The notes under the pieces: model-generated
The model's input: only the letters and a program-made list of their open reading frames with translations
What the model was told of the DNA's origin: nothing
The model's database searches: none
Origin: Verrucomicrobiota bacterium
GTDB taxonomy: Bacteria > Verrucomicrobiota > Verrucomicrobiia > Limisphaerales > UBA11358
Reading direction: 5' to 3'
Assembly: GCA_049510295.1 (NCBI GenBank)
Contig: JBEKZC010000004.1
Span: 4,224 to 68,223 of the forward strand
DNA: 64,000 nucleotides
In this document: positions 1 through 64,000 of the stretch, in pieces
Numbering within the stretch: the first letter of the stretch is position 1
How the letters are laid out: each line of letters starts with the position of its first letter
Program-made: the position numbers and the translations under genes

Positions 1-1275
1 CATCATCGCCTTCAAACCATTCTGGACATCCAGGTTCTGGGTCACGTTGGCCACGAATCCGGTCCGCGAAAGAATCACGCCCGCGATCACACTTCCAACG
101 GTCCAGCCAATCTTGTTCGACATGATGGAAGCCGAAAACACGAGTCCGGTGGCCCGGCGGCCGGTTTTCCATTCGGAATAGTCGGCGGTATCGGCGTACA
201 GAACCCATAACAGCGCGGCAATGGGACCTCCCGCCAGTGAGCCGATGGTCTGAAAGACGAAAATCAGCAGCAAGTTTTCCGGTTTGAAGAAATAGAATGA
301 GCCGGTGCAAATCAAGGCGGTGACGAAAAGAATGATCAACGCATTCTTTCTCCCGCAGACTTTTGCGAACCACGGGACCAGAATCACCCCCAATATGGCC
401 AAGGCCTGCCCGATGGTATTGAAAGCGGACGCCAACACCTCAAAACCGTATTTATGAGTTTTACCGAAGAGGGTGACTTCCTGTTCTCCGATGTAATACT
501 TGAAATAGTGGGTGGTCACACTCATGCGGATGCACACAAACAGGATGAATAGAATCGTCACGCCAAACAACAACATCCAGGGCACGTTTTGGGTCAGGTC
601 CCCCAGGTCCCGGGTGATGGAGGTTTTTTCCTTGGCGATGGGGTGAATGCGTTCGCGGGTTGAAAGGAAAGTGATCAAAAAGAGGATGACTGCCGCCACG
701 CCATAAATGGCCAGGGTCGTTTGCCACCCCTTGGCAACGTTACCCTGTCCAAAATGTTCCGCAAACGGCAGGGCCGTGGCGGAAACGATAAAACCGCCCA
801 AATAAGCGCCGATGAATTTAAAGGATGAGGCGCTCGTTCTTTCGACCGGGTCCCCGCTGATGACCCCCAGCAAAGCCGTGTAGGGAATGTTGATGGCCGA
901 ATACATGAACATGAAAAAGATGAAAGTGACATAGGCGTAAACCATTTTCCCCGCTCCGCCAAAACTGGGCGTGGTAAATGCCAGAACCGCCGAAACCGCC
1001 AGCGGAACCGCCATCCACAATAAATAGGGTCTGAACTTGCCCCACCGGGTGTTGGTCCGGTCCGCAGTCATGCCAATGACCACGTCAAAAAAAGCATCCA
1101 ACAACCGGGAGACCCCGATCATGATTCCGGCGGCAGCGGCGGCCAGGCCGAACACATCGGTATAAAAGAAAAGCAGATACAACGTGATAGTCTGCCAGAA
1201 CAGACAGGAGGCCAAATCACCAAACCCGTAAACGGCTCTTTCCCTTAATGAACATTTCTGGATTTCGTTGCTCAT
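1..1275 (-). CDS. GPH-family (MelB/XylP/YicJ-like) glycoside-pentoside-hexuronide:cation symporter; C-terminus runs off the window
   Basis: I translated the minus strand from the ATG at 1275. It reads MSNEIQKCSLRERAVYGFGDLASCLFWQ..LFFYTDVFGL..VSRLLDAFFDVVIGMTADRTNTRWGKFRPYLLW and stays open for all 425 codons to position 1. It has many hydrophobic spans. It is absent from the ORF track because it has no in-window end. Confidence 0.75.
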   Translation of the reverse strand, partial: MSNEIQKCSLRERAVYGFGDLASCLFWQTITLYLLFFYTDVFGLAAAAAGIMIGVSRLLDAFFDVVIGMTADRTNTRWGKFRPYLLWMAVPLAVSAVLAFTTPSFGGAGKMVYAYVTFIFFMFMYSAINIPYTALLGVISGDPVERTSASSFKFIGAYLGGFIVSATALPFAEHFGQGNVAKGWQTTLAIYGVAAVILFLITFLSTRERIHPIAKEKTSITRDLGDLTQNVPWMLLFGVTILFILFVCIRMSVTTHYFKYYIGEQEVTLFGKTHKYGFEVLASAFNTIGQALAILGVILVPWFAKVCGRKNALIILFVTALICTGSFYFFKPENLLLIFVFQTIGSLAGGPIAALLWVLYADTADYSEWKTGRRATGLVFSASIMSNKIGWTVGSVIAGVILSRTGFVANVTQNLDVQNGLKAMM

Positions 1276-1708
1276 CGGTTCCTCTCAGGTTTCATGGGTT
1301 TGTTCGTTGACGCCTGAATTTGGGGGAAGATGGGGCTTTGAGTTTTGATGTTACGCGGCCAAGTGGAAATTGATTCTGCCCGTTCGCATGGCGGCCATTG
1401 TATCCGGGCCGCCGGCACGGTCGAGACCAAAATGGCGTTGCACCCGGAGCGGGACACATTCGGGCACTGCTTCCGAACGTAACCGGATTGGAGCGCGGCT
1501 GTGTGCAAAGCACCAGCCGCAGCGCGTGGAAAAGCTTTGCGGCATCAGGCGTAGTCCCACAGACTGGTTTTGCAAAGCTGCTGCGGCGGGTCCCGCTTTG
1601 CGGGACACAGCCGCGCTCCGGCGGCAGCGTCAAAGCGCGCCCGCGCGCCCATGGCTGCGTAGAATCCAGTTGGCTGTTCGTGTGCTCTCCGCTTTAATGC
1701 CACTTCAC

Positions 1709-2518
1709 ATGAGCATTGCCTGTCAGATTGTTGTGTGTGGCAGCATCGTGCCGGACCCGCTCCAGACCCTGGAGCCGGTGACCGGCCCGGCTGGCCCCGC
1801 ATTGAAAAATGAAATGATGCTGCCCGCCATCCTCGACCCGTGGGCGGGCCACGCGCTTTACGAGGCGGCCAACCTGACAAAAAATGCACCCGGCTCCAAA
1901 GTCTGGCTCGTCAGCCTCGGCCCCAAGGCCAAACTCCAGCAGGTGATGATGACCATCGCGCAAAAGGTGCCGTTCGAGTTGATCGCACTCGACGGTCCCG
2001 CCAGCGGGTTCACCGAGGCGGCGGAGGTCGCGGCGGCGCTGGCCGAGGCCATCCAGGCCATCCCCGGGCTCGACAAATCGAAGCTGCTCGTGTTCGGCGG
2101 CTGGGAATCCGCGTCGCGCGGCGCGGGCGCGACGATGCAGATGGTTGGCGAACATCTCGGCATCACCGACCAGTTCCAGGGCGTGGATGAACTCAAAATC
2201 GCAGCCGATGGTTCGCTGGAAATTCTGGAACGCATCGAGTGCGGCAAACACCAGATTTCAAAATGCGCCGGCCCGCCCGCCCTGCTCGGCTGGGCCACCG
2301 GCAATCTGCCGGAGCCGAAAAACAACCCGCAAGTGGGCATGGTGAACATGCGCACTGTGATGCCCGCGCTGCAAAAGGCCAAGCCGGTGAAACTCGCCGG
2401 CGAAGGCTTGAGCTTCGCCAGCGTCTCGCTCCCGAAACAATTGCGCGAAACCAAAATCGTGAAGGACAAGTCGGCCGACGACATCGCAAAGGAAATCGTC
2501 GAGTGGATAAAAAAATGA
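1709..2518 (+). CDS. Electron transfer flavoprotein beta subunit / FixA-like
   Basis: This is the 3' part of ORF 1370..2518. The first ~110 codons are Arg/Ala-rich read-through of GC-rich intergenic repeat DNA. A plausible start is the ATG at 1709 (or 1697): MSIACQIVVCGSIVPDPLQ.. The length and the VPD N-terminus fit the ETF-beta family. An ETF-alpha-like gene follows 40 nt downstream. Confidence 0.65.
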   Translation: MSIACQIVVCGSIVPDPLQTLEPVTGPAGPALKNEMMLPAILDPWAGHALYEAANLTKNAPGSKVWLVSLGPKAKLQQVMMTIAQKVPFELIALDGPASGFTEAAEVAAALAEAIQAIPGLDKSKLLVFGGWESASRGAGATMQMVGEHLGITDQFQGVDELKIAADGSLEILERIECGKHQISKCAGPPALLGWATGNLPEPKNNPQVGMVNMRTVMPALQKAKPVKLAGEGLSFASVSLPKQLRETKIVKDKSADDIAKEIVEWIKK

Positions 2519-2558
2519 GACACGGATTGCACGAATTAACACGAATTTGTTGAAGCAC

Positions 2559-3599
2559 ATGGAAACAATTCTCGTTCTCGCCCACACCGAACCCGATGGC
2601 TCGCTCGCCAAGTCCGCCCGCGAAGCGTTGCACGCGGCCCGCACCCTGAACAAATTGCTCGCCGGCTCCAGCCTCGTCGTGGGCCTGGTCGGCGAAAGCG
2701 TCCAGGCGGCGGCGGACTCCATCGCCGCCTGCCCCGCCACGAAATATTTCGGCGTGACCGGCAAAGACTTCGCCCAATCGCGCTACGCGTCCGACGCAGC
2801 GGCGGCGGAAGCCATTTGCAAATCGGCCCAGGCCACGCTCGTCGTCGCTCCGGCGACGTCGCGCTGGGCGCGCGTGCTGCCCGGCGTCGCGCAACGCCTC
2901 GGCGGACGAGCCGACACCCATGTGACGGGTGTTTCCGATGCGGGCGGCAAGCCGGCCATCAACCGCTGGTATTACCGCCAGCGAATGGAAGCCACGCTCA
3001 CCCGCGCGCAACGACCCTGGTTCATTCTCGTTGACCCCGGCAGCCAGACCGCGTGCGAATGCGGCGCCGGCACGGCCAAGATTGAAGCGGTGACCGTGAA
3101 TCTGCCGGAGTCCGGCAAGCGCACCACAGTGGTTGGCATCCGCGAACCGAAGGCCGACGCCCAAACCATCCGGCCCGACGCAGAACTGCTGTTCGTGACC
3201 GGCGCGGGTTGGACGAAGAAACAGGCCGACGGCCAGACGCACGTGCCGGAAGCGGAAAAATTGATCCGCGGTTTTCTCCAAGTCAGCCGCGCGTCGCTGG
3301 GCAGCAGCAAATCGCTGGTGGACCTCGGCGGCGAAGGCCAGGCCGTGCTGTCGTTCCTGTCGCACCTGAACCAGATTGGCCAGACCGGCTCGACGCCGCG
3401 TCATGCGAAGGGATTGAGCACCTGCTGTCACGGCGAGGAACCGCACACCGTCGGCTGGCGTTTCATCAACGAGCGCCGCGCCATCAGCTTGGACCCAAAC
3501 TGCGGCTGGGCCCGCGGCAAAGCCGACGTCCTCTACGTGGCCGACGCCTTCGCCGTGATGGGAAAAGTGAACGAACTGCTGGCGGCGAAGAAAAGCTGA
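2559..3599 (+). CDS. Electron transfer flavoprotein alpha subunit-like (divergent)
   Basis: Start is the ATG at 2559 (METILVLAHTEPDG..). The C-terminus ..NQIGQTGSTP..AISLDPNCGWARGKADVLYVADAFAVMGKVNELL aligns by eye with the ETF-alpha FAD domain. The usual GISGAIQH signature position reads CCHGEEPH. Confidence 0.6.
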   Translation: METILVLAHTEPDGSLAKSAREALHAARTLNKLLAGSSLVVGLVGESVQAAADSIAACPATKYFGVTGKDFAQSRYASDAAAAEAICKSAQATLVVAPATSRWARVLPGVAQRLGGRADTHVTGVSDAGGKPAINRWYYRQRMEATLTRAQRPWFILVDPGSQTACECGAGTAKIEAVTVNLPESGKRTTVVGIREPKADAQTIRPDAELLFVTGAGWTKKQADGQTHVPEAEKLIRGFLQVSRASLGSSKSLVDLGGEGQAVLSFLSHLNQIGQTGSTPRHAKGLSTCCHGEEPHTVGWRFINERRAISLDPNCGWARGKADVLYVADAFAVMGKVNELLAAKKS

Positions 3600-3739
3600 C
3601 TTCAAAACCGAAGTAGCCGTCCCGTTAAGCGGGATCAATCGGCGCAAACTTTTTTGCCAGCAAGAATTGACATTCGAGTTTTACTCCGGGCGAGACGGCT
3701 GGCTCCCGTTCGCTGCCCCCTACTACGGGTTGAAAATTT

Positions 3740-4216
3740 TCATTCTTTCAAGATGTCCCCAGACGACTCATCGAACTCCAAGAACTCGACTCCATCCGGG
3801 ATCAGGTGCGGGTATGTCCTGCGATAGTAAGAAAGCAGACTCTCGCCGCTGCCTTGCCGTCGGTCGTGGAGAACAAAAAGAATCTTCCTGAAATCACTTG
3901 GGGCTAGCTGGAAATAGAACATCGCCTCATTCCAGACTGTCATCTTTGCGCTGGGTACCTTCGCGCCTTCCGTCCACCGGTGCGACTTACACTCGACGAG
4001 AATCTTCGGGTTTGAGGCGCCGAGATCAAAGCAGTGCTTCTTCTTCTCTTTTAGTCCAATGTGAAGCGGAAAATTTGGCGTGAGAACGATGCCTTTCTTC
4101 GCGAAATACCCCAAGGCAACTCCTTCAAATCTGGCTCCGACATGTGCGTTACTGATCGCACCGATTCTTTGGTGAGGCCGGTTCATTCTTTTACCCAACG
4201 TCCAAAGATCAGCCAC
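3740..4216 (-). CDS. Hypothetical protein with a PD-(D/E)xK-type nuclease motif
   Basis: 158-aa ORF in a visibly AT-richer patch. The segment ..HCFDLGASNPKILVECKSH.. fits a D-x(n)-E-x-K restriction-endonuclease-like core. Confidence 0.5.
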   Translation of the reverse strand: MADLWTLGKRMNRPHQRIGAISNAHVGARFEGVALGYFAKKGIVLTPNFPLHIGLKEKKKHCFDLGASNPKILVECKSHRWTEGAKVPSAKMTVWNEAMFYFQLAPSDFRKILFVLHDRRQGSGESLLSYYRRTYPHLIPDGVEFLEFDESSGDILKE

Positions 4217-4408
4217 GCGAGACCAAATGACGTGAACCGCAAAGCGGAACTGGAACGCCCATCTCGCGTTGGCTGTAGCTGGAGCCTGTGTGAAAACTCA
4301 TTTTTCGACCATCCAATCCATCGGCTTGTTTCGTCAAAACACCTTGCGACAAAAATTTGATCGTTACCGAATCTCAGGTCAGCATTTTTCACACAGCCTC
4401 GCGATTTG

Positions 4409-4573
4409 TTAGACCACCTGTGCATGGGATTCTTGACCGTCATAAGCTAATGCGTGAAGCTCTGAAGCCTCAAGCGTCTTGTTTAACGTCCTTAAAAGCT
4501 GTTCAACCGCAGTGCAACTTTTGGTGGCGAAATCTTCAGTGATCATCTTCTCCAAATTGGACTCAAGCTTCAT
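4409..4573 (-). CDS. Small ORF (54 aa) directly downstream of the HEPN-like gene
   Basis: I translated this by hand: MKLESNLEKMITEDFATKSCTAVEQLLRTLNKTLEASELHALAYDGQESHAQVV*. It starts 24 nt after the stop of 4597..4971. It is below the ORF-track size cut-off, and I recognise no homology. Confidence 0.25.
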   Translation of the reverse strand: MKLESNLEKMITEDFATKSCTAVEQLLRTLNKTLEASELHALAYDGQESHAQVV

Positions 4574-4596
4574 GGCGAAAACCTGTCCGTAGTCAT

Positions 4597-4971
4597 CTAG
4601 GGTGCGGTTTTTTCTATTTTTAGATGTTTCGGTTTGGCGTGGGCAATGCGGTTACGGAAAATAATGAGAAGGCGAGCAGTCTGCCACGGCTGTCTCCCGA
4701 AATCTGGTGTAACGTCACATCTCGTGGCAACGAGTCGCAACTTCGCTATCGGGCTGGCACTCTCAAAGTCCTTCCAATCGGGAATCAAAAACTCTCCATA
4801 GCTGTTGCCAATAGCTTCAATGGACAACGCTGACAGCAAAATGGCCCCCAGCCAGCTGTAATAGCAACCATCCCTCTTTTCTTTTGCTGTTCTTAGATGA
4901 TACTGCGCACCTCGCAAAAGCAAAAGATGCGGATTAAACCTACGTTCTATTTTGGTGCGGACGACTGACAT
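4597..4971 (-). CDS. HEPN-like small protein (Rx4H motif)
   Basis: 124-aa ORF whose C-terminal part ..LLIIFRNRIAHAKP.. contains R-x4-H. Its size and helical character fit stand-alone HEPN toxin-type proteins. Confidence 0.45.
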   Translation of the reverse strand: MSVVRTKIERRFNPHLLLLRGAQYHLRTAKEKRDGCYYSWLGAILLSALSIEAIGNSYGEFLIPDWKDFESASPIAKLRLVATRCDVTPDFGRQPWQTARLLIIFRNRIAHAKPKHLKIEKTAP

Positions 4972-4992
4972 ACTTTGGTGGTCTAAAAGTAT

Positions 4993-5090
4993 TATTCGGA
5001 CAAACTCACTTTATCATTTGATGTCTTTTGCCGGGAAAAGCCAAAGTCCGAATGCCTTGTCCCTTCCCGCCAGCCTGACTTCGCGGGCAT
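4993..5090. repeat. Rep-A intergenic repeat, copy A (short form)
   Basis: ttattcggacaaactcactttatcatttgatgtcttttgccgggaaaagccaaagtccgaatgccttgtcccttcccgc..cgcgggcat; it matches copies B-E. Confidence 0.85.
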
Positions 5091-5124
5091 CCGGCGTTGG
5101 CTCCAATAATCTTGTTCGGAGATG

Positions 5125-5361
5125 TCATTGGGCCGCGAATTTAGGATCAGCGTAGAACTCCAGGAATCCACATTTCTGACAACGGAAGGCTCCGATCGGC
5201 ATACCGTCAAGCAATGGCGCCTTCGTCCTGGTCCAAAATGACTTCTTCGGTTGGCCTTCGTGCCAGCCCCCGACGAGAACCGCGCCGTATGAATAATCCG
5301 GCACAAACCCTTGAACCATCTCACCTTTGCATTTTGGACACTGCAATGTTTCGTTGTTCAT
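5125..5361 (-). CDS. Small zinc-ribbon protein
   Basis: 78 aa with CPKC near the N-terminus and CQKC near the C-terminus (MNNETLQCPKCKGEMVQG..FRCQKCGFLEFY). Confidence 0.55.
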   Translation of the reverse strand: MNNETLQCPKCKGEMVQGFVPDYSYGAVLVGGWHEGQPKKSFWTRTKAPLLDGMPIGAFRCQKCGFLEFYADPKFAAQ

Positions 5362-5394
5362 AGTCGTTTAGCGTCAGCTTGTCGCCGAACAGCA

Positions 5395-5736
5395 TTATCC
5401 GAACAAACTCACTTTGTCATTTGATGTCTTTAGCCGGGAAAAGCCAAAGTCCGAAGGCCTTGTCCCTTTCCGCTCGATTCTGATTTCGCGGGCATGATGC
5501 GCCCCGGCCATGACCAGTCAACCCCTTTTGGTTTGTCCGCGGCCGGGTGAGTGAATTTTCACGCCAAGGCGCAAAGACGCAAAGCAAACTTTTTGGAGTG
5601 CGGCGGGAATCCCGCAGCGCGGGAGCCACGCCGCTTTTACAGCGTTGGGCGTTGTCCGAAAGCGGTGTCGCCGTTGGCACTCTGCCACCGCAGTCCAAAA
5701 TCCTCGCGTCTCTGCGTTAAAGAATTTGAAGGCAGA
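5395..5736. repeat. Rep-A intergenic repeat, copy B (long form)
   Basis: It has the same ~140-bp core as copy A. It also has a ~200-bp extension (..gtgagtgaattttcacgc..ttttggagtgcggcggg..ctgccaccgcagtccaaaatcc.cgcgtctctgcgtta) that is shared with copy C. Confidence 0.85.
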
Positions 5737-5773
5737 TACCCAGGGCGTTGCCCCGGGCCTGGCAAAGCAACGT

Positions 5774-7111
5774 TCACTTCGCCCGCCCTTTCAGAAATGC
5801 CGGCACCACCTCATTCTGCAGGATTTGGTCCAACGTCTGGCGTTTTCGGATAAGCTCGACCGAGCCGTTTCCGGAGATCATGACTTCCGCAGCTTCCGGA
5901 AAGGAATTATAGTTCTTGGCTGCCATGCTCGAGCAATAGGCTCCAGCGCCGCCGAGCACTACCAGGTCGCCAATCCGTGTTTCCGGGAGCAGACGCGGTT
6001 GCAGGCCTTCCGGGCTTCCCGGCGCGGGTGTAAGCACATCACCACTTTCGCAGCAGTGTCCAACGACGACATACTTTACACGGCTGCGTCTTCCTGTCGC
6101 GCCACGCACGATTTCGATGGGATGTTGTGCCCCGTACATGCTGGGCCGGAGAATCTCGGTCATCCCGGTGTCCACCTTGAGAAACTTATAACCGCGACGC
6201 CCCGTATCCACGACGTCGATGACCGTCGCGATCAGGGCGCAGGAATTGGCCACCAGATACGTGCCTGGCTCCACTTCAAGATGCAGCCTTCGCCCATGTT
6301 TTGCTTCGAATGATCGAAATGCCTCCATGATGGGAAGGCCGATCTTCCGCAAGTCTGTCGTTTCTTCGCCCTTCACTCTGCCGATTTTATATCCGCCACC
6401 CAGATTCAGCACGGTCACGTCACACAGGCGCGAGCATGTGTCCAATGACATCAATGCCACGTGTTGCCAAACCTTCGGGTCGCTCCCCGATCCAATGTGC
6501 GTGTGCAGACGAGTGAACTTGAGGCCGTACTTCCGTCCGACTGCCAGCGCCTCATCCAGGTGTTCATGCCAGATGCCGAAACTGGCCGCAGGCCCGCCGA
6601 CGTTTGTCCGGTTGTTGTGCCCCGAACCCAGACCGGGATTGACACGAATCGACAGTTGACGGCCGGGAAACAGTGCCCCAAATGCGTGGATTTGTGCAAT
6701 CGAGCAGGCATTGAACAAGACGCCCCTGGTCACCAGTTCCTTCAGATTGTCCGGCACCTGTTGCGCCGTGAGTTGGATTCTTTCAGGGGAAACACCGGCG
6801 CGGAGCGAGCGCTCGATCTCATAGCCGCTGCTGGCATCAATATGCAGACCGGCATCGGCCAACACCTTGATCACTGCGCGTGTTGGACAAGCTTTCGCCG
6901 CATAGCGGGCCGTCAGGCCGAAAGCATTGGGAAAGCCAAGGACCAGGCAGGCCTGATGCTCCAACGTCCTCTGATCATATACAAAAACCGGTGTCCCAAA
7001 CTCCCGATGGATGGAACGTGCTTTATCTTCAGTAAGAAACGGGACCGACTTCATGCTCGCGCTCTCTTGAATCATGCTCTTTCTGTCCTTCACGTCCGTT
7101 TGCAAGGCCAA
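5774..7111 (-). CDS. Fold-type III PLP-dependent decarboxylase, diaminopimelate decarboxylase (LysA)-like
   Basis: 445-aa ORF with these motifs: ..ARYAAKAC.. (PLP lysine), HTHIGSG, LNLGGGY, EPGTYLVA, GHCCESGDVL, GAGAYCSSMAAKNYNSFP. The start may instead be the internal Met at 7075 or 7054. Confidence 0.75.
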   Translation of the reverse strand: MALQTDVKDRKSMIQESASMKSVPFLTEDKARSIHREFGTPVFVYDQRTLEHQACLVLGFPNAFGLTARYAAKACPTRAVIKVLADAGLHIDASSGYEIERSLRAGVSPERIQLTAQQVPDNLKELVTRGVLFNACSIAQIHAFGALFPGRQLSIRVNPGLGSGHNNRTNVGGPAASFGIWHEHLDEALAVGRKYGLKFTRLHTHIGSGSDPKVWQHVALMSLDTCSRLCDVTVLNLGGGYKIGRVKGEETTDLRKIGLPIMEAFRSFEAKHGRRLHLEVEPGTYLVANSCALIATVIDVVDTGRRGYKFLKVDTGMTEILRPSMYGAQHPIEIVRGATGRRSRVKYVVVGHCCESGDVLTPAPGSPEGLQPRLLPETRIGDLVVLGGAGAYCSSMAAKNYNSFPEAAEVMISGNGSVELIRKRQTLDQILQNEVVPAFLKGRAK

Positions 7112-7114
7112 CAG

Positions 7115-7447
7115 TATTTTTCGGACAAACTCACTTTGTCATTTGATGCCTTTTACCGGGAAAAGCCAAAGTCCGAATGACTTGTCCATTCCCGCTTGTT
7201 CTGATTTCGCGGGCATGATGCGCCCCGGCCATGACCAGTCAACCCCTTTTGGTTTGTCAGTGGTTGGGTGAGTGAATTTTCACGCAAAGGCGCCAAGGCG
7301 CAACCAAACGTTTTGGAGTGCGGCGGGAAGCGAAGCGCCACGCCGCTTTTGCAGCATTGGTCGGGATTCCAAAGCGGTGTCGCTGCTGCGCTCTGCCACC
7401 GCAGTCCAAAATCCACGCGTCTCTGCGTTATAATATTTGAAGGCCGA
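7115..7447. repeat. Rep-A intergenic repeat, copy C (long form)
   Basis: Near full-length match to copy B. It begins 3-4 nt from the decarboxylase start codon. Confidence 0.85.
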
Positions 7448-7503
7448 CAGGCAGCGTTCTGTCAGAATCCAATCTCATAATGTGTTTTGCACAAGAACTC
7501 TCT

Positions 7504-8331
7504 TCAGACCAGTGTCTGTTCATACAATTCGGCGTATTTGTCCGGGTAAAAGATCGGGGCGGCGTGTCCCAGGTTGCCCATGTCAAACACTTCCACGGCG
7601 CGGCCAAACAGCCTTTCGTATCGGGGAAAGTCCCGCTGGCTCTGGGTCGGATCATTGTCAGCTTTGAGCACAATGATGCGGCCGGTCCAGTTTCGATAAG
7701 CGGCGGGAGTGACGAGGCCCCTCCGGATCAAATCGGCAGCCACGGCAAAATGCGACACCACATCGGCACGGGACAGATCGTTTTGCATAACTTCGTGAAT
7801 GGCTTCCACCCATTCGGCGCGCCCGGCTTCCGACGAGGGAATGACTTTGAGCAGTGCGCTGGTCAGCAGCTTTTTGATCATCCTTTCAGGCAGGAGACGC
7901 ACCAGTGCAATGGCGGCATAATTCGCAGCCAGCCAGACCTTGCCGTAATCCGCCGGACCAGCGCTGGAAAGGATTAGCCGTTTCACACCCCTGGTCTTGT
8001 GCGCCAGATATGCCTGTGCCAGCAATCCGCCATACGACTGGCCTCCAAGCGCAAAGATGTCGATGCCTTCGGTTTGCAGGATGGCGTCAAAGGCGGTGAA
8101 AAACTCATCAATCGTCTGCACGGGCGGGTAATCAGGGGCGATGACGGTATGGCGTGCGGCCAACTTTTCCAGAAAGGCGAATCCGAATGACGCCCGGCGC
8201 AGTCCGCCGGGGAGCAAAAAGATGGGCGCGCCCGTGCCGAGGCGGCAGTAATGCCAAGCGGTATGGTTGACAATGACCGTCTTCCCAAACCGGTCAGAAA
8301 AGTGTTTCATTTGCGCCCAAATAGTCATCAC
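7504..8331 (-). CDS. Alpha/beta-fold hydrolase
   Basis: 275 aa with a GxSxG nucleophile elbow (LGGQSYGGLLAQ) and an HG-type oxyanion region (FLLPGGLR). Confidence 0.7.
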   Translation of the reverse strand: MMTIWAQMKHFSDRFGKTVIVNHTAWHYCRLGTGAPIFLLPGGLRRASFGFAFLEKLAARHTVIAPDYPPVQTIDEFFTAFDAILQTEGIDIFALGGQSYGGLLAQAYLAHKTRGVKRLILSSAGPADYGKVWLAANYAAIALVRLLPERMIKKLLTSALLKVIPSSEAGRAEWVEAIHEVMQNDLSRADVVSHFAVAADLIRRGLVTPAAYRNWTGRIIVLKADNDPTQSQRDFPRYERLFGRAVEVFDMGNLGHAAPIFYPDKYAELYEQTLV

Positions 8332-8365
8332 TCAACCTCCAGTCATTTACGGCGAGTCAACAGTC

Positions 8366-8501
8366 TTATTCGGACAAACTCACTTTATCATTGGATTTCT
8401 TTTGCCGGGAAAAGCCAAAGTCCGAAGGCCTTGTCCCTTCCCGCTCAATTCTGATTTCACGGGCATGATGCGCCCCGGCCATGACCAGTCAACCCCTTTT
8501 G
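8366..8501. repeat. Rep-A intergenic repeat, copy D (short form)
   Basis: cttattcggacaaactcactttatcattggatttcttttgccgggaaaagccaaagtccgaaggcc..gggcatgatgcgccccggccatgaccagtcaacccctttt. Confidence 0.85.
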
Positions 8502-8603
8502 CACCTTTGCACAACCGGCGTAGCGACTTCTCGGCAGAGAGCCGCACCCTTCAGTTTGCCGGAGGAATGCGGCGGTCTGCCGACCGCCGCTACGATGAAA
8601 GTG

Positions 8604-9083
8604 CTAGGATTTCTTTTTCTTTTGGGATGCGACCTTGAAAAACGTCCGGGGCCTTCGCTTGCCTTTCTGCGGAGTCTTCCGGCCCTTTTTTTCAACGGTC
8701 CCGCCTTGAACCTCATCCGAAGGACCTTGACGTACACATTCGCATCGGCAGGGAATCTGGTAGATGTCGCAAGGGTCATGCGCTCCACCACAGGGTTGTG
8801 GCCCCGAATCGCAATCACAGGGGGGTTGAGGATCGCAGCCACAGGACCCCGCTTCGCGGTCACTGTCGGGCCCGGGCAGAGGATCGGGACTGGGGTGGGG
8901 AGGGGGGTCTGGCTGATCGACACAAGGAAGGGGGCCTGCAGGCTCGCAGGCACAGGGGGGCAGAGGATCGTAGCCGGCGCACTCCGGTGGGCAGTCAATG
9001 CCGGCCTTCAACTTGGCGGCGGAAGCGCGAGATTGTTTGTTGGATGAAATAATCCGAATTTTAGGACGTTCGTTTTTAATCAT
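8604..9083 (-). CDS. Cys/Pro/Asp-rich peptide (159 aa), putative second precursor of the radical-SAM cluster
   Basis: ATG at 9083 preceded by aggaaaggaaa. Basic N-terminus (MIKNERPKIRIISSNKQ), 14 Cys mostly in CxC[DE] or PC contexts (CACE, CGCD, CDCD, CRCEC), and a Lys-rich tail. Other frames are also open here (GC-rich), so the frame choice rests on motif paralogy with 9116..9334. Confidence 0.5.
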   Translation of the reverse strand: MIKNERPKIRIISSNKQSRASAAKLKAGIDCPPECAGYDPLPPCACEPAGPLPCVDQPDPPPHPSPDPLPGPDSDREAGSCGCDPQPPCDCDSGPQPCGGAHDPCDIYQIPCRCECVRQGPSDEVQGGTVEKKGRKTPQKGKRRPRTFFKVASQKKKKS

Positions 9084-9115
9084 GGCGAGTTTCCTTTCCT
9101 AGTTTGGGTTTTGGT

Positions 9116-9334
9116 TTAAGGAGAAGATGGTGGATAGTGTGGATCATCCCCGGAACATTGGACTTCATAATTGCATGAGCAGGTCTCGACAGGCTCACAA
9201 TTGCAGTTGGCTTCCTGACTGACGTCTTTTCTAGCCGACGGCGTCCCGCCAAGCGTGACCACGCGGATTCTAGGGGTCTTCTTGGCTATCTTACCAATTT
9301 TCTTTTTAGGTTTTGGCGCTTTTTTCTTTGCCAT
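9116..9334 (-). CDS. Cys-rich precursor-like peptide (72 aa)
   Basis: ATG at 9334, 14 nt after the rSAM stop, preceded by agaaagga. It has a Lys-rich leader (MAKKKAPKPKKKIGKIAKKTPRIRVVTLGG) and a core ..EANCNCEPVETCSCNYEVQCSGDD.. Confidence 0.6.
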   Translation of the reverse strand: MAKKKAPKPKKKIGKIAKKTPRIRVVTLGGTPSARKDVSQEANCNCEPVETCSCNYEVQCSGDDPHYPPSSP

Positions 9335-9348
9335 GGCAACTGTCCTTT

Positions 9349-10842
9349 CTAACAAACATTGTGGTTTAACGAGACGACTTTTATTTGTTCGACGTCACGA
9401 GGTTCAATCACACCATCTGCCAACCAGACAATGAGTTGCTTGTTGACCAGGCCGGCAATCTGACAGCGATAGGGATCCGGGGAATACAGGTCACGATTCG
9501 AATACCTGAAGCTTCTTGCAGGGCAATCCCCAGCACAATGGTATCTAAGAAAACAGCCCTTGCAGGCGTCCATGTTCTCGGTAACCCTTTGTTTCAATTG
9601 CTCAATCCGAGCCTGATTCAACACTACCCGGCCTTGGATCGGATCAACTTTGCCGACAAAGAATTCATTCGCAGCCGGGTCCTTTGAATGGAGCACCTCG
9701 TAGCACGTCGTAATATTACCGTCGGGTGTAACACAAAAATTCTGGCCGCAGGCGGAACAGAATCGTTGATGGCAAGGCTCAAAACAGCGCATGCCCGAGT
9801 AACGGACATCAATATCAAGTTTGAGACCCAACAGAAAACAGTTCAGGAACTTCTCGGCGAATTGTTCCGCGTCCGGTCTCGTAATAGCGGTAGTTGCACA
9901 TCGTCCCGTAAGCGAGACAGGCTCGAAGTGAACCGTAGCAAGACCCAATTGTTTCGCCAGTTTGATGGTGTCCTCCATTGACGCCAAGGCCTCGTTCGTA
10001 ATCGTGGATCGAACAGAAACGCGCCTGCCCGCTTGGACCAGACTTTGCAGATTGCGCACCACGACGTCATAGCTCGGTTGGCCGGAACGGAAGGGGCGCT
10101 GACGATTCTGGGTGTCGCGGGGTCCGTCCAAACTTATATTCACGCTAATGTTGTTCTTAACGATCCACCGGTGCACCGATTTGCCGTATGTGCCGTTGGT
10201 GCCCATGCCCACGGACGGTTGCAACCCCGCCGCGCGGGCGCGCCCGCAGAACTCCGTGACAATGTCCTTCAACGTCGCAAATTCAACGGTCGCCTCTCCG
10301 CCGCCGTGGATGGCCAGGTTTACACTCTTGCGGGCGGCCCGCCCTGGGGCAGCGACGGAATTGAGGGTCGAAAAGAAATGGTCCAGTGCGGGACGCCAGA
10401 GGTCCCTGCTGATGGTCTTTCCCGCATCTCCTCCGTTGGCATAACAGTAGGCACACCGGAGATTGCACTTGGTGGTGACAAAGATGGCCAAATGAGTCAT
10501 TGAAGCCGAACTGTCGGGAACCGTCCGTCGGTCACTCTGGTTGGCGGTTTCCGGTTCCATCAAAATGCCAAGCTTGCGCAGTTGCCCGGTGACCGCCGCC
10601 AGTCCCTTGCGGTCCTGGTTGGAGAGTTTTTCAAGAAAGCCGGCGTTGTCCGGCTGGGTGATGAATGCCAGCATGGCTTCATTCATCGAAGCACAAGTGC
10701 GAGTGGCGGGGTCGAACAGGTAAACGCCGCCGTTATGCCTGAACACCGACGCCTGCGGATTCAACGTGAGCCGAGATCCCGAAGACATAAGGAATTGGGG
10801 AACTAATACCTTTCCCGTTGGATCGCTGTCAATCATTCTCAA
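9349..10842 (-). CDS. Radical SAM / SPASM-domain peptide maturase
   Basis: 497 aa with CxxxCxxC (TTKCNLRCAYCYA) and C-terminal Cys clusters (..CSACGQNFCVTPDGNITTC.., CKGCFLRYHCAGDCPARS) typical of SPASM. The N-terminal ~90 aa look PqqD/RRE-like. Confidence 0.8.
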   Translation of the reverse strand: MRMIDSDPTGKVLVPQFLMSSGSRLTLNPQASVFRHNGGVYLFDPATRTCASMNEAMLAFITQPDNAGFLEKLSNQDRKGLAAVTGQLRKLGILMEPETANQSDRRTVPDSSASMTHLAIFVTTKCNLRCAYCYANGGDAGKTISRDLWRPALDHFFSTLNSVAAPGRAARKSVNLAIHGGGEATVEFATLKDIVTEFCGRARAAGLQPSVGMGTNGTYGKSVHRWIVKNNISVNISLDGPRDTQNRQRPFRSGQPSYDVVVRNLQSLVQAGRRVSVRSTITNEALASMEDTIKLAKQLGLATVHFEPVSLTGRCATTAITRPDAEQFAEKFLNCFLLGLKLDIDVRYSGMRCFEPCHQRFCSACGQNFCVTPDGNITTCYEVLHSKDPAANEFFVGKVDPIQGRVVLNQARIEQLKQRVTENMDACKGCFLRYHCAGDCPARSFRYSNRDLYSPDPYRCQIAGLVNKQLIVWLADGVIEPRDVEQIKVVSLNHNVC

Positions 10843-10926
10843 GTCACATCAGATTTTCCCAGTCAATCCACCGATTCCGCGCAGCTCATTCAGTTTCCGG
10901 TGGGTGGGCGTTACGCCCCGACGTGT

Positions 10927-11077
10927 TTCAGGACAAAATCACTTTGTCATTTGATGTCTTTTACCGGAAACAGCCAAAGTCCGAATGCCTTGTCCCTTCC
11001 CGCGTTATCCCGACTTCGCGGGCATGATGCGCCCCGGCCATGACCAGTCAACCCCTTTTGGTTTGTCTGCGGCCGGG
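10927..11077. repeat. Rep-A intergenic repeat, copy E
   Basis: tttcaggacaaaatcactttgtcatttgatgtcttttaccggaaacagccaaagtccgaatgcc..gcgggcatgatgcgccccggccatgaccagtcaaccccttttggtttgtc. Confidence 0.8.
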
Positions 11078-11257
11078 CGCGCATTTTTCCCGCAAATTCG
11101 AGGACGAGAACGACGACGAGGACGATTCATGCTGGCCCAGTCCTCGTCACGGTGCCGGCCCCTGTCAGCAATTTGAAATCCGTGTTCATCTGTGTTCATC
11201 CGTGGTTGGATAAAAAACCGGATTGATGTCCGGGCCCGGTTCGACCATAACTTTTGA

Positions 11258-11360
11258 ATGTTAGCCCGGGTCTGTTCCGCCGCGCTCAATGGCATTGAAG
11301 CGTATCCCGTCGAGGTCGAAGTCAACGCCGGTTATGGCGACACCCTCGTCGTAATAATTG
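11258..11360 (+). pseudogene. comM: comM/yifB fragment 1 (N-terminal 34 codons), interrupted
   Basis: MLARVCSAALNGIEAYPVEVEVNAGYGDTLVVII matches the ComM/YifB N-terminus. The reading frame then runs into foreign DNA (..ETI*). Confidence 0.8.
11353..11360. repeat. attL core AATAATTG of insertion 1
   Basis: The identical 8-mer recurs at 21789..21796, exactly where comM homology resumes. Confidence 0.65.
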
Positions 11361-11751
11361 AGACGATATAACCCATTTTGGAAGCAACCAGTCAGAAGCC
11401 TTGGTTTTGTTGGGGAATATTGGCGTACCATTCCCAGCGCCAGAACTCGCCCCAGACCAATTGCCAGCCGATTTCCAGACCGATTGGCCGTCAACATCGT
11501 CAAACGGTTTTGACGGTCCCGACACTCAATCGGCTCTCCCTCGTTCCTGAACGAACACGCTGAAATTATCGGTTTGTGGACGGCGGCGGCGTGGCAGAAC
11601 ACGAAAGCGGATTGCTCCACGGTCAGCGAATGCCTCACGGCAATTCAGCCGTGTGGCATTTTGCACGCTTGACTTTGTTTGGTCTCGGCTGTGAGATGGC
11701 AATTAGTCCACATTAAAAAAGACGGACTTCTGGTTTCTGAAAGGACACGAT

Positions 11752-12654
11752 ATGAAAAGGACACAACTGGCGGTTACGACAATTTCAATAATCATTGGTG
11801 CTTTGCTGTTGAACGGGCCGCTCAAAGCCGATGTTGTGATCTTCCAAAGTGGAACCGTTGTTGTTGGCAATGTTCTTCAACAAGACGATGATGGCGTTCT
11901 AATTCAGATGGATTACGGCACGCTTCGTTATCCATCTTCAATGGTTAAGGACGTGCATAAAGGAGAAGCCGCGCCAGCTACTAATTCTCTAGCCGTTTCA
12001 AGAATTCCCAATTGGGCAAAAATTATTTCTCAGCTTGCAACAAACGGATGGGCACACGATTTGAAGCAAATTCCCGCAACGGTGATTGATAATGGTGTTT
12101 TGCAGAATGTTCCTTACATTTCGTTTCGTTGTAATGCTGGTGGCTACGAAATAAATGTTTACGGTGACTTAGATAATCCTGCGGGTGTTGAAATTGGAGC
12201 AATCAATTACAATGTGAAAAGTGGCGTGGCAAAAAGCAATTGCGTGAATTTTATCTGTTCTGTGCTTCCCTCTGACAAGGATGAAAAAGTCGTACATGCA
12301 TTAAACTGGAACCCAAAAGACGTGCAAAAAACAAACGGGATGACGTTTGAAATCACACTTCCGTCTGAACCTGATGCGTATGGTGGTTGGTGGATTTCAG
12401 TCTATGATGAAAACGCATTAACAAATGCACGGGCTACTGGCGCAGAACTGCTCTCTATTACACAGCCTCGCATCGTAACAAAAGTGCATCCGGTTGCGAC
12501 AACATCAGTGGCAGATTCGGCTTGGTCTTCTGATGATATTTCAAGTGCTCGTCCAACCGCGTCTGATTCTTCAAATAATGGCGGCACTGTTTATGTTCGC
12601 GGATATTATCGCAAGAACGGGACATACGTTAACGCCTATACACGGCGTCGTTAA
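11752..12654 (+). CDS. Secreted hypothetical protein
   Basis: 300 aa with an N-terminal signal-like segment (MKRTQLAVTTISIIIGALLLNGPLKA). No motif recognised. Confidence 0.5.
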   Translation: MKRTQLAVTTISIIIGALLLNGPLKADVVIFQSGTVVVGNVLQQDDDGVLIQMDYGTLRYPSSMVKDVHKGEAAPATNSLAVSRIPNWAKIISQLATNGWAHDLKQIPATVIDNGVLQNVPYISFRCNAGGYEINVYGDLDNPAGVEIGAINYNVKSGVAKSNCVNFICSVLPSDKDEKVVHALNWNPKDVQKTNGMTFEITLPSEPDAYGGWWISVYDENALTNARATGAELLSITQPRIVTKVHPVATTSVADSAWSSDDISSARPTASDSSNNGGTVYVRGYYRKNGTYVNAYTRRR

Positions 12655-12699
12655 TAGTCGTGAACCAGCCTTCGGCGGCGTAAGGTTGCCGCTGGTCAT

Positions 12700-13221
12700 T
12701 CAAGGCAAGTTTTGTTTTGAAAGGACTTTGCCCGTGTAAGCTTCTGAATGTTTCAAATGCGCCTGCCAGTTGGCCGTGTATTTTTCAGCCAAATCAGCAT
12801 CCTGAATCACCAGCAAATTTTCGGCATTGTTTTCTTCTGCGGCCTTCGTGAAGTTGAAAGAGCCTGTTAAGATCGTCTTGCCGTCAATCACCATGATTTT
12901 GTTATGAGCAATAGCGTGTTTGGCGTCAATAAATGTTGGAATGCCCGCATGTTGGACAAAATCGGCAGAACTGTATTTTTCGGTGCGTTGGCTTTTATCC
13001 AAAATCACTTCCACGTTTACGCCGCGCTTGTGTGCATCCACGAGGGCTTTGGCAATCGGCGCGCTGGTAAATGAATACGCTTGAACTAAAATAGAATTCG
13101 TTGCCTTGTTAAGATTTTCCACGACGGCTTCAGTGCAACCACCCTTGGGGGAAAAGAAAACCTGAATGTCAGCAGCTTGGATTGAGACGGCTAAAAAAAG
13201 GGCAAGCAGGATTGATTTCAT
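12700..13221 (-). CDS. Phospholipase D-family endonuclease (Nuc-like), secreted
   Basis: 173 aa with a signal peptide (MKSILLALFLAVSIQA) and a single HKD motif (AIAHNKIMVIDGKTILTGSFNFT). The size is typical of Nuc. Confidence 0.8.
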   Translation of the reverse strand: MKSILLALFLAVSIQAADIQVFFSPKGGCTEAVVENLNKATNSILVQAYSFTSAPIAKALVDAHKRGVNVEVILDKSQRTEKYSSADFVQHAGIPTFIDAKHAIAHNKIMVIDGKTILTGSFNFTKAAEENNAENLLVIQDADLAEKYTANWQAHLKHSEAYTGKVLSKQNLP

Positions 13222-13522
13222 GCATTCAGGTTAATCAGGAACACCAGAAGTGTTAAGAGATTTTCGGTCACCTGATTTTTCCAGTTTGAGGACGGCGGTG
13301 GCGTGGCAGAATACGAAAGCGATTTTGATAATAGCGCGGGTCATCCTGCGCACCGAACAACGACGCGAACTTGCAAGCCGATTGAAAACAACTATTATCG
13401 CGGCATGGCAGAAAAACCGCCAAATACCACTGCGACTGGCGCGCCAGCCACTACGTCAAAGCCATGCTCGACCAGATTTTCGGTAAATTGATGCAACAAT
13501 AACCCCTAACGAACCTGCATTT

Positions 13523-15001
13523 ATGACTGAATCTAAAACCAGTTGCCCAAAATGTGGCGGGCACGTCATTTTCCCGAATGAACTATCGGGACAAGCAATT
13601 GCATGTCCACATTGCAACGAAACATTTTTTCTGCCTAAGCTAAAATCTGTCACTCCTTGGGTAATTACAGCCGTATTCGCCTTAATTGCCATTTGTCTCG
13701 GTTCGTTACTTGTTTTCCAACGCCACAAGGGAATCAGCGAGCCACAAACTCATTCGTTTGCAAAGCCAAACACAACGACAGAAAATTCTACAAAAGCACA
13801 GCCTGACGTAAAAGTATCGAAAGGCGCAGATGACCAAGCCATTGAAAATCTTTGCAAAGAATTTTATGATGGTTTGTCTGCGCAAGACGCCAAATCTATT
13901 TACGGGTTGCTGTCTGAATCATGCAAGAAAGCCTTAAATCCACAGGACATATTTATTGACGGTGCAAAATATGATTTTGAGAATTTGGAATCTGTCCAAT
14001 ATCAGAACGGAAATCTTGGAAGGAGTGCGTTAGCAAAAGTAAGGCGCAGAGTGCAAAGCAACTTTGTTGGCTCACAAGAAGGTTTGCGAGATTTGAAATT
14101 CGTCAAAGAGTCGGATGGCTGGAAATATTTTCCCATGAACGACCTTGCAAGAAAAATTGTAAGCGAATTCATAAAGTCTGGTTTCACCGACCAGCTTAAT
14201 ATTGACATCCAATTGCTGCGAGACGGCGATCCCTTCACCGATTGGAATAAGGACAACACAAATGCCTTTGAAGCGATTTTCAAATTTGACCAAGGACGCG
14301 ATGGTGTTTTCCCTTGGGATCTCGAATTTGCTATTATAAGCAATACGGTTGACGGCATGACGTTGGTTTTGAATTACAGTATTCGTAATAAATCCTCAAC
14401 GCCGTGGCCCTCACCGTTGCTTGAATTTAATTTGAAAAGGGGCGGCAAAATTGTTTTGAGCGGAAACGATCTATTGCCAAATGTTCAAAGTGGTCAGGAG
14501 CTTCAGCGGAGCACTTCATTCTTTCTCGCAGGCCAGCCACAACAAACAACTAAATACGATCTAGACGTCAGTTGTCCAGATGGATTTCAAAACAACATCC
14601 AGCTTGTGCAAAATATTCCCTTGGAATTCAAAGTCCACCCTGTTTCAGAACTCGCAAAGCTAGAAATCGTCGGCACGCAGTTTGATCAAGCTACAAGCGA
14701 AGATTTTAAAGATATGTTATCAGCACGGATAGATTATCGAGTTAAAAATATCAGTTCCGAGCCAATACAGAGCCTTGATGTTAAATGTGTATGGTATTCA
14801 CTGACCGGAGAACAACTTGATCAATCCACAGAATATGTGATTAGCTACGGTGACGTGCCGTTAGGCATGGGACAATTCAAAACAGGTTTTGTCCGGTGCG
14901 GCAAGGGGTATAGTAATAGTCGCGTGCCGGTCAAAGTTGATGTTTATTTGGAATCGGGTGAAAAGAGAAGCCTTGTCGTTAAAGGTTTGCTAATTCAATA
15001 G
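13523..15001 (+). CDS. Membrane-anchored hypothetical protein with an N-terminal zinc ribbon
   Basis: 492 aa: CPKCGG..CPHCNE, then one TM span (WVITAVFALIAICLGSLLVF), then a large unassigned domain. Confidence 0.5.
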   Translation: MTESKTSCPKCGGHVIFPNELSGQAIACPHCNETFFLPKLKSVTPWVITAVFALIAICLGSLLVFQRHKGISEPQTHSFAKPNTTTENSTKAQPDVKVSKGADDQAIENLCKEFYDGLSAQDAKSIYGLLSESCKKALNPQDIFIDGAKYDFENLESVQYQNGNLGRSALAKVRRRVQSNFVGSQEGLRDLKFVKESDGWKYFPMNDLARKIVSEFIKSGFTDQLNIDIQLLRDGDPFTDWNKDNTNAFEAIFKFDQGRDGVFPWDLEFAIISNTVDGMTLVLNYSIRNKSSTPWPSPLLEFNLKRGGKIVLSGNDLLPNVQSGQELQRSTSFFLAGQPQQTTKYDLDVSCPDGFQNNIQLVQNIPLEFKVHPVSELAKLEIVGTQFDQATSEDFKDMLSARIDYRVKNISSEPIQSLDVKCVWYSLTGEQLDQSTEYVISYGDVPLGMGQFKTGFVRCGKGYSNSRVPVKVDVYLESGEKRSLVVKGLLIQ

Positions 15002-15197
15002 TCGCCAAAAATACTCATGAATTATTTGCACTACGATTTACAACTTGAGCAAAATTTGGCCCCGATTAAAACCCCGCAACCAAGTCCCGCACCCGAACAC
15101 CAAGAGCCTTGGCGATTTTCACTAGATTGTCCACCGACGGTGATTCAACTCCCCGCTCAATTCGGCTAATAAACACGTTGGAGGGGGCGGCTTTACC

Positions 15198-15416
15198 TCA
15201 AAGGTTGCCAACCACATCCCGCAATTTGATGCCAAGGACTTTGGTAATTTTCAGGAGGGCATCAATCGTGATTGCCCGGTCAGCTCGCTCCACTTGGCTG
15301 ATGTAAACCGGGTGCAGATTGGCCTTTTCCGCCAACTTTTCTTGGGTCATCCCGCGTTTCTTGCGGAACCTGCGGACATTCTCGCCAATTCGTTTGTGCG
15401 CCTTAAATGTGGACAC
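15198..15416 (-). CDS. XRE-family helix-turn-helix regulator
   Basis: 72 aa: ..RRFRKKRGMTQEKLAEKANLHPVYISQVERADRAITIDALLKI.. Confidence 0.8.
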   Translation of the reverse strand: MSTFKAHKRIGENVRRFRKKRGMTQEKLAEKANLHPVYISQVERADRAITIDALLKITKVLGIKLRDVVGNL

Positions 15417-15560
15417 TGGCGCTTACAAAAGCAGGTTTTGGACGAACATTCCATAAGCTACGGGCTTATTAAGCTATCAGGCTTAGTTTATGCTTGCCTG
15501 TTGACGGGGAAAGGAGTCGGCTCCCAGAAAACTGACGGAGAACCAGCAAATTACAAAATT

Positions 15561-16187
15561 ATGGCTGACAAAGATAAAAAACCGAGCCTCTTGGAGACGA
15601 TTGCCTTTTTGGTTGTCGTGTTCATCGTGGCGGCTGCGTTGTATAAACTTTTCACTGAATTTTGGAAGTGGGCGACGACCAACAGACGAAGGGCTCGGAT
15701 TTGCCTGCCAATTCTGTTCTGGATACCGCTTTTCGGGCTTGTCAGACCCACTATCGTCCTGTTTTTGATGACCACAGGCATGGCGGAATATTCAGATGAA
15801 CATTCGCTAATCTCAGACCAGCAGCTTCTTGTCAATTGGTCAGCCGCGATTTTTGCTCTGATTATTTCGCTGATTATCACCAGAACGGTGGCGCGGAAAA
15901 TTCCCGAAGAGACGATTTCCCCAGAACCGCCAACGGCAAGCATCATTCCTCAAAAGGAAAAATCAGGCGAAACACCGGGTGAAACTCGTCATGGAATACA
16001 AAAAATCGGAACTCGTGGCTTGTTTGGATGCGCTTTGTGTGTCCTCGGCATCATCCGTTTGTTGGCTGCTAACGACTTGGCAGAGGACGCATTGGAAAGA
16101 AACATCGGCACCGGAATTCTGGATATTGTCAGTGGATTGTTGTGCGTGGTTTGGGGGTATCGGAAATATGGCGCAAAAAAATCGTGA
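15561..16187 (+). CDS. Multi-pass membrane protein, unknown function
   Basis: Internal ATG at 15561 of ORF 15294..16187 (MADKDKKPSLLETIAFLVVVFIVAAALY..). The upstream part of that ORF is antisense to the XRE gene. Confidence 0.45.
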   Translation: MADKDKKPSLLETIAFLVVVFIVAAALYKLFTEFWKWATTNRRRARICLPILFWIPLFGLVRPTIVLFLMTTGMAEYSDEHSLISDQQLLVNWSAAIFALIISLIITRTVARKIPEETISPEPPTASIIPQKEKSGETPGETRHGIQKIGTRGLFGCALCVLGIIRLLAANDLAEDALERNIGTGILDIVSGLLCVVWGYRKYGAKKS

Positions 16188-16197
16188 CCCCGCAATT

Positions 16198-16866
16198 TCA
16201 TGCGTTTTGAATTTTGAGAACGTTGCTGACCGTGGACGGATACCACGTCTTGCCGGAACGGGTCGCAACTCCCCTGCGGTTCAGACAATCAGCAATTCCC
16301 TGTAATGTCTGAACACCCGCCAAACGGATTTCCTCAATGACCGGCAGAATTTTGGCTGCGAATTCCGACTTGGCCGTTTTGTTTGCCGTTACCATCGCGG
16401 CCACGGCCCGTTCTGGCTCGGGTGTTCCGAGCCGCATTCCTCTGTTCTTGGCTGCGGCCAATGCCGACTTGGTTCGTTCTGAAATCAGTTCCCTCTCTCT
16501 TTGGGCGACCAGCGCCAAAATCCCTATGGTGAAACGGTCAGCATTCGGGCAGTCGCAGCAAATGAAATCTGCGCCGCTGTTTTGGAGCCGCAAGAGAAAT
16601 TCGGCGTTTCTCGCCAGCCTGTCCAGCTTGGCGATTACAACTGTGCCTTTGGATTTCTTGGCGTAATCCAGTGCCGCAGCCAACTGTGGCCGTTCATCCT
16701 CCGTCCATTTGCCGGATTCCACTTCGGCGAATTCTTTTTCCAAAACCCCGTGCTGGCCTTCAACGAACCGCCGAACCGTGTCGCGTTGTGCCGACATTCC
16801 GTATCTCCCGTCCATCCCTTGTTGTTTGGTGCTCACTCTGTAATAGGCGATGTAGTTTTTATTCAT
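16198..16866 (-). CDS. Small serine recombinase (resolvase/invertase type)
   Basis: ATG at 16866: MNKNYIAYYRVSTKQQGMDGRYGMSAQRD.. (catalytic Ser context), ..VVIAKLDRLARN.., and a C-terminal HTH-like region. Confidence 0.8.
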   Translation of the reverse strand: MNKNYIAYYRVSTKQQGMDGRYGMSAQRDTVRRFVEGQHGVLEKEFAEVESGKWTEDERPQLAAALDYAKKSKGTVVIAKLDRLARNAEFLLRLQNSGADFICCDCPNADRFTIGILALVAQRERELISERTKSALAAAKNRGMRLGTPEPERAVAAMVTANKTAKSEFAAKILPVIEEIRLAGVQTLQGIADCLNRRGVATRSGKTWYPSTVSNVLKIQNA

Positions 16867-17055
16867 GGGGACACTGGTAAACGGCCCGCTCTGTCCCCGG
16901 CAACGAGGATTTACAAAAACTATACGGTGGCAAAGTGCCTGTAAAACCGCGTAAAAATGCTCCTTTTGCTGCGACGGTGGTATGGAAGATGTTCCAGACA
17001 TGCTGCTGATTTTTAACCAGCCGCCACCACTTAATTTAATCCATCACCCCTACTA

Positions 17056-17086
17056 CCTCCATTATGCCACCGTAAAGGTAAACATC
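17056..17086 (+). repeat. 31-bp direct repeat, copy 1 (cctccattatgccaccgtaaaggtaaacatc)
   Basis: An exact second copy lies at 18967..18997. The pair brackets the 470-aa gene. Confidence 0.8.
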
Positions 17087-17324
17087 GGTGGTTGGAACGT
17101 GGCTACGGACAAGCGTATGGGAATGTGTCTGGCCTTGCGCCAGTTTGCGTATGGGCCGCTTTTCTCCACGTCTTTACTTGAATACGTGTTCCGGCCCCAA
17201 TGCCAAACCGAACCCGGAATTAGAACGGCCATCCTTGGGGGTGGCACCCCGCGCAAATCATCGTAATCAGAAGGCCACCACGGATGGCGGGGGTGGGCAC
17301 CAGCGCGGGAGCGGGGGGAAGTGG

Positions 17325-18737
17325 CTACCGTGTCAGCAGTTCACCCTTCACCACCACCGGCATCTTAAACTTTTCCACGGATTGACGCTGGATGAACGCC
17401 TTGACCTTTTCCAGTTTGGTCGGAAGTTCTGGATCATCCGGTTCCGCGAACACGCCCACGCCGTCATATTCATAGGCCAGCGTCAGCCCTAATCCGTCGG
17501 CGTAACTGTAAAGTGCCGGGTCCAGCATCAGCACCCCCTCGTAGTATTCTGAAATACAGCAGCCGGTGCGTTCACGCGGCATCGTAGCCCAGACCTTCAC
17601 CATTTCAGGAAAGAACCTCCTGAACCATCGTTCAAGTGCCCGCATGTCGGTTCTGTTTTTTTGGCCATCAGTCCGGCGTGTGTATTCTTTCCCCCCGTTC
17701 AACCATGTATTCAGGCACTCCTTCATGTCGCTCAGGTCAATGCTCAGACCAGCCTCTTTCATAATTGTGGCCCGCGGGTCAATCGTCGGATGCGTGAAAA
17801 TGTAGGTCCATCGGCCATGCTCAACCAGAAGAGCCAGCAAGTTTACTTCTCGCTTCAATTTGGCAGCCACTTCAAGGTCTTTTGGAGTCGGATGCGTGTC
17901 GGTGGTTCTGCCGTCGTATTCGGCGATGGACGACAGGAAGTAATCGCGTAGAAATTCGCCAAGGAACGTCGGGTGACATGCTCGGATGTCCAAAATCGCC
18001 ACGTATGGTTTGCCCTTGAACCGCGCCAATGGTTTGTATTCCCTCGGCAGGTTGACAAAGTTGTTGTAAATCCTGCCATCTTTGATTTCCAAATCACTGA
18101 ATTTTTTCTCCACGATGGCGGATACATGGTGAACCGCTGAACGGTATGTGCCGGGAGCCTCAACCTTGTCCTGTTCCAATCGGCTCCACACCGCATCCCT
18201 GTCAAACGTGACAGCCGTTGTGAAGGCGTTGACGATTTGCTTCTCCGGCTCCGCGTAAACCCTGTCCCTCACCTTTCGCTTGGAAATGGCCACCTGATTG
18301 CGCCGCCAAGTGGACGGGTCTTTCAATAGTTTGTAGAGCCACTGGTGGTTTCCTTCCAGCACCAGTTTCCGGCCAAGGGGGGTTATGGTGTATTTGCGGC
18401 ACTCGCCGGGAATGCCGTAATTGGGTGGTGGCCGGTAGGTGGTAAAATCTATCAGTTCAAGTTTGCGGAGCGCATTACGAAACTTTGTGTATGATTGAGA
18501 ATATGGCCGGAAACGGTCTGCGATGTCCTTGTAATCCCACGTCACCGGCTTGTCATCGTTCCGCTCCATGCCGGCATCAATGGCGGTCAGCCAATACTGC
18601 GCCGTGTTTATGGCTTTCGGCTCCGCTGCGAAAACGGGATGGGTGATGAGCAGGTCAAAGAAGTTCCGGCTAACCTTCACCCTGTTCCAAACCCTGTAGG
18701 GCGATGCGGCTGCTGTTTTGGTCGCGTCTGTGCTCAT
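17325..18737 (-). CDS. Hypothetical 470-aa protein of the integrative element (possible replication/mobilisation role, unproven)
   Basis: Long ORF with good coding look and no motif I can name. The position between resolvase and LSR, flanked by 31-bp direct repeats, suggests an element-maintenance function. Confidence 0.4.
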   Translation of the reverse strand: MSTDATKTAAASPYRVWNRVKVSRNFFDLLITHPVFAAEPKAINTAQYWLTAIDAGMERNDDKPVTWDYKDIADRFRPYSQSYTKFRNALRKLELIDFTTYRPPPNYGIPGECRKYTITPLGRKLVLEGNHQWLYKLLKDPSTWRRNQVAISKRKVRDRVYAEPEKQIVNAFTTAVTFDRDAVWSRLEQDKVEAPGTYRSAVHHVSAIVEKKFSDLEIKDGRIYNNFVNLPREYKPLARFKGKPYVAILDIRACHPTFLGEFLRDYFLSSIAEYDGRTTDTHPTPKDLEVAAKLKREVNLLALLVEHGRWTYIFTHPTIDPRATIMKEAGLSIDLSDMKECLNTWLNGGKEYTRRTDGQKNRTDMRALERWFRRFFPEMVKVWATMPRERTGCCISEYYEGVLMLDPALYSYADGLGLTLAYEYDGVGVFAEPDDPELPTKLEKVKAFIQRQSVEKFKMPVVVKGELLTR

Positions 18738-18966
18738 TCATGCTGTGCGTATAAAATTCCTCCCGGCGGGTAACGTTAAGACGCGACTCTTTTGTTCCAC
18801 AGCATTGACTGAAACCTGTTACCGCGTGCCGGGAGGGAAAATGTTTTTGTTCTGCTGTGTCATTCGCGCCATTGCCAATAAATAGGCCGTTCCACTGGCA
18901 CCAGTCAACTTTTTGCTAAAAACCACAATACCGCTTATCCTTTATTACAATATACCCTTCCCTCTC

Positions 18967-18997
18967 CCTCCATTATGCCACCGTAAAGGTAAACATC
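18967..18997 (+). repeat. 31-bp direct repeat, copy 2
   Basis: Identical to 17056..17086. Confidence 0.8.
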
Positions 18998-19065
18998 CCG
19001 GTGGAACATCCGGCTTCGGGTCGGTCAGGATTGACGCTGGGCTTGGTTTTCATACATTGTGCCGC

Positions 19066-19407
19066 ATGAGCGATAACGTCACGATGGACAATTTCTTGGA
19101 GCCGCTAACCCCGGAGCAAAAAGCGCGGCAGAATGCAATGGCGGAAATCAAAGAAGAGATGGGCAAACTAAAAACGACTCTGCGGAATGAAGTGCGGGTG
19201 CTGAAGAAGAAAAGAGGGGATGAGCTTATTCCGAGCAAACAAGCCATTTTGAACGAGCAGATTGCGAAAAAGCAGAAGGACTTTGATGATGTTGGCTGCC
19301 TGCTATACAGCACGACAACAACCGCCGCTAAAGAGCGTCAGGACTACTTCAAGCGGCTTATCAAATGGGATGAAATCATGCGGAAACACGGCGTGCCGGG
19401 ATATTAG
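19066..19407 (+). CDS. Hypothetical small protein (113 aa)
   Basis: Internal ATG at 19066 of ORF 18913..19407 (MSDNVTMDNFLEPLTPEQKARQ..). Charged and helical. Confidence 0.4.
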   Translation: MSDNVTMDNFLEPLTPEQKARQNAMAEIKEEMGKLKTTLRNEVRVLKKKRGDELIPSKQAILNEQIAKKQKDFDDVGCLLYSTTTTAAKERQDYFKRLIKWDEIMRKHGVPGY

Positions 19408-19435
19408 TCAGACCACAAACTGCTGGCGCAGTAAG

Positions 19436-19467
19436 AACCCCCGGCGTCCATCCCACCGGGGGTTTTG
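19436..19467. terminator. Bidirectional rho-independent terminator-like hairpin
   Basis: cccccgg (19438-19444) pairs with ccggggg (19456-19462) and is followed by tttt. It lies between convergent genes. Confidence 0.55.
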
Positions 19468-19481
19468 TTCGGGTAAGGGGA

Positions 19482-19940
19482 TTAAGCTGCCTTCAAGGAA
19501 AACTTCCCGTCGTTGACGCTGAATACCGCTTTCGCGCCGATGGACTTTTTCTTGAGCGTGTTCCGCACCTTCCAAGGCGTGAACACGTCACCCACGGTGG
19601 CGACGATTTCATCGGCGGTCATGGGCGAGCCGTGTGCCGTGATGACTTCCGCAATCTTGGTTTCCGCCTTGGGCTTCATCGGTTCCGGTTTCCAGTTTCC
19701 ATCGAGACTCCTTATTTCCGTCTCCATGGCGGCGAGTTCATTGCGAAGTTCTGCGTAACGGATTTTCAGTGGTTCGGCCAAACCGACCCGTTGCTGTTGC
19801 AGTTCCGCGATCTTGGTGTTGATGTCGGCCAAAGCCGATTGTGCGTTTTTGGTTCCAGCACCAGTTTTCTTGATGTCGTTTTTCATATTCGTATTTTGGT
19901 TTTTTGATGCCGGGTCATCCGGCAACTGGATCGCTGACAC
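19482..19940 (-). CDS. Hypothetical coiled-coil protein
   Basis: 152-aa ORF; the start could be the internal Met near 19886. Central heptad-like region (IAELQQQRVGLAEPLKIRYAELRNELAAMETEIRSL). Confidence 0.4.
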   Translation of the reverse strand: MSAIQLPDDPASKNQNTNMKNDIKKTGAGTKNAQSALADINTKIAELQQQRVGLAEPLKIRYAELRNELAAMETEIRSLDGNWKPEPMKPKAETKIAEVITAHGSPMTADEIVATVGDVFTPWKVRNTLKKKSIGAKAVFSVNDGKFSLKAA

Positions 19941-20007
19941 GGGGGCGCAAAACTGGCAAGCGACGGGATAGATTTTTTGCGCCGTGATGGCGTGAGGCTG
20001 AACCGAC

Positions 20008-21747
20008 TCAAATTCCCTTCGTCTTCCCCTTGTGATAATCCGGCATGTAAATCCCTGAAAATTGTTTGCCGAGCTTCCCTTTGAATTTCACTGGCACCGC
20101 CTTCATGGAAGGAGGCCCGCCATACTTTGGGTGAGACATGACGACGCGATGATTCGGGTCGTTCTTGAAATAGACATGATACATTCGTTCCCGGCGCTGG
20201 ACTTCTGACGTAAGCGACCACCCGGTTTTGGTCAATTCCCGCCTTTCCTTCCAACCAATTGAACCCGGTGGCGGCGGTTTGATTATGTCGTATGGCCAGA
20301 CCAAAATCTTTTCAATACACCCGCGAATTGCTTCCCGAAGGGCGAGCCGCATTTCGTTTGCCTTTGGGCCGGTGGTTTTTTGGGCCGTGGCAATCAAAGT
20401 CTTCAAGTCTTCTAATTTCTGTATCGGTTTGGATTCCTCGGCCTCTTTTGCGATTAGTTCTCCCAGAGATTTTTCCTCGGCGGTTTTTTCTGTCGTGATT
20501 TTTTCCATCATGCTGACGAGCATTGGAAGCGGTTTTTTGGCCAAAGCGACTGCTTCACCGAGATTGTTGAGCTTCATTTCCCTTTCTGCGATAGAGGCTC
20601 TTAACTGCTCAATGGCCTCAGCGGTTTGACTTCCGTTTCCCGACGGCTGCATCACGGCCTTCAAGTCCAACTCCTTTACGAATGTGAGGAAAGAGGTTTC
20701 AAATTCGTGGTATGGATAGGACACGTAACGACACTTCAATCCCCGGCGCGCACCGTCACACACTAACTCGTGGTAACGCGGGTCTTTTGATACGGACACC
20801 ATCGTTCCGCCGCAGAATCCGCACTTTGCAATATGAGAGAACAAATTGTGTAACATATTTCCGCGCCTGCCAGAACCCGCAACACGTCTTTGTTTTTGAC
20901 GATACTGGACGGTGCTGAACAACTCGTCGGATATAATTCTTGGGTAGTAGCCTTTGATTGGTTCTCCCTCCGGTTCGCGTTTGTTTCTGGTGACGTATTT
21001 ACAAGGTTGGAATTCTCCCAGCACTGCCCGGTTGGTCAAAATACGCGCTACGACGCTGGCGTGCCATGAGTTTACCCTGCCAATTCCCGGTTCGCCATCT
21101 GCGTTCAAAAGCTTGGCGATTGAGCCGTTCCCCATGCCGCTCTTGCTCAATTCAAAAATGTGCCGCACCGTTTTTACGCGTTCTCGGATTTCTTCAAATT
21201 TCCCCTTGTCACGATTCAGCCGCAGCCATGACGGGCAAACGGCTGTTAGCGGTTCAGCAGCGGCATTCTTCCGCTTGTTGTTCCACGCTGCTCGTATCCG
21301 TTTCCCCTTTTGGACTGACTCGTCGTAAGCCCGATGGAAATACAGGATGGAGAGCATCAAATCTGCCGGGTTATTGAGGCTGTCTTTCGTGAACCGTTTT
21401 CCGTCGGTCAAAGTTACAATGTCAATACCCTTGCGGAGAATGCGCTTAAACAATTCCGTCGCATCGTCAATCTGTCCGCGACTGAGCCGGTCTAAATTTT
21501 CTACAATAAGGCAGCTCCCCTTTTGGACTTTCCCCTCATCTATGGCCCGCAAAAATGCTCCAAGCCTGCCTCTGTGGATGTTGTCACCCGTGTATGCTGA
21601 CACTCCCAAGTCGCGGAAGCTCAAACTTTCATCAAGCGCAAGACCGTTTTTCGAGCAGTATTCCCGTGTGGACTCCAATTGACGCCGGAGAGAATCACCC
21701 TGAATTTGTTCTGGACGGGAAAACCGGATGTAACTATACGCTTTCAT
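20008..21747 (-). CDS. Large serine recombinase (integrase of insertion 1)
   Basis: ATG at 21747 (or 21768): [23 protein letters not shown].. (resolvase domain), ..[12 protein letters not shown].., a recombinase domain, a zinc ribbon ([18 protein letters not shown]) and a coiled coil. The track ORF extends to 22599 only as antisense read-through of comM. Confidence 0.85.
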
Positions 21748-21788
21748 GTGACGAATAGGGTATTGCATGAAATAGGTTATTTCAACCC

Positions 21789-21796
21789 AATAATTG
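21789..21796. repeat. attR core AATAATTG of insertion 1
   Basis: Identical to 11353..11360. The comM frame resumes in phase (..[19 protein letters not shown]). Confidence 0.65.
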
Positions 21797-22757
21797 TCAT
21801 TGTCGGCCTGCCGGATGCCGCGGTGAAGGAATCGCGCGACCGCGTTTCGACCGCGCTCACCAATTCCGGTTTCAAATTTCCGATGGGGCGCACGACCATC
21901 AACCTCGCGCCCGCCGACGTGAAAAAGGAAGGGCCGAGCTTCGACCTGCCCATCGCGCTGGGCATGCTCGCCGCCGGGGAACAAATCGAAACCGACCAGC
22001 TCGACAATTTTGTCATCGTGGGGGAACTCGCGCTCACCGGCGCGGTGCGTCCGTGCAAGGGCGTTTTGCCCGTCGCCCTGCGCGCGCGCGCCGACGGCAG
22101 GGTCGGCGTGCTTGTTCCGGCGGAAAACGCCGCCGAAGCTGCCGTCGTGGAAGGGCTGCAGGTCATCCCCGTTCAAAATCTGCGTGAAGCCGCGGGCTTT
22201 CTCGAAGGTGAAATAAAAATTGCGCCGGCGAAGGTGGACATTGCCAAAATCTTCGATCAAGCGCACGACGACGACCTGGACTTTGCCGAGGTCAAAGGAC
22301 AGGAAAACGTGAAACGCGCATTGGAAATCGCCGCCGCCGGCGGACACAACGCGCTGCTCATTGGTCCGCCCGGCACCGGCAAATCCATGTTGGCCAAACG
22401 GCTGCCGACGATTCTGCCGCCCTTGACCCTGGACGAGGCGCTCGAAACGACGAAGATTCACAGCATCGTCGGATTGCTGGCCCCGGGCCAGGCGCTGGTG
22501 ACGCGGCGGCCGTTTCGCACGCCGCACCACACCGCGAGCGACGCCGGTTTGCTCGGCGGCAACATCAACCCGACGCCGGGCGAAATTTCGCTGGCGCACA
22601 ACGGCGTTTTGTTTCTGGACGAACTGCCGGAATTCAAACGCAGCGTGCTGGAAACCATGCGCCAGCCGCTGGAAGACGGACGCGTGACCATTTCACGCGC
22701 GGCGGGCACGATGACGTTTCCCTCGCAATTCATGCTCGTCGCGGCGATGAACCCGAC
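21797..22757 (+). pseudogene. comM: comM/yifB fragment 2 (central AAA+ part)
   Basis: ..[78 protein letters not shown], then read-through into foreign DNA. Confidence 0.85.
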
Positions 22758-23102
22758 GCACTTTGAGGGGGTCAGGTGCATGAATTTGCGATTGCAACTT
22801 CAATTGCCAGAGGTATTTGCATATCATCGGAAGGGAATACCCGCCAGATGGTTCAATGGCCGCCTCGGAAAGCGTTTTGCTTGATCATTATGGTGCGGTT
22901 AGCACAATTATCGGCCGAGTGACAAGCTTTGCTTTTCGTTTATGTAAATATCTACTTGACAAACAAGCGCCGGCGTGCAAACTAAGACTCATCATTCTAT
23001 GAATGAATTGGCTGATAACAAATGCTGGGTATAAGCTGTGAGCACGCTCCAGACTGGCATGCAAAAGATTGGGTTTCGAATTGATGTCGAAATAACACAC
23101 AT

Positions 23103-24407
23103 ATGAACGCTTCTGGCAAATCGCGTTTTGGTAGGAAGCTGCAAAAAGCACGGGAACGAATCGGCTGGTCTCAAAAAGTGCTTGCAGACAAAGTCGGTGT
23201 ATCACGCGTGACATTGGCGAGTTGGGAGGCCGGCAACTCTGCCCCCGATGGCGCGATGGCCTTGAAGTTGGCCAAGCAGCTGGACTCCGATGCCATCGAA
23301 TTCTTCCTTTTGGCGACATACCAGAAGGCAGCCACTACGGATTCGCTGTCAGCGGAGCTTGAGACGTTCGTTTTTGAACTCCTTGAAGAAAAGGGAATGT
23401 TGGCAGCACGTCACGGGGGATTACATAAACCTACCAGTCATTTGAGTCTGGTGGATTCGCTTCGGGCGTACTCTCCTATGGTGATTATCACGGGTGACAA
23501 GAGAGAGGATCCCCCAAAGAACGCGGGCGATCTTTTTGCCTTCTCAAACAGTTCGCTCGACGAGCGTTGGATTTGTTCACTTCGTTTACCCCCGGACACC
23601 GAAAAGATTTCAGACAAAGTTGTAATGACCGCTCCGGAAAAGTGGTTACGAGAAAACCTAGGCAATAAGCACATACTGTGCGTCGGATCGGGTGCGGCAA
23701 ACCTTTACGCGAGAGAATTCAACGATTCATTTCTCTTCCGCTTTAACATTACTCGCGCGAGCAAAGCCAGCTGGGAGGAGAATCGTGACAAAATCAAGAA
23801 GATGCCCCAATACGAACTCGTTGACTACGCTCAAAAGCAGAGGGATAGGCTGAAATACGAAATGCACCGGTTTAAGCCACCAGGCTTTGTTGACTACAAC
23901 TACGAATATCTTACGCTGGGAGTTGATCTACCTCAAGACATGGACTTCGGAGTCATCAGCTTAGGGCGAAATCCTTGGGCTGCAAAGAGTGATCCGAAAT
24001 TTGCGATTCTCGCTGCAGGGGTTCACCTCCCAGGAACAGCACATGCGGTAAAGTTTCTGTCTGACCCGACGAATTTTGAAGAACATCCATTCGGTGGCGT
24101 TATAGATGTTGAAGTCCCGGCTGTGGAGCACCGCGGAGCGGATATCCCCTGGTACGAGAAAATTGGCAAGTGTAAAGCATATTGGCATAGTGCGGGGAGC
24201 AAGCCATTGACGTACACGCCAGAGAAACTTCGTAAGAGCCTGCAGAATTGGCTCAAGCAACTTGAAAAGGGGCAGCTCGAAGTGGATGTAGCCCTCAATA
24301 AGGCGGAGATTGAACGGCACATCGACACGATTGATATGTTGGCGTATGCGAAGGTTCAACAACAAAAACTCAGTGCGGCAAATGGAGTTGAAGAGGAAAG
24401 TGGCTAG
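23103..24407 (+). CDS. XRE-type HTH fused to an uncharacterised ~350-aa C-terminal domain
   Basis: 434 aa. N-terminus RKLQKARERIGWSQKVLADKVGVSRVTLASWEAGNSAPD; I cannot assign the rest (..ILCVGSGAANLYAREFN.., ..FAILAAGVHLPGTAHAVKFL..) to a family. Confidence 0.6.
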   Translation: MNASGKSRFGRKLQKARERIGWSQKVLADKVGVSRVTLASWEAGNSAPDGAMALKLAKQLDSDAIEFFLLATYQKAATTDSLSAELETFVFELLEEKGMLAARHGGLHKPTSHLSLVDSLRAYSPMVIITGDKREDPPKNAGDLFAFSNSSLDERWICSLRLPPDTEKISDKVVMTAPEKWLRENLGNKHILCVGSGAANLYAREFNDSFLFRFNITRASKASWEENRDKIKKMPQYELVDYAQKQRDRLKYEMHRFKPPGFVDYNYEYLTLGVDLPQDMDFGVISLGRNPWAAKSDPKFAILAAGVHLPGTAHAVKFLSDPTNFEEHPFGGVIDVEVPAVEHRGADIPWYEKIGKCKAYWHSAGSKPLTYTPEKLRKSLQNWLKQLEKGQLEVDVALNKAEIERHIDTIDMLAYAKVQQQKLSAANGVEEESG

Positions 24408-24562
24408 AAGCGCACTTATGCTAGTTATCGAGTGGCGGCGCTTGCCTTTCGGCTTCTTCAAGCACGCGCATAAAACTGGCTTTAGGGCATTATCAGGCTT
24501 TACTACCTTGATAATGAACTATTATTCGAGATATGACCCAGTTGAACAAAGGATAGACTACA

Positions 24563-27500
24563 ATGGCTACTAAAATGACCTGCCCAGTTAACAAGGAAAC
24601 GGTGCGTGCAGCTAAAGAGGCAGTCCGGTTAGTCGGGTTCGGACTTGGAAATCTGATGTATCGCATCTACAGGGGCGAAATCCACAAATCAGACTGGAAC
24701 GCCACGGATCGAGAAAACGCCAAGGGTACGGACGTGTTTCTTCTTGGCGGTTCCATCTGCACGAACGGCTACACGCAGCAACTGTTGCCACTTATTGCGC
24801 AAAGGCAGCTTTTGTCAATCGACCCAGACTTTGCAGGCAAAGTGCGCATTTTCACGCCGTATATGGAGTCTGGTCATGCAGGAGCTTTTGGCGCCTACTT
24901 TATGGCACTCACTGAGCACGTGAGGAAGGAATTGCGATCTAAGGCGGAAGATATTTACGCTAGGAACAAGGTACCTATTCTGCCGCTCATCGATATTGGT
25001 GGCACCAAGGTCAACTTGGTGCTTGCGTACTTGGATCAGGAGGGGGAGCTCACCTTAGACATTCTTGAAAGTCACAGATATGTGACCCCAATTAGTGAGC
25101 CAGAGGTTTTTTATCCTCGCTTAGCATCACTTCTGGCCGCACCACTGGCTGCAATCCGGTCGAATGACCTTTTTGAACTCATTCCCGTGCTTGCGGTTGG
25201 GCAACCCGGCCGCTTCGAAGATCCGAAAGGCGAGATAGGCATTGGCACTGCCAAGGATCTTGGGCCGAAGTTTCCTGGTTGTGTTCCATCTAAGCTTCTT
25301 GCCAGGTCGTTGCAACCAGACTTTGGCGATATCGATGTTTATTGCGCGAATGATGGGCGCTGCCAGTTTCTCGGGATTGGCGTTCTAGGCCGTAAAAGCG
25401 AACTTCAGAGATGGAAGGATCTCCACGATCACAAAGTCGCTTACCTAGGCCTAGGAACTGGTTTGGGAGCCGGATTTGGAAAGATCGACAAAGATGGTTA
25501 CGTAAAGCCGTTCTCGATGCACAACGCATTTGATATTCTTGCCGACAAAAAACTTGAGGAACTTCCGGCCTCCGAGCACGTGGCCAAGCCAGTTCTCTCA
25601 ATGCCCTATCAGTACGGCGACTTGCTATCCGGGAAGTTTTTCAGAAAATTCATGCGCGACGTTGATCTCACGCGATTTGACAATGGCCAACCGACGTTGT
25701 TTCTGGCCTGTTCCAGTGCGGGGTGTTTAATTGGACAGCGGACACAGGAGCGAGCGCTACTCGCGGCAGACGTGAGAATCTCCCCGCTTAATGCAGTCCT
25801 CCTGAACGAAATACTCGCCGAGGAAGTCGTAACTGCCAAAACCGAAGAGATCGTCGAGCGGTCACGACAAGAACTGGAGAGGGAGCTTTATCGTACACTG
25901 GATATCATGGCCGATGAACTTGGCAAGACGCTCCGAGACAACGTTCGCGGATGCGCTTACGCGGACGTAATCGAACAAGTCGCCTGCGTGAAGCGCCGCG
26001 GTCGTCGCGTACAATTTATTGGTATTGGCAAATCCCACTCGATCGGCAGGGATCTGGCTTACATTTACAACAATCTTGGCATTGACAGCGCGTCTTGTGA
26101 ACTGACAGGTGCGAATTCAGAGAATCTGACGAATCTTCACGAGGATGATCTCGTCTTTCTGATTTCAAATAGTGGCCATGCTGCCGAATTGCTCCAGCTC
26201 GTTCCCTATATTCACCGCAAGCGTTGCTTGACTGTTGCACTTACGGGGGATAAGACGTCACCACTCGCTGATTGGTGCTCGTATTTCGTCAACACTCACG
26301 TGAATGTGAATCCGCATCCTATACCGGAAGCGCCGACTACGAGCACGATGTCTGCACTCGCTGCCGGCACAGCGATTGGAATGGTGGTCTCATATCTGTT
26401 TGATTACGATGCTAACGACTTCTTTCTCGACCACCCCAACCTCCAGTTTAACGTGGAATTTCCCGTGTCTGGAGTGCGAGCCGACGCCGCGTTCGACAGG
26501 CTCACGAAGGTGGAAGACATCTTTCAGCGGTTTGCCGCTTCGATTGGAGGTTTGCGCGACGATCATGAGTTTGTGCCAACGATGATCTCGTTGACACAAC
26601 GAATCCTCGCGTCGCACTACAACGGGCGGACGATATTCTTTACTGGCGCAGGTGCATCGTTACGGGTTGCCGAGAAGATTGCTGCGACGCTCACCAGCAT
26701 CGGTATCGATGCTTCCGCTGTTAATTCAGCGCAATTACCGCATGGTGATTTTGCCCACATTCGACATGGTGATTTGCTGGTCATCATCTCGTTCAGCGGT
26801 GAGACGCGGCAACTTCTCCACATTCATGAGGTCGCCCAGGACAAAAAAGTTGACTGCGTAGTAATCACAGCCAAGAGGAATTCGTCGCTCGCGCGTAAGT
26901 CTCCGCCGGGCCTCTGCTTGATAGCCGGAGAGGGGGCCGATGATACCGACCTCTGTGCAATCCCTGATCAAAAATTGCTCTCGTCTTTCATCAACTTAAC
27001 GGTTGGTGATGCTCTGGCCGTGATTCTTGGCCAAGTCTTGGGGCGAACTACTCAGGATTTCATGTATGAAGGCCATCGGGGAGGTGTGGCCGCGCGCGCG
27101 CAAGCGCGTTTGGACGACAAACTGCTGAGCGAACTTGGAGAAGATCTTGCCCACCAGATTGCATCCAATCCCGAAAAGCTTGCGGAAATCAACAATCCGC
27201 CAGCCGGCAAAGTTGCTATTCCAGTGACCGGGGAGCACCTGATTTCATATGACCGGCGCAGTTCTGGGCCGTCTGTTGGTTCAGAGGTCATGATTTTCGG
27301 TATGGGTGGAATTGGCCTTGCTTATCTAGCGCCCATCTTCAGCAAACTTGGAAAGAAGATTTTGTTCGTCGAAAAGGACCGTGAACGAATTCGCACAATG
27401 CAACAAGTTGGATTTCGATATGATGTGCGTTGTGTTGGCGACTGTGAAGAATGTATGGCCAACATTGCAATAGGTCGTGTGTCGGTCATTTCGAGCGAGG

Positions 27501-28486
27501 AACGAGATTCAATAACCGCGAACGCGTTGCGGGTTGATACGATTTTTACCGCTGTCGGTGTTGACAACGTCAAGTCGCTGCTCGAAACCATCGCCGATAT
27601 TATCATAGTCCGATATCAGTTCCGGGTAGAGGTTCCACTAAACATTGTGTTCAGTGAGAATTTTCCTGTTGTAGAAAATCCGCTCGCGCACAACCGTCAT
27701 CGCTTGCGTGAGATGCTGGCTAGTCCCGAGTTGAAGGTGTATTTTGACCGGTTCGTCGGGCTAGTCCCCGCGATCGACGAAGCAGTGGTGCCGGAGGTGA
27801 AAACGGAGTCACTTAAAAATCCTATTTTCATCGAGGCGAATTGCGCCGTGCTGTTTGTCGATCGTCGTCAATGGTGCTATCGCTCCAAGCGTGATCACAA
27901 AGAGGAGCCAAACTTTGGGAACCAGTTTGCTTTTACAGAGTCGTTCTTGCCTCTTCACATGAGGAAGCTTTGGGTCCACAATATGGCTCATGCCATCATT
28001 GGCTACTTGGGGTATTTTTCCGGTCATCAATTTGTTTACGATGCCGTGATGGATCAAAAAATCAAAGAACTTACGATTCGAGCGATGCGTGCGGTCGGGC
28101 ATGAACTCTACCGTCGCTGGAGTTATCGAGAAACCAAGCAGCCAACACTAGCGAAATACATCAGTTGGCGATGGGAGCGCTATTGCAATAAAGCATTAAA
28201 AGACCCGGTGACACGGCTGTGCCGAGATCCCGAGCGAAAGCTAAAACGAGACGATCGTCTCGTTGGTGCTGCGAACTACTTACGCCGATACGCGGGACGA
28301 ACGAAGGAAACGGATCAGGCCATTGTCGATATCCTTACCGGAGTAGTAGCTGCAATTCATTATGCAGAGAAAAACATCGGTACGAACCCAGAAGTGTTGT
28401 ATGCGCAAGTGACCCGCGATCTTGTGAATATTGACTCGGAATTAATGAATCGTGCCAAGGCAGCATTCCGCATGTTCTGCCATTGA
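24563..28486 (+). CDS. 1307-aa fusion protein: ASKHA sugar-kinase (ROK/glucokinase-like), two SIS domains and a mannitol-dehydrogenase-like domain
   Basis: Kinase motifs: LIDIGGTKVNLVL, VLAVGQPGRF, CANDGRCQFLG, YLGLGTGLGAGFG. SIS 1: VQFIGIGKSHSIGRDLAYIYNNLGI..VFLISNSGHAAE. SIS 2: IFFTGAGASLRVAEKIAATLTSIGI..VIISFSGETRQL. C-terminus: Rossmann MIFGMGGIGLAYLAPIF plus ..LWVHNMAHAIIGYLGY.. as in the MtlD family. Confidence 0.7.
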   Translation: MATKMTCPVNKETVRAAKEAVRLVGFGLGNLMYRIYRGEIHKSDWNATDRENAKGTDVFLLGGSICTNGYTQQLLPLIAQRQLLSIDPDFAGKVRIFTPYMESGHAGAFGAYFMALTEHVRKELRSKAEDIYARNKVPILPLIDIGGTKVNLVLAYLDQEGELTLDILESHRYVTPISEPEVFYPRLASLLAAPLAAIRSNDLFELIPVLAVGQPGRFEDPKGEIGIGTAKDLGPKFPGCVPSKLLARSLQPDFGDIDVYCANDGRCQFLGIGVLGRKSELQRWKDLHDHKVAYLGLGTGLGAGFGKIDKDGYVKPFSMHNAFDILADKKLEELPASEHVAKPVLSMPYQYGDLLSGKFFRKFMRDVDLTRFDNGQPTLFLACSSAGCLIGQRTQERALLAADVRISPLNAVLLNEILAEEVVTAKTEEIVERSRQELERELYRTLDIMADELGKTLRDNVRGCAYADVIEQVACVKRRGRRVQFIGIGKSHSIGRDLAYIYNNLGIDSASCELTGANSENLTNLHEDDLVFLISNSGHAAELLQLVPYIHRKRCLTVALTGDKTSPLADWCSYFVNTHVNVNPHPIPEAPTTSTMSALAAGTAIGMVVSYLFDYDANDFFLDHPNLQFNVEFPVSGVRADAAFDRLTKVEDIFQRFAASIGGLRDDHEFVPTMISLTQRILASHYNGRTIFFTGAGASLRVAEKIAATLTSIGIDASAVNSAQLPHGDFAHIRHGDLLVIISFSGETRQLLHIHEVAQDKKVDCVVITAKRNSSLARKSPPGLCLIAGEGADDTDLCAIPDQKLLSSFINLTVGDALAVILGQVLGRTTQDFMYEGHRGGVAARAQARLDDKLLSELGEDLAHQIASNPEKLAEINNPPAGKVAIPVTGEHLISYDRRSSGPSVGSEVMIFGMGGIGLAYLAPIFSKLGKKILFVEKDRERIRTMQQVGFRYDVRCVGDCEECMANIAIGRVSVISSEERDSITANALRVDTIFTAVGVDNVKSLLETIADIIIVRYQFRVEVPLNIVFSENFPVVENPLAHNRHRLREMLASPELKVYFDRFVGLVPAIDEAVVPEVKTESLKNPIFIEANCAVLFVDRRQWCYRSKRDHKEEPNFGNQFAFTESFLPLHMRKLWVHNMAHAIIGYLGYFSGHQFVYDAVMDQKIKELTIRAMRAVGHELYRRWSYRETKQPTLAKYISWRWERYCNKALKDPVTRLCRDPERKLKRDDRLVGAANYLRRYAGRTKETDQAIVDILTGVVAAIHYAEKNIGTNPEVLYAQVTRDLVNIDSELMNRAKAAFRMFCH

Positions 28487-28523
28487 TGCTCTTTGCACCG
28501 AAGGCAGGTGATTGCTTTCACAA

Positions 28524-28553
28524 AAAGGCAACGAATAGGGGTTCGTTGCCTTT
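28524..28553. terminator. Conserved hairpin of HTH1 unit 1 (bidirectional terminator-like)
   Basis: aaaggcaacgaa/tagggg/ttcgttgccttt. A T-run follows on the minus-strand reading, and the hairpin lies 38 nt after the stop of the 1307-aa gene. Confidence 0.55.
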
Positions 28554-28555
28554 GG

Positions 28556-28852
28556 CTATTTTGGACGTTGTTTCGTCAATGTCGCGAACGGGTCATAACC
28601 CATATACGCGATAATTCGAGCGTGATAGGGAACTGTTGGAAACAGCCGGTCACATTCCCAAAGACTCAGAGACCTTGGGCTAACCCCAAGCATTCGAGCC
28701 GCTTCCGATTGCCGGATTCCCGCGCCAAACCGTTTCTTCTTGAGATGTTGGCCGAGGGTCGTAGGCTCTTTTGCGATTGGAAAACTGCGAGTCCAAACCG
28801 GTGCTACGTCTTTGCGCGGCACGCTCACAAGCCTGTCGCAAAAAGGCAACAT
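28556..28852 (-). CDS. Small XRE-like HTH protein, HTH1 copy 1
   Basis: 98 aa: MLPFCDRLVSVPRKDVAPVWTRSFPIAKEPTTLGQHLKKKRFGAGIRQSEAARMLGVSPRSLSLWECDRLFP.. Confidence 0.65.
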   Translation of the reverse strand: MLPFCDRLVSVPRKDVAPVWTRSFPIAKEPTTLGQHLKKKRFGAGIRQSEAARMLGVSPRSLSLWECDRLFPTVPYHARIIAYMGYDPFATLTKQRPK

Positions 28853-28859
28853 CGCGCAC

Positions 28860-28972
28860 CGACTTTATTGGGGTCAGTTGCATGAACTTGTGATTGCATC
28901 CCGCTCGTGTTGAATTACTTGTAAACCCCTCAAAAAAGGCAACGGTCGGGGTTTTCAGAAATTCCGCATTTC
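28860..28972. repeat. Junction right-arm repeat (module B start)
   Basis: cgactttattggggtcagttgcatgaacttgtgattgcat..ttgaattacttg..aaaaaggcaacggtcgggg..tttcagaaattccgcatttc is homologous to 37965..38080. Its first 39 nt are also homologous to 22758..22796. Confidence 0.7.
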
Positions 28973-29537
28973 TGATGATTAGACCCAGTCCTCAAACTGA
29001 CTCTCTGGTGATTCGAAAAGGTAAATCCAATCAGATTCGTTTTCTGTCGAGGCAGTGGCGCACGGCGGGGACAAGCGTTTGCGGTGATATGAACGAGGAA
29101 TAGCCTGGTGAGGAGTCGGCTCTGTCTTACGAAGTCGAGAAATGAAATAGGCTAAGAATGGAATCCCGGCTGGTTTCAATTAAACATCCCTTGCATTAAC
29201 CCTTGAATATGTTATGAAATCACCGCCTCAAAGTGACCGGTTTTGATTCGACCCCGGCTGGCTGGTTTTGAAGTGACCGGTGACAAAAATTGGTTAGCCG
29301 AGGAATCGAGAGGGGAATGTCCCCGAACACCCGCCTCACACTCCCTGAAACAGTGCCGACTGAAACTAAATTAAGTTAACCTATTGCAGCCTCGACCCCA
29401 AAGATTTCTGGTGCCAAACATATTTGACAACACCGGTGCCAATACAAATGAATTCAACGTAGTAAATTGACTGTGTGATGCAACACCGCGCGTCGATAGT
29501 GCCAGAATAAACATGAACGCTTCTTATGTCTTCACAT

Positions 29538-31202
29538 TTACATAACAATTCCTTTTTCTTTAAGATCATAAAGGCAAGTAAGAACGTCAGGAAATGCTTC
29601 CTTGGGCTGAATTTGATAACGTCTGGCAAGGAGGGCTGCGATGGAGGCAGGCGTGCGGCTGCCGTTGCAGAGCCCAATAATCTCCCGCGCTGTTCGATTA
29701 ATAACGACACTTTCTCGCTGATTAACTGCCACGTATTTTTCGCCGACCTTTCGTAGCAAGAGGCCACTTGCCTGTTGTGGTCGCAACTTCTCCGCATCTG
29801 CCCAAGGTCCGGAGGCGTCTAGATATTGACACACGAGATTCATAAAACCTTTACGTTCCGCTTCTGATAATACAGCAATTGCCATCTCAATGGTGCATTG
29901 AATATAACGACATTGTTCTGGCACTGGTACTGAAACGCAGCCACTATCCATGTACGCATCGTGGTAACACATGCCACCACAATATTGGCGTGCCCAACAT
30001 GCGGAACAACTCGCATTTTCAGCGCCCATTATTATCTTATCTACAGGCGATGCATCATATCCTGTGAAAACTGTCCCCATATGAAATTTTGGTAGATCAA
30101 AGAAGCGATGACAGAGACAGTACTCACCCGTAGCAGAAACTCCTAAATATGAACATCCAGCGCCGCACACCTGTCTCGAACGCCGTCCATAAAGTGCACG
30201 GCGAAGCCAATTTGCACTCTGAATGTCCCCGGAGTAGCCGGCGGCAACAACATCATCACAGAATGCAGTAAAGAGCGCCTCATAGGAATCCCGCAAGGCG
30301 GGAAGATCGTTTTCTTGGAGATTAAACTCTGGTTTCCCCGCCACAAACGCGGGGACGAGGGCAACTCTGCGAACACCCAGCCCTTGTAAGTAACGATAAA
30401 TCCCCGGCAAATTAAGATTGAGACGGCTAAAAGTGGCACGGATCATTACACGGTCAGTATCAGTTCCCATGATTCGCAACAGCATACTAAGCTTTCTCGA
30501 TGCAACGTCAAATATGCCCTGACCATTCGGGAATAATCTCATGCGATTAGTTGTTTCAGCGTTTCCATCAAGGCTGAACAGTACTGCAATGTGATGTTCA
30601 TGGATGAATTTAGCAATCTCCTCTATCAGCATTGTTCCATTGGTTGTGAGTCCGAATGCAATATGGCATTTCTGCTCCTTAGCCTTTTGTTCGCCATAGA
30701 GAACAAGTTCCCTCATGACTGAATAATTCAGTAGCGGTTCTCCACCGAAGAAAGATACATTGTGCCGAGATGATGGCTCATCAATAAGGCGATCAATTGC
30801 GGCTTTGCCGATTTCGAGGGACATGTCGACAGAAGACGATCCCTCGTGCTGAGCACTGAAGTAACAATATTTGCAGCATAGATTGCATCGCCTGGTAAGT
30901 TCAAGGGAAAGATAATTAACTGGGTTTCGGCAGCTCCCCGCCCTTAAGCTCAATATTTTTGAATTAACCAATCGGCTTGCTGTGTGTTCTAACGGCTCTG
31001 ATGTAATACCCGCGGCCGACACTCCTCGGGTTTCATACAAACTCTTCCATGCTCCGGACGTAAGCAACAGTTCTTCGTCTGGAGTAAGACAAAGAAAAGT
31101 CCTCGTCTTACTGTTAACGGCAAAAGATTTCTGCCCTCTGCGATATATATGAATATCTTGCATCCCAGATAGTAACCCGTCACCCATCCGGCACCCATGC
31201 AA
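29538..31202 (-). CDS. Radical SAM / SPASM maturase with a C-terminal PqqD/RRE-like domain
   Basis: 554 aa with CxxxCxxC (RRCNLCCKYCYF), SPASM Cys clusters (..CSACWARQYCGGMCYHD..) and a C-terminal ..VVINRTAREIIGLCNGSRTPASIAALLARRYQI.. PqqD-like segment. Confidence 0.8.
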   Translation of the reverse strand: MHGCRMGDGLLSGMQDIHIYRRGQKSFAVNSKTRTFLCLTPDEELLLTSGAWKSLYETRGVSAAGITSEPLEHTASRLVNSKILSLRAGSCRNPVNYLSLELTRRCNLCCKYCYFSAQHEGSSSVDMSLEIGKAAIDRLIDEPSSRHNVSFFGGEPLLNYSVMRELVLYGEQKAKEQKCHIAFGLTTNGTMLIEEIAKFIHEHHIAVLFSLDGNAETTNRMRLFPNGQGIFDVASRKLSMLLRIMGTDTDRVMIRATFSRLNLNLPGIYRYLQGLGVRRVALVPAFVAGKPEFNLQENDLPALRDSYEALFTAFCDDVVAAGYSGDIQSANWLRRALYGRRSRQVCGAGCSYLGVSATGEYCLCHRFFDLPKFHMGTVFTGYDASPVDKIIMGAENASCSACWARQYCGGMCYHDAYMDSGCVSVPVPEQCRYIQCTIEMAIAVLSEAERKGFMNLVCQYLDASGPWADAEKLRPQQASGLLLRKVGEKYVAVNQRESVVINRTAREIIGLCNGSRTPASIAALLARRYQIQPKEAFPDVLTCLYDLKEKGIVM

Positions 31203-31240
31203 TAAAATTGAAAAGCTATGGGTTAATTACAATTCATTCA

Positions 31241-31471
31241 TCAGGCAGATTCCCCGTCGCATGGGCGACATTCGAAATGGTCGCCGCAACCGGCACATTC
31301 CAACACTTGCCCGCAGTTTGTGCACGGTCTCTCGCTAGAGGGGCAAATGGTGCATTCACATTCCACATTCACATTAGGAGGTGTGGTTTGTTTGATGCCT
31401 TTCGCTATGCCACCAACATCTGGTTTTTCATAGGTCGGCTTTGATTTATTGCATTTCTTTGAGTTTCTCAT
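31241..31471 (-). CDS. Cys-rich precursor-like peptide (76 aa)
   Basis: Strong SD (ggaggga) 5 nt before the ATG at 31471. MRNSKKCNKSKPTYEKPDVGGIAKGIKQTTPPNVNVECECTICPSSERPCTNCGQVLECAGCGDHFECRPCDGESA. It ends 38 nt upstream of the rSAM start. Confidence 0.65.
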   Translation of the reverse strand: MRNSKKCNKSKPTYEKPDVGGIAKGIKQTTPPNVNVECECTICPSSERPCTNCGQVLECAGCGDHFECRPCDGESA

Positions 31472-31545
31472 CGTCTCCCTCCAAGAGTATTGCCCGGTCC
31501 GCCGCCGGAAATTTGGCTTCGATGTTTTGAATTAATTAAGCGGAT

Positions 31546-31581
31546 ATTTCCCACATATGACCCGACATTTCCCATATGACC
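31546..31581. promoter_or_regulatory. Tandem operator-like repeat upstream of the precursor gene
   Basis: atttcccacatatgacc and atttcccatatgacc lie 4 nt apart, each centred on a catatg palindrome, about 75-110 nt upstream of the precursor ATG (minus strand). Confidence 0.3.
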
Positions 31582-31798
31582 TACGCTCGCCACTGTCGCG
31601 AAGCATTTGGTTTCATTGGCCGTCATTTTATCCTCGCTGCCTGTGTCCGCAAGCTTATTTTCCTATCTCAAGGCCGGATTGTTACCTCCGGGATCGTCGT
31701 TCTTCCTTGCAAACGGGCTCCATCGCGAATTTTGACCAATCATCGGCACAATCCTTCCCTCAGCCCGCACTCCTTCCCCCTATTTCGTTCCGTGGGCA

Positions 31799-32191
31799 TC
31801 AGCCCGGTACCGGTGTGGGCAACCGCAGGTGCCCAATCCGCTCCAGAATCGCTCGGAATAACTCACGCGGAATCGCCACTTCCGCCATCTGGAAGATCAC
31901 CTGCCGGGCATGGCGCACCACCTTCGCGCCGATCTTGATCAGTTTCTCCCGCAACGTCGTCAGCGGCAGCTTGGTGTCCTGAAACACCGTTCCCGCCAGC
32001 ACCGAAGTCTGGTGCCGGCAATCCTGACAAAGCCACAAGCCGCGTTTCATCGGCCAAGTGCGCTGGCTTGCGCAGCGCGGACAACGCAAGCCCTCCGGCC
32101 AGCGAAACGCTTGAATATAGGCCAAACAATCGGTCTCATCGTGAAAACGCTGTTCCAGTTCCATCCATGTTCGCGGGTAGTCTTCGTTCAT
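31799..32191 (-). pseudogene. Chimeric transposase remnant (IS1595-type zinc-ribbon N-terminus fused to an unrelated transposase C-terminal tail)
   Basis: N-terminus ..DCLAYIQAFRWPEGLRCPRCASQRTWPMKRGLWLCQDCRHQTSVLAGTVFQDTKLPL.. is the IS1595 N-terminal domain. The tail ..KLIKIGAKVVRHARQVIFQMAEVAIPRELFRAILERI.. resembles the extreme C-terminus of IS1380/IS4-type DDE transposases. There is no catalytic domain. Confidence 0.6.
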
Positions 32192-32323
32192 ATCCGAAAA
32201 CTCTACCCGTTGTGCCTGGTTGAGTCATGTGCATACCCCTATGAAATGATTAAATATTGAAAGGTTGGGCCTCTTTTTTCGTATCAGACGAATGGAGAAC
32301 GCAGGCGAAGAATCATTGGGGTT

Positions 32324-32539
32324 ATGGCGCGGGCGGCCCAGCTCAATAATCTTCAACAGTGGCTGAAAATAGCTGAGAAATCAACCTACAGCGCCCGTGT
32401 CTTGTCGAAAAAACTGGAAGTCTCCCCACGGCAATTGCGGCGTTATACGCACGCCCGTTTTGGACGCAGACAGCACGAAAAATTCAGCCCTTCTCCCGTG
32501 AGTTGCGCGAGAATGGCTGACTACGAGCGGCGGAAATAG
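32324..32539 (+). pseudogene. AraC-family HTH fragment
   Basis: 71 aa: ..YSARVLSKKLEVSPRQLRRYTHARFG.. is a single AraC-type HTH repeat with no ligand domain. Confidence 0.4.
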
Positions 32540-32561
32540 CCGCCAACGGCGTGTTCATTCA

Positions 32562-32771
32562 CGCGAGAACCACTCCCAAATTATTTAACACGACATCGAT
32601 CGGATTCACCAAAGTGATGCCGGATTGGTTATCCGTGGCGCATACCAACCCCACAGGCTGTAATGTTGCAGCGTCAACGACGAGTGACCCCGAATCGCCT
32701 TTCTGTGCGAACGGCTGACCATTCACACCTTCAATGAGCCCGGTGTTTGGGCCCGGTGTTGACCAAGCAGG
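32562..32771 (-). other. 70-codon stop-to-stop frame encoding a GDSGS serine-protease-like C-terminus; overlaps the S8 stop
   Basis: I translated this by hand: PAWSTPGPNTGLIEGVNGQPFAQKGDSGSLVVDAATLQPVGLVCATDNQSGITLVNPIDVVLNNLGVVLA*. It has no ATG and is offset by one nt from the S8 frame. Confidence 0.3.
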
Positions 32772-35700
32772 TCATACCTCCAATTGTAGTGTTGGAGACC
32801 GTCATCTGTGTGGCGTCCACCTTGAAGACTCGCGCCTGTTTGGTCTGCGAAATGAACTTCAAGTTGACCATTACATCTTCGCCGGGATTGATCGGAATAC
32901 CTTTGATGTAAGTGCCGGCGGCGTTGAGCACCTGAAAAACAATGCGGCTCCTCGATATTTCCATCGGGTAAGCGTCCTCAAGCAACAGCCTGTTGAGGCG
33001 CAAGAGGTCGTCTCCTTCCGGGTTCTGCGTGAGGAGTAGTTGTGTTTCCGGACGCAAAACCACACCCGCAAAACGCTGAGCATCATAGATTGATTGGCCC
33101 CGAATGATCCTGTTAAAGTCCTTTACGAGTGCTGTTTGAGAACTGGGGTCGTGGTCTGTGCCCTGGTATTTCGCCAGAGTTTTCAGCGTCGCCGCAGACA
33201 ACCGGCCCTTGAGGTAGAGGGAAACAGCGTCTGCCGGCTGCTTTAATCTGCTGGCAAGCGATGGCAGATTGACGAGGTCACCCACTGAAAAAGTCGAGGA
33301 ACCAATAATGCTCGTCTGCCTGTCGGTGACAAGCTTGAAGCCCGTGCCCTGCGCGCCAGCTCGCAACCAGCGCTGGTGGAGGGTTGGGCCGAGGTCAAAG
33401 AATATTTGGCCTTTGCCCAGGAACGTATCCGATTTCGTTGTGGGGAGCGCTCTCAGCCGCAGGTTATAGACCACAGCGCTGGTCCCCGAGCCGACAGGGT
33501 TGCGCATGATGAAGCTGTAGATAATTGGTGTGTTGGGTGGTGCTGTCACGATCTCCATGTTGCGCCAGGCGATGTTGTTGTTTTCACCCGTATTAAAGTT
33601 GACGTCGCTGGTCAATTGCGCGTGGAGCGGGTCCTGGCCGGAAACCCATTGGGCCATGATGCAAATGTGGCCCGTGCTGGGGGGATGCCAGAGAATGTTC
33701 ACAATTTGATCCGAATTCGCCGGGACCGTCGTCGGAATATCAGCAAACCAGTTCCACTGGTTAGGCCAGGACAAACTGCTGGAGCCGTAAGCCCAATACA
33801 ACTTCACCACTCCCGTGGCCGTCACGGACGTCGGGACCCTGGTGGTTCCGTGGTTCCACAGGTGGACATTGATGTAGTTGTCCACTCCGTACTCCGGTTG
33901 CTCGTAAGTTTGTGTACTGTCAGGAGCCGGATCCAGGCGGTTCCAAATGTCCGGGCTTTCCCACATGTTGGCAGTATTGTTGACATAGTTAGGATTCGGT
34001 TCGGTCCCATTATCAGCGGCATCGTCGCGAATGTAAACGTCGGCTACCGGCGTGGTTGCCTGTATGGCATTGTAAATCACCAGAGCAAAATCCTGGTTGA
34101 CAGGATTTGTATTGCCTGGGATGGCGCCGGCGGCAAGGTTGTTTGCGGTAACCGTGACTGTGATGGGATTGGTGACACCCGCTGGCAGAAAAACATTCTC
34201 GACATTGTTCTTCGTGTCCGCGGACCCGCCGGGGGTGGAATATTGGCCGCTAAACACATTGCCCAGATATGTGCCACCAGCCGTAACTGTGAGGTTAAGG
34301 TCATTGACATAGGCGTTGCCCGTGGTATTGCCGGGAGCATCGCTCCACACCAAGGTAACACGCAAGGGCTTGGTGGTATCGTAAACCGACAACGTGCCAG
34401 GATAAGTGTAGCTTGACCCCGAGCTATTGAAGATTTGGGTCTGGTCCACCAGCAACCGCGGGAGGCCATCGAAGGCCAAGCCCAAATCCACGTCACCCCA
34501 ACCAAAGTTGTCGCTCGGCAGGGTGTCGGTTCCATAGTTGCCTGATGCCATATAGCGGGCACTGTTGATCACCAAGGCCTTCAACATCGCTGGGCTGGGA
34601 GTTGTCGGATTCCCTTCATTTTGGTAGCTCAATAAATTGTGATAATTCTCGTAAATTAGAGAAGCCGATCCGGCAACAGCCGGCGTGGCTTGGCTGGTGC
34701 CGGAACACATGGCGTACCACGTCTGGCCAGGGGGGTAATATTGTAAGCAAACGCTGCCTCCATTATAACCCGGATCTTGGGACGCAAGCCCCTGTATTTT
34801 CGTGCCGGGTGCCATAATGTCCGGCTTATACCGTCCGTCTGCGGTCGGACCACGCTCTGAAAAATAGGCGACGTTGTCCGCGTTCGACGCTGTATCGGGC
34901 CAGCAATTCCCATTACCATAAACCGGTGGAACAACGCGCACGTTTTCAGTCGCTCCCACAGTCAACACGTTTTTTGCCGAGCCGGGACTAGCAACCGTGG
35001 AGGGAGGGGCTGGCGTCATGGTATTATTACCATCGTTTCCAGCCGCGAAAACATCCAGCATCTCGTGCAAGGCGGCGGGGCTGGAATTGGAAGCGTTGCG
35101 CGTGAGACTGTCATAGGCCTGGTCCTCCGCATTGTACACTCCGTAGGTTGATGCTCCCCAACTGTCGGAAGTCAGGCCGGCCCCGTGGCCATAGCTGTAG
35201 CCAACCACGCCTGCGTCACTCTGGCTGGTGTAATCGCCCGTGTTGCCGAATATCTTCGTCCCGGCCACCCGGCCAAGGGGTGAAATACCCATGCCGATAT
35301 TATAGCCATTGGTATCAATCGAATCGGGCGAAAGAGTCCCGGTATCGTAAGCCGCGACAATGCCGGCATTAAGGTTCCCGTGTCCCTGCAGGCCGTCCCC
35401 CAAGGGATCACTCGTGAGGCTGCCGATGTACGCGATGCGGGATGCATTGTTGGTAATGCCAAAATAATAAAAGTCCGGATGGCCTGGAGAGGCCGCTTGG
35501 CCGTTATCCACCCCGTCATCCACAACATCCACGATGGGATAGTTGGTCGGGTTCAGGGGAAAACCCTTTGAGACAAGCCACAGCCGGTAGGGGGTATAAG
35601 TGGCATTGGTTGTCGGTTGGGGAACGATGTTTACACCGGAGGTCACCACGTTGCCGGCGACGATCTGGCCCTGCACTTCGTCCTGAAGGGTCGGAGAAAT

Positions 35701-37098
35701 CCAGGGTTCCACATTATATACGTCGCTCCAATTGGCCACGGCAATCAGCTGGCCGGCGGGCAACTGGAGCGAGATGCTCGTGAGTTGTTGCACCCTGCCT
35801 GGCTGCCTCCACACCCGGCCGCCGAGCGACCGGAGGCTGGCCAGCGTCTGGTTGACGTTGGGCGAGTTGAACACTTGAACGGTCACATTGACCATCTGGT
35901 TGGAAGGCTGGCTCGAAGCGATTTCTTGCAATGAGGCCTCCAGCCGGTAATAAGGATGATAGGCATGATGGCCTGTGATGTAGGACCGGGTTGCCGCCAG
36001 TTTGTCCAGTCTGGCCAGGCTCTGCAAATTTCCCCACACGACGTACCCATTGGCAGGAATGTACCAGACTGTCTGCACCCCCGTGTTCTTCAGCTCGGAC
36101 AGCCAGGCATTCTGAATCGGGCCGGCGTATTGCACCATCCAAAATTGAAAGCCATTTGTGCGCGCCTCACTCAGGTTGGGCGGAATGCCCGGCTCGCCCG
36201 TCTGAGTGTTGATCTGAAGCCCGCCTCGAAGAGGCATCGCGTCGAAATCATAGCGGATGGTCACGCTGGGCGCGTTCAACAGCGCTGGTGGAGCCTGGCT
36301 GGCCGTCACGCTCCAGAGCGAAAAAGCGGTGTAATTGGCGAGGTTGACGGCTCCACTCGCGGCCAGTTGACTGGTCCGGTTGGTGTCGGTTCTGTCAACC
36401 AGGATCTTGTGCGCAAGATTCGTCTCTATAATGGCGCTCAGGTTCATGCCGAACACAACGTCCGGGTTGGTGGGTGTAGTCTGGTGAACTTCCACCGCCA
36501 CTACATTGTCACCCTGGACAAGACTTCCAGTTGAAAAAGTCAAGGGCTGCACCTCTTCTCCGGACGACGCGCTGGCAGCAGGAGTTTGATCGGTGACAAC
36601 CCCATCTGGCATCCGCAACCGCCCGACCTCCGTTCCATTCAGGTAAAACACTGCCCCGTCGGCCACGTAATTGGACGCAATCAGCGCGAAACCGACAGTA
36701 TTGGCGGGGAGCGTGAAATGAGTCCTGAAGTAATGCGTAATCCGGCCTCCTTCAGGTGTCAGCCTGGTTCGAATCGATACCGGGTATGGGTGGCGCACGT
36801 CGGTGTAATGGCCGAAAAAACCTGATCCCTGCTGCCAGGCGGAATCGTCATACACAGCACTCCTCCACACAGTGCCCTTGCCGGCACTTGGTTTCAGGCG
36901 GATTAGTTCTTCAGGCTTTCCGCTCGTGGTTTGACTATCGTCGTATCGCCAGGAATTCGTGAAATTGAGCAATTCGCCAGCGTTGGCATTGGGTGTCATG
37001 AAAACAAGACAAGAAACCAACGCCACAAACATCCTGACAACTATTATTGTAACAATGTTCCATTTGTTTTTTATCATATGGTACCTATGGTGGCTCAT
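32731..37098 (-). CDS. Secreted subtilisin-like serine protease (peptidase S8) with large N- and C-terminal extensions
   Basis: 1455 aa with a signal/TM N-terminus. Asp region VDVVDDGVDNG, His region GLQGHGNLNAGIVAA, Ser region CSGTSQATPAVAGSASLIYE. Confidence 0.8.
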   Translation of the reverse strand: MSHHRYHMIKNKWNIVTIIVVRMFVALVSCLVFMTPNANAGELLNFTNSWRYDDSQTTSGKPEELIRLKPSAGKGTVWRSAVYDDSAWQQGSGFFGHYTDVRHPYPVSIRTRLTPEGGRITHYFRTHFTLPANTVGFALIASNYVADGAVFYLNGTEVGRLRMPDGVVTDQTPAASASSGEEVQPLTFSTGSLVQGDNVVAVEVHQTTPTNPDVVFGMNLSAIIETNLAHKILVDRTDTNRTSQLAASGAVNLANYTAFSLWSVTASQAPPALLNAPSVTIRYDFDAMPLRGGLQINTQTGEPGIPPNLSEARTNGFQFWMVQYAGPIQNAWLSELKNTGVQTVWYIPANGYVVWGNLQSLARLDKLAATRSYITGHHAYHPYYRLEASLQEIASSQPSNQMVNVTVQVFNSPNVNQTLASLRSLGGRVWRQPGRVQQLTSISLQLPAGQLIAVANWSDVYNVEPWISPTLQDEVQGQIVAGNVVTSGVNIVPQPTTNATYTPYRLWLVSKGFPLNPTNYPIVDVVDDGVDNGQAASPGHPDFYYFGITNNASRIAYIGSLTSDPLGDGLQGHGNLNAGIVAAYDTGTLSPDSIDTNGYNIGMGISPLGRVAGTKIFGNTGDYTSQSDAGVVGYSYGHGAGLTSDSWGASTYGVYNAEDQAYDSLTRNASNSSPAALHEMLDVFAAGNDGNNTMTPAPPSTVASPGSAKNVLTVGATENVRVVPPVYGNGNCWPDTASNADNVAYFSERGPTADGRYKPDIMAPGTKIQGLASQDPGYNGGSVCLQYYPPGQTWYAMCSGTSQATPAVAGSASLIYENYHNLLSYQNEGNPTTPSPAMLKALVINSARYMASGNYGTDTLPSDNFGWGDVDLGLAFDGLPRLLVDQTQIFNSSGSSYTYPGTLSVYDTTKPLRVTLVWSDAPGNTTGNAYVNDLNLTVTAGGTYLGNVFSGQYSTPGGSADTKNNVENVFLPAGVTNPITVTVTANNLAAGAIPGNTNPVNQDFALVIYNAIQATTPVADVYIRDDAADNGTEPNPNYVNNTANMWESPDIWNRLDPAPDSTQTYEQPEYGVDNYINVHLWNHGTTRVPTSVTATGVVKLYWAYGSSSLSWPNQWNWFADIPTTVPANSDQIVNILWHPPSTGHICIMAQWVSGQDPLHAQLTSDVNFNTGENNNIAWRNMEIVTAPPNTPIIYSFIMRNPVGSGTSAVVYNLRLRALPTTKSDTFLGKGQIFFDLGPTLHQRWLRAGAQGTGFKLVTDRQTSIIGSSTFSVGDLVNLPSLASRLKQPADAVSLYLKGRLSAATLKTLAKYQGTDHDPSSQTALVKDFNRIIRGQSIYDAQRFAGVVLRPETQLLLTQNPEGDDLLRLNRLLLEDAYPMEISRSRIVFQVLNAAGTYIKGIPINPGEDVMVNLKFISQTKQARVFKVDATQMTVSNTTIGGMTCLVNTGPKHRAH

Positions 37099-37523
37099 TT
37101 ATAAATGCTAAATACGTTATCAACCGACGGCCCAAAACTGAAGGCGCAGCCCTCATTATCGACAACTGTGCCGCTCACGCAGTTCATGCGGCACCAAGGC
37201 CACCAAAGCTTCAGCACTACCTCGTTCAAAGTGTTCCCCTTGGTGGGAATCCGAAATTCCTTTTCGGTCTTCTCCATGTGCAGCTTGAAGGTCTCATGCG
37301 GGAGACAACGGACGAATTGAAACGGGGGAAAATTGATCAGAAGAGAGATAATTCTTGCCTGCCAGCCTTGTATACGCATCAGCCGTTCGCCTAAATCCCT
37401 TCGTCTTTTACTTTTCATGCCTAGCCCCATGACACGCCCAAAACATGATGCCTCAAAGGCGAATTCCTTTTTACACTGCTCGAAAAATAATGCAAGAACT
37501 TTTCTAATAATTCGATTTGTCAC
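37095..37523 (-). CDS. Hypothetical protein, translationally coupled to the S8 protease
   Basis: 142-aa ORF whose stop overlaps the S8 start (ATGA). No motif recognised. Confidence 0.35.
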   Translation of the reverse strand: MTNRIIRKVLALFFEQCKKEFAFEASCFGRVMGLGMKSKRRRDLGERLMRIQGWQARIISLLINFPPFQFVRCLPHETFKLHMEKTEKEFRIPTKGNTLNEVVLKLWWPWCRMNCVSGTVVDNEGCAFSFGPSVDNVFSIYK

Positions 37524-37617
37524 GATAATGATACATTCCTGTTACCGACTCGGCGGATAAAAGCCAAAAACCATGCTGTAATCTATGGCCTCTACGGGGG
37601 CGCTGGATAAGGTAACT

Positions 37618-37964
37618 GCCTTTCACAAAAAGGCAACGACTCGGGGTTCGTTGCCTTTGGCTGTTTTGGGCATTATTTCGCCAGTTTCTCGAACGGGTTA
37701 TAGCCCAGATACGCAACGATTCGAGCGTGATAGGGAGCGGTTGGAAACAGCCTATCGCATTCCCAAAGACTCAGAGACCTTGCGCTAACCCCTAGTATTT
37801 GAGCGGCTTCCGATTGCCGGATTCCCGCGCCAAACCGTTTCTTCTTGAGATGTTGGCCGAGGGTCGTAGGCTCCTTTGCAATTGGAAAACTGCGAGTCCA
37901 AACAGGTGCAACGTCTTTGCGCGGCACGCTCACAAGCCCGTCGCAAAAAGGCAACATCGCGCAC
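37618..37964. repeat. HTH1 unit copy 2
   Basis: Near-identical to copies 1 and 3; includes the hairpin at 37629..37658. Confidence 0.85.
37673..37957 (-). CDS. Small XRE-like HTH protein, HTH1 copy 2
   Basis: 94 aa: MLPFCDGLVSVPRKDVAPVWTRSFPIAKEPTTLGQHLKKKRFGAGIRQSEAAQILGVSARSLSLWECDRLFP.. Confidence 0.65.
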   Translation of the reverse strand: MLPFCDGLVSVPRKDVAPVWTRSFPIAKEPTTLGQHLKKKRFGAGIRQSEAAQILGVSARSLSLWECDRLFPTAPYHARIVAYLGYNPFEKLAK

Positions 37965-38080
37965 CGACTTTATTGAGGTCAGTTGTATGAACTTGTGATT
38001 GCATGCTGTTTTTATTGAATCACTTGCAAAACCTCTCAAACAGGCAACGTTCGGGGGAGGTTTCAGAAATTCCACATTTC
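37965..38080. repeat. Junction right-arm repeat (module C start)
   Basis: Homologous to 28860..28972. It overlaps the 3' end of HTH2. Confidence 0.7.
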
Positions 38081-38421
38081 CAACAGTATGAATCGGGGCT
38101 TCGTTTTCTCGGAACCGGCACAGGTGGTGTGTAGCCAAGAAATTCCCGAATCTTCTTTGTCATCCTGCGCGATGGAGGGGTGATACCGCGCTCCCAATTG
38201 CTGACCGATGCGGAAGAAATTCCAATCTTTGCGGCAACGTCTGATTGCAACCAGTGCAATTCCAGGCGGTGTTTTTTGATTTGCTCGCCGAGTGTCTGTG
38301 GCTGTACCGGAATTCGCTGGTTCAATTTCCAATGCCGTGGGTATGGCCGGCGTGGCCGGGAAGTCTGAACAGGACAGAGCGAGAGAAGGAGCAGTATGTT
38401 TTTTATATGGAGTGGTTGCAT
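38020..38421 (-). CDS. XRE-like HTH protein, HTH2 (distant paralogue of HTH1)
   Basis: 133 aa: ..QPQTLGEQIKKHRLELHWLQSDVAAKIGISSASVSNWERGITPPSRRMTKKIREFLGY.. Only a 3' relic of the equivalent gene remains in module B (28950-28972). Confidence 0.6.
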   Translation of the reverse strand: MQPLHIKNILLLLSLCPVQTSRPRRPYPRHWKLNQRIPVQPQTLGEQIKKHRLELHWLQSDVAAKIGISSASVSNWERGITPPSRRMTKKIREFLGYTPPVPVPRKRSPDSYCWKCGISETSPERCLFERFCK

Positions 38422-38562
38422 AAATTATCATGCAACCATCACTATTCCTGAGACGACTTCTAGTGAGAATTTAAAACAGCTTCGGTGATGGCGCTCTATT
38501 TTTCTGGCGCAGACATCAAAAAAAGAGTAATGTTCTAATGGATTCCAAAGGTGTAGTTTTCG

Positions 38563-41500
38563 GTGGCTCGGAGAATAAAATCTGTTACTCCGCTGCCCAA
38601 TGAACCACGGGATATTGAAGTTGTTTTGCAAGATGGCGAGCTGAATTTGCAACGGGGAGATGCCGCTGCCAGCTTGGCAATAACTAGACACCAGGGTATG
38701 TGGCAAGTGTTGAAAACTGTGGTTGCGATGAGCGTGGCCGATGTTGTTGGCTTCGGGGCAAAATTACGCACCCTGGGGGTGATGTCTTTAGCCGGTTGCC
38801 AGCGGCAAACCATTCCCGCGCTGTTCCTCCTCCTGTTCACGCCGGTCACGGCCTTTGGCGAAAACCTGCCACCCCAATCAATCCGGGTTGTGGTGGACAA
38901 CAATTACCCGCCTTATGTGTTTCAGGACAATGACGGGAAGTTGCAGGGGATACTGATTGATCAATGGCGGCTCTGGGAGAAAAAGACGGGCATCAAGGTC
39001 GAGATTCAGGGCATGGATTGGAGCGAAGCACTCCGTCGCATGGAGGCCGGTGAGTTCGATGTGATCGACACCGTTTTCAAGACCGAGGCGCGAAGCGCCT
39101 TCCTCGATTTTTCGAAACCGTATACCCGGATTGAAGTGCCGATTTTCTTCCAAAGAGACATCTCCGGCATCACTGACCTGAAGTCGCTCACAGGATTCCC
39201 CGTCGCCGCCAAGGCGGGAGATGCCGCCATCGACCTGCTCAAACAGAATGACATTACCACAGTGCTGCTGTTCAACAACTATGAGAGTATCGTCAAGGCC
39301 GCGCAACAGCGCAAAGTCAACGTGTTTGTCGTAGATGCTCCGCCGGCGCTTTATTTTCTCAACAAACTGGACATCGGGACCCAGTTCAGACGCTCAGCGC
39401 CAATCAACGTGGGTGAATTTCATCGGGCGGTAAGGAAAGGAAATACCGCCCTGCTAAAAACAGTTGAAGCAGGCTTTGCCGCCATCACGCCCGGTGAATT
39501 GAAACAGATCGAGGAGAAATGGTACGGGACAACCCTCGCCGGCGGTTTTTATTTGCGCTACCTGGGATACGTTGCGACCGCAGGGGTGCTGTTCGTTTTG
39601 GTTTTGCTCGGTTGGAACCGCGCGCTCAGCCGGGAGGTCAAAAAACGGGCGACCGCTTTGCAGGAGAGCGAGGTGCAATTCCGGCTCATCATGGAGAACC
39701 TGGCGGACATGGTGGCCGTGCTTGATTTGGACGGAAACCGCTTTTACAACAGCCCCTCCTACCGGGCCATCCTGGGCGACCCGGACAAGCTGCGTGGGTC
39801 GTCCTCTTTCACTGAAATCCACCCGGAAGATCGGGAACGGGTTGAACAAGTGTTTCGGGAGACAGTCCGGACGGGCGTCGGACAGCGTCTGGAATACCGC
39901 TTACTGGACCAGGCTGGCCAGGCGCGTCAGATTGAATCCCAAGGCAGCGTGATTCGAGACGGCCAGGGAAAAGTCTCCAAAGTGGTGGTCGTGTCCCGCG
40001 ACGTGACCGAGCGCAAGCGGGCGGAGATTCGCATTCAATACCTTAACCGGGTCTATGCCATGTTGGGCGACATCAACCAGACCATCGTGCGGGTGCGTGA
40101 CCAGCAGGAATTATTTACCACCGCCTGCCGCATCGCGGTTGAAACCGGAAGATTTCGCTTGGCGTGGATTGGCCGGCTGGATCCAACCTCCCGGAAGATT
40201 GAACCGGTCGCCCACACCGGTGTGAACGAAGGTTACCTGGAGCAATTGAACATCGTGCTCGGTGAGAATATCAACGCCGACGGCCCGACGGCCACCGCAG
40301 TGCGCTGTGGCAAACACATGGTCTGTAATGACATCGAGCACGACCCGCGCATGGGCTCGTGGCGGGAAGAGGCATTGCGGCGCGGCTATCGCGCTTCGGC
40401 GGCGTTCCCGCTCAAGGTCGGCGGCCGGATCATCGGCGCTTTTAACCTCTACGCCAGTGAACCGGGGTTTTTCGACGAGGATGAACTGCGTCTGCTGGAT
40501 GAACTGGCGACAGACATTTCCTTTGCCATGGAAGTAAATCAGCGCGAAGTAGAACGCCGACAAGCGGAGGATGAGTTGCGCTGGAGGACGGCTTTCTTTG
40601 AAGCCGAAGTGGATTCCTCCCTTGACGGCATATTGGTGGTGGACAGTCAGGGAAAGAAAATTATCCAGAATGAGCGGATGAACGAATTATTGAAAATTCC
40701 CAGGCATATTGCCGAGAACAAGGATGATGCCCAGCAGCTCCAGTTCGTCACAAACCAGACTAAAAACCCCAAGCAGTTCATCGAGAAAGTGGCCTACCTT
40801 AATTCCCATCCGGATGAGGTCAGCCAGGACGAGCTGGAATTGGTTGATGGAACGATCCTGGAAAGATATTCGTCGCCCGTCCGGGACAAAGCTGGAAAAT
40901 ATTACGGAAGAATCTGGACCTTCCGCGACATCACCAAGAGCCGGAAGCTGGAAGCCCAATTCCGCCAGTCCCAGAAAATGGAAGCCTTTGGCCAGCTGGC
41001 CGGCGGTGTGGCCCACGACTTCAACAACATCCTGACCGTGATTCACGGCAATGCCTCCCTGATGTTTGACGAACAATTGAAGCCCGCTGAACGAACCGAC
41101 TGCGTGCACCAGGTCGTCCAAGCCGCCGAGCGCGCCGCCAGCCTGACCCGCCAATTGCTCCTGTTCAGCCGCAAGCAGGCCATGCAACCGGCCAACCTGG
41201 ATTTGACCGAGGTGGTGGGCGGCATGACGAAGATGCTTAAGCGCATCCTGGGCGAGGATATTGCCTTGCAGACCGATTTCGCGCCGGATTTGCCGCCCGT
41301 GTTTGGCGATGCCGGCATGATCGAGCAGGTGCTTTTGAACCTGGCCGTCAACTCCCGCGACGCCATGCTCCGGGGCGGCCGATTGACCATCACCACCGGA
41401 GCGGAAATGGTGGAACAAAAGCAGGCGCTGCAAAATCCCGACTCTTCGCCCGGATTGCACATCTGGCTGGCGGTCAGCGACACCGGTTGCGGGATCGCCC

Positions 41501-42102
41501 CGGAAAATCTGCCGCGCATCTTTGAACCCTTTTTCACCACCAAAGAGGTAGGCAAGGGCACCGGCCTTGGACTGGCCACCGTTTATGGCATCGTACAACA
41601 ACATCATGGCTGGATTACCGTGACCAGCGAAATCGGCAAAGGCACCACGGTTCGTGCTTATTTTCCTGCCGCGACCGGCGCAAAGGCCAACGAAAAAAAT
41701 GTATCGGCCGTGTCACAACCGCCGTGCGGCCAGGAAACCATTCTGGTCGTCGAAGATGATTTGTCGGTCCGCCTGCTGACGACCCTCCTTCTGCAACGCT
41801 GCGGCTACAATATCTTGCAAGCTGACTCGGGAACGGCGGCGCTGGAAATATGGCGGGAGCACAAGGGGCAAATCCAACTTCTGTTGACGGACATGGTCAT
41901 GCCGGGCGGTTTGACGGGCCGGGAACTGGCCGAACAGCTCGGCCGGGAACAAAGCGGACTGAAGGTCATTTACATCAGCGGTTACAGCCTAGAGTTCACC
42001 AAAAAAGAACTTTCCCTGATCGAAGGGCGAAATTTTCTTCAGAAGCCGTTCTCCTCGCTCAAGCTGGCACAAACCGTGCGCGACGCCCTGGATGCCAAAT
42101 AA
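38563..42102 (+). CDS. Hybrid sensor histidine kinase (periplasmic SBP-3-like domain, PAS, GAF, PAS, HisKA, HATPase and receiver)
   Basis: The track ORF starts at a GTG at 38563; the more likely start is Met at 38782 ([26 protein letters not shown]). H-box [15 protein letters not shown]-box [12 protein letters not shown]-boxes [21 protein letters not shown], receiver [22 protein letters not shown]. Confidence 0.85.
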
Positions 42103-42294
42103 GTCTGTCCGGGCAAAGCGGACTTAATCTTTGAAAATCTGATGGATTCCAAGTCGCTCTTCCTGACCCCAGACACGGAACATTCATAGAATTGGCGGTT
42201 TGGAAGGGTGGCGAATCCACCCTTATAACCCTGGTCACCAGATGGCAAAAGGGGTGCAAAAACGACAGGATTCGTACCCTCATATCGGATGACC

Positions 42295-42641
42295 GCCTTT
42301 CACAAAAAGGCAACGACTAGGGATTCGTTGCCTTTGGCTGTTTTGGGCCTTATTTCGTTGACTTCTTGAAAGGGTCATAGCCTAGATACGCAACGATTCG
42401 GGCGTAATAGGGAGCGGTTGGAAACAGCCTGTCGCATTCCCAAAGACTCAGAGACCTTGCGCTAACCCCTAGTATTTGAGCGGCTTCCGATTGCCGGATT
42501 CCCGCGCCAAACCGTTTCTTCTTGAGATGTTGGCCGAGGGTCGTAGGCTCTTTTGCGATTGGAAAACTGCGAGTCCAAACCGGGGCTACGTCTTTGCGCG
42601 GCACGCTCACAAGCCTGTCGCAAAAAGGCAACATCGCGCAC
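42295..42641. repeat. HTH1 unit copy 3, truncated at the comM junction
   Basis: Near-identical to copies 1 and 2 up to ..aacatcgcgcac. comM sequence follows instead of the cgacttt.. arm. It includes the hairpin at 42306..42335. Confidence 0.85.
42350..42634 (-). CDS. Small XRE-like HTH protein, HTH1 copy 3
   Basis: ATG at 42634 (MLPFCDRLVSVPRKDV..). The track ORF adds 3 codons from a GTG at 42643 that lies in comM DNA. Confidence 0.65.
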   Translation of the reverse strand: MLPFCDRLVSVPRKDVAPVWTRSFPIAKEPTTLGQHLKKKRFGAGIRQSEAAQILGVSARSLSLWECDRLFPTAPYYARIVAYLGYDPFKKSTK

Positions 42642-43113
42642 ACCTGACGGCAAAATGCCGCACGAATCGAGAAGCTCGCCGCGTGAAATCCAGAATTATC
42701 TGGGCCGGATTTCGGGACCGTTGCTCGACCGGATTGATTTGCACGTGGAAGTGCCGCCGGTGAAATTCCGGGAAATCGCCGGCGACCGCACGGGTGAAAC
42801 CTCGGCGCAAATCCGTGAGCGCGTCGTGGCCGCGCGCCGCCGCCAGCACGAACGGTTCAAGTCCAAACCGAAGATCACCTGCAATGCCCGGATGGGCACG
42901 CGCGAATTAAAGCAATGCTGCGAACTGGATGAGGGGACGAAGGAACTGCTGAAAAACGCAATGGCCGATTTGAATTTGAGCGCCCGGGCCTACGACCGGA
43001 TTTTGAAGGTGGCGCGGACGATTGCGGATCTGGCCGGCTCGGAAAAAATCCTGAGCGACCACATTTCCGAAGCGATTCAATATCGTTCCCTCGACCGGCA
43101 GATTTGGAGCTGA
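42642..43113 (+). pseudogene. comM: comM/yifB fragment 3 (C-terminal part)
   Basis: ..PDGKMPHESRSSPREIQNYLGRISGPLLDRIDLHVEVPPVKFREI..LNLSARAYDRILKVARTIADLAGSEKILSDHISEAIQYRSLDR.. is the Mg-chelatase C-terminal domain. The upstream part of track ORF 42553.. is antisense HTH1. Confidence 0.85.
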
Positions 43114-43168
43114 ATAATTTCAAAGGATTTGTCGTTCCGGATTGTCCTACTTGGTAAAAGAAAGCCGC

Positions 43169-43729
43169 ATGGGCGACACGGATGAAGATAAGGTCTGGGT
43201 GTTGCAGAGCCGGAATGGCGATCCTGCGGCTTTTGAAGCACTCATTCGCACGCATCAACGCATGATCCATTCGCTCACTTTTCGCATGACGGGCTCCATG
43301 GAAGACGCCGAGGACCTGGCGCAGGAAGCCTTTATCCGCGCCTACCGGCAATTGGATTCCTATCAGGGCACGGCGAAGTTTTCGTCCTGGCTTTATCGCA
43401 TTGCGGTCAACGCCTGCTTGAACTGGCGGCAGCGGGAAATGCGCCGCGAACAAGTTTATGCCAGTTGGGCTGAGTCAAATGATGCCCTGCGATCGGGGCC
43501 GGAACCCTTGGCCGGCGAGGATGCTCCTGGCCGGGAGGTGCAATCGGCCCTGATGAAGCTGCCGGCCAAGCAACGCGCCGCCATCGTGTTGACTGTTTAT
43601 GACGGGCATAACCATGCCGAAGCGGCGAAAATCCTGGGTTGTTCCGAAACGACGGTTTCTTGGCGGGTGTTTGCCGCGCGCCGGAAGTTGAAACGATGGC
43701 TGAGCGCCAAAGGAGGTCGGAATGAATGA
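43169..43729 (+). CDS. ECF (group 4) RNA polymerase sigma factor
   Basis: ATG at 43169. Region 2: ..DAEDLAQEAFIRAYRQLDSYQG..FSSWLYRIAVNACLNWRQ. Region 4: ..LPAKQRAAIVLTVYDGHNHAEAAKILGCSETTVSWRVFAARRKLK. Confidence 0.85.
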   Translation: MGDTDEDKVWVLQSRNGDPAAFEALIRTHQRMIHSLTFRMTGSMEDAEDLAQEAFIRAYRQLDSYQGTAKFSSWLYRIAVNACLNWRQREMRREQVYASWAESNDALRSGPEPLAGEDAPGREVQSALMKLPAKQRAAIVLTVYDGHNHAEAAKILGCSETTVSWRVFAARRKLKRWLSAKGGRNE

Positions 43730-44321
43730 TTTAGACCTGGACAAAAAACTGAAGGCCGCGCGGGTTCCGGCGCGGGACGAAGATTATTGGGAATCATTTC
43801 CGAGGCTGGTATCGGCAAAGCTGCGCTCGACTCCGGCGGAGCGTCCGGCGGTTGAATGTCATTGGCTGCCCCGGCTGGCGTGGGTCGGCGGCATCGCTTT
43901 CGCCTGCCTGATGATTGGTTTCGCCGTTGGCCATTGGCGTGGCCGGGTGGAAAAGAGCGATCCTTACGCATTGCTGCAAAATGAAAAGGCGCTGCGCGAA
44001 GTGTTGACGCTTTTTCCCAACCGCGTCCGGGCCATCGTTCAGGATGAACACGGGGTGCAACTGGTGCTGGCCGACCAAGCCGACGTGCCGGCCTCGACAC
44101 CGATTTATGTTCACATCTGCAATGGCAAACAATGTTCATCGCTGGTGACTTTCAGCGGCCAGGAACTCGAAATCGCCGGGCAGAAGGTCACCATCCTTTC
44201 GGATGCGCAAGGCAGCGTGATAGTAGCGGGAAGCCGGTTTGCCTGGTCGAGCGACCAGCTGACCAGCACGAGCGGTGCCTTGAAGATTGAAGCCAAGGCT
44301 TTGAATTCGATAACGCTGTAA
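43722..44321 (+). CDS. Putative anti-sigma factor (single-pass membrane protein)
   Basis: Overlaps the sigma gene stop by 8 nt. It has one TM span (LAWVGGIAFACLMIGFAVG). The call rests on position and topology only. Confidence 0.5.
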   Translation: MNDLDLDKKLKAARVPARDEDYWESFPRLVSAKLRSTPAERPAVECHWLPRLAWVGGIAFACLMIGFAVGHWRGRVEKSDPYALLQNEKALREVLTLFPNRVRAIVQDEHGVQLVLADQADVPASTPIYVHICNGKQCSSLVTFSGQELEIAGQKVTILSDAQGSVIVAGSRFAWSSDQLTSTSGALKIEAKALNSITL

Positions 44322-44330
44322 CTGAAAATC

Positions 44331-47300
44331 ATGAAAAAACTTCTGTCGGCTTTGACCATTGTGATTTTGGCGACCCGATTGTTGGCGCAGTCCAACGCGC
44401 CGGTCCGGCTGGCGCTGGTTGCGGAAACAGACGAAGCGGCCACGGCCTTGGATGTTTTGACGGCCCAGCTTTCCGGCAATCAAAAAATCCAATTGCTGGA
44501 GCGGAACGAAATCGAAAAGGTCTATCGCGAGCAGGGATTGCCGGCGGTGAACAAGGATTACCTGAAGTTGGGCCAAATTCTCGGCGCGGACGGGTTATTG
44601 CTGCTGGATGTGGTTCGGACGCCGCAGGCGACCAATTTGATGACGCGGTTGATTGCAGTGAAGCCGGGGGTGGTTTTGACGGACGGCAGTTTTCCCTGGC
44701 CGCTGAAAGACATCCCATCGTGGGCGGAATCGGTGGCCACTTATCTCAATTCCTTTCTGCCGAAGCTGGCGCTGCTGCCCAAGGATGCGATTCCGATTTC
44801 GGTGGTGAATCTCCGCTCTGCCGTCCAGTCCGCCGACGGGCAGGAAGCGGAGCGGCAATTGAAGTTGTTGGCCATCCAACGCTTGAGCCAGGAACGTCAG
44901 TTCTTTGTTTTGGAGCGGCAACAGATGCAATTATTGAGTGAGGAAAAGGAATTAAAAGTGGACGACTCGGCGTTTTGGAACGGCAGTTATTTGCTGGAAG
45001 GCGTCGTGGATCAAAACGGCTATTCTAAGGAAACCATTACCATCAACGCGCGGTTGACGCCGCCAAAGGGAGGTGCGCCATTACTGATGGAAGTCAGTGG
45101 CAGCCGCACGAATTATTCCGAGGTCATCAACCGGCTGGCGGCAAAAGTCACTGAATTGCTGAAGGTCAACTCCGCCATCAAGGAATGGAATGCCGTTGAC
45201 GAGGCGCAGCAATATTATGAGGAGACGAGATGGGCATTAAGGTGGGGAGTGTTTTCGGAGGCGGAGGCGGCAGCGGATTCAGCGTGGGCGCTTGGAAAAC
45301 GAGATTTGGACTGCGCTTTAGTGCGGGTGAAATCCTATGTGTCAGAAGTTTCGGCAGATGCTGGAAGGTATCAAGCCAGTGAAAACATAAACATAATGTC
45401 TCCGGGGTTTTTTGCCGACGGCAAGACGGATGGATCATTACCAACTGACGCCGACGTGCAGGCTTACATCAAGGAACTATCAACTCAACACCACCTTGGG
45501 ATAGCATATCAAATTCAAGATTTCGGAAAAATAAAGACTGTTGAATATGTTTTTATTGATCAACCGCCCGCCCCAAAAAACATCGCCCGCGCGATGCACG
45601 CGTTGGAGCTTTACAACGAGTTCAGCCAGACTTCATCCGCAGACATATTAAAGTTCCCCTCGGCAACATCCAACTGGAGGAATTCAGACTGGTATGATTT
45701 GGGGGTTGAAGACCTAATTACCGCGTCGAAGGTTTTGCAAAACTTCAATTTTGTTCCTGAATCTCAAAAACCGGTCGCCGAAAAACTGGCCGAACTGCGC
45801 GCGCTGACACGTTCGGTGGCAGAATGGGTTTCCAAGTCGCCATCAGTGCATGACAGCTATTTTGTGGGCGACCGGGTTGCCGTTTATGATGAACTCTATC
45901 ATTTTGAAGAAAAGCCAAGTATTTTCAATTGTGAAGTGAAGTGGGGTTGTTTCTGGCAGGAAAGGCCGGAAGACTGCATTGCGCTTTACAACGAACTGAT
46001 GAGCAGCCCGGTTTTTAGCTACATCCACAAGGATCTTTGGCTGCGTGATTTGCAAACACCCCGACTGGTGGCTTGGAATGAAAATGATCGCCAGCGCGTT
46101 CCGATGGTATGGAATGACTTTGTCCGGGAACTAAAAGCTTCCACCAACGTGCTTTTGCAACTGGAAGCCAACGCCCTCGCGTTTGCGGATGCGGATAGCG
46201 AAAAGCAAATGGCCGCGTCGTTCACTAATCTCTTTAACTGTATTTTTGAAAACCGCGATGCATTGGTGGCCAACTCGGTTGAGGTGCTGTATTTGAATTG
46301 GGGCTTGGATGATCTTGTCAATGCGAAGACCGGCAATGGCATCGTTACGGACACCAAGAATTCATTGCAGCAACTTTTTTATTCCCAATACCGCCCCAAA
46401 CTGGAGGCGATGGATCAGGAATACAGGAGCAAAACAGTCCCCGCCAAACAAGTCCTTTCAGCATTCGTGAAACAAAAACAGTATTTGAAGGAAAACAAAC
46501 CCTACGATTTTATTGAGTTTGTGAATCTCTTTCAGGAAAAAAACTACTCCAAAACCCAAGCCCTTGAAATCCAGCCGCTGATTGTCGCGTATAAATCTAA
46601 CCTGGTTGCTCAATCCCAAACAGCCCCGTGGAATGCAAAAGGCAAGCTGATGGGTGCCATCGCCCAGGTCGGTTTTTTGGAAGATGACGTGAACCGTATA
46701 TTGAATCCGCCAGCGCCAAAACCAAGAGTTGAAACGGTTCAAAATACAAATCCCCGGCCGGTTGCAATTGCGCCCCCGCCGGGCGTTCCCCGGTCGTCCC
46801 AAGCGCTTCCGGAAATCGTCACGAATGTCTTGCTGGTAAAAAATTATCTGACAATTCCACCAGAACGACTTAAACTGAACAAACCTGAAGAGAGGCTTTC
46901 TGATTTGAGGTTTTCCAACCCCCGTTTTTATGGAGGAAGGCTATGGCTCGACTTTCGTTATCAACATGGGTATCGCATCTACTTTTTCAATGCCGCAGGA
47001 GATTGGACTGGAACCGGGGGGACAAACTTCGACTGTGCAGCGGTTGTGGCTTGGGACCCCAAAAGCGAGGCTTGGGAAATCATTCCTTATCCAGATACCA
47101 ACTTTCCATCATTTTATGATATCAAGACCCGCCAATGGAAAATTCTGAATGTTTCGGGATTAAACGGGTCCCGATTGTTCGCGATTGACGGGCAGCTTTA
47201 TGCGGCAAGCGGTGAAAGTATTTTGGAAATTATTGATGGCGGCAAAGGGACGCGCATCCTTGCCAGTACCCGCCGGCGGCCGGCGGCTTCCGCACTCGAT

Positions 47301-48068
47301 GCATTGGACAGCCTCGGTTCGCCAATCCTTTTTTCTGGGATAAACCATTTGCTCTGCGCCAGCATCGGAAACAAGATTTATAGCTGGGACGGAAATGACT
47401 GGCATGAAGTTTTGACACTAAATATTTCCCAAGCACCGGAGATTTTTGAGGACACAGTGATCTTTCGTTTAGTACCTTCCTACGGAAGTGGTGATCCGGC
47501 AAACTTGTGGGTTTGGGAAAAGAACCAAACCGCGCCGGAATTGTGCCTGCATGACAAACCAAAACCACATCCCCAAATAAATCTTGGCCGGGATAATCCG
47601 GACAAACAAACTTTGTGCCCTCTATGGAAATCTCCGGAAGGGGACTACCTGACGGGTGCAGCAGCGACGTTTTACAAATCGAACCTCTATTTCTTTGTTG
47701 ATCATTGCATTGTCACAAATGTTTCCGGCCACTGGACGGTGGCGGAAATGGACGGTTATCATGCCAAGCTGGTCTGCCTGAGCCGCGATTTGCCGGAGCC
47801 AATTGTCGTGCCACTAAAGTTTGATTTGCAGCGCGGGCAACCTCCGCTCGAGAGTCTCGGCGAAAAGGTTGAACCGGCACCGTGGCTGACAGGTTCAACG
47901 TGGATATTTTTTGCAGGAGACACACTTTACATTGGTCAGCCAGACACGCCGGGAATTTGGACAATTCCTCTTTCTGAAATTGAAGCTGCCATCGCCGCGC
48001 AAAAACAAATACAACTTGAGCAAAAGTCAAAAGACGATGCCGAAGCGAAAAGCGGCAAAACTCAATGA
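44331..48068 (+). CDS. 1245-aa secreted protein; N-terminal tandem CsgG/LpoB/FlgO-like modules, rest unassigned
   Basis: Signal peptide MKKLLSALTIVILATRLLAQS. Modules: VRLALVAE..LTAQLSGNQKIQLLERNEIEKVYREQGL..LGQILGADGLLLLDV and ISVVNL..LLAIQRLSQERQFFVLERQQMQLLSEEKEL.. Confidence 0.55.
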   Translation: MKKLLSALTIVILATRLLAQSNAPVRLALVAETDEAATALDVLTAQLSGNQKIQLLERNEIEKVYREQGLPAVNKDYLKLGQILGADGLLLLDVVRTPQATNLMTRLIAVKPGVVLTDGSFPWPLKDIPSWAESVATYLNSFLPKLALLPKDAIPISVVNLRSAVQSADGQEAERQLKLLAIQRLSQERQFFVLERQQMQLLSEEKELKVDDSAFWNGSYLLEGVVDQNGYSKETITINARLTPPKGGAPLLMEVSGSRTNYSEVINRLAAKVTELLKVNSAIKEWNAVDEAQQYYEETRWALRWGVFSEAEAAADSAWALGKRDLDCALVRVKSYVSEVSADAGRYQASENINIMSPGFFADGKTDGSLPTDADVQAYIKELSTQHHLGIAYQIQDFGKIKTVEYVFIDQPPAPKNIARAMHALELYNEFSQTSSADILKFPSATSNWRNSDWYDLGVEDLITASKVLQNFNFVPESQKPVAEKLAELRALTRSVAEWVSKSPSVHDSYFVGDRVAVYDELYHFEEKPSIFNCEVKWGCFWQERPEDCIALYNELMSSPVFSYIHKDLWLRDLQTPRLVAWNENDRQRVPMVWNDFVRELKASTNVLLQLEANALAFADADSEKQMAASFTNLFNCIFENRDALVANSVEVLYLNWGLDDLVNAKTGNGIVTDTKNSLQQLFYSQYRPKLEAMDQEYRSKTVPAKQVLSAFVKQKQYLKENKPYDFIEFVNLFQEKNYSKTQALEIQPLIVAYKSNLVAQSQTAPWNAKGKLMGAIAQVGFLEDDVNRILNPPAPKPRVETVQNTNPRPVAIAPPPGVPRSSQALPEIVTNVLLVKNYLTIPPERLKLNKPEERLSDLRFSNPRFYGGRLWLDFRYQHGYRIYFFNAAGDWTGTGGTNFDCAAVVAWDPKSEAWEIIPYPDTNFPSFYDIKTRQWKILNVSGLNGSRLFAIDGQLYAASGESILEIIDGGKGTRILASTRRRPAASALDALDSLGSPILFSGINHLLCASIGNKIYSWDGNDWHEVLTLNISQAPEIFEDTVIFRLVPSYGSGDPANLWVWEKNQTAPELCLHDKPKPHPQINLGRDNPDKQTLCPLWKSPEGDYLTGAAATFYKSNLYFFVDHCIVTNVSGHWTVAEMDGYHAKLVCLSRDLPEPIVVPLKFDLQRGQPPLESLGEKVEPAPWLTGSTWIFFAGDTLYIGQPDTPGIWTIPLSEIEAAIAAQKQIQLEQKSKDDAEAKSGKTQ

Positions 48069-48126
48069 ACTTATCCCTGATTTTTATCAAAGGATTCGCC
48101 GTCACGAATGGTCATAATTATTGGAA

Positions 48127-48966
48127 ATGAGAGCATTCAACCCATGGTTGCCGCTGATAATGGCTGCTTGCTGGCCGGGTGTGGCCTGCGCCCAGTTGCA
48201 ACTGCTGCCCGACCGGGAACCGCAGCGGGTATTTGCCGGTGCTGCGCGCAAAATCACCGTCATCTGGCACAATGCCGGCGACAAAAGCGCAGTTGCCGAT
48301 GTCCGCATGCGGCTTTATCAAGCCAGTTCCGCAACGGCGGCCCCGCTGTCCGAAAAAGCCTGGAAGAAAATCGAAATTTTGCCCGGGCAAACCGTGCTCG
48401 AATCCGCGCCCATGGACTTCCCCGCCGTGAACGCGGAAACGCGGTTCCTGATTCAATGGCTGGAGGGCACCAATCAGGTCATCGGCAAGACTGAGGTGTG
48501 GGTTTACCCGACGAATTTGTTGAGTGAATTAAAACCGCTGCTGGGTGAAGAAAGTTTGGGCGTTCTTGATCCGAACGATGAACTCAAACCGTTGCTCAAG
48601 CAGAACCACGTGGAATTTTCGGATTTGGGAGAGGCGGCCCTGGAAGATTTCCAGGGCAAACTGGCCATTATCGGGCCATTCTCAACAAAGGCGCAAATGC
48701 GTGAAGGCTTGGCACCGGCCATTCAGAAAATTACCCGGAAAGGCGTGGCCGTGGTCTGGATTCAGCCGCCGCCGGGGCCCAAAGACCAAATCAAACCGTC
48801 GTTTTATATTGTGCCGGAAGGCAAAGGCTCAGTCGTGGTGGTCCAGGCGGATTTGGTTGCCAAGCTGCCCGAAAATCTCAAGTCCCAGCTCAACCTGGTT
48901 TATTTCTGCAAACTGGCGTTGAATCCGACGCCGTTTGCGCTGCCTGATTTGAAAACTCAACCATGA
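48127..48966 (+). CDS. Secreted hypothetical protein
   Basis: ATG at 48127 (MRAFNPWLPLIMAACWPGVACAQ). No motif recognised. Its stop overlaps the next start (ATGA). Confidence 0.5.
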   Translation: MRAFNPWLPLIMAACWPGVACAQLQLLPDREPQRVFAGAARKITVIWHNAGDKSAVADVRMRLYQASSATAAPLSEKAWKKIEILPGQTVLESAPMDFPAVNAETRFLIQWLEGTNQVIGKTEVWVYPTNLLSELKPLLGEESLGVLDPNDELKPLLKQNHVEFSDLGEAALEDFQGKLAIIGPFSTKAQMREGLAPAIQKITRKGVAVVWIQPPPGPKDQIKPSFYIVPEGKGSVVVVQADLVAKLPENLKSQLNLVYFCKLALNPTPFALPDLKTQP

Positions 48967-49910
48967 AACCAAAATACATTATGAAAACACGAATCGCATT
49001 AATCCTGACCCTGATGCTGGCCGCTGGCACGATCGTCCGGGCGGCCACCAATGATGTTCTCACCGTCGCGGTCTTCGACTTTGAATCGAAAGATGAGGCC
49101 GTGAGCGGTCTCGGCCCCAAGGTGGCCACGCTGGTCAACGCCAGCCTGTCCGCCGAGCCGCAAATCATCACCGTCGAGCGCGCGGAACTGGAAAAGGTCC
49201 TGGGCGAACAGGAACTGGGCTTGTCCGGAACCGTTGACCCCAACAGCGCGGCCAAAATCGGCCAACTGACCGGTGCCAAAGTGCTCATCACCGGACGGGT
49301 GTTCAAGACAGATGGTCAGACCATCATTGTGGCCAAGGTCATCGGCACCGAGACCAGCCGGGTTTATGGCGAAATGGTGCAAGGCGGATCGTCCGCCACC
49401 ATCGTTGATCTCTCGTCCAGTCTCGCGAAGAAAATCGCCGCGGACGTGTCGGAAAAAAGCGACACCTTGGTGGCCAGGGTGGAGACGCGCGAGGAACGGA
49501 TCGCCAAACTCAAAAAAGCCCTCGATGGGAAAAAATTGCCGGTGGTTTCGGTAAAAATCAGCGAGCGGCATTACGGGCCGCACATCATTGACCCGGCGGC
49601 GCAGACGGAACTGTCAGTGATTTTGCAGCAATGCGGTTTCACGCTGGCGGACGACAATTCCACCAACAAACCGGCCATTGAAATATCGGGCGAAGCCTTC
49701 AGCGCTTACGGCATGCAAAAGGGCAACCTGATTTCCTGCAAATCGCGCATCGAAATCAAAGTCCACGATGTCGCCACCGGAAACATCCTGGACGTGGACC
49801 GTCAAACCAGCGTCGGTGTGGACATTGCGGAGCAGACCGCCGCCAAGACCGCATTGCAAAACGCGGCGGACGTGCTGGCGGAACGCGTGGTTCCCAAATT
49901 GGCCAAATGA
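48963..49910 (+). CDS. Secreted protein with CsgG/LpoB/FlgO-like module(s)
   Basis: Signal peptide, then LTVAVFDFESKDEAVSGLGPKVATLVNASLSAEPQIITVERAELEKVLGEQELGLSGTVDPNSAAKIGQLTGAKVLITGRVFK.. Confidence 0.55.
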   Translation: MKPKYIMKTRIALILTLMLAAGTIVRAATNDVLTVAVFDFESKDEAVSGLGPKVATLVNASLSAEPQIITVERAELEKVLGEQELGLSGTVDPNSAAKIGQLTGAKVLITGRVFKTDGQTIIVAKVIGTETSRVYGEMVQGGSSATIVDLSSSLAKKIAADVSEKSDTLVARVETREERIAKLKKALDGKKLPVVSVKISERHYGPHIIDPAAQTELSVILQQCGFTLADDNSTNKPAIEISGEAFSAYGMQKGNLISCKSRIEIKVHDVATGNILDVDRQTSVGVDIAEQTAAKTALQNAADVLAERVVPKLAK

Positions 49911-52900
49911 AGACCGGAAAATTGCTCCGCTTTTTGGGGCTGCTCTTGGTTTCAATCGTGCCGGTGTTGTTCGCGACCAATGCCGGCGTGTTGGAGACCA
50001 ATACCGTTCGCCTGGCCATCGGCCCGTTTTTTGCGCCGGTTGGAAATACAATCCTGGAAAAGGCCGCGACGGATTTGCCCGATCTCCTGACGGCTTCGCT
50101 GTCGCACGAAAGCCGTTTTCAACTGGTCGAGCGGGAGAAGATCAATGCGATCTGGAGCGAGTTGCATCTGGCCGAAGCCGGCCTGACGTCGGTGGACACA
50201 GTTGGGAAATTGGGCCGGATATTGTCCTGCGACTGGCTGGTCAGCGGCTCATTCGTGCAGACCGAATCCGGCACGCAGGTGTGGGTCAAGGTCATTGACA
50301 CCCAAAACAGCGTCGTGCTGGACCTGCAATCCGTGCGGTATAATCCGACCGATTTTCCCGCGACCATCAGCAGTGTGGCCGCTTTTCTGGCCTCGGCCAG
50401 TCCACGCTCCTCATCGCGTCAGTTCATCACGCTGGGAAGATTTGCGGACCAGAGTATTTCCTCCACGCGTGAGGATTGGTCACAACGCCTGTCGGCTTTG
50501 ATTGAAAAACATTTTCTGGCCGCCGGTTATGGGGTGGTCGAACGCGAGGCGGTGTCGCCGATTTTTTCGGAATTCCAACTGCAAACAGCGGGGCTGACCG
50601 GCGATTCCACCAACCAGGTGAAACTCAAGCCGGCATTTTGGGTCGTGGACGGCGGGTGCAAGTGGATTTATGACACACAGGACAAATTGAGCGTTGCGCT
50701 GCGCGTCCAAAAGATGGGGGGTGGCGAACAAATCTTCCGTTTCACCAAACCGCCGGGAGCTGAATTGGAAAAGGCGGTTGTGGAAGCCATTCAATCGGCG
50801 CTGACGAATGCGACGCCGGTGACTTTGGAACAGGCGCAGGCGGCGGAGGCAAACTTTCGGGCGGCCCGCGCGCGGGAGCTGGGATTGGGACTTGGAGAAC
50901 CCTGGATCCCTTCGCGCTACACCACGAACAAAACCTCTTTTACGTTCAGCTTTTGGGATCAAAATGGGAAAAAATTTGTCATTACAAACCAGGATCAAAA
51001 CACCCCAGCATTCGAGGGGACTTGGTCTCGGAATGTAGGCCGTGATTGGCGCAATGCCTTCGAACAGGCGATTTTACTGAATACGAACGACATGCGTTCA
51101 AAATTCATGCTCGGAAGAGGATTGCTTCTCAGTCGCGATTCCGATTCTGTGGAAAAGAAACACGGCAGGGATTTGCTGGAGGAAGTCGCTGCCTCCAACG
51201 ATGCAACGAACGCAGCCAAAGCCAGAACCTGGCTTACCAACATCGATCAAACCAGCCATTTTCCGGGCTGGCGCCCGACGGTGGTTCGTACCAACCAGCC
51301 GGAACCGGATTGGGGAATCACAAACGTCGCGACAGCCGAGTCGGCTTTGCTGATACCACCCCCGGGTTGGGGCATGAGACATTTCAACGGTCTGACCCTG
51401 GCCAAATCCGTACCAAGCGGGATTGTGGTTGTAGCGGGCAATGTTCTCCAGCTTTGCCATCCGCAGACCGGGGAATTGGAAGATGTTCATCTGCCGTTGC
51501 AGCCCGACCATCCCATCACTGCCATCGAAACCGATGAAAATGATTTATGGCTGGGCACCGATGGCGGCGGGTTGATCCGGATCCCCAAATCAGGCGGGAC
51601 GCCGCGCGTGTTTGGCGAAAAGAACGGTTTCCCCATGCCTGCCATCAGGTCTTTGCGGCTGGTTCCGGGCCGGCTGTTGATTGGCTTTGGGTTTCGTGAG
51701 AGTGGCGCATTCGGTTATCTTGACACCCAAACGGAGAAATTTACAGGCTTGATGTCCGATACGAGCCTTTTCAAAAGCCAGACGGAAATATTAAACAGCG
51801 CACCCGACCGTTCCATTCTCGCTATCGAGACCGCAGATGACACCAACATCTGGATCGCTTCGTACATGGGCATTTGGCGGCTAGACCTCCCGTCGCAAAA
51901 ATGGAATTGGGAAAATTCAGGGGTTTTCGCCCAAAGCCTTTCCGCTAATGCCAACTTTGTGGCGGCGTTGGTTCCCATGCGGTGTGTGGCAATCTGTAAA
52001 CCGCCGGCAAATCAATGGACCACCGTGAATGTGTCGAAGGATATAAATGAAAACGAGGCGTTTTCAATCTGTGCCGATCGTTTTGACAGCCAGCTTCTCT
52101 GGATCGGGTGTGATAAAAAAATCGTGCTCTTTAACGTGGCCACCATGAAAATGGTTGGCGTGTGCAACCTGCCTGAGGGATTGGGGGGTGGATGTGTCCG
52201 TTGGATTTTTGCCGGACCTGACAAGGTGGTATTCATTGCCGACGGTTATTATTTCGGCGAATCTGAATTATTCTGGATTGCCAAGCCCGGTCACACGGCG
52301 CCTGTCCAAAAAGAAAGCCCTATTCGAGAACCAATGGCCAACAACCAGCAACAGGAATTTCTCCAAAAAGAAGGCCCTTTCCAAGAACCAATGGCTGACA
52401 AGCAGCAGCGGAAATTTCTCCAAAAAAACTTCGCCAAATTTGTGCCGGTTCAATTCCAAAAGAATACGAACGGAGACAAAAGGGCGCTCATTCAGCGGCT
52501 GCATGTAAAAGAGAACATGTTTGCATACCGGGATAGATTTTATTGCGGTTTCAAGTTCACCGTTCCTTCCTGGCTCGACGGCGATTTTGGATTGGTGCAT
52601 ATCCTCGCTAAAACCGAGGCGGAAAAGGATTTCACCGCGAACGGGATGAGTTGGAATATCATCCCGGAAAGCGGACCCTCAGCTGGATTTGAATCTTTCC
52701 ATTCCGACAGTATTGCGAGATATTCACATCTTCAACGCCAATTCCCATATACTCACCAAGTAAAATACCAGTTTTTAGCCAGCAACCGATTGGAACCGGG
52801 TAAAACCTATGCCATCTGGTTTGGGTTTCAGGAAAAAGACATGCCTGACATCGCGTTTGCCATAGGAATCACTTCATTGCGGGGCAGAAACGAGTACGGA

Positions 52901-52918
52901 TTGCTTCCCCTGTGGTAG
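49907..52918 (+). CDS. 1003-aa secreted protein: two CsgG/LpoB-like modules plus propeller-like repeats
   Basis: ATGA overlap with the upstream gene. VRLAIGPFFAP..LTASLSHESRFQLVEREKINAIWSELHLAEAGL.. and ITLGRFAD..HFLAAGYGVVEREAVSPIFSEFQLQTAGL.. The central ..DLWLGTDGGGLIRI.. / ..IWIASYMGIWRLDL.. resemble two-component-regulator propeller repeats. Confidence 0.55.
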   Translation: MKTGKLLRFLGLLLVSIVPVLFATNAGVLETNTVRLAIGPFFAPVGNTILEKAATDLPDLLTASLSHESRFQLVEREKINAIWSELHLAEAGLTSVDTVGKLGRILSCDWLVSGSFVQTESGTQVWVKVIDTQNSVVLDLQSVRYNPTDFPATISSVAAFLASASPRSSSRQFITLGRFADQSISSTREDWSQRLSALIEKHFLAAGYGVVEREAVSPIFSEFQLQTAGLTGDSTNQVKLKPAFWVVDGGCKWIYDTQDKLSVALRVQKMGGGEQIFRFTKPPGAELEKAVVEAIQSALTNATPVTLEQAQAAEANFRAARARELGLGLGEPWIPSRYTTNKTSFTFSFWDQNGKKFVITNQDQNTPAFEGTWSRNVGRDWRNAFEQAILLNTNDMRSKFMLGRGLLLSRDSDSVEKKHGRDLLEEVAASNDATNAAKARTWLTNIDQTSHFPGWRPTVVRTNQPEPDWGITNVATAESALLIPPPGWGMRHFNGLTLAKSVPSGIVVVAGNVLQLCHPQTGELEDVHLPLQPDHPITAIETDENDLWLGTDGGGLIRIPKSGGTPRVFGEKNGFPMPAIRSLRLVPGRLLIGFGFRESGAFGYLDTQTEKFTGLMSDTSLFKSQTEILNSAPDRSILAIETADDTNIWIASYMGIWRLDLPSQKWNWENSGVFAQSLSANANFVAALVPMRCVAICKPPANQWTTVNVSKDINENEAFSICADRFDSQLLWIGCDKKIVLFNVATMKMVGVCNLPEGLGGGCVRWIFAGPDKVVFIADGYYFGESELFWIAKPGHTAPVQKESPIREPMANNQQQEFLQKEGPFQEPMADKQQRKFLQKNFAKFVPVQFQKNTNGDKRALIQRLHVKENMFAYRDRFYCGFKFTVPSWLDGDFGLVHILAKTEAEKDFTANGMSWNIIPESGPSAGFESFHSDSIARYSHLQRQFPYTHQVKYQFLASNRLEPGKTYAIWFGFQEKDMPDIAFAIGITSLRGRNEYGLLPLW
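52306..52419 (+). repeat. 57-bp tandem repeat x2 inside the 1003-aa gene
   Basis: ccaaaaagaaagccctattcgagaaccaatggccaacaaccagcaacaggaatttct / ccaaaaagaaggccctttccaagaaccaatggctgacaagcagcagcggaaatttct. These encode QKESPIREPMANNQQQEFL / QKEGPFQEPMADKQQRKFL. Confidence 0.8.
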
Positions 52919-53103
52919 CAAATTCGCAGGGAGCATAAGCTGAACGGCTCGGTTTTAACTGGCGATACGATTTCCCTGGAAAAGGAATCGGTGGAAAGCA
53001 AAGCAAAGGAGGCTGCCGAGGACAAGAAGCAAACATTTGTTGACGTTAAGCGTCCGGAAGCGCAAAAGTTGTCGGGGTAAATTCAACCCAAAGGAGTCGC
53101 GTT

Positions 53104-54132
53104 ATGAAAAAAATTCTGTTGCCGGTCATGTTCAGCCTTGTTGCCGTCGCGGTTTGCCGCGCCGACGGGCCTTGCCATTTCATCAAGGAAATTCCCATCG
53201 GCGGCGACGGCGGATGGGATTACCTGTCCGTGGATTCGGCGGCGCAACGTCTCTACGTCTCGCACGGGACCAAGGTTGTGGTCATTGACCTCGCCAGGGA
53301 TCAGGTCGTCGGCGAAATCACGAACACACCCGGAGTTCATGGCCTGGCGCCCGCGCCCGACCTGGGACTGGGCGTCACCAGCAACGGTCGTGAAAACAAG
53401 GCGGGCATCGTGGACTTGAAGACGCTGCAAACGCTTTCAAAGGTGGACACCGGTCAAAACCCGGATGGAATGCTCTACGAACCGGGGCAGCGGGAGTTTT
53501 ACACGTTTAACGGACACGGCCAATCGGCAACGGTCATTGATGCAAAGTCAGCCAAGGTCGTCGCCACCATTCCGCTGGGAGGCAAACCGGAGTTTGCCCA
53601 GGCCGACCCGGCGGCAGGCCGCGTTTACAACAACATCGAAGATAAAAATGAAGTCGCTGTAATTGACACGAAATCGCACCAGGTCGTCACCAACTGGCCC
53701 ATCGCACCGGGCGAGGAAGGTTCCGGCATGGCGATTGATTTGAAAAATCACCGGCTGTTCCTCGGTTGCGGTGGCAGCAAGACGATGGTGATGATGGACA
53801 GCACCAGCGGCAAGGTCATCACCTCGGTGCCCATCGGACAGGGTGTGGACGCCAACGTGTTTGACCCGGGAACCGGGTTCGCCTTTGCTTCCTGTGGCGA
53901 CGGCACGACCACGATTGCGCACGAAGATACGCCGGACAAGCTAACTGTGGTGCAGACATTGGAAACCCAACGCGGTTCGCGCACGATGGCGCTCGATCCG
54001 AAGACGCACAAAATTTACCTGGCCGCCGCGCAGTTTGAGACCTCGACCAACCAGGCCGCGGCCACGCCGCGCCAGCGTCCGCGAATGGTTCCCGGCACAT
54101 TCAAGATTCTGGTGTATGGAATGGACAAATAG
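53104..54132 (+). CDS. YncE-like / YVTN-repeat beta-propeller protein, secreted
   Basis: 342 aa with signal peptide MKKILLPVMFSLVAVAVCRA and repeated ..V.VID.. blades (KVVVIDLARDQVVGEI, ATVIDAKSAKVVATIPLGG, EVAVIDTKSHQVVTNWP, MVMMDSTSGKVITSVPIG). Confidence 0.65.
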   Translation: MKKILLPVMFSLVAVAVCRADGPCHFIKEIPIGGDGGWDYLSVDSAAQRLYVSHGTKVVVIDLARDQVVGEITNTPGVHGLAPAPDLGLGVTSNGRENKAGIVDLKTLQTLSKVDTGQNPDGMLYEPGQREFYTFNGHGQSATVIDAKSAKVVATIPLGGKPEFAQADPAAGRVYNNIEDKNEVAVIDTKSHQVVTNWPIAPGEEGSGMAIDLKNHRLFLGCGGSKTMVMMDSTSGKVITSVPIGQGVDANVFDPGTGFAFASCGDGTTTIAHEDTPDKLTVVQTLETQRGSRTMALDPKTHKIYLAAAQFETSTNQAAATPRQRPRMVPGTFKILVYGMDK

Positions 54133-54254
54133 CCGGACCCGTTTCCCGCTCAACCACGGTTCCCGGCGGCCCGGGTGTTCAAGCGGTTGTATTCGCGCTC
54201 GACCAGGCCGCCGTGAGCCGCTACTTTCCCGTCCGTCTCACCACGAGGTGAATT

Positions 54255-54734
54255 ATGGATGAACTGTTAAAAATTTTGCAGGCCAACGCGACTGAGTCGC
54301 GTGAAAACATTGCGAAGATGCTGAACACCACTGTCGCGAAGGTGAACGAGCGCATCGCCAAATACGAAAAGAGCGGCGTCATCCGCGGCTACCAGGCCAT
54401 CCTGAACGAGGATCAACTCGGGCTTGATACGGTCACGGCCGTCATCGAGGTCAAGGTGTCGCCCCAGCGCGAAGGCGGGTTCAACACCGTCGCCGCCCGC
54501 ATCAGCCGTTTTCCCGAAGTGCGCTCGGCGTATCTCATGAGCGGCACCTACGACGTGCTGTTGTTCATCGAGGGCCGCAACCTGCGCGAAGTCGCCGCGT
54601 TCGTCAGCGAACGGCTGTCGCCGCTCGAAGGCGTGCTCTCCACGTCCACCCATTTCATGCTCAAAACCTACAAGCGCCTCGGCGTGTTGATGGAATCCGG
54701 CCATGCAGAAGAAAGACTCAGTGTCGCTCCGTAA
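54255..54734 (+). CDS. Lrp/AsnC-family transcriptional regulator
   Basis: 159 aa with an N-terminal wHTH (LLKILQANATESRENIAKMLNTTVAKVNERIAKYEKSGVIRGY) and a C-terminal RAM-like domain. Confidence 0.8.
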   Translation: MDELLKILQANATESRENIAKMLNTTVAKVNERIAKYEKSGVIRGYQAILNEDQLGLDTVTAVIEVKVSPQREGGFNTVAARISRFPEVRSAYLMSGTYDVLLFIEGRNLREVAAFVSERLSPLEGVLSTSTHFMLKTYKRLGVLMESGHAEERLSVAP

Positions 54735-54764
54735 CTCTGGTTGTGTCGGGAATGGGGTAAGAAT

Positions 54765-55982
54765 CTAGCAGGAACTTGGCTGTTTACGCCCGGCAATTTG
54801 GTCTGCGGTAGCATGCAGTCTCGCCACGGTCGTATCGTCCAACTCACGAATTGGCTTTAACGGCAGGCGGCGACCGAAGTAATGCCCAGCGAGAATTCCG
54901 ACGGGCCGAATCGCGAAATTAAATCTGTCCACAGCCTGCTGCGCTTCAAAGAATGAAAATTCGCATTCCGTACCCATTTCTGAACAGCGAGCTTGCTTCA
55001 TTAAGTGACAACTAAGAACAGCCCTCGCCCTGTTCTCCGAAGACATCTTTGGCCCAAAGACGAGACCTTTAATGTTTTCCAGTGAAATTCTCAAAGTGCG
55101 AACGTCTGGCAGAAGTGATTCGTATGCAGGGAAAAATGCTCTAACTTCTTTTTCGTGTCGCCAGTCGGAGTGTTTAACCAAGCCGATAAGATGCTCCTTC
55201 TTTTGTTCTGCGTCTCCGCCGATTTGAAGCGGGACGTCGTAGTGATTTTCTTCTTCTGTATATGAAAACTGATGGATAAGACGATGAAAGGCATTCACCT
55301 TCGGCAGTTTCCGTCCATACTTGACTTCCTTCAGTTCCAAACGCTCGTCCTTGTACGTGCCAACCTCGATAATGCCGATACCCATTTTTGACGGCCTTGT
55401 ACCGTGAAGAATGTTTAGATCCGAGCAAACAGTCACCTTGCCGTCATCAGTCCCGAACACTCTCACAAATCCTCTTTCCGCGTCTGCATAGTGGCCCCAC
55501 ATTGTCGGATTGGTGGCGTTTAGCGCAAACGATGCGATATACTTTTCGTCCAGAAGGGCACGTGGCAACCCTTGTTCAATAAAACTGCTGGCGAGATGTT
55601 CTGCGGTGCGCAACAAAGCAGGCTGTAGCTTTTCCGCCCCACAAAGTTTTAAGGCTTTGAGGAATGCCGAATTTAAATCCTCTACCCCAAAATCCCGATT
55701 CCGTGCATTCTTTTTCAGTTGCCGCCCAATCGCATCGCTCAAACCAACTATCTCCCGAATTTCGTCGGCCTTGTCAGGCTGAAAATAGCCGGAGCAAATG
55801 CACGCATGCTCCAAAACAAATTGCGCCAAACGTTGCCATAATTCTTCGCTCCCTTTCAAAATGAAGCGGGGGCGGCATTCGCTGGCATCATTTAGCTCTC
55901 CAACAGATGCGAAATATACTTCGCCCCGCCGCAACATGCTAAACTCGAGATTTCCCGGCTTTTGGTATTTGTAGAAAAGCAT
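54765..55982 (-). CDS. DUF2971-family protein
   Basis: 405 aa. The N-terminus MLFYKYQKPGNLEFSMLRRGEVYFASVGELNDASEC fits the DUF2971 signature (YKY..L....L.F......NDP.E). The region is AT-richer than its neighbours. Confidence 0.55.
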   Translation of the reverse strand: MLFYKYQKPGNLEFSMLRRGEVYFASVGELNDASECRPRFILKGSEELWQRLAQFVLEHACICSGYFQPDKADEIREIVGLSDAIGRQLKKNARNRDFGVEDLNSAFLKALKLCGAEKLQPALLRTAEHLASSFIEQGLPRALLDEKYIASFALNATNPTMWGHYADAERGFVRVFGTDDGKVTVCSDLNILHGTRPSKMGIGIIEVGTYKDERLELKEVKYGRKLPKVNAFHRLIHQFSYTEEENHYDVPLQIGGDAEQKKEHLIGLVKHSDWRHEKEVRAFFPAYESLLPDVRTLRISLENIKGLVFGPKMSSENRARAVLSCHLMKQARCSEMGTECEFSFFEAQQAVDRFNFAIRPVGILAGHYFGRRLPLKPIRELDDTTVARLHATADQIAGRKQPSSC

Positions 55983-56183
55983 TACACCTGTTGTTTTCTT
56001 AAGGTGATTGTCATCTCGCCACTAATTTACAACAAGCACAAACAGGACCGGACGTTTTCCTCGGGTGTCACGTACACACCCCGCGATTTGAGAAAATTTT
56101 TACCTCGGCGCACTATATTTGTTCCTCCTCGACGAACCCTATGTTGAACAGATACGTTGTTGCCAGTTTGACGGAATTTGACC

Positions 56184-57365
56184 ATGCAAAAGAACGATTC
56201 AAAATCGCTCCGTAACCGCATCAACGCGACGGTGCGCGACATCCCGCGCTCGGGCATCCGCGACTTCTTCGACATCGTCAGCACGATGAAGGACGTGATC
56301 AGCCTGGGCATCGGCGAGCCGGACTTTGATACGCCCTGGCACGTGCGGGAATCCACGATGTTCGCGCTCGAACGCGGCGTGACGCATTACACGAGCAACT
56401 ATGGCTATCTCGAACTCCGCCGGGCGCTGGCCAAATACGTCGGCAAAAAATTCGGCGCGGAATACAACCCGGACAACGAAATTCTTGTCACCGTCGGCGT
56501 CAGCGAGGCGCTCGACCTTGCCTTGCGCGCACTGGTCACACCGGGTGACGAAGTGCTTTACCACGAGCCGTGCTACGTGTCGTATCGCGCAACAATCCTG
56601 TTCGCGCACGGGGTGCCGGTGGCCGTCGAGACGAAGCCGGAGAACGGATTTCGCCTCACCCGCGCAATGCTGGAGGCAAAGGTGACGCCGAAGACAAAGG
56701 TGTTGATGCTGAATTTTCCGAACAATCCAACTGGCGCGGTCATGGGCCGTCAGGATTTGGAGGATGTTGCCGCGTTCGCCCGCGAGCGCGACCTCATCGT
56801 CGTTACGGACGAGATTTACGGCGAACTGACCTACGACTCAGCGCACACGAGCATCGTGAGCCTGCCGGGGATGCGCGACCGCACGATTTTCCTGCACGGC
56901 TTCTCGAAGGCATGGGCGATGACCGGTTACCGGCTCGGTTACGCCTGCGGCCCGGCGGAGTTGATTGAAGCGATGATGAAGATTCATCAATACACGATGC
57001 TCTGCGCCTCTTCCATGGGACAGAAAGCCGCCATCGAAGCGCTCGCCCGGCCGGATGCGGACGTGGGCGAGATGGTGAATGAATACCGCCGCCGCCGGAA
57101 TTTCATCGCCGCGGCGTTTGCGGACATGGGCGTTGAATGTCACCGTCCGCTCGGCGCATTTTATGCCTTTCCGAGCGTGGCAAAGTTTGGCCTGAAGTCG
57201 CAGGACTTTGCGTTGAAGTTGCTGCACGAGGAAAAAGTGGCGGTGGTACCCGGTACGGCGTTCGGCGGGTGCGGCGAAGGCTTCGTCCGTTGCGCCTACG
57301 CGACCAGCATGGAAAATCTCAAGGAAGCGCTGACCCGGCTCAAAAAGTTTATTGCGAAAATTTGA
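56184..57365 (+). CDS. Class I/II PLP-dependent aminotransferase (AspC-like)
   Basis: ATG at 56184. ..LGIGEPDFDTP.., NFPNNPTG, and the PLP-lysine motif HGFSKAWAMTGYRLGY. Confidence 0.85.
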   Translation: MQKNDSKSLRNRINATVRDIPRSGIRDFFDIVSTMKDVISLGIGEPDFDTPWHVRESTMFALERGVTHYTSNYGYLELRRALAKYVGKKFGAEYNPDNEILVTVGVSEALDLALRALVTPGDEVLYHEPCYVSYRATILFAHGVPVAVETKPENGFRLTRAMLEAKVTPKTKVLMLNFPNNPTGAVMGRQDLEDVAAFARERDLIVVTDEIYGELTYDSAHTSIVSLPGMRDRTIFLHGFSKAWAMTGYRLGYACGPAELIEAMMKIHQYTMLCASSMGQKAAIEALARPDADVGEMVNEYRRRRNFIAAAFADMGVECHRPLGAFYAFPSVAKFGLKSQDFALKLLHEEKVAVVPGTAFGGCGEGFVRCAYATSMENLKEALTRLKKFIAKI

Positions 57366-57641
57366 TTTGGTAAAAATGCGTGACGTGGCCAACGGAACGA
57401 TTGATTTCCACATTTAATTTGTTAGCTATTGGGAAAAATCGCAGAATCAACAAAGGCATGACAATGAGTGAAACTCAGCCAGAGACCTTCTCAAAATGGC
57501 TCTAAATTTCGACGAGCCGGAAGACCGTCAGAAAATATTGAGAATCGTTTATGAAGAATTCCGGCGGGAATATTCCAGCGCGATAGATTAAACGCGGGTT
57601 CAGCATGATTTGAATTTGAGAGATAGAATGAATGTGCTTGT

Positions 57642-58220
57642 TTAGCGTTCGGCATACCAACGAGATCGTAAGCCCCTCCCGTCTTCGCCTCTACGGATAA
57701 GGCCTGCGCCTTCTGCGATCACACCACCGCGTGCAGTTCGGTTCCTAAGCAGGCACTGAAAAGCTCGCTCGTGTTGGGAACGTGGTTTTCGTTTGAGCTT
57801 CTTTTCGACCCGCGTCCGGCTGATTTGGAACGACCGGACTTTGTCAGCAAGCCATGTCGCATGACCGTTTAGCATAGATTGCCATGTGGCTGCGATGTCC
57901 TGATCAAGTTCCGAAAAGACAGCACCGTTCACGAGCCGTTCATGTACGGCGGCCAAGGAAATACCTGCTCCGCCTGCAAAGGGCTCGACGAGCACCGTTG
58001 GTCGGGCTGGGGTGTTTTGCAACCACCTGCGAGCGATTTTAATGAACCAACGCTTTCCACCCGGGTAACGAAATGGGCTCAAAAAACCATTTCGCGATGG
58101 TTTTGTCACCTTGATTGAATGCTTGCTCGTTTTGCGTTTGGTCACGGTGTAATTATTGGGAACTTTGACGTTCCTAAAATGTTTTAGCCCAAATGCAGAT
58201 GGTGCGCAATACGGCTTCAT
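57642..58220 (-). pseudogene. D12-class (Dam-like) N6-adenine DNA methyltransferase, apparently 3'-truncated
   Basis: 192 aa: FRYPGGKRWFIK..VLVEPFAGGAGISL (motif I). The ORF ends before any DPPY-type motif IV. AT-richer patch, and no partner restriction gene was seen. Confidence 0.5.
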
Positions 58221-58377
58221 AAAAATGTCAATTCAAGGAGAACCCCGACTGACTCTGGACGAGCCTTGCAGCCGGTTAAATCGCTGTTGCTAATCCAATT
58301 TCGGCTTCTCCCGTTTTATGCCGTGCGCCTCGCCACGCGGGATTTCTGCTCCTTGATTTCCTTGGGAACGCCAAGGA

Positions 58378-59934
58378 TCACAGGGGAAAACTTTTATTGG
58401 CGTCGGTTGAATGTGTTGCGGCTGGCGAAGGCGCGGCGATTTCGAGCCGGGCTTGGGCGCGGTTGACCAGCGCGAGCATGGTGACAGACACGGCGGCCTG
58501 GCGTTCAGCTTCCTCGATGCGCGCAAATTCACCATAGACTTCCGCGCGCACCGGTTCGTTTTGCGAGGGCAATTCCTGTCCGCCGCTGGTGCGCATGGCA
58601 TGCAGAATGTGGTGGGCGTTGATCAAATCCAGCGGCCGCGCGGGCGCGTAGGCGGATTCGGTGCCGGCGATTTCGGTGACCAGCCGCGCGGCGAGGAGCG
58701 TCTGCAAGACCTGTTGCGCTAGCCTGGTCGGGATGCCCAGCTCGGTGGCAATTCCCTGAATCGTGACCGGAGGCTGGCCGCGTTGAAAGCGCTGTCCGAT
58801 GCACGTCATCAGCCGCAGCGCGACGAATTCGCGTCCGCGCTGGTTGACGTTCTCCGCAAGTTTGTCCTGCAGATACGCCGCGCGATTTTGGAAGGCGTAG
58901 GCGGCCTGTGCGCCAAAGAGCAAAATCAGCCAGGAAAAATAAAGCCCGATCATGAACACGGGCACGAGGCCGAGGCTCCCGTAAATGTTGCTGTTGGAAA
59001 CAACGCGGGAAACGTAGAGGAAGCCGAAGATATTATTCAAGTACCAGAGCGAACCGCCCACGAAGCCACCGACCAGCGCCGCGTTGAAACGGACCCGGGT
59101 GTTCGGCATGATTTTATAGAAGGCTGCGAATGCCAGCCATAGCAGGACCATCGGGAGGAATTTAAAGATCACTTCACTTGCCAACGGCATGGATTCGACG
59201 AAGTGCCGCACGCCGGCGAACCGTGGACCCGTGGCGAGAATCAGGCCGGCGATCAGCAACGTTGGCACCAGTCCGATGGCAAACCAATAGTGTTCGATGC
59301 GGACCAGCCAGCTCCGGCTGCGGGTGACGCCCCAGACGTCGTTCATGGTCTCCTCAATCCGGCCGAGCAGGGAGAAAACCACGAAGATCAGCAGGACCGT
59401 CCCGGCCACGCCGAGCGTGCCGCTGCGGGTTTTCTGGATGAATTTATCAATATATTGGGCGGCTTCCTTTTGCGCGTTGGCCACGCGGTCCTCGACGCCG
59501 GTTGCGGCCACCACCAGGTTGGTTTCCGCAACGGAATTGGTCGGGGCTCCGCCCGTTTCGGTGTTCGTCAGGGTCGGCGCAACCGCCAGGCCCGGGTTGA
59601 ATTTCAGCGGGACAAAGGCGGCATTCGTATTCAATCCGGCGGGCGGCATGAAGTTGGAGACCAATTTGTCAATCGCTTGGTAGATTTTTTCCTCGCCTTC
59701 GTTTTTGAGCAGGCTGCTGGTGACGCTGATGGCCACCGCGAGCAACGGGATGAGCGCCAGCAGCGTCGTATAGGACAACGCCGCCGCGCGGACGGGACAG
59801 CGGTTGCGCACGAAACTCCTGATGACCAGCGCGCAAAGGTGCGCGAACCGCTCGAGCCGGCTCAGTTCGCTTTCCGCGCCGGAGTAAACGCCGGTCAAAA
59901 TTTTAATGAGACGTGAGAACGGCTTTATTGCCAT
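58378..59934 (-). CDS. YihY/BrkB-family membrane protein with a C-terminal winged-helix domain
   Basis: ATG at 59934 (MAIKPFSRL..; the track start at 59967 is a TTG). ..AAALSYTTLLALIPLLAVAISV.., six or more TM spans, and a C-terminal ..VTIQGIATELGIPTRLAQQVLQTLLAARLVTEI. Confidence 0.7.
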   Translation of the reverse strand: MAIKPFSRLIKILTGVYSGAESELSRLERFAHLCALVIRSFVRNRCPVRAAALSYTTLLALIPLLAVAISVTSSLLKNEGEEKIYQAIDKLVSNFMPPAGLNTNAAFVPLKFNPGLAVAPTLTNTETGGAPTNSVAETNLVVAATGVEDRVANAQKEAAQYIDKFIQKTRSGTLGVAGTVLLIFVVFSLLGRIEETMNDVWGVTRSRSWLVRIEHYWFAIGLVPTLLIAGLILATGPRFAGVRHFVESMPLASEVIFKFLPMVLLWLAFAAFYKIMPNTRVRFNAALVGGFVGGSLWYLNNIFGFLYVSRVVSNSNIYGSLGLVPVFMIGLYFSWLILLFGAQAAYAFQNRAAYLQDKLAENVNQRGREFVALRLMTCIGQRFQRGQPPVTIQGIATELGIPTRLAQQVLQTLLAARLVTEIAGTESAYAPARPLDLINAHHILHAMRTSGGQELPSQNEPVRAEVYGEFARIEEAERQAAVSVTMLALVNRAQARLEIAAPSPAATHSTDANKSFPL

Positions 59935-60058
59935 GCGTTGCGCCACGCTAACAAACCCATTCGCCAAGTCAATCGGCGGGCGAATCCGCCTTCATTAAAA
60001 TTCCGGCGCGATAAATCCGCTTTATCACCACTGCAAAATCAGCACAATGTCCGTGCAG

Positions 60059-60135
60059 GCATCCGTAGCTCAATTGGATAGAGCTTCTGACTTCGGATCA
60101 GAAGGTTGCAGGTTCGAGTCCTGCCGGATGCGCCA
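60059..60135 (+). tRNA. tRNA-Arg (anticodon UCG)
   Basis: I folded the cloverleaf by hand. Acceptor GCATCCG/CGGATGC, D arm GCTC..GAGC, anticodon arm TCTGA-CTTCGGA-TCAGA (anticodon TCG), T arm GCAGG-TTCGAGT-CCTGC, discriminator G, encoded CCA. Confidence 0.85.
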
Positions 60136-60159
60136 AAAAAATCGGTGTCGGATCAATTC

Positions 60160-62916
60160 ATGAAACAACCCGGCAAGCGCAATTTCATTTGCGTACTTTC
60201 CCTGCTGTTTTTTGCCGGGATGGCCACCCTGGCGCCAGCGGCCGGTGACACTTTGGCCTGGCCCGCACTTGCTTCCCAAACGCGGCCGTGGACCTATTGG
60301 TGGTGGATGGGCAGCGCGGTGGACAAGACGAATCTCACCCGGGAATTGCAGCGTTACCACGACGCCGGGCTGGGCGGCGTCCACATCATCCCGATTTACG
60401 GCGCGAAAGGCTGGGAGTCGAATTACATCAGCCACCTTAGTCCAAAATGGATGGCGATGCTGGGCTACACCGTTTCCGAGGCGCACCGGCTGGGTCTGGG
60501 TGTGGACATGACCACCGGCACGGGCTGGTGTTTCGGCGGGCCGCAGGTTTCCGATCAAGACGCGAACGCGAATGTCGTCGTGAAAACTTACGACCTTGGC
60601 GTTGGTGAAAGACTAAAAGAAAAATTCAAACGCGAATCCATTCAAGCACTCGTTGCCTTCGGGCCAGATGGAAAATCAATTGACCTGACAGCTTCCATTT
60701 CCACCAATGGCCAGGTGTTCTTTTCTCCGCCCGGAAACCGGGTTGGAACCGAAACCTCCGCGCCTCCCAAAACCTGGAGAGTTTATGCGATTTCGCAAAA
60801 GCCGTCCGGCCAAAAGGTAAAACGCGCCGCGCCGGGCGGGGCCGGCTGGATGCTGAACCCGTTTTATCCGCCGGCGATGAGCGATTATCTCCGCCGCTTC
60901 ACCGATGCGTTCGCCAATTACGACGGGCCGAAGCCGCGCGCACAGTACCAGGATTCCTATGAATACAAATCCGACTGGGCGCCGGATTTTTTTGCGCAGT
61001 TTGAAAAGAGGCGTGGATACAAGTTGCAAACCGAACTGCCCGCGCTCTTCGGCACGAATCAGGACGACCACGCCGCGCGCGTCCAATCCGATTACCGCGA
61101 AACCATTTCCGACATCATGGTGGAGGAATCGGAGCCGCGCTGGATTAAGTGGTCGCATGAACACGGTTTCATCACCCGTTACGAGGCGCACGGTTCGCCC
61201 GGCAATCTGCTCGACCTCTACGCCGTGGCCGACATCCCCGAGACGGAATTTTTCCGCACCAATCGAAATCCGCTGGTTTCCAAATTCGCCTCGTCCGCCG
61301 CGCACTTGCGGGGTGACAACCTGGTCGCGGCCGAGACCGGCACGTGGCTGGCGGAACATTTCACCGAGACCCTCGGGGAAATGAAATCGCTCGTGGATGA
61401 AATGTTTCTCTCGGGCGTGAACCACATTTTTTACCACGGCACCTGTTATTCGCCCGACGAAGCCGGCTGGCCGGGCTGGTTGTTTTATGCCTCAACGGAA
61501 ATGAACCCGCGCAATTCCATCTGGCGTGACGCGCCTGCGCTCAACGATTACATTGCGCGTTGCCAGTCCATTTTGCAGTCGGGCAAACCGGACAACGATG
61601 TGCTGCTCTACTGGCCGGTTTATGATTATTGGAACGAGGCCACCAACCGGCTGCCAACGCTGCAGGTGGAGTCGCAGCAAATCTGGTTTGAAAATCAGCC
61701 CATCGGCAAAACCGCGCATGAACTTTGGAACCGCGGCTACGCCTTCGACTACGTTTCCGACCGGCAATTGCAAACGGCCAAAGTGACTGATGGGAAAATC
61801 CAGATGCCCGGCGGAAATTATAAAGTCATCGTCGTGCCCCCCTGCGGGCACCTGCCGCTGAAGACCGGCCAAAAACTCCTCGCCCTTGCCCGGTCCGGCG
61901 CGACGGTGATTTTTCAGGATGATTTTCCGACGGATGTTCCGGGTTGGGGCAACCTGGAAAAACAACGGGCAGAATATAAGAACGCCATGGTCAACCTTGA
62001 ACGGAGCCACCCGGCCAGCCTGCTGGAGCAAACGAAAGTCGGCCGGGGCCAGATTTTTGTCGGCCGCATCGGGATGGCCTTGTCATTGGGAGGCGCCACT
62101 CGCGAGCCGATGACCGACAACAGCCTGCTTTTTGTCCGTCGCACGTTTGACGGTGGTTATTGTTATTTCATCGCCCATCGTGGCGACAAAAGGTTCGACG
62201 GGTGGGTGACGCTTGCCTGTGCCGCAAAATCCGCCGTCATCCTCGACCCGATGAACGGCAGCGTTGGCATCGCGGCGCTCAACCAGACCAGCGGGCAGGC
62301 CCAGGTTTATTTGCAGCTTCAACCCGGTGAGTCGGTGATGCTGCGGGTCTTCGCCAACCGCAAAATTGACGGCCCGGCCTGGAATTATTGGCGCCCGGCT
62401 GGTCCGGGCGGTGAAATCAAAGGCGGCTGGCAGGTGGAATTTATTTCGGGCGGGCCGACGTTGCCGGCGCCGCTTGAAACCACGAAGCTCGCATCCTGGA
62501 CGGAACAGGGCGACACCAACGCGCAAAGTTTCGCCGGCACAACGCGTTACTCGATCACCTTTGATGCGCCCGATCCCCATTCCGGACCGTGGCAGCTTGA
62601 CCTCGGCGATGTTCGCCAAAGCGCGCGCGTCCAGCTCAACAGCCGTGATTATGGCACGCTCATCACGCCGCCGTTCCGCGTGACGGTGGATAATTTGAAG
62701 CCGGCCGGCAACCAACTTGAAGTCGAAGTCACGGGCGTTTCAGCCAATCGCATCCGCGATCTGGACCGGCGCGGCGTGCCGTGGAAAAACTTCCGTGACA
62801 TCAATTTCGTGGATATTGACTACAAGCCGTTCAATGCGGCCAATTGGCCGCTGATAGATTCAGGCCTGCTCGGCCCGGTGACGTTGACGGCAGTGGCACC
62901 GGTGCAGGTCAGGTGA
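60160..62916 (+). CDS. Secreted glycoside hydrolase-like protein (GH106-like N-terminus, galactose-binding-like C-terminus)
   Basis: ATG at 60160 (MKQPGKRNFICVLSLLFFAGMATLAPA). ..TRPWTYWWWMGSAVDKTNLTRELQRYHDAGLGGVHIIP.. The upstream 18 codons of the track ORF overlap the tRNA. Confidence 0.5.
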   Translation: MKQPGKRNFICVLSLLFFAGMATLAPAAGDTLAWPALASQTRPWTYWWWMGSAVDKTNLTRELQRYHDAGLGGVHIIPIYGAKGWESNYISHLSPKWMAMLGYTVSEAHRLGLGVDMTTGTGWCFGGPQVSDQDANANVVVKTYDLGVGERLKEKFKRESIQALVAFGPDGKSIDLTASISTNGQVFFSPPGNRVGTETSAPPKTWRVYAISQKPSGQKVKRAAPGGAGWMLNPFYPPAMSDYLRRFTDAFANYDGPKPRAQYQDSYEYKSDWAPDFFAQFEKRRGYKLQTELPALFGTNQDDHAARVQSDYRETISDIMVEESEPRWIKWSHEHGFITRYEAHGSPGNLLDLYAVADIPETEFFRTNRNPLVSKFASSAAHLRGDNLVAAETGTWLAEHFTETLGEMKSLVDEMFLSGVNHIFYHGTCYSPDEAGWPGWLFYASTEMNPRNSIWRDAPALNDYIARCQSILQSGKPDNDVLLYWPVYDYWNEATNRLPTLQVESQQIWFENQPIGKTAHELWNRGYAFDYVSDRQLQTAKVTDGKIQMPGGNYKVIVVPPCGHLPLKTGQKLLALARSGATVIFQDDFPTDVPGWGNLEKQRAEYKNAMVNLERSHPASLLEQTKVGRGQIFVGRIGMALSLGGATREPMTDNSLLFVRRTFDGGYCYFIAHRGDKRFDGWVTLACAAKSAVILDPMNGSVGIAALNQTSGQAQVYLQLQPGESVMLRVFANRKIDGPAWNYWRPAGPGGEIKGGWQVEFISGGPTLPAPLETTKLASWTEQGDTNAQSFAGTTRYSITFDAPDPHSGPWQLDLGDVRQSARVQLNSRDYGTLITPPFRVTVDNLKPAGNQLEVEVTGVSANRIRDLDRRGVPWKNFRDINFVDIDYKPFNAANWPLIDSGLLGPVTLTAVAPVQVR

Positions 62917-63087
62917 TACCGGCTGGAAATCACTCGTGACTGGACTTGCCCGGGTATTCCTGGTCGAACCACGCCTTCAATTCGGCATTGAGCCGTTTCA
63001 AGTCCGGCGTTGCGCAATACCGAAGGCAGAATCTGGCGCGCAGATTGTGAACAACTAATTTTTGTGCTTTGCCGGGCAGTCGCTACG

Positions 63088-64000
63088 ATGGACCCGATGG
63101 CTGACGCCTACGAACAACTGCTCGACGCAACGATTCAACATCTGGATGATTTGAAATCGCGCGGCGTCCGCCACGTCGCCGTCGCGCCGGAAACGCTCCA
63201 CGCCCTGGCGCAACCCACGCCACGGCCAGTTGAAGGCAGGGACACACGGCCCGCGCGTCCGGCGGAAGTTCCAACTTCCCCTTCGGACGAGCCGGCGGCT
63301 CGTCCCTACCAAAAAACAATCTCCGCGCCTGCCGCGGAACAGACGACATTACTCGCACTGCCCGATGAAACGGTTCCCAGCCAGAGCCCGCCGCTGGAGC
63401 CGCAGGCCAAGGCGGCGGCGTTTGCCGCGTTGCGCGCGCGCGCGCTGGCGTGCGTCAAATGTCCCCACCTCGCGTCGTCGCGCAAAAACGTCGCGTTCGG
63501 TGTCGGCAGCATTGACGCGCAACTCATGTTCGTGGGCGAGGCGCCAGGCGCGGACGAAGACGAGCAGGGCGAGCCATTCGTCGGCAAGGCCGGCCAGTTG
63601 CTCACGAAAATCATCCAGGCGACGGGACTGAAGCGCGCGGACGTTTACATCGCCAACATTTTGAAATGCCGGCCTGACACACCCGGCCAGACCGCCGGCA
63701 ATCGCAAGCCGACCGCCGCCGAGATGGCCACGTGCATTCTGTATCTGCACGAGCAGATTGATTTGATCCGGCCCCGGGTCATCGTTGCCCTCGGCGCGAC
63801 GGCGGTGGAAGGTCTGCTGGGCAAGACCTTGGGCATCACCAAGCTGCGCGGCACTTGGAAAACGTATCGCGGCACGCCGCTCATGCCGACGTATCATCCG
63901 GCGTACCTGCTGCGCAACCATGCCATGAGCGAGAAGCGCAAAGTCTGGGAAGACATGCTGGCCGTAATGGAAAAACTCGATATGCCCATCAGCGAAAAAC
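63088..64000 (+). CDS. Family-4 uracil-DNA glycosylase (partial; 3' end off window)
   Basis: I translated from the ATG at 63088. After an Ala/Pro-rich N-terminal region it reads ..CVKCPHLASSRKNVAFGVGSIDAQLMFVGEAPGADEDEQGEPFVGKAGQLLTKII..ANILKCRP..MPTYHPAYLLRN.. It is open to the window end. Confidence 0.8.
   Translation, partial: MDPMADAYEQLLDATIQHLDDLKSRGVRHVAVAPETLHALAQPTPRPVEGRDTRPARPAEVPTSPSDEPAARPYQKTISAPAAEQTTLLALPDETVPSQSPPLEPQAKAAAFAALRARALACVKCPHLASSRKNVAFGVGSIDAQLMFVGEAPGADEDEQGEPFVGKAGQLLTKIIQATGLKRADVYIANILKCRPDTPGQTAGNRKPTAAEMATCILYLHEQIDLIRPRVIVALGATAVEGLLGKTLGITKLRGTWKTYRGTPLMPTYHPAYLLRNHAMSEKRKVWEDMLAVMEKLDMPISEK

Follow-up and report, generated by a model that had tools for sequence, protein, structure and literature searches.

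The window, that is the whole 64,000-nucleotide stretch of Verrucomicrobiota DNA analysed here, harbours a two-gene unit that pairs a radical SAM/SPASM enzyme with a cysteine-rich peptide. The unit is real and hitherto unnamed, and represents a new family within a known kind of system. It is probably (a rough probability of 0.6) a self-contained cassette of enzyme and substrate that gives rise to a ranthipeptide-like, multiply thioether-crosslinked peptide, with the thioether chemistry read from the relatives of the enzyme. Radical SAM/SPASM maturases are one of the chief sources from which novel peptide crosslinks have come, and the cassette provides a compact and clear test case consisting of one enzyme and one peptide. 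Its substrate has an unusual layout, conserved at both ends and containing up to 28 cysteines, with two cysteines per acidic residue.

Pairing of the enzyme and the peptide

The association of the two genes is observed directly in about 30 loci where the enzyme is 40–78% identical to that of the window. Wherever the sequence extends far enough, a cysteine-rich open reading frame (ORF) starts 10–40 nt past the stop codon of every one of these enzymes. An all-against-all comparison of the flanks finds only the enzyme and the cysteine-rich ORF to be common to the loci, the annotated neighbourhoods of which are entirely different. The first-pass annotation had proposed an enzyme–substrate pair of the radical SAM/SPASM peptide-maturase kind, and the near-invariable pairing bears this out: cysteine-rich small ORFs are nearly always present beside the homologous radical SAM genes. 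Even the more distant enzymes (about 30–35% identical) adjoin a peptide family, a different one that is also built on C-x-C-[N/D/Q/E]. In a few loci the precursor is disrupted or has no tail (L001/L086, L168, L169, L102 and the 72-aa ORF of the window). Within the compared loci no conserved protease or exporter is found beside the cassette, no metal-resistance or transport genes recur there and no qhp dehydrogenase genes are located nearby.

Organisation of the locus

The radical SAM/SPASM gene is followed on the minus strand by a 72-aa ORF and then a 159-aa ORF, referred to here as precursors 1 and 2 (Table 1). The gene order, the motifs and the 14-nt spacing that had been claimed for this region are all present in the ORF list and the sequence. 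The longest ORF for the enzyme, 9349..10842, opens at a TTG codon, and a further in-frame start upstream of the ATG at 10788 is found at ATG 10836. The start at 10788 (MSSGSRLTLNP) is preferred because it fits an alignment with 25 homologues and agrees with the call of 479 aa for an identical gene on a JGI contig, so that the enzyme is probably 479 aa rather than 497 aa in length.

Table 1. Features of the cassette and its immediate surroundings (coordinates refer to the window)
Feature	Position	Strand	Basis
Sigma-70-like promoter match, TTGACT-16-CATCAT, upstream of the radical SAM gene	11024..11051	-	promoter scan, consensus match only
Radical SAM/SPASM peptide maturase gene, 479 aa	9349..10788	-	ORF list, alignment with 25 homologues
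RRE-like peptide-binding N-domain, three beta strands then three helices	10543..10770	-	AlphaFold2 model
CX3CX2C radical SAM cluster motif, CNLRCAYC	10444..10467	-	regular expression on translation
SPASM domain, complete 7-Cys motif	9463..9786	-	regular expression and invariant columns
Spacer between radical SAM stop codon and precursor 1, 14 nt, RBS-like GAAAGGA	9335..9348	-	sequence
Precursor 1, 72 aa: Lys-rich N-extension, leader motif PRIRVVTL, 5 Cys	9116..9334	-	sequence, P0091/L166 comparison
Junction before precursor 2: last codons of a second radical SAM gene (remnant) and RBS AGGAAAGGAAA	9084..9119	-	alignment with radical SAM 3' ends
Precursor 2, 159 aa, full family member	8604..9083	-	ORF, translation, family alignments, composition
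Precursor 2 leader motif, PKIRIISS	9042-9065	-	family alignments
Precursor 2 Cys/Pro/Asp core, Cys31-Cys116, 14 Cys	8736-8993	-	composition
Precursor 2 tail, RTFFKVAS	8625-8648	-	family alignments
Strong GC-rich stem-loop 3' of precursor 2 stop codon	8531..8583	-	RNA fold -35.2 kcal/mol, z = -3.0 versus shuffles

Both peptide ORFs are preceded by purine-rich sequences resembling ribosome-binding sites, as described previously. GAAAGGA is found in the spacer before the 72-aa ORF, a spacer that is kept in locus L166, and AGGAAAGGAAA lies in the 32-nt gap before the 159-aa ORF. The junction that contains this gap is homologous to the junction between the radical SAM 3' end and the precursor in locus L167, and L166 holds a longer remnant of a second radical SAM 3' end than does the window. 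Two cassettes have probably fused in the window, and this accounts for the two precursors behind a single enzyme. The stem-loop beyond precursor 2 may mark where the transcription unit ends, as judged by its predicted fold; it has no T-run and is absent from the output of a simple terminator scan. At the other end, the promoter match falls within a copy of a dispersed repeat (10928–11077).

The two peptides of the window

The 72-aa peptide reads MAKKKAPKPKKK...NCNCEPVETCSCNYEVQCSGDD... and matches a 107-aa precursor, P0091, up to ...DDPHYPP, with 10 of the 68 shared codons differing. Beyond this point P0091 runs on as CSCDNDSPCVCQ...RRTFFKAAGS, and DNA alignment with L166 locates a deletion of ~258 nt in the gene of the window. 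On these alignments the 72-aa ORF derives from the 107-aa precursor type by 3' truncation and has lost part of the core together with the RTFFK tail. The ORF and its motifs are present as first described. With its tail deleted, precursor 1 may be a poor substrate for the enzyme or no substrate at all.

Precursor 2 is intact. It is recovered by the exhaustive profile search of the family with 111 bits (E=5e-27), and its 14 cysteines, the motifs CACE, CGCD, CDCD and CRCEC and the lysine tail (QKKKKS) are all found as reported. Conservation falls on the 159-aa frame, which recurs as a protein family beside orthologous enzymes in about 30 loci and so is more than a chance ORF; the other long ORFs that overlap 8481–9047 do not have this cross-locus conservation. 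Two features that had been attributed to this peptide are not borne out. The lysine-rich leader is absent, as the lysine-rich stretch is C-terminal and surrounds the conserved RTFFKVAS, and in the family at large a poly-Lys N-extension is restricted to one subclade, the conserved element being x-I-R-I-V-[ST]-L. Likewise, the idea of a multi-core precursor finds no repeated cleavage motifs to sustain it. No tandem DNA repeats were found in the precursor genes of the window, whilst perfect repeats do occur in the precursors of other family members. An AlphaFold2 model of the 159-aa precursor, built with a possible contact between the leader and the tail in mind, is disordered (pLDDT 53), and such predicted disorder is as expected for a substrate.

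Architecture and relatives of the enzyme

The motifs CNLRCAYC and CKGCFLRYHCAGDC that had been noted in the enzyme are both found in its translation. The cluster cysteines, C108-N-L-R-C112-A-Y-C115, are invariant in an alignment of 26 homologues, and the enzyme clears the cut-off of the Pfam Radical_SAM model (PF04055; 39.9 bits, cut-off 29.5). The C-terminal region contains C344-x12-G-x4-C362, then C409-x2-C412-x5-C418-x3-C422 and finally C442, as located by regular expression, and the seven-cysteine SPASM motif is defined as CX9-15GX4C - gap - CX2CX5CX3C - gap - C (PMC6231123). Two further cysteines in this region are conserved, Cys335 being invariant in the 26-sequence alignment and Cys347 conserved at 90%. 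The enzyme does not pass the Pfam SPASM model at E<=0.01.

In the AlphaFold2 model of the enzyme (overall pLDDT 80.8) the N-terminal domain is composed of strands 30–34, 37–42 and 47–51 followed by helices 53–60, 65–69 and 73–88. By this predicted topology the domain is RiPP recognition element (RRE)-like, and it gives no match to the Pfam PqqD/RRE model. The best PDB match in both sequence (E=3e-31) and fold is the thioether synthase CteB (5wgg), to which Foldseek aligns the enzyme over its full length with a TM score of 0.77.

The highest NCBIfam score is for the PapB family (NF047865, 125.9 bits against a cut-off of 340), followed by a nif11-like peptide maturase (122 bits), and the models for the SCIFF maturase (TIGR03974) and QhpD (TIGR03906) score 113.4 bits against 425 and 101.6 bits against 453, respectively. 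Four of the five best matches are PapB (Cys-Asp), the SCIFF maturase, QhpD (Cys-Asp/Glu) and CefB. All of the NCBIfam SPASM peptide maturase matches are below their cut-offs, and by such a distance that function cannot be transferred by homology. The proposal of a new family accords with the NCBIfam and Pfam profile searches, in which no curated family is reached at its cut-off for the enzyme and none for the peptides. The closest HMM and structural relatives, namely PapB, the SCIFF maturase/CteB and QhpD, are in keeping with a ranthipeptide-like product and suggest the chemistry of the enzyme.

The same matches bear on whether the enzyme could instead be a sactisynthase, which would attach cysteine sulfur to alpha carbons and so generate a sactipeptide. 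This is decidedly unlikely. The overall architecture is shared with the sactisynthases, genuine if weaker matches are seen to SkfB and to StsB (54 bits against a cut-off of 625), and attack at alpha or at beta/gamma carbons is indistinguishable from sequence. Nevertheless, PapB, CteB and QhpD all form non-alpha thioethers, and the precursors do not have the donor half and acceptor half customary in sactipeptides but a periodic C-x-C-[D/E] arrangement in which the acidic position is strongly conserved.

The precursor family

The precursors of the family are built alike, with an N-terminal x-I-R-I-V-T-L motif, a core that varies and a C-terminal R-T-F-F-K-I-A tail, the last of which did not feature in the first-pass annotation. 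The leader motif is present in 44 of 47 unique precursors and the tail motif in 42. The peptides are 72–180 aa in length (one is about 240 aa) and contain 4–28 cysteines. Their cores are about 25% cysteine, rich in proline and aspartate and built on C-x-C-[D/E], and the only strongly conserved core residues are Cys, Pro and Asp/Glu. Across the 47 precursors cysteine is enriched at two positions either side of cysteine (z=17.6), and the recurring Cys-x-Cys followed by an acidic residue, seen first in the window, holds for the family, with Asp/Glu enriched at +1 (z=18) and +3 (z=22) and depleted at +4. The CC pair is nearly absent and the commonest 4-mer is CDCD. In many cores cysteines outnumber acidic residues, so not every cysteine can pair with Asp/Glu, and in some cores C-x-C is followed by Gln, His or Pro.

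When 1.84 billion representative proteins were searched exhaustively with a profile of the peptides, 28 matches emerged, all of them members of the family. For 21 precursors NCBIfam gave no match at E<=10, the SCIFF peptide model included, and Pfam gave no metallothionein family at E<=1, so that the peptides obtain no name from either collection even at loose thresholds. A PDB profile search with the peptides was also without a match at E<=10. Full-text literature searches with motif strings (TFFKIA, CDCDQT and others) and topics found no description, although large mining atlases may include the family.

The composition of the core raises the possibility that the mature peptide chiefly binds metal or an Fe-S cluster, in the manner of a metallothionein, with most cysteines left free for Cu, Zn, Cd or Fe. 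The radical SAM enzyme would then make few modifications, or would prepare or load the peptide, a role that is compatible with some crosslinking. Like metallothioneins, the peptides are small and very rich in cysteine, with dominant C-x-C motifs and abundant aspartate; unlike them, they have conserved non-cysteine termini. An intracellular role fits with the lack of a conserved exporter or protease, and the excess of cysteine over acidic acceptors in many members also favours metal binding. Moreover, in the peptide family beside the more distant enzymes some precursors carry TAT signals, which serve folded or cofactor-loaded cargo. This account is unlikely, however, because metallothioneins require no maturase and have no radical SAM partner, whereas the pairing here is near-obligate. 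It is also at odds with the failure of metal-resistance or transport genes to recur beside the cassette and with the lack of any relation to metallothioneins in Pfam, the PDB profile search (E<=10) or the exhaustive profile search.

Comparison with known systems

The SCIFF system (TIGR03973/TIGR03974; CteA/CteB, Tte1186a/Tte1186) resembles the cassette in that it consists of an RRE-radical SAM-SPASM enzyme and a cysteine-rich peptide without a dedicated protease or exporter, and CteB is the closest solved structure to the enzyme. The SCIFF leader is a short basic/hydrophobic strand-like motif, probably similar to that of the cassette precursors. In contrast, the SCIFF peptide is about 45 aa with six cysteines and so is much unlike the precursors described above, which have a variable, proline-rich C-x-C-[D/E] core and the conserved RTFFKIA tail. 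The hosts of the cassette are not Clostridia, and the enzyme does not reach the SCIFF maturase cut-off.

PapB and its substrate PapA produce freyrasin, a ranthipeptide in which six Cys-Asp thioethers are formed at C-beta, from a precursor with repeated units of Cys plus Asp. PapB accepts Cys-Xn-Asp/Glu with n=0–6 (PMC9413430), a range that would cover the C-D and C-x-x-D spacings of the cassette. The PapA unit is C-X3-D, whereas the cassette has C-x-C-[D/E] with two cysteines per acidic residue, and its cores are much longer, hypervariable and followed by the conserved C-terminal tail; the score of the enzyme is far under the PapB cut-off. QhpD, likewise of the radical SAM/SPASM kind, links Cys to Asp (C-beta) and to Glu (C-gamma) by thioethers within a small cysteine-rich protein, and Asp/Glu thus act as acceptors in the QhpD system as in freyrasin (PMC8326336). 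Its substrate QhpC is the gamma-subunit of quinohemoprotein amine dehydrogenase and does not undergo cleavage to a small natural product (PMC8326336). The precursors of the two systems are unrelated, the QhpD score is well below its cut-off and the cassette has no qhp genes nearby.

Proposed mechanism

The hydrophobic/basic x-I-R-I-V-T-L motif of the precursor is likely to add a beta strand to the RRE-like domain of the enzyme, as the CteA leader does on CteB. Reductive cleavage of SAM would then lead to hydrogen abstraction from side-chain carbons in the core, to which the cysteine sulfurs would be joined. The sulfurs would most likely attach to C-beta or C-gamma of the Asp/Glu next to C-x-C, giving ranthipeptide-type thioethers; the enrichment of Asp/Glu at +1 and +3 and the nearest relatives lend this indirect support. 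With 4–28 cysteines, many links could be made in each peptide, resulting in a rigid, polycyclic, proline-rich product. The RTFFKIA tail would be a second functional element, which may provide a further point of contact with the enzyme or a signal for handling. The cassette brings no conserved protease or exporter, and its product may therefore remain uncleaved and act within the cell, as proposed for SCIFF and QhpC, or rely on host machinery. If the links do prove to be dense Cys-Asp thioethers then the enzyme may be useful for peptide stapling, like PapB.

That the enzyme performs some other radical chemistry is very improbable. Oxidation of cysteine to formylglycine in the manner of anSME, the formation of C-C or ether links, epimerisation or a reaction without precedent at C-x-C, with C-x-C serving something else, would be in keeping with the many reaction types of SPASM enzymes. 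Furthermore, anSME itself is matched by both structure and HMM, every family score is under its cut-off and two cysteines per acidic residue is no known ranthipeptide pattern. Yet core conservation is strong only for Cys, Pro and Asp/Glu, the core has few of the aromatic residues and lysines at which C-C and ether links typically form, and the nearest characterised relatives all form cysteine thioethers.

A bolder extension, speculative and unlikely, is that the cassette encodes an undescribed peptide class of long, hypervariable Cys/Pro/Asp repeats. Each C-x-C-[D/E] would then be a new crosslink pattern, for instance of two sulfurs with one acidic residue, or a metal or cluster site, and the IRIVTL and RTFFKIA ends would be kept as parts of the product. 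The cassette would have spread horizontally between phyla, with the fast-changing core serving microbial conflict or metal handling.

Neighbouring genes, mobility and hosts

Several neighbours and sequence elements were considered as parts of the system and rejected. The lysA-like decarboxylase (5774–7111) and the alpha/beta hydrolase (7504–8331) are beside the cassette in no other locus, and each has its own promoter-bearing copy of the repeat. The 135–150-nt flanking repeats are not integron attC sites or cassette borders, as their single-stranded DNA forms no single long imperfect hairpin, there is no integrase and a copy in a different genome context, in L167, lies about 420 nt from the precursor; nor are they a known RNA family, as they have no Rfam match. 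A known anti-phage defence system is also discounted, since PADLOC gives the enzyme only a generic radical SAM core match (pVip, 37 bits), and the PADLOC defence models have no match to the peptides.

The cassette is found in Acidobacteriota, Bacteroidota, Desulfobacterota, PVC-like bacteria and Methylocystis. The enzyme remains 60–78% identical across distant phyla whilst the peptide core changes fast, a contrast that suggests, at the level of sequence comparison, a portable function under diversifying pressure. Genes of mobile elements (recombinase, conjugation) are located near the cassette in two settings, a Methylocystis plasmid and the window, where recombinases adjoin the cassette. The serine recombinases of the two are unrelated, which speaks against a shared mobile element. 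The plasmid (NZ_CP143316.1) belongs to Methylocystis iwaonis SD4, which encodes the enzyme WP_283484519.1. The gene table examined lists no peptide gene beside it, but a 128-aa ORF at about 147,035–147,421 of the plasmid is the partner of the enzyme in this pair. As this carrier is cultured, both the chemistry and the biology of the cassette are directly testable.

A radical SAM/SPASM enzyme with a companion Cys-rich peptide

The cassette pairs, near-obligately, a radical SAM (rSAM)/SPASM enzyme bearing a RiPP recognition element (RRE) with a Cys-rich peptide that is predicted to be disordered and carries a conserved strand-like N-terminal motif. It is a real, coherent family without a name in the curated libraries searched. 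The three ORFs and the motifs quoted for them in the first-pass annotation are all present in the ORF list and translation (table). An ATG start for the enzyme at 10788, giving 479 aa, is supported by an alignment of 25 homologues and by how the gene is called on a JGI contig of identical sequence. CNLRCAYC and CKGCFLRYHCAGDC are found in the enzyme translation, and 14 Cys with the motifs CACE, CGCD, CDCD and CRCEC in the 159-aa ORF, whose stop codon is followed on the 3' side by a strong stem-loop (RNA fold, z = -3.0).

Features of the window, with positions in nucleotides
Feature	Position	Strand	Remarks
Radical SAM ORF	9349-10842	minus	from TTG; ORF list
Spacer, 14 nt	between enzyme gene and 72-aa ORF	minus	contains GAAAGGA
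72-aa ORF (precursor 1)	9116-9334	minus	
Spacer, 32 nt	between 72-aa and 159-aa ORFs	minus	contains AGGAAAGGAAA
159-aa ORF (precursor 2)	8604-9083	minus	
Stem-loop	8531-8583		
Repeat, 135-150 nt, five copies	5000-5070, 5398-5547, 7119-7268, 8369-8518, 10928-11077		one orientation throughout
Diaminopimelate-decarboxylase-like protein	5774-7111		
PLD/NucT-like (DrmC-like) nuclease, two serine recombinases, XRE-type regulator	12700-13221, 16198-17001, 20008-22599, 23103-24407		within 13 kb of cassette
554-aa radical SAM enzyme, C-terminal PqqD/RRE domain	29538-31202	minus	second candidate locus
76-aa Cys-rich ORF	31241-31471	minus	second candidate locus
1455-aa S8 subtilase	32731-37098	minus	second candidate locus

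The Pfam match of the enzyme is confined to the radical SAM core. The NCBIfam profile search proposed in the first-pass annotation gave 64 matches, to SPASM peptide maturases, all of them far below the curated cut-offs; the five highest-scoring were PapB (126 against 340, the best match), the nif11-type maturase (122 against 519), the SCIFF maturase (113 against 425), QhpD (102 against 453) and CefB (88 against 600). The seven-Cys SPASM motif, as defined in PMC6231123, is complete, and across 26 aligned sequences Cys335 is invariant and Cys347 is kept in 90%. In an AlphaFold2 model (pLDDT 80.8) the N-terminal domain is formed of three strands and three helices, an arrangement like that of RREs. 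In the PDB the top match of the enzyme is CteB, the SCIFF thioether synthase, both by sequence profile (E=3e-31) and by fold (TM 0.77 along the whole length).

The precursor family

When aligned, the precursor ORFs divide into a leader, a core and a tail. The leader is an N-terminal x-I-R-I-V-[ST]-L motif (PRIRVVTL in the 72-aa and PKIRIISS in the 159-aa peptide), found in 44 of 47 unique precursors, and the tail, found in 42 of the 47, is a C-terminal R-T-F-F-K-I-A (RTFFKVAS in the 159-aa peptide, which is predicted to be disordered). The core varies in length and sequence and is in some cases a perfect tandem repeat, such as five copies of CSCDCDQSVPPP. Cys makes up about 25% of the core over the 47 precursors, and a tally of 21 sequences gave 26% Cys, 16% Pro and 14% Asp. 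Among the 47, Cys-x-Cys spacing is strongly enriched (z=17.6), Cys-Cys hardly occurs, and the commonest 4-mer is CDCD. Relative to Cys, acidic residues are over-represented at +1 (z=18) and +3 (z=22) and under-represented at +2 and +4.

With such a core the product might chiefly bind metal, which we regard as unlikely. A profile search run exhaustively over 1.84 billion representative proteins returned 28 matches, all belonging to the family, with no metallothionein among them, and Pfam, NCBIfam and PDB contain no entry matching the precursor peptides.

Proposed mechanism

The leader motif would dock on the RRE of the enzyme through strand addition, by analogy with the CteA leader, which binds the CteB RRE in this way (PMC6231123). 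The enzyme would then form multiple Cys thioethers, for which the Asp or Glu following each C-x-C is probably the acceptor, since this is the most conserved non-Cys feature of the precursors, since four of the five top-scoring HMMs (PapB, the SCIFF maturase/CteB, QhpD and CefB) include characterised thioether formers, and since PapB tolerates variation in Cys-Xn-Asp spacing, accepting n=0-6 (PMC9413430). These thioether formers join Cys to carbons in the side chains of Asp, Glu or Thr (PMC8326336); S-C-alpha links in their place are improbable here, and a different chemistry altogether, set beside the same closest matches, is more improbable still.

In its working the putatively thioether-forming cassette would most resemble SCIFF, freyrasin and QhpC maturation, with a chemistry that we infer here, but it falls outside these systems, missing their HMM cut-offs and differing from their precursor models and motifs. 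The literature yielded no paper on the family, which large mining atlases may still include. Discoveries of new rSAM-RiPP families are frequent. In the present one the substrate layout is unusual, horizontal spread is wide and a host is in culture, which makes the cassette directly testable.

Distribution and neighbourhoods

A large protein search gave 71 clusters at 40-78% identity to the enzyme, with named carriers that include Methylocystis, Bacteroidota, Dehalococcoidales, Geobacteraceae, Terracidiphilus and one Methanobacteriota MAG. Loci from species genomes, metagenomes and exact look-up were compared. The first-pass annotation had raised the prospect of homologous rSAM genes without adjoining Cys-rich ORFs; such an ORF proved near-universal, beginning 10-40 nt past the stop codon of every enzyme of at least 40% identity whose sequence continues downstream, with few exceptions. 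At L001/L086 the precursor ORF ends after eight codons (MTDKNEPK) and AT-rich sequence runs to the contig end, owing either to misassembly or to disruption of the cassette. This contig is the one binned to the Methanobacteriota MAG, a doubtful archaeal assignment as it is just 4.9 kb long. The precursor of L168 is apparently frameshifted, and those of L102 and L169 have no tail.

All-against-all comparison of flanking ORFs across the loci found no common gene besides the enzyme and the Cys-rich ORF, and annotated neighbourhoods differ entirely. A 155-kb plasmid of Methylocystis iwaonis SD4 carries the pair, with a serine recombinase on one side and conjugation genes on the other; the annotation of the enzyme there is just "radical SAM protein", and the gene table examined lacks the peptide gene. 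The nearby recombinase, nuclease and regulator genes of the window suggest that the region around the cassette is mobile or island-like. A further rSAM/SPASM gene lies a few kb from the cassette at L168 (10829-11959) and at L170 (3187-4839), the latter adjoining a 56-aa ORF with C-terminal CGVCDGSCRVCKSCRVPESD.

Enzymes of 30-35% identity (L010, L014, L015, L016, L020, L023, L024 and L030) adjoin another unnamed Cys-rich peptide family, which may be a sister of the cassette precursors. Its members have VCTCN/CTCD/CSCQ repeats with N, D, Q or E after C-x-C, and their N-termini bear a PK[IV]F-type motif; TAT signals occur in some, and many end in GYWYPN or VPVH. These peptides suggest the C-x-C-polar unit as the functional site over a wider clade.

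Origin of the two-precursor layout

In L166, a metagenomic relative, the 3' end of the enzyme gene is the same as in the window, and the precursor after it, P0091, has 107 aa. P0091 differs from the 72-aa ORF at 10 residues over 68 shared codons, up to ...DDPHYPP, and then runs on as CSCDNDSPCVCQ...RRTFFKAAGS. DNA alignment with L166 shows that the window has lost about 258 nt, which took away what remained of the P0091-type core together with the tail and the greater part of the spacer. In the L166 spacer, a decayed copy of the final ~55 nt of an rSAM gene stands immediately before the second precursor (L166 740-916). The window retains the final part of this copy at 9084-9119, which is homologous to the genuine enzyme/precursor junction of L167, a locus with a precursor of the 159-aa type. 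The layout with two precursors therefore came about when two cassettes fused and the second enzyme was lost; in the window, truncation of the first precursor followed.

Over its first 45 codons, precursor 2 shows 19 non-synonymous and 3 synonymous codon differences between the window and L166, against 10 and 22 for the enzyme C-terminus; this small sample suggests a peptide that evolves fast beside a constrained enzyme.

Other features of the window

Within the window the five repeat copies are confined to one 6-kb stretch, each immediately 5' of a gene unit on the minus strand: a 124-aa ORF, a 78-aa zinc-ribbon-like ORF, a lysA-like decarboxylase, a hydrolase and the rSAM cassette. Sigma-70-like promoter matches in the scanned stretch 8300-11300 fall solely within its two repeat copies, and aligned copies contain small hairpins. 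The repeat has no match in Rfam and is not attC-like; a MITE or a dispersed repeat that carries a promoter are possible identities. L167, a locus of another genome, has a copy with 90% identity (8254-8387) on the downstream side of the orthologous cassette.

A second, unrelated candidate peptide-maturation locus occupies 29538-37098 on the minus strand; its rSAM enzyme is 26% identical to that of the cassette, over the core only. At 264.9 bits the decarboxylase-like protein falls short of the lysA equivalog cut-off (297.9), and it may not be the housekeeping lysA, given its location between repeat copies.

Follow-up and report, generated by a model that had tools for sequence, protein, structure and literature searches.

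Several described systems place mobile DNA inside a gene or at one preferred gene site. The AbaR islands are transposons of the Tn7-like type, which encode Tni/Tns proteins and duplicate their target site. In the skin/sigK, SPbeta/spsM and Listeria comK phage systems, excision and reconstitution of the split gene are documented, and comK is itself a competence regulator. The CIMEs of streptococci are non-autonomous, att-bounded units without integration genes, found in tandem with a complete ICE or derived from one. In Wolbachia, the sr1WO prophages of phage WO are integrated by a large serine recombinase (LSR) within a magnesium chelatase gene, and joining the flanks recovers attB (PMC9203015).

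The window (the whole 64,000-nucleotide stretch analyzed here) contains the comM gene of a peat-bog Verrucomicrobium, a DNA-uptake helicase gene that is cut at two serine-recombinase docking sites. With AbaR/AbGRI in Acinetobacter comM it shares the target gene family and the insertion of accessory DNA, although the Tn7-type features of AbaR were not found in the window insertions (ORFs scanned and junctions). As in skin/sigK, SPbeta/spsM and the comK phage, an LSR element splits a gene whose pieces are intact and in frame; unlike in those systems, excision in the window is at present a matter of compatibility with the sequence. The tandem of non-autonomous att-bounded units, at a site that complete elements also use, recalls CIME/ICE accretion, but CIMEs and ICEs use tyrosine recombinases and long identical cores, whereas the window has 2-bp crossovers typical of serine recombinases. 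The SCC composite islands and psi-SCC at rlmH/orfX of staphylococci likewise form tandem arrays at one LSR (CcrAB/CcrC) site, with diverse cargo and some units that lack a recombinase and depend on one in trans; SCC inserts at the rlmH 3' end and spares the gene, whereas the window site lies in the middle of the AAA+ domain, its arms are far longer (345 bp with an XRE gene), and the recombinases come from unrelated families. Like phage WO (PMC9203015), the window has an LSR element inside a Mg-chelatase-family (ComM/YifB-like) gene with gene halves on both flanks, but its elements lack phage structural genes among the ORFs scanned and occupy two sites in one gene, one of them with a recombinase-less array. 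The comM-split islands belong to a known kind of mobile DNA, within which they form a new family; their nearest parallels are the SCC composite islands, CIME accretion and phage WO. Our best explanation, which we regard as probable, is that this one comM contains two different serine-recombinase attachment sites, both occupied, and that the modules at one of them were moved by an LSR acting in trans.

Three pieces of one comM gene

The initial annotation joined 11258-11360, 21797-22757, and 42642-43113 (nucleotide joins, not codon starts) into 1536 nt, i.e., 511 codons and a stop with the frame kept, and assigned the three plus-strand stretches to a single ComM/YifB gene. Pfam domains and intact relatives with 97-99% protein identity bear out this assignment. 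We place piece 1 at 11258-11352 (+; codons 1-31 plus GT, bases 1-2 of codon 32) by translation, empty-site alignment and blastn to L095; piece 2 at 21798-22757 (+), from the remainder of codon 32 to the AC (22756-57) of Thr codon 352 that forms the crossover of joint 2, with 92-93% nucleotide identity to L095-L097 across 983 nt (blastn); and piece 3 at 42642-43113 (+), from base 3 of codon 352 to the stop, with 93% nucleotide identity to L095 (blastn). In Pfam searches the joined protein contains ChlI at residues 33-145 (PF13541, 7.8e-42), Mg_chelatase at 196-398 (PF01078, 3.3e-89; profile positions 1-205 of 207 in a single stretch over joint 2) and Mg_chelatase_C at 406-503 (PF13335, 9e-36), and it has the Walker A motif GPPGTGKS. 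The three domains, a length of about 500 aa and, in the 508-aa form, an end-to-end alignment with orthologues identify it as a ComM/YifB protein.

Uninterrupted comM, for which a search in relatives had been proposed, was found in L001-L003 (86-88% amino acid identity), in P0001 (97% identical to the restored window ComM) and in P0122 (503 of 508 residues identical; contigs L095-L098). Close relatives have a single 508-aa gene rather than the same split arrangement. The gap-free profile alignment that had been predicted was obtained at joint 2, whereas joint 1, as initially joined, left three extra residues (VII) that are absent from 8/8 aligned relatives. That joint had been put on an 8-bp repeat, with a product of 511 aa; it was 9 nt off, and the true product is 508 aa. 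The crossover is a GT dinucleotide (11351-52/21796-97, the former copy being the crossover of attL1). Only this GT yields the 508-aa product, which agrees in length with nearly all of the best 120 database matches listed, and at joint 1 the GT-joined comM does not differ from the empty site in L095, L097, or L081.

At both joints, the sequence of the empty sites in L095-L098 equals what results when the left half of attL is joined to the right half of attR. In L188, joint 2 is occupied and joint 1 is intact. The earlier claim of two independent site-specific integrations stands as to site specificity and the independence of the sites (L188), but not as to insertion 2 being a single event. On sequence grounds these appear to be two previously undescribed LSR attachment sites, with the empty sites as proof, and new att/LSR pairs of this kind are raw material for genome-engineering recombinases.

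The DNA between the pieces is indeed accessory, as had been proposed, and is absent from close relatives, in which comM is directly followed by the genes found at window position 53062 onward. The ECF sigma operon, previously taken as flanking synteny, lies in a third block (43110-53061, ~9.95 kb, intergenic) that the empty allele lacks (blastn to L081 and L095-L097). By Pfam the block carries an ECF sigma factor, a putative anti-sigma factor, and CsgG-like proteins, and neither a recombinase nor conserved ends were found within 43110-53061.

The GT site and its resident element

Insertion 1 (11353-21797) is a 10,445-bp integrative element with its own LSR and is missing from L081 and L095-L098 (blastn). 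Its reconstructed attP, GGTTATTTCAACCCAATAATT-GT-AATAATTGAGACGATATAACC, is an imperfect palindrome with 16/22 symmetric arm positions centered on GT, while no random position among 20,000 in the window scored as high as 15. The attB and attP of joint 1 have GGTTAT in common at an equal distance from the GT. There is a 2-bp central dinucleotide and no target duplication, and crossover at GT reproduces the empty sites exactly.

The recombinase gene itself, LSR1 (20008-21747, minus strand; 579 aa), is intact, adjoins attR and has its start codon 48 nt inside the right end of the element. The protein has Resolvase (PF00239), Recombinase (PF07508), and Zn_ribbon_recom (PF13408) domains (Pfam), holds the serine motif in its N-terminus, and matches the integrase family phrog_95 (1.9e-82; PHROGs); the domains and the att-adjacent gene place insertion 1 among LSR elements. 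Seven further contigs carry LSR1. Also within insertion 1 are a PLD-family nuclease (DrmC-like; 12700-13221, minus strand; PF13091 1.8e-28; PADLOC DrmC 1.2e-15; phrog_12711), which is cargo, and a small serine recombinase of the invertase/resolvase type (16198-16866, minus strand; PF00239 4.9e-26; phrog_125 DNA invertase, 5.3e-33), whose 222-aa gene is also called on metagenome contigs. We propose that the 10.4-kb element would have entered site 1 (GT, codon 32) by conservative attP x attB recombination, with LSR1 as the predicted catalyst.

The AC site and its module array

Insertion 2 (22758-42641, 19.9 kb) comprises three modules of 6.1, 9.1, and 4.7 kb, all recombinase-less, that follow one another head to tail as a tandem array, each with a degenerate left arm (L2) and ending in a 345-bp repeat (R arm) that bears a small XRE gene. 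The three R copies are 91-94% identical, the L2 arms are 88% identical, and AC is the sole sequence common to all four junctions. All three R arms end at a module boundary of the form AAAAAGGCAAC-N7-AC, as expected of AC-site elements (see below). The modules were delimited by Pfam, repeats and junction alignment, together with NCBIfam for modules A and B.

Module A (22758-28859; 6,102 bp) runs from L2 (22758-~22870) through a 434-aa HTH protein (23103-24407) and a 1307-aa SIS-SIS-mannitol-dehydrogenase fusion (24563-28486) to R (28515-28859; XRE ORF 28556-28852, minus strand). The 434-aa protein occurs on 23 contigs, with the same arrangement in 6/6 places listed (L084-L089). Module B (28860-37964; 9,105 bp) consists of L2 (28860-28972), a radical SAM/SPASM peptide maturase (29538-31202), an IS1595-type transposase fragment (31799-32191), and a 1455-aa S8 peptidase (32731-37098), all three on the minus strand, followed by R (37615-37964; XRE ORF 37673-37957, minus strand). 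Module C (37965-42641; 4,677 bp) carries L2 (37965-38080), an XRE regulator (38020-38421, minus strand), a hybrid histidine kinase (38563-42102, plus strand), and R (42292-42641), whose XRE ORF (42350-42634, minus strand) has its ATG 7 nt from the crossover. With three R and three L2 arms and AC at each boundary, insertion 2 is not the single integration it had been taken for, and at least four module-level units sit in comM.

No recombinase was found in insertion 2 (Pfam/NCBIfam on 11 main ORFs; tblastn with LSR1 and P0270), nor is the cognate 500-aa LSR of the site present in the window, where tblastn with P0270 matches LSR1 only, at 22% identity. Because that LSR is absent, the window modules are non-autonomous relatives rather than complete members of the family. 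As a recombinase-less tandem with att-type arms, at a site used by a complete element family, insertion 2 conforms to the CIME or psi-SCC type.

Three other element types were considered and rejected. For an integron, there was no Phage_integrase-type match among the window ORFs scanned, the repeat is 345 bp and coding, and the AC crossover and arms fit a serine recombinase. For a Tn7-like island, no TnsA/B/C or TniA/B/Q families were found in the main insertion ORFs (Pfam, NCBIfam), and junction identity is 2 bp only. For a prophage, PHROGs matches of the ORFs of insertion 1 and of the 434-aa HTH protein were confined to integrase, invertase, regulators, and a single protein of unknown function, and the other insertion 2 ORFs gave no phage structural genes (Pfam, NCBIfam).

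In relatives, the comM AC site holds ICE/IME-like elements of a family that is widespread in Limisphaerales. Complete elements encode a coupling protein similar to TrwB/TraG, along with ArdC and RadC. The gene for their 500-aa LSR extends into the left junction, and at the right end they have the conserved 345-bp R arm with XRE. The attP of the family is AAAAAGGCAAC-N7-AC-N7-GTTGCCTTTTT. In L110 and L188-L191 the 3' end of the cognate LSR is seen to overlap the comM-mid junction ATGAACCCG-AC-AGGTTTC-GTTGCCTTTTT, and contig Ga0116111_1000264 has the order comM 3' part, R, ~44 kb, LSR, comM-mid. This LSR family has >5,700 members; no relatives of it or of LSR1 were found in IMG/VR. On other contigs, 68 distinct junctions follow an R end with the same AAAAAGGCAAC-N7-AC terminus; of these, 34 continue as the comM 3' part, 21 as an L2 arm and 7 as AC-N7-GTTGCC. 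The cargo between R arms is extremely diverse among contigs. Two LSRs that are only 24% identical occur in arrays at the AC site, the L110 type and that of L185 (junction position not placed), an observation we count against our best explanation.

Origin of the array and competing explanations

The junction sequences, the empty sites, LSR1, the repeat layout and the cognate LSR of relatives are observed, whereas we infer catalysis, the order of insertion, mobilization in trans and any present-day excision. Site 2 (AC, codon 352) would be the attB of a separate element family, and the modules of insertion 2 would be non-autonomous derivatives integrated by the cognate LSR in trans, which could still move them. 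The gene for this LSR may lie at another place in the genome or on an incoming element, or may since have been lost. By analogy, the array would resemble psi-SCC beside SCCmec, or CIMEs beside an ICE. A degenerate L2 and an R arm in each module give the junctions B-AC-P', P-AC-P', P-AC-P', and P-AC-B'. Canonical LSRs recombine attP x attB only, attL and attR normally not being targets, so that for a P-AC-P' array to grow stepwise, a hybrid site must serve as pseudo-attB, a pre-formed multimer must integrate, or R copies must undergo homologous recombination. Since the L2 arms retain only ~3-4/6 bases of GTTGCC, they may no longer be substrates. Both points count against our best explanation.

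Insertion 2 may instead have been built mainly by homologous recombination between the ~350-bp R repeats, with circles or transforming DNA as substrates and the LSR needed for the first entry into comM only. We consider this possible though rather unlikely: R copies of 91-94% identity over 345 bp are long enough for RecA, attL and attR are not ordinarily LSR targets, metagenome contigs often end inside arrays as recombining repeats would, and the cargo between R arms is extremely diverse, but the boundaries lie exactly at AC and are followed by conserved L2 arms, rather than at variable positions within R. The reading of the initial annotation, in which two single, independent AbaR-like islands killed the gene, seems to us quite improbable. 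It accounts for a gene cut at two places with accessory DNA between, but not for the repeated arms with AC at each boundary, and the AbaR analogy is misleading as to mechanism because the crossovers are 2 bp without target-site duplication, serine recombinases lie at or near the junctions, and there are no Tn7-type proteins among the ORFs scanned. That the locus is an assembly chimera, or a naturally split gene with separate functional polypeptides, we find scarcely credible; gene callers do annotate the 3' piece as a 152-aa protein, but many samples have yielded independent contigs with this arrangement, the breaks fall within the ChlI and AAA+ domains, and close relatives have one 508-aa gene.

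Whether cut or dead is a separate matter: interruption of comM is certain, but its inactivation, claimed at the outset, is only inferred, as the pieces are without decay. The insertions might be reversible switches whose regulated excision restores a working comM when competence is needed (active lysogeny), which we judge unlikely. None of the three pieces has lost the frame or gained a stop, comparison with the nearest intact orthologue gives a dN/dS of 0.021 at dS 0.32 (not above the 0.046-0.081 between intact genes), 24/26 distinct displaced comM 3' pieces beside R arms keep the full 157-codon frame, with dN/dS of 0.118 vs. 0.096 in intact genes, and LSR1 is intact with attL and attR preserved. 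On the other hand, neither an intact nor an excised allele of the exact window strain was found in the protein collection, insertion 2 lacks a recombinase and its cognate LSR is absent from the window, no recombination directionality factor (the protein enabling LSR excision) was identified, and insertions that are young compared with dS 0.32 would likewise leave dN/dS low. Being clonal, the occupied alleles give no measure of selection after insertion. If excision is real, the state of a mobile element would be linked to a natural transformation gene. We entertain with equally little confidence the idea that the comM AC site is a reversible LSR-operated cassette dock, at which R-bounded modules are swapped and excised with enough frequency to keep the displaced 3' end under purifying selection across many lineages. 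Some modules would then bring a replacement 3' end, regenerating the gene and attB, and the XRE gene of each module, starting 7 nt from the crossover, would be rewired at each junction change; the traffic of mobile elements through this single gene would then act as a switch of natural competence in these Verrucomicrobia.

In metagenome-assembled genomes, an integrase-less island can turn out to be a string of non-autonomous modules, whose recombinase is perhaps visible only in relatives, and this affects how islands and their cargo are delimited. The cargo at this locus and in related arrays includes a radical SAM/SPASM maturase with a giant S8 peptidase, restriction-modification, TOTE, PLD nuclease, and sugar-metabolism fusions, and such arrays are a natural place to mine the accessory functions of uncultured peat Verrucomicrobia.

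The comM gene and its uninterrupted relatives

Three + strand pieces (11258-11360, 21797-22757 and 42642-43113) join into 1536 nt, or 511 codons and a stop, with an unbroken frame, and the initial annotation was right to read them as one ComM gene. These coordinates are nucleotide joins and not codon starts, and the peptides quoted for them are present in the containing ORFs. The joined protein matched the ChlI, Mg_chelatase and Mg_chelatase_C profiles, with the Mg_chelatase match continuous across the second joint. A genome scan found at least 599 ComM relatives, and among the matches listed the closest, at 86-88% identity, come from Limisphaerales/Verrucomicrobiia MAGs that each carry one 508-aa gene. 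In a large protein collection, almost all of the best 120 matches are exactly 508 aa long, the nearest proteins being P0001 (97% identical) and P0122 (identical at 503 of 508 residues).

Synteny was uninformative for the relatives L001-L007, which match the window in comM alone, and closer relatives were therefore used. An uninterrupted comM was indeed found in L095-L098, the contigs encoding P0122; the ECF sigma operon proposed as its flank, however, belongs to an extra block absent from the empty allele. In L095-L098, intact comM is directly followed by genes for a Cytochrom_D1-like protein, an AsnC regulator and an aminotransferase, whose equivalents in the window lie from 53062 onward. Relative to this empty allele, the window additionally contains insertion 1 (11353-21797) and insertion 2 (22758-42641), both inside comM, and an intergenic third block with the ECF sigma operon (43110-53061). 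L095-L097 are sister lineages and not the same strain as the window, since nucleotide identity is only ~92-93%.

Insertion 1, an LSR-bearing element at a GT site

The first joint had been placed 9 nt off: the crossover is GT, at 11351-52 (attL) and 21796-97 (attR), and the earlier join adds three residues (VII) absent from all eight aligned relatives. An 8-bp repeat, AATAATTG, is present at both ends of the insertion. When each of its inner dinucleotides was tried as the crossover core, attP symmetry did not exceed 11/22 and a 511-aa product resulted, so GT was preferred. The GT crossover gives an attB1 of ACCCTCGTC-GT-CATTGTCGGCC, a base-for-base match at the joint to the empty sites of L095, L097 and L081, and a product of 508 aa. 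The attP1 reconstructed with it, GGTTATTTCAACCCAATAATT-GT-AATAATTGAGACGATATAACC, is symmetric at 16 of 22 arm positions; of 20,000 random positions in the window, not one scored as high as 15. The attP1 junction predicted for an excised element reads CCCAATAATT-GT-AATAATTGAGACG. The left arms of attB1 and attP1 share GGTTAT at an equal distance from GT.

Insertion 1 is a small integrative element bearing a large serine recombinase (LSR). This enzyme, LSR1 (579 aa), showed Resolvase, Recombinase and Zn_ribbon_recom domains in a profile search and matched a PHROGs integrase family at 1.9e-82; it is encoded at the right end, with its start codon 48 nt from attR. The rest of the element encodes an invertase-type serine recombinase of 222 aa and a DrmC-like PLD nuclease, besides six ORFs without a family match. 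No phage structural genes were found in insertion 1, and IMG/VR scans with LSR1 and with the LSR cognate to the second site found no relatives. Two 34-bp direct repeats, 97% identical (17053-17086 and 18964-18997), bracket a 470-aa ORFan (17325-18737, minus strand) that adjoins the small recombinase gene, and an inverted partial copy (16920-16937) lies near the start of that gene; the repeats are possible substrates of the small recombinase.

Insertion 2, tandem modules at an AC site

Insertion 2 had been taken as a single island. Self-comparison revealed three copies of a 345-350-bp right arm, R (28515-28859, 37615-37964 and 42292-42641; 91-94% identical), the first two each followed by a conserved ~113-bp left arm, L2, of which a more diverged version forms the left end of the insertion. 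From these arms it follows that insertion 2 consists of three head-to-tail modules, A, B and C, of 6,102, 9,105 and 4,677 bp. The sole sequence common to all four boundaries is AC: the middle comM piece meets module A at CCCG-AC-GCACTTT, modules A and B as well as B and C meet at ATCGCGC-AC-CGACTTT, and module C meets the 3' piece of comM at ATCGCGC-AC-ACCTGAC. The empty site, attB2, is ATGAACCCG-AC-ACCTGACGGC, and the predicted module-circle junctions are ATCGCGC-AC-GCACTTTGAGG and ATCGCGC-AC-CGACTTTATTG. Every R contains a minus-strand ORF for an XRE-family protein of 94-98 aa, whose ATG is 7 nt from the crossover.

Module A encodes an HTH protein plus a SIS-SIS-mannitol-dehydrogenase fusion. 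In module B lie a radical SAM/SPASM maturase, a fragment of an IS1595-type transposase and an S8 peptidase of 1455 aa, and module C encodes an XRE regulator together with a hybrid histidine kinase. No recombinase was present among the 11 main ORFs scanned, and tblastn with LSR1, the small recombinase and P0270 (a member of the ~500-aa LSR family cognate to the AC site) found no recombinase remnants in insertion 2. The fusion (24563-28486, + strand; 1307 aa) joins a ~470-aa N-terminal region without a family match to a pair of KpsF/GutQ-type SIS domains and a mannitol-1-phosphate dehydrogenase. A frame artefact is excluded, because several metagenome contigs have the same gene called at the same length. 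In module B (29538-37523, minus strand), the maturase has a C-terminal PqqD-like domain and is paired with the peptidase, which has weak IetS/IteS-like matches and is separated from it by small ORFs and the IS1595 fragment. The pair is possibly a RiPP or defence cassette; no precursor peptide was identified.

Other genomes also bear on the nature of the modules. The R-arm XRE family has 170 members, all 67-90% identical, and 80 metagenome loci with such a protein, together with nine located before, yielded 68 distinct junctions following GCGC-AC. The next sequence is the 3' part of comM in 34 of these, an L2 arm in 21, AC-N7-GTTGCC in seven and other sequence in six. AC-N7-GTTGCC and the R end, GGCAAC-N7-AC, are exact inverted counterparts. 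In locus L110 the palindromic AC-N7-GTTGCC arm joins the middle piece of comM and an LSR gene runs into the junction; with that LSR as query, more than 5,700 family members of ~500 aa were found. In L188-L191, the 3' end of the gene for this LSR overlaps a truncated comM at the junction ATGAACCCG-AC-AGGTTTC-GTTGCCTTTTT. The proteins encoded upstream of the LSR, namely a TrwB/TraG-like coupling protein, ArdC and RadC, are a signature of ICEs or IMEs. A single 45-kb contig (L108 and L189) holds the whole structure, from the 3' piece of comM and R to the LSR and the middle piece. The AC site is thus the attB of an LSR element family with the attP AAAAAGGCAAC-ATCGCGC-AC-AGGTTTC-GTTGCCTTTTT. This LSR emerged solely by following that of L110: among 1,087 clustered ORFs from 89 loci (Pfam on 190 representatives), no recurrent recombinase lay within 10 kb of the R arms, only two unrelated LSRs. 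The modules of the window share the R arm with this family, their left arms are degenerate and the LSR is absent; no homologue of it was found within the window, LSR1 being 22% identical with an unrelated att site. The claim that the two comM sites were filled independently holds, because in L188 joint 2 alone is occupied and joint 1 is intact.

Minimal modules, built from little more than one comM 3' copy, some 110 bp and an R arm, occur in L107, L159, L160, L174 and an NCBI/ENA contig of 34,502 bp; with them, full-length comM and attB are restored and a second 3' copy stays behind, displaced. In L157, two comM 3' copies lie 7 kb from each other. In a protein alignment, the four-cysteine motif that other ComM proteins have is lost from the clade with the AC attB, right at the attachment site (codons ~350-368; 22750-22757 and 42642-42700), where NPCPCGY.G....C.C is replaced by NPTPDG---KMP.ES.SS, three residues shorter; the loss may have been brought in by element-borne replacement 3' ends. 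The inner R boundary is a terminator-like hairpin, AAAGGCAAC...GTTGCCTTT (28524-28553, 42306-42335 and the equivalent place in the second R), whose stem shares a 9-11-nt motif with the LSR attP arms. This motif recurs ~80 nt into the L2 arms (AAAAAAGGCAACGG), and may serve as an additional binding site for the recombinase or simply be a terminator.

Mechanism, state of comM and surroundings

The finding at comM is real and explained in detail. Conservative 2-bp junctions, empty sites in relatives and an intact LSR at site 1 are established, as are the repeat-bounded modules at site 2 and a cognate LSR at the same junction in relatives. Insertion 1 would have been integrated by LSR1, and the site-2 modules are probably non-autonomous derivatives that a family LSR integrated, and could possibly still move, in trans. 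Canonical LSRs are not known to recombine at attL or attR; growth of the array would need a hybrid site serving as pseudo-attB, integration of a multimer, or RecA recombination between R copies. Minimal modules would offer a simple route to repeated insertion, because their integration regenerates full-length comM and attB.

An assembly artefact was ruled out, as the occupied arrangement is near-identical in independent contigs from many samples. Samples with this strain include JGI 3300038416, 3300039310 and 3300017925 and ENA ERZ27250021 and ERZ27249797. Hijacking of Xer/dif was rejected by inspection: GGTGCGC resembles a XerC arm, but the crossover falls within that sequence and comM is no dif site. 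Integron and Tn7 readings were rejected, as no Phage_integrase-type or Tn7-type transposition proteins were found among the ORFs scanned. The AbaR islands in Acinetobacter comM, to which the locus had been likened, are Tn7-like and differ in mechanism. The comM locus represents a new family of a known kind, ordinary in principle. In SCC composite islands, units lacking a recombinase are reported to stand in tandem at the attachment site of an LSR, and psi-SCC units, like the CIMEs beside ICEs, are analogues of the site-2 modules. CIME/ICE accretion has reportedly been reviewed, and tandem islands at ssrA are said to have been studied in Dehalococcoides. LSR integration into a Mg-chelatase-family gene is documented for sr1WO of phage WO in Wolbachia (PMC9203015). 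What sets it apart is the presence of two different LSR sites in one gene, of a coding arm of 345 bp with its XRE gene right beside the crossover, and of modules carrying a replacement gene end. The locus provides two new att/LSR pairs proven by empty sites, as well as an island system resembling cassettes in uncultured Verrucomicrobia.

Inactivation of comM, as described earlier, is plausible, since the gene is interrupted inside the ChlI and AAA+ domains and no full-length protein is possible as it stands, but the pieces show no decay. Against L095, their dN/dS is 0.021 at dS 0.32 (0.046-0.081 for intact-intact pairs). A complete 157-codon frame is kept in 24 of 26 distinct displaced comM 3' pieces beside R arms, across lineages, with dN/dS of 0.118 (0.096 for intact genes). 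This fits recent insertions and recurrent excision alike. Occupied alleles are clonal, and the correlation between R and comM 3' distances (Mantel r = 0.2, reached in 32 of 2,000 permutations) is too weak for dating the insertions. Exact look-ups in the protein collection found neither the restored 508-aa and 511-aa proteins nor the product with insertion 1 absent and insertion 2 present, and a sigma-70 promoter scan across the junctions, uninformative for this phylum, found nothing. We regard a reversible switch as unlikely.

The third block, ~9.95 kb directly after the comM stop, encodes the ECF sigma factor with its 199-aa neighbour, plus four proteins of which three have CsgG-like segments; it is absent from L081 and L095-L097, and no recombinase or repeat ends were found in it. 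In L099-L101, the displaced 3' piece of comM precedes an ECF sigma operon that differs from this one. A 405-aa DUF2971 protein (54765-55982, minus strand) in a low-GC stretch (0.476) separates the AsnC regulator and aminotransferase genes, which are adjacent in L081 and L095-L097; L081 has a 473-aa gene, missing from the window, between the Cytochrom_D1-like gene and AsnC. Upstream, the radical SAM cluster contains, between its genes, five copies of a non-coding repeat of ~110-350 bp, 85-92% identical (4985-5090, 5388-5736, 7110-7447, 8359-8501 and 10931-11096), with the inverted segments TTCGGAC...GTCCGAA and CCCGC...GCGGG. The repeat has no Rfam match, the sole match of the Rfam and tRNA scans being a tRNA-Arg (60059-60135). 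It could be a regulatory RNA or leader element, and one copy is also present in L095 (2428-2562).

What the first reader, a model, noticed from the sequence alone, without database searches (positions are those of the whole stretch)
22758..42641. Recombinase-less tandem array of three cargo modules, each ending in a ~345-bp HTH-gene/att unit, with attP-like internal junctions
- **Seen in sequence:**
  - Three near-identical units lie at 28515-28859, 37618-37964 and 42295-42641. Each contains a conserved hairpin, a 94-98-aa XRE-like gene on the minus strand, and the string ..aaaaaggcaacatcgcgcAC.
  - In copies 1 and 2 this string continues cgactttattg[g/a]ggtcagttg[c/t]atgaacttgtgattgcat.., and the two copies stay homologous for about 110 nt.
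  - In copy 3 the string is joined directly to comM (acctgacggc).
  - At the opposite end of the block, comM (..aacccgAC) is joined to gcactttgagggggtcaggtgcatgaatttgcgattgca. This matches the post-junction arm at 31 of 39 positions.
  - So the outer junctions each carry one element arm (attL/attR-like), and the two internal junctions carry both arms (attP-like).
- **Established knowledge:** this is the pattern expected when related elements integrate successively into the att site of a resident element (tandem accretion, as in CIME/ICE arrays).
- **No recombinase inside:** the 19.9 kb contains no recognisable integrase. The only recombinases nearby belong to insertion 1, whose att sequences are unrelated.
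- **Inference:**
  - This may be a cis-mobilisable cassette system targeting comM and serviced in trans, with the small HTH protein as a possible directionality or regulatory factor.
  - The in-frame comM reconstruction is compatible with a 2-nt AC crossover, which would point to a serine recombinase.
  - The three direct repeats are also substrates for module loss by homologous recombination.
Basis: partly seen in the sequence, partly recalled or inferred. Interest (0 to 1): 0.8.

Follow-up and report, generated by a model that had tools for sequence, protein, structure and literature searches.

The report
Recombinase-less cassette array in comM
A competence gene (comM) of a peat-bog Verrucomicrobium is split by three tandem gene cassettes with no recombinase of their own, which use the docking site of a related mobile element whose serine recombinase cuts comM at exactly the same two bases in sister lineages.

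Summary
Three ~345-bp units, 90% alike, each hold a hairpin and a 94-98-aa cI/Cro-type HTH gene. All end in ...AAAAAGGCAACATCGCGC-AC. They close three cargo modules that split comM at the Thr codon of AAMNP-T-PDG.

In more than 60 related loci from Limisphaerales the same unit abuts the comM 3' piece at this AC. The third codon base varies, so the break is precise. Module number (1 to at least 5) and cargo differ between genomes.

The missing enzyme has a strong candidate. A 500-aa CcrB-like large serine recombinase lies against the comM 5' piece at the same AC, including in a lineage with 93%-identical comM. Its element shares the HTH arm. Its reconstructed attP is a perfect dyad, CAAAAAGGCAAC-N7-AC-N7-GTTGCCTTTTTG.

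The window's modules carry a different left arm, which I call ARM. It is often capped by a second XRE-type gene, and no recombinase lies beside it in about 40 junctions.

Best reading: these are integrase-less hitcher cassettes accreted by a serine recombinase supplied in trans, analogous to pseudo-SCC and CIME arrays. Activity on ARM, present-day mobility and the role of the HTH protein are all inferred. One contig shows a module-2 circle or duplication junction, but homologous recombination could also produce it.

The parts
11258..11356 (+). The first 33 codons of comM (MLARVCSAALNGIEAYPVEVEVNAGYGDTLVVI), cut off from the rest of the gene by insertion 1.
   Evidence: Six-frame pattern search. 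Collinear with the intact comM of L072 and L048.
11351..21796 (.). Insertion 1, a separate 10.4-kb element in comM codon ~33. It carries its own large serine recombinase (20008-21747, minus strand), a truncated resolvase-like ORF (16198-17001) and a PLD nuclease (12700-13221). An 8-bp direct repeat, AATAATTG, flanks it. It is not part of the array.
   Evidence: Its recombinase is 22% identical to the comM-AC recombinase family. tblastn with it found no match in any of the 44 array loci then held, L023-L071.
21797..22757 (+). comM 5' piece (codons ~34-352), ending ...GCGGCGATGAACCCG-AC. This is the B half-site plus the crossover AC at 22756-22757.
   Evidence: Pfam ChlI/Mg_chelatase; sequence.
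22758..28859 (.). Module 1. It holds left arm ARM1 (27-mer at 22770-22796), a 434-aa HTH_3 protein (23103-24407, +), a 1307-aa SIS-SIS-mannitol-dehydrogenase fusion (24563-28486, +), and unit 1.
28515..28859 (-). Unit 1. It holds the hairpin (28524-28553), the HTH gene (28556-28852), the P arm CAAAAAGGCAAC-ATCGCGC, and AC at 28858-28859.
28860..37964 (.). Module 2. It holds ARM2 (27-mer 28872-28898; an extra AAAAAAGGCAAC at 28933-28943), a radical-SAM/SPASM-PqqD peptide maturase (29538-31202, -), an IS fragment (31799-32191), an S8 peptidase of 1455 aa (32731-37098, -), a 142-aa ORF (37095-37523, -), and unit 2.
37618..37964 (-). Unit 2. It holds the hairpin (37629-37658), the HTH gene (37673-37957), the P arm, and AC at 37963-37964.
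37965..42641 (.). Module 3. It holds ARM3 (27-mer 37977-38003), a 133-aa XRE-type gene reading toward the junction (38020-38421, -), a hybrid sensor kinase of 1179 aa (38563-42102, +), and unit 3.
42295..42641 (-). Unit 3. It holds the hairpin (42306-42335), the HTH gene (42350-42634), the P arm, and AC at 42640-42641 joined directly to comM.
42640..43113 (+). comM 3' piece (T-PDGKMPHES... to the stop codon), which is the B' half-site.
   Evidence: Pfam Mg_chelatase/Mg_chelatase_C; translation.

Best explanation
The 19.9-kb block is an accretion array of three integrase-less integrative modules. They sit in the attB of a family of serine-recombinase elements that target comM in Limisphaerales (Verrucomicrobiota).

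**The autonomous element.** It is about 43 kb in one genome. A 500-aa CcrB-like large serine recombinase (LSR-A) lies at one end and a cI/Cro-type HTH gene at the other. Its attP is a dyad, CAAAAAGGCAAC-N7-AC-N7-GTTGCCTTTTTG, and the crossover is at the central AC.

**The window's modules.** They keep the HTH-side half (the P arm plus the HTH gene, which is under purifying selection). In place of the recombinase-side half (P') they carry a different conserved left arm, ARM. In other genomes ARM is often capped by a second XRE-type gene.

**Proposed mechanism.** Each module inserted as a circle with a P-AC-ARM junction. The target was comM itself or the att junction of a resident module. The serine recombinase came in trans from a co-resident or visiting autonomous element. 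The same enzyme could excise modules singly or in blocks.

**What is shown.**
- The anatomy of the array.
- The base-exact AC boundaries in many genomes.
- Variable module number and cargo.
- The recombinase family at the same AC.
- The shared P arm.

**What is inferred.**
- That this recombinase accepts ARM as a half-site.
- That the modules still move.
- That the HTH protein acts as a repressor or regulator on the repeated AAAAAGGCAAC motif.
For: **1. Precise site.** In 27 distinct junctions the unit end ...CATCGCGC-AC is followed by NCCNGAYGG... of comM, and the base after AC is a, c, g or t.

**2. Specificity.** At least 25 of 41 loci from species-representative genomes, all Verrucomicrobiota-type MAGs or bins, have the unit against the comM 3' piece.

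**3. Variable arrays.**
- L023 has at least 5 modules, with spacings of 5.3, 3.3, 3.3 and 3.3 kb.
- L033 has 2 modules and L048 has 1. L088 has at least 2.
- Cargo is unrelated between genomes; only the units and ARM are shared.

**4. ARM is joined at AC to two kinds of partner.** It abuts comM 5' in the window, L048, L088 and L097. L061 shows the same AC join to a diverged comM-like ...GCAATGAATCCC, which the tblastn did not detect as comM. It abuts P in about 24 junctions. The spacing is always AC + 12 nt + GGTCAG.

**5. The enzyme.**
- L033 has comM5'-AC-aggtttc-GTTGCCTTTTTGTGAG followed by a truncated serine recombinase.
- Full-length homologues (P0121 and P0125, 500 aa) lie in the same position in L072-L075.
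- The six full-length homologues read, plus the truncated L033 copy, end ...KRQRN(L/V)S, and all but P0139 continue with the antisense of comM AAMNP (G/D-S-S...). The 120 listed homologues are at least 70% identical.
- comM in L072 is 99.7% (aa) and 93% (nt) identical to the window's.

**6. A whole element.** The HTH end (L040) and the recombinase end (L075) lie 43 kb apart, in the same orientation, on one 1.71-Mb contig.

**7. Relationship to Ccr.** The best NCBIfam match of LSR-A is CcrB, at 5e-42 and below the family cut-off.

**8. The HTH gene is functional.** dN/dS is about 0.1 in both the att-proximal and the HTH parts.

**9. Half-site logic.** Read outward from AC, the half-sites fall into two types.
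- B (CGGaTTCATcGCc), P' (AGGTTTCGTTGCC) and ARM (cGACTTTATTGGG) look like one type.
- B' and P (GCC.GAC / GCGCGAT) look like the other.
- So P-AC-ARM has the same two-type layout as attP.

**10. A variant junction.** L006 joins unit 2 to ARM2, which is a circle or a tandem duplication of module 2. The switch point is confined to 36 nt around the AC.
Against: - ARM lacks the GTTGCCTTTTTG dyad partner of the autonomous attP. Its resemblance to the B and P' half-sites is weak: 5 of the 9 positions where B and P' agree.
- Textbook large serine recombinases recombine only attP with attB. Tandem arrays with attP-like junctions need a laxer, Ccr-like enzyme.
- No LSR-A gene is in the 64-kb window, and the rest of the genome could not be searched.
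- About 35 contigs of this population show the identical three-module order; only L006 differs.
- The L006 switch interval is the second-longest identical run between units 1 and 2 (36 nt against 68 nt). Homologous recombination could have produced it.
- The 'conjugative' label for the helper rests on a T4CP-like ATPase, ArdC-N and RadC only. No relaxase or VirB4 was seen, and the element also carries defence genes.
Confidence: 0.6

Rival explanations
1. Fossil array reshuffled only by homologous recombination. Serine-recombinase events built the array long ago, and the modules are now fixed. The 345-bp units and ARM serve only as portable homology for deletion, duplication and cassette exchange.
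For: - The module order is fixed in nearly all contigs of this population.
- The L006 junction falls in a 36-nt identical run that RecA-type recombination could use.
- Many relatives show decayed junctions: truncated ARM, truncated comM 3' piece, a degenerate P in L031.
Against: - The HTH gene is under strong purifying selection in every module (dN/dS ~0.1).
- The P arm is invariant right up to AC across species whose comM has diverged by 10-25%.
- The same ARM type is found against comM 5' in some genomes and against P in others, always breaking at AC.
- An intact helper recombinase occupies the same site in a lineage whose comM is 93% identical.
Confidence: 0.2
2. ARM-type modules use a different recombinase from LSR-A. 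One possibility is the second large serine recombinase family (LSR-B, ~534 aa) that shares contigs with LSR-A. Another is a CcrA/CcrB-like pair in which each protein reads one kind of half-site.
For: - LSR-A and LSR-B lie on the same contig, ERZ27249776 k141_290044 (L074 and L101).
- Three further contig lengths (166577, 265264, 55298) appear in both hit lists.
- The att half-sites fall into two sequence types.
- ARM lacks the dyad motif of the LSR-A attP.
Against: - LSR-B is not next to any P, P' or ARM sequence in L101 or L102.
- Its orientation differs between elements.
- No recombinase of any family lies beside ARM in about 40 junctions.
Confidence: 0.15
3. Target-specific transposition with a 2-bp AC target duplication, for example by a DDE enzyme or a Tn7-like machine as at comM in Acinetobacter, rather than conservative site-specific recombination.
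For: One AC at every junction fits a 2-bp duplication as well as a 2-bp crossover (reasoning).
Against: - No transposase, no terminal inverted repeats and no TnsABC-type genes are in any module.
- The recombinase-bearing relatives carry a serine recombinase whose ORF runs across the site, and their attP is a perfect dyad.
Confidence: 0.03
4. Host Xer-type recombinases are exploited, as by IMEX elements at dif.
For: - The modules carry no recombinase.
- GGTGCGCGATG at the junction loosely recalls the XerC arm of E. coli dif. This comparison is from my own knowledge and was not tested.
Against: - The site is inside comM, not at a terminus.
- Identity between the partner sites is only 2 bp, too short for a tyrosine-recombinase overlap region.
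- A dedicated serine recombinase family uses exactly this site.
Confidence: 0.02

Closest known systems
SCC composite islands with ccr-less pseudo-SCC elements at rlmH in staphylococci
   Same: - Tandem arrays of cargo cassettes sit at one att site inside or at the end of a housekeeping gene.
- Large serine recombinases of the Ccr type do the work, and some cassettes lack recombinase genes and depend on Ccr in trans (bioRxiv 10.1101/336396).
- LSR-A's best curated family match is CcrB.
- Two different large serine recombinases share one element.
   Different: - The target is comM and the host phylum is Verrucomicrobiota.
- The CcrB match is below the family cut-off.
- The two recombinase genes lie about 29 kb apart, not in one operon.
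- Every cassette keeps a cI-type HTH gene whose start codon is 6 nt from the crossover.
- The recombinase-less cassettes carry a dedicated left arm (ARM) unlike the helper's.
CIME/ICE accretion (ICESt1/ICESt3 type)
   Same: Integrase-less elements that retain att sites sit in tandem with, or in place of, an autonomous element at the same attB. [quoted passage not shown]
   Different: - Those systems use tyrosine integrases with longer identical cores.
- CIMEs are decayed copies that keep both original arms. L033 holds one such decayed copy. The ARM modules, however, have a distinct conserved left arm found in many genomes, so they look like a dedicated hitcher lineage rather than debris.
Dehalococcoides ssrA genomic islands
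   Same: Multiple tandem islands lie at one single-copy gene. They are integrated by a CcrB-family serine recombinase (DsiB) together with a second serine recombinase (DsiA). Islands without the integration module are interpreted as cis-mobilisable elements (PMC3146451).
   Different: - Those islands are marked by a 20-bp repeat of the target's 3' end.
- Here the identity between partner sites is 2 bp, the target gene is split, and each module carries an HTH gene.
Phage Mx8 integrase gene containing attP
   Same: The recombinase ORF runs across the attachment site, so integration changes its 3' end (PMC6070905). Here the LSR-A ORF crosses P' and the AC. When integrated it ends in antisense comM sequence.
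   Different: - Mx8 Int is a tyrosine recombinase.
- Here the excised form would fuse the serine recombinase in frame to a separate HTH protein. That is an inference from the reading frame and has not been observed.
Integron cassette arrays
   Same: Short, mostly one- to three-gene cargo cassettes sit in a head-to-tail array at one site, each carrying one conserved recombination unit.
   Different: - There is no IntI tyrosine recombinase, no attC hairpin substrate and no common promoter.
- The cassettes carry their own regulators.
- The recombinase is not encoded next to the array.

Membership tests
Accretion array of cis-mobilisable / integrase-less integrative elements | Elements are bounded by att junctions created by site-specific recombination at one attB. 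| tested here: met
   All four junctions in the window break at AC. The same break is seen in 27 comM 3' junctions and about 40 ARM junctions elsewhere.
Accretion array of cis-mobilisable / integrase-less integrative elements | No integrase and no transfer genes lie inside the elements. | tested here: met
   Pfam on all large ORFs. A six-frame HMMER search with six serine-recombinase queries found none. Tyrosine recombinases were looked for only through Pfam on the window ORFs.
Accretion array of cis-mobilisable / integrase-less integrative elements | Both att arms are shared with an autonomous element that encodes the cognate integrase. | tested here: inconclusive
   The right arm (P plus the HTH gene) is shared with the LSR-A element. 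The left arm is ARM, not the helper's P'.
Accretion array of cis-mobilisable / integrase-less integrative elements | Excision or mobilisation occurs when the integrase is supplied. | not testable with these tools
   The only lead is L006, a circle or duplication junction of module 2. Homologous recombination also explains it.
Large serine recombinase att system | The crossover is 2 bp, with no longer identity between attB and attP. | tested here: met
   Only AC is common to comM and the element ends. The flanking bases vary.
Large serine recombinase att system | attP of ~40-50 bp has dyad symmetry about the crossover. | tested here: met
   The criterion is met for the autonomous element, whose reconstructed attP is CAAAAAGGCAAC-N7-AC-N7-GTTGCCTTTTTG. 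It is not met for the window's internal junctions (P-AC-ARM).
Large serine recombinase att system | A Resolvase + Recombinase + zinc-ribbon protein is encoded by the element. | tested here: not met
   It is absent from the window's array. It is present in the related autonomous elements in L033 and L072-L075.
SCC / Ccr family | The recombinase scores above the curated CcrA, CcrB or CcrC cut-off, and integration is at rlmH. | tested here: not met
   CcrB scored 144 bits against a cut-off of 900. The target is comM. This is an analogue, not a member.
Integron | IntI tyrosine recombinase, attI, and attC sites. | tested here: not met
   No tyrosine recombinase domain was found in the window ORFs. 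Rfam found nothing in the array. The junction logic is a 2-bp crossover.
Tn7-like comM-targeting transposons (AbaR type) | TnsA/B/C-type genes, terminal repeats and a 5-bp target duplication. | tested here: not met
   None of these genes is present. There is no duplication beyond AC.

The most novel reading that the evidence does not exclude
This would be a two-tier cassette economy run by a Ccr-like serine-recombinase element in Verrucomicrobiota.

- Dedicated recombinase-less cassettes form the lower tier. Each has an ARM/XRE left cap and a P/HTH right cap, and parasitises the att system of the autonomous element.
- They build integron-like arrays of small cargo units inside comM.
- The helper's recombinase ORF runs across attP. 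Only in the excised circle is it fused in frame to the cI-type HTH protein. That would give a recombinase whose C-terminus reports whether the element is integrated, a built-in directionality switch.
- Two co-resident serine recombinases each read one of the two half-site types.
Probability: 0.2. Interest if true: 0.8.

Novelty: new variant of a known kind. Interest (0 to 1): 0.6.

Why it matters
- It extends the SCC/pseudo-SCC and CIME logic, in which cassettes live off another element's recombinase, to an uncultured soil and peat phylum and to comM as the target.
- It shows a lineage of hitcher cassettes with their own conserved end rather than mere decayed copies.
- It supplies a defined, testable att system: a 44-bp dyad attP, a protein-coding attB, natural variant half-sites, and a natural AC-to-TC attB variant. 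The recombinase comes from a family (large serine recombinases) that is in demand for genome engineering.
- The arrays move regulators, peptide-maturation genes and, in the helper, defence systems. They therefore bear on how Limisphaerales diversify in peat.
- Insertion also inactivates a gene needed for natural transformation in other bacteria. Some relatives carry a version that restores the gene.

Tried and rejected
- **Insertion-1 recombinases as the enzyme.** Rejected. tblastn with them found no match in any of the 44 array loci then held, L023-L071. The LSR is 22% identical to LSR-A, and its own ends are an unrelated 8-bp repeat.
- **The unit as a dispersed repeat.** Rejected. It occurs only three times in the window. 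Elsewhere it is almost always at comM or at array junctions.
- **The HTH ORF as a fragment of a gene split by the junction.** Rejected. All 170 homologues start at MLPFCD, and the longer (~160 aa) forms extend at the C-terminus with a second HTH.
- **The hairpin as merely a terminator.** Doubtful. In the 160-aa forms the same palindrome lies inside the ORF (PKGNET..VAFLS).
- **ARM as a sigma-70 promoter for the HTH gene.** The consensus scan found none, and the 12 nt next to AC vary.
- **ARM as a copy of comM 3' or as coding continuation of comM.** No similarity was found in either sense.
- **LSR-HTH fusion proteins as evidence of circles.** None of the 120 best of the 170 HTH homologues (those listed) exceeds 175 aa, so no fusion is seen among the close relatives.
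- **Known RNA families or tRNA in the array.** None.
- **Cargo as a known defence system.** Only domain-level PADLOC hits.
- **Literature on comM, serine recombinases and tandem arrays.** No description of this system was found.
- **Context of P0117.** It gave a P-AC-P' remnant without a recombinase.
- **LSR-B flanks.** They showed no att-like motif.


Full report
**1. The observation**

The window holds three direct repeats, 28515-28859, 37618-37964 and 42295-42641. They are 90% identical over a 300-nt register.

All three end in GTCGCAAAAAGGCAACATCGCGCAC. That string occurs three times in the window and never in shuffles.

A second conserved string, GGTCAGKTGYATGAAYTTGYGATTGCA, lies 12 nt beyond the AC. 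It is found after units 1 and 2 and directly after the comM 5' piece, at 22770, 28872 and 37977, and nowhere else.

Each unit carries two features.
- A perfect 30-bp palindrome, with folding energy of -17 to -18 kcal/mol and a T-run on the gene's strand.
- A minus-strand ORF of 94-98 aa with an HTH_3/HTH_31 domain.

comM is split between 22757 and 42640. Joining the two parts restores AAMNP-T-PDGKMP in frame.

The block has no recombinase. Its cargo is as follows.
- Module 1: a 434-aa HTH_3 protein and a 1307-aa SIS/mannitol-dehydrogenase fusion.
- Module 2: a radical-SAM/SPASM peptide maturase, an IS fragment and a 1455-aa S8 peptidase.
- Module 3: a 133-aa XRE-type protein and a hybrid sensor kinase.

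**2. Surroundings**

comM is hit twice. Its first 33 codons lie at 11258-11356. A separate 10.4-kb element (insertion 1, about 11351-21796) follows them. A large serine recombinase sits at its right end (20008-21747), and an 8-bp repeat, AATAATTG, flanks it.

tblastn with that recombinase found no match in any of the 44 array loci then held, L023-L071. It is only 22% identical to the recombinase family described in section 5. Insertion 1 is therefore unrelated to the array.

**3. The source population**

Exact-protein look-ups found the three HTH proteins on some 40 peat-metagenome contigs. Nearly all are 99.9-100% identical to the window and have the same three modules.

One contig differs. 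L006 (ERZ27249941, 3.8 kb) reads S8 peptidase ... unit 2 - AC - ARM2 ... radical SAM. That joins the end of module 2 to its own beginning. It is either an excised circle or a tandem duplication.

The switch from unit-2 alleles to ARM2 alleles is confined to 36 nt that include the AC. However, that stretch is the second-longest identical run between units 1 and 2 (the longest is 68 nt). Homologous recombination is therefore not excluded.

**4. Relatives**

The HTH protein has 170 homologues, and every one starts MLPFCD.

A scan of one genome per species found 41 loci, essentially all in Limisphaerales and other Verrucomicrobiota MAGs from bog, palsa and peat.

In at least 25 of these loci the unit abuts a comM 3' fragment. 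The join is always ...CATCGCGC-AC-NCCNGAYGG. The base after AC is a, c, g or t in different genomes, so the break is base-exact at the first two bases of the Thr codon.

Module number and cargo vary.
- L023 has at least five modules.
- L033 has two modules.
- L048 has one 8-kb module between an otherwise intact comM 5' and 3' piece.
- L088 has at least two modules.

Only the units, ARM and sometimes the XRE133 gene are shared with the window.

**5. The recombinase**

In L033 the leftmost element meets comM 5' at the same AC, but with a different arm: AC-aggtttc-GTTGCCTTTTTGTGAG. A 5'-truncated large serine recombinase follows it.

GTTGCCTTTTTG is the reverse complement of the CAAAAAGGCAAC that lies 7 nt from the AC at the unit end. 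The attP of such an element is therefore a perfect dyad, CAAAAAGGCAAC-N7-AC-N7-GTTGCCTTTTTG. That is the classic layout of a large-serine-recombinase site.

Full-length homologues are 500 aa, and the 120 listed are at least 70% identical. Look-ups place them with their 3' end against comM 5' in L072-L075.

All seven sequences read (six full-length homologues and the truncated L033 copy) end ...EELTK(R/W/S)QRN(L/V)S. In all but P0139 the next residues (G/D-S-S...) are the antisense translation of comM AAMNP. The targeting is thus family-wide.

- In L072-L074 the comM 5' piece is 99.7-100% (aa) and 93% (nt) identical to the window's, and its N-terminus is intact. A sister lineage therefore carries the recombinase-bearing element at the very site occupied here by the array. 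The sample accession numbers belong to the same series as those of the window's contigs, but I did not check what the samples are.
- On one 1.71-Mb contig the HTH end (L040) and the recombinase end (L075) lie 43 kb apart in the same orientation. That delimits a whole element.

The element's neighbours include a T4CP-like ATPase (TrwB_AAD_bind, 1.3e-11), ArdC-N and RadC. They also include SIR2/HerA-like, Gabija-like and methyltransferase genes. I call it a putative conjugative or mobilisable element, with reserve.

Its best curated family match is CcrB, below the family cut-off.

A second serine recombinase family of ~534 aa lies on the same contig (L074 and L101). It shares three further contig lengths with the first family's hit list. 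This recalls the CcrA/CcrB and DsiA/DsiB pairs (PMC3146451).

**6. What the window's modules are**

They share the helper's P arm and HTH gene, but their other end is ARM.

A pattern scan of metagenomes gave 24 more ARM loci.
- About 24 junctions are P-AC-ARM.
- Two are comM5'-AC-ARM.
- A few are rearranged.
- None has a recombinase nearby.

ARM always starts 12 nt after the AC. In many modules the XRE133 gene, a 32%-identical paralogue of the HTH gene, or its C-terminal remnant follows it.

ARM modules therefore look like a dedicated, widespread lineage of recombinase-less cassettes rather than decayed helpers. L033 does contain one true decayed helper next to an ARM module.

Read outward from the AC, the half-sites fall into two types.
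- B (CGGaTTCATcGCc), P' (AGGTTTCGTTGCC) and ARM (cGACTTTATTGGG, or GCGGCCCATGGC in a minor class) form one type.
- B' (GCC.GAC...) and P (GCGCGAT...) form the other.

So attB, the dyad attP and P-AC-ARM all have one half-site of each type. The resemblance of ARM to B and P' is weak, at 5 of the 9 positions where B and P' agree. Whether the recombinase accepts ARM is the main open point.

**7. The HTH gene**

dN/dS among ten copies is about 0.1, both in codons 1-30 and in the HTH part. The protein is therefore maintained in recombinase-less modules.

The model has a mean pLDDT of 79. Residues 31-90 are confident and the first 30 are not. Its best PDB matches are P22 c2, 434 Cro, DdrO, R-M controller proteins and ImmR, which is a repressor fold.

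Its ATG lies 6 nt from the crossover, so its upstream signals always come from the partner arm.

The motif AAAAAGGCAAC recurs in several places, and it is read in different frames by different genes. This argues for a DNA-level role.
- At the junction it encodes MLPFC.
- In both halves of the hairpin it encodes KGNE..VAFLS in the 160-aa forms.
- It occurs about 75 nt into ARM.
- In P' it encodes TKRQRN of the recombinase.

Which protein binds the motif is unknown.

**8. A frame relation worth noting**

The LSR-A ORF runs through P' and the AC. The frame is ...AAC CTG T|GC GCG ATG TTG.... In the excised circle, or at a P-AC-P' tandem junction, the ORF would therefore continue in frame into the HTH gene.

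P0117 in L076 is a natural ORF that reads through such a remnant junction. No full fusion protein is seen among the HTH homologues listed. An open in-frame relation has roughly a one-in-four chance by itself. This is a lead, not a finding.

The precedent for an integrase gene that spans attP is phage Mx8, whose integrase is a tyrosine recombinase (PMC6070905).

**9. Comparison and verdict**

In how it works, the array matches three known systems.
- SCC composite islands with ccr-less pseudo-SCC elements (bioRxiv 10.1101/336396).
- CIME/ICE accretion (PMC5704250).
- The tandem ssrA islands of Dehalococcoides (PMC3146451).

It is not a member of the Ccr/SCC family by the curated score or by target. 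It is not an integron or a Tn7-like element either.

It differs from the known systems in four ways.
- The cassettes have a distinct left arm.
- Every cassette keeps an obligatory cI-type gene at the crossover.
- The recombinase ORF spans the att site.
- Relatives include a gene-restoring version (see the items noticed in passing).

I rate it a new variant of a known kind, of moderate to good interest.

Noticed in passing
L039, L051, L056, L057, L067 (for example L051:9528-12116): In five genomes comM is intact and is followed by cargo (0.1-7.8 kb), the HTH unit, AC, and a second copy of the comM 3' part. The duplicated stretch runs exactly from the AC to the stop codon. The two copies are 97% alike in L056, 92% in L057, and 70-79% in the others. 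In L051 and L067 the intact gene reads TCA (Ser) where the others have ACN, so the crossover dinucleotide is gone. These look like gene-restoring versions of the element. How a serine recombinase would make them is unexplained.
   Followed up: partly
L072:10001-11503, L075:10001-11503, L076:9990-10070: The LSR-A ORF crosses its own att site. In the excised form it would be in frame with the HTH gene (..NL-CA-MLPFCD..). When integrated it ends in antisense comM sequence (..NLSGSSP).
   Followed up: partly
window 11351-21796: This is a second, unrelated element in comM, at codon ~33. It carries a 579-aa large serine recombinase (20008-21747), a truncated resolvase-like ORF (16198-17001), a PLD-type nuclease (12700-13221) and several ORFs without family matches. 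An 8-bp repeat, AATAATTG, flanks it.
   Followed up: partly
window 4974-11077: A dispersed repeat of about 100-370 nt occurs in five direct copies, starting at 4974, 5377, 7099, 8348 and 10907. The copies are 76-88% identical to the reference copy and lie between genes upstream of comM.
   Followed up: no
window 3600-11257 and 43114-53062: Both flanks of comM are also variable. In L048 the ETF gene (window 2558-3586) lies right next to the comM start. In L033 and L042 the sequence after comM continues with window 53062-57358 and skips the ECF sigma / CsgG-like block.
   Followed up: no
L074 and L101 (ERZ27249776 k141_290044); L043:18291-19879: A second large serine recombinase family (~534 aa) lies on the same element as LSR-A, about 29 kb away. 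It has no recognisable P, P' or ARM motif beside it. Its role is unknown.
   Followed up: partly
L031:13777-14980: A 1.2-kb mini-module lacks an HTH gene. Its P arm is reduced to ..CAACATCGCGC-AC and is still joined exactly to ARM.
   Followed up: no
L034:9960-10010; L076:10040-10090: These are chromosomal junctions of the type P-AC-P' (helper-type dyad). One of them has an extra base. They show that helper-type ends also occur in tandem.
   Followed up: partly
window 31799-32191: A 130-aa ORF in module 2 carries Zn_ribbon_IS1595 and DDE_Tnp_1_4 hits. This is an insertion-sequence remnant inside the cargo.
   Followed up: no
P0029 (Sedimentisphaerales MAG, 1.3-kb contig): An ADP-ribosylglycohydrolase ORF reads straight into ..CAMLPFCER.. 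of an HTH unit. The contig is binned to a Planctomycetota MAG. This may be a different neighbour, a different host or a binning error.
   Followed up: no
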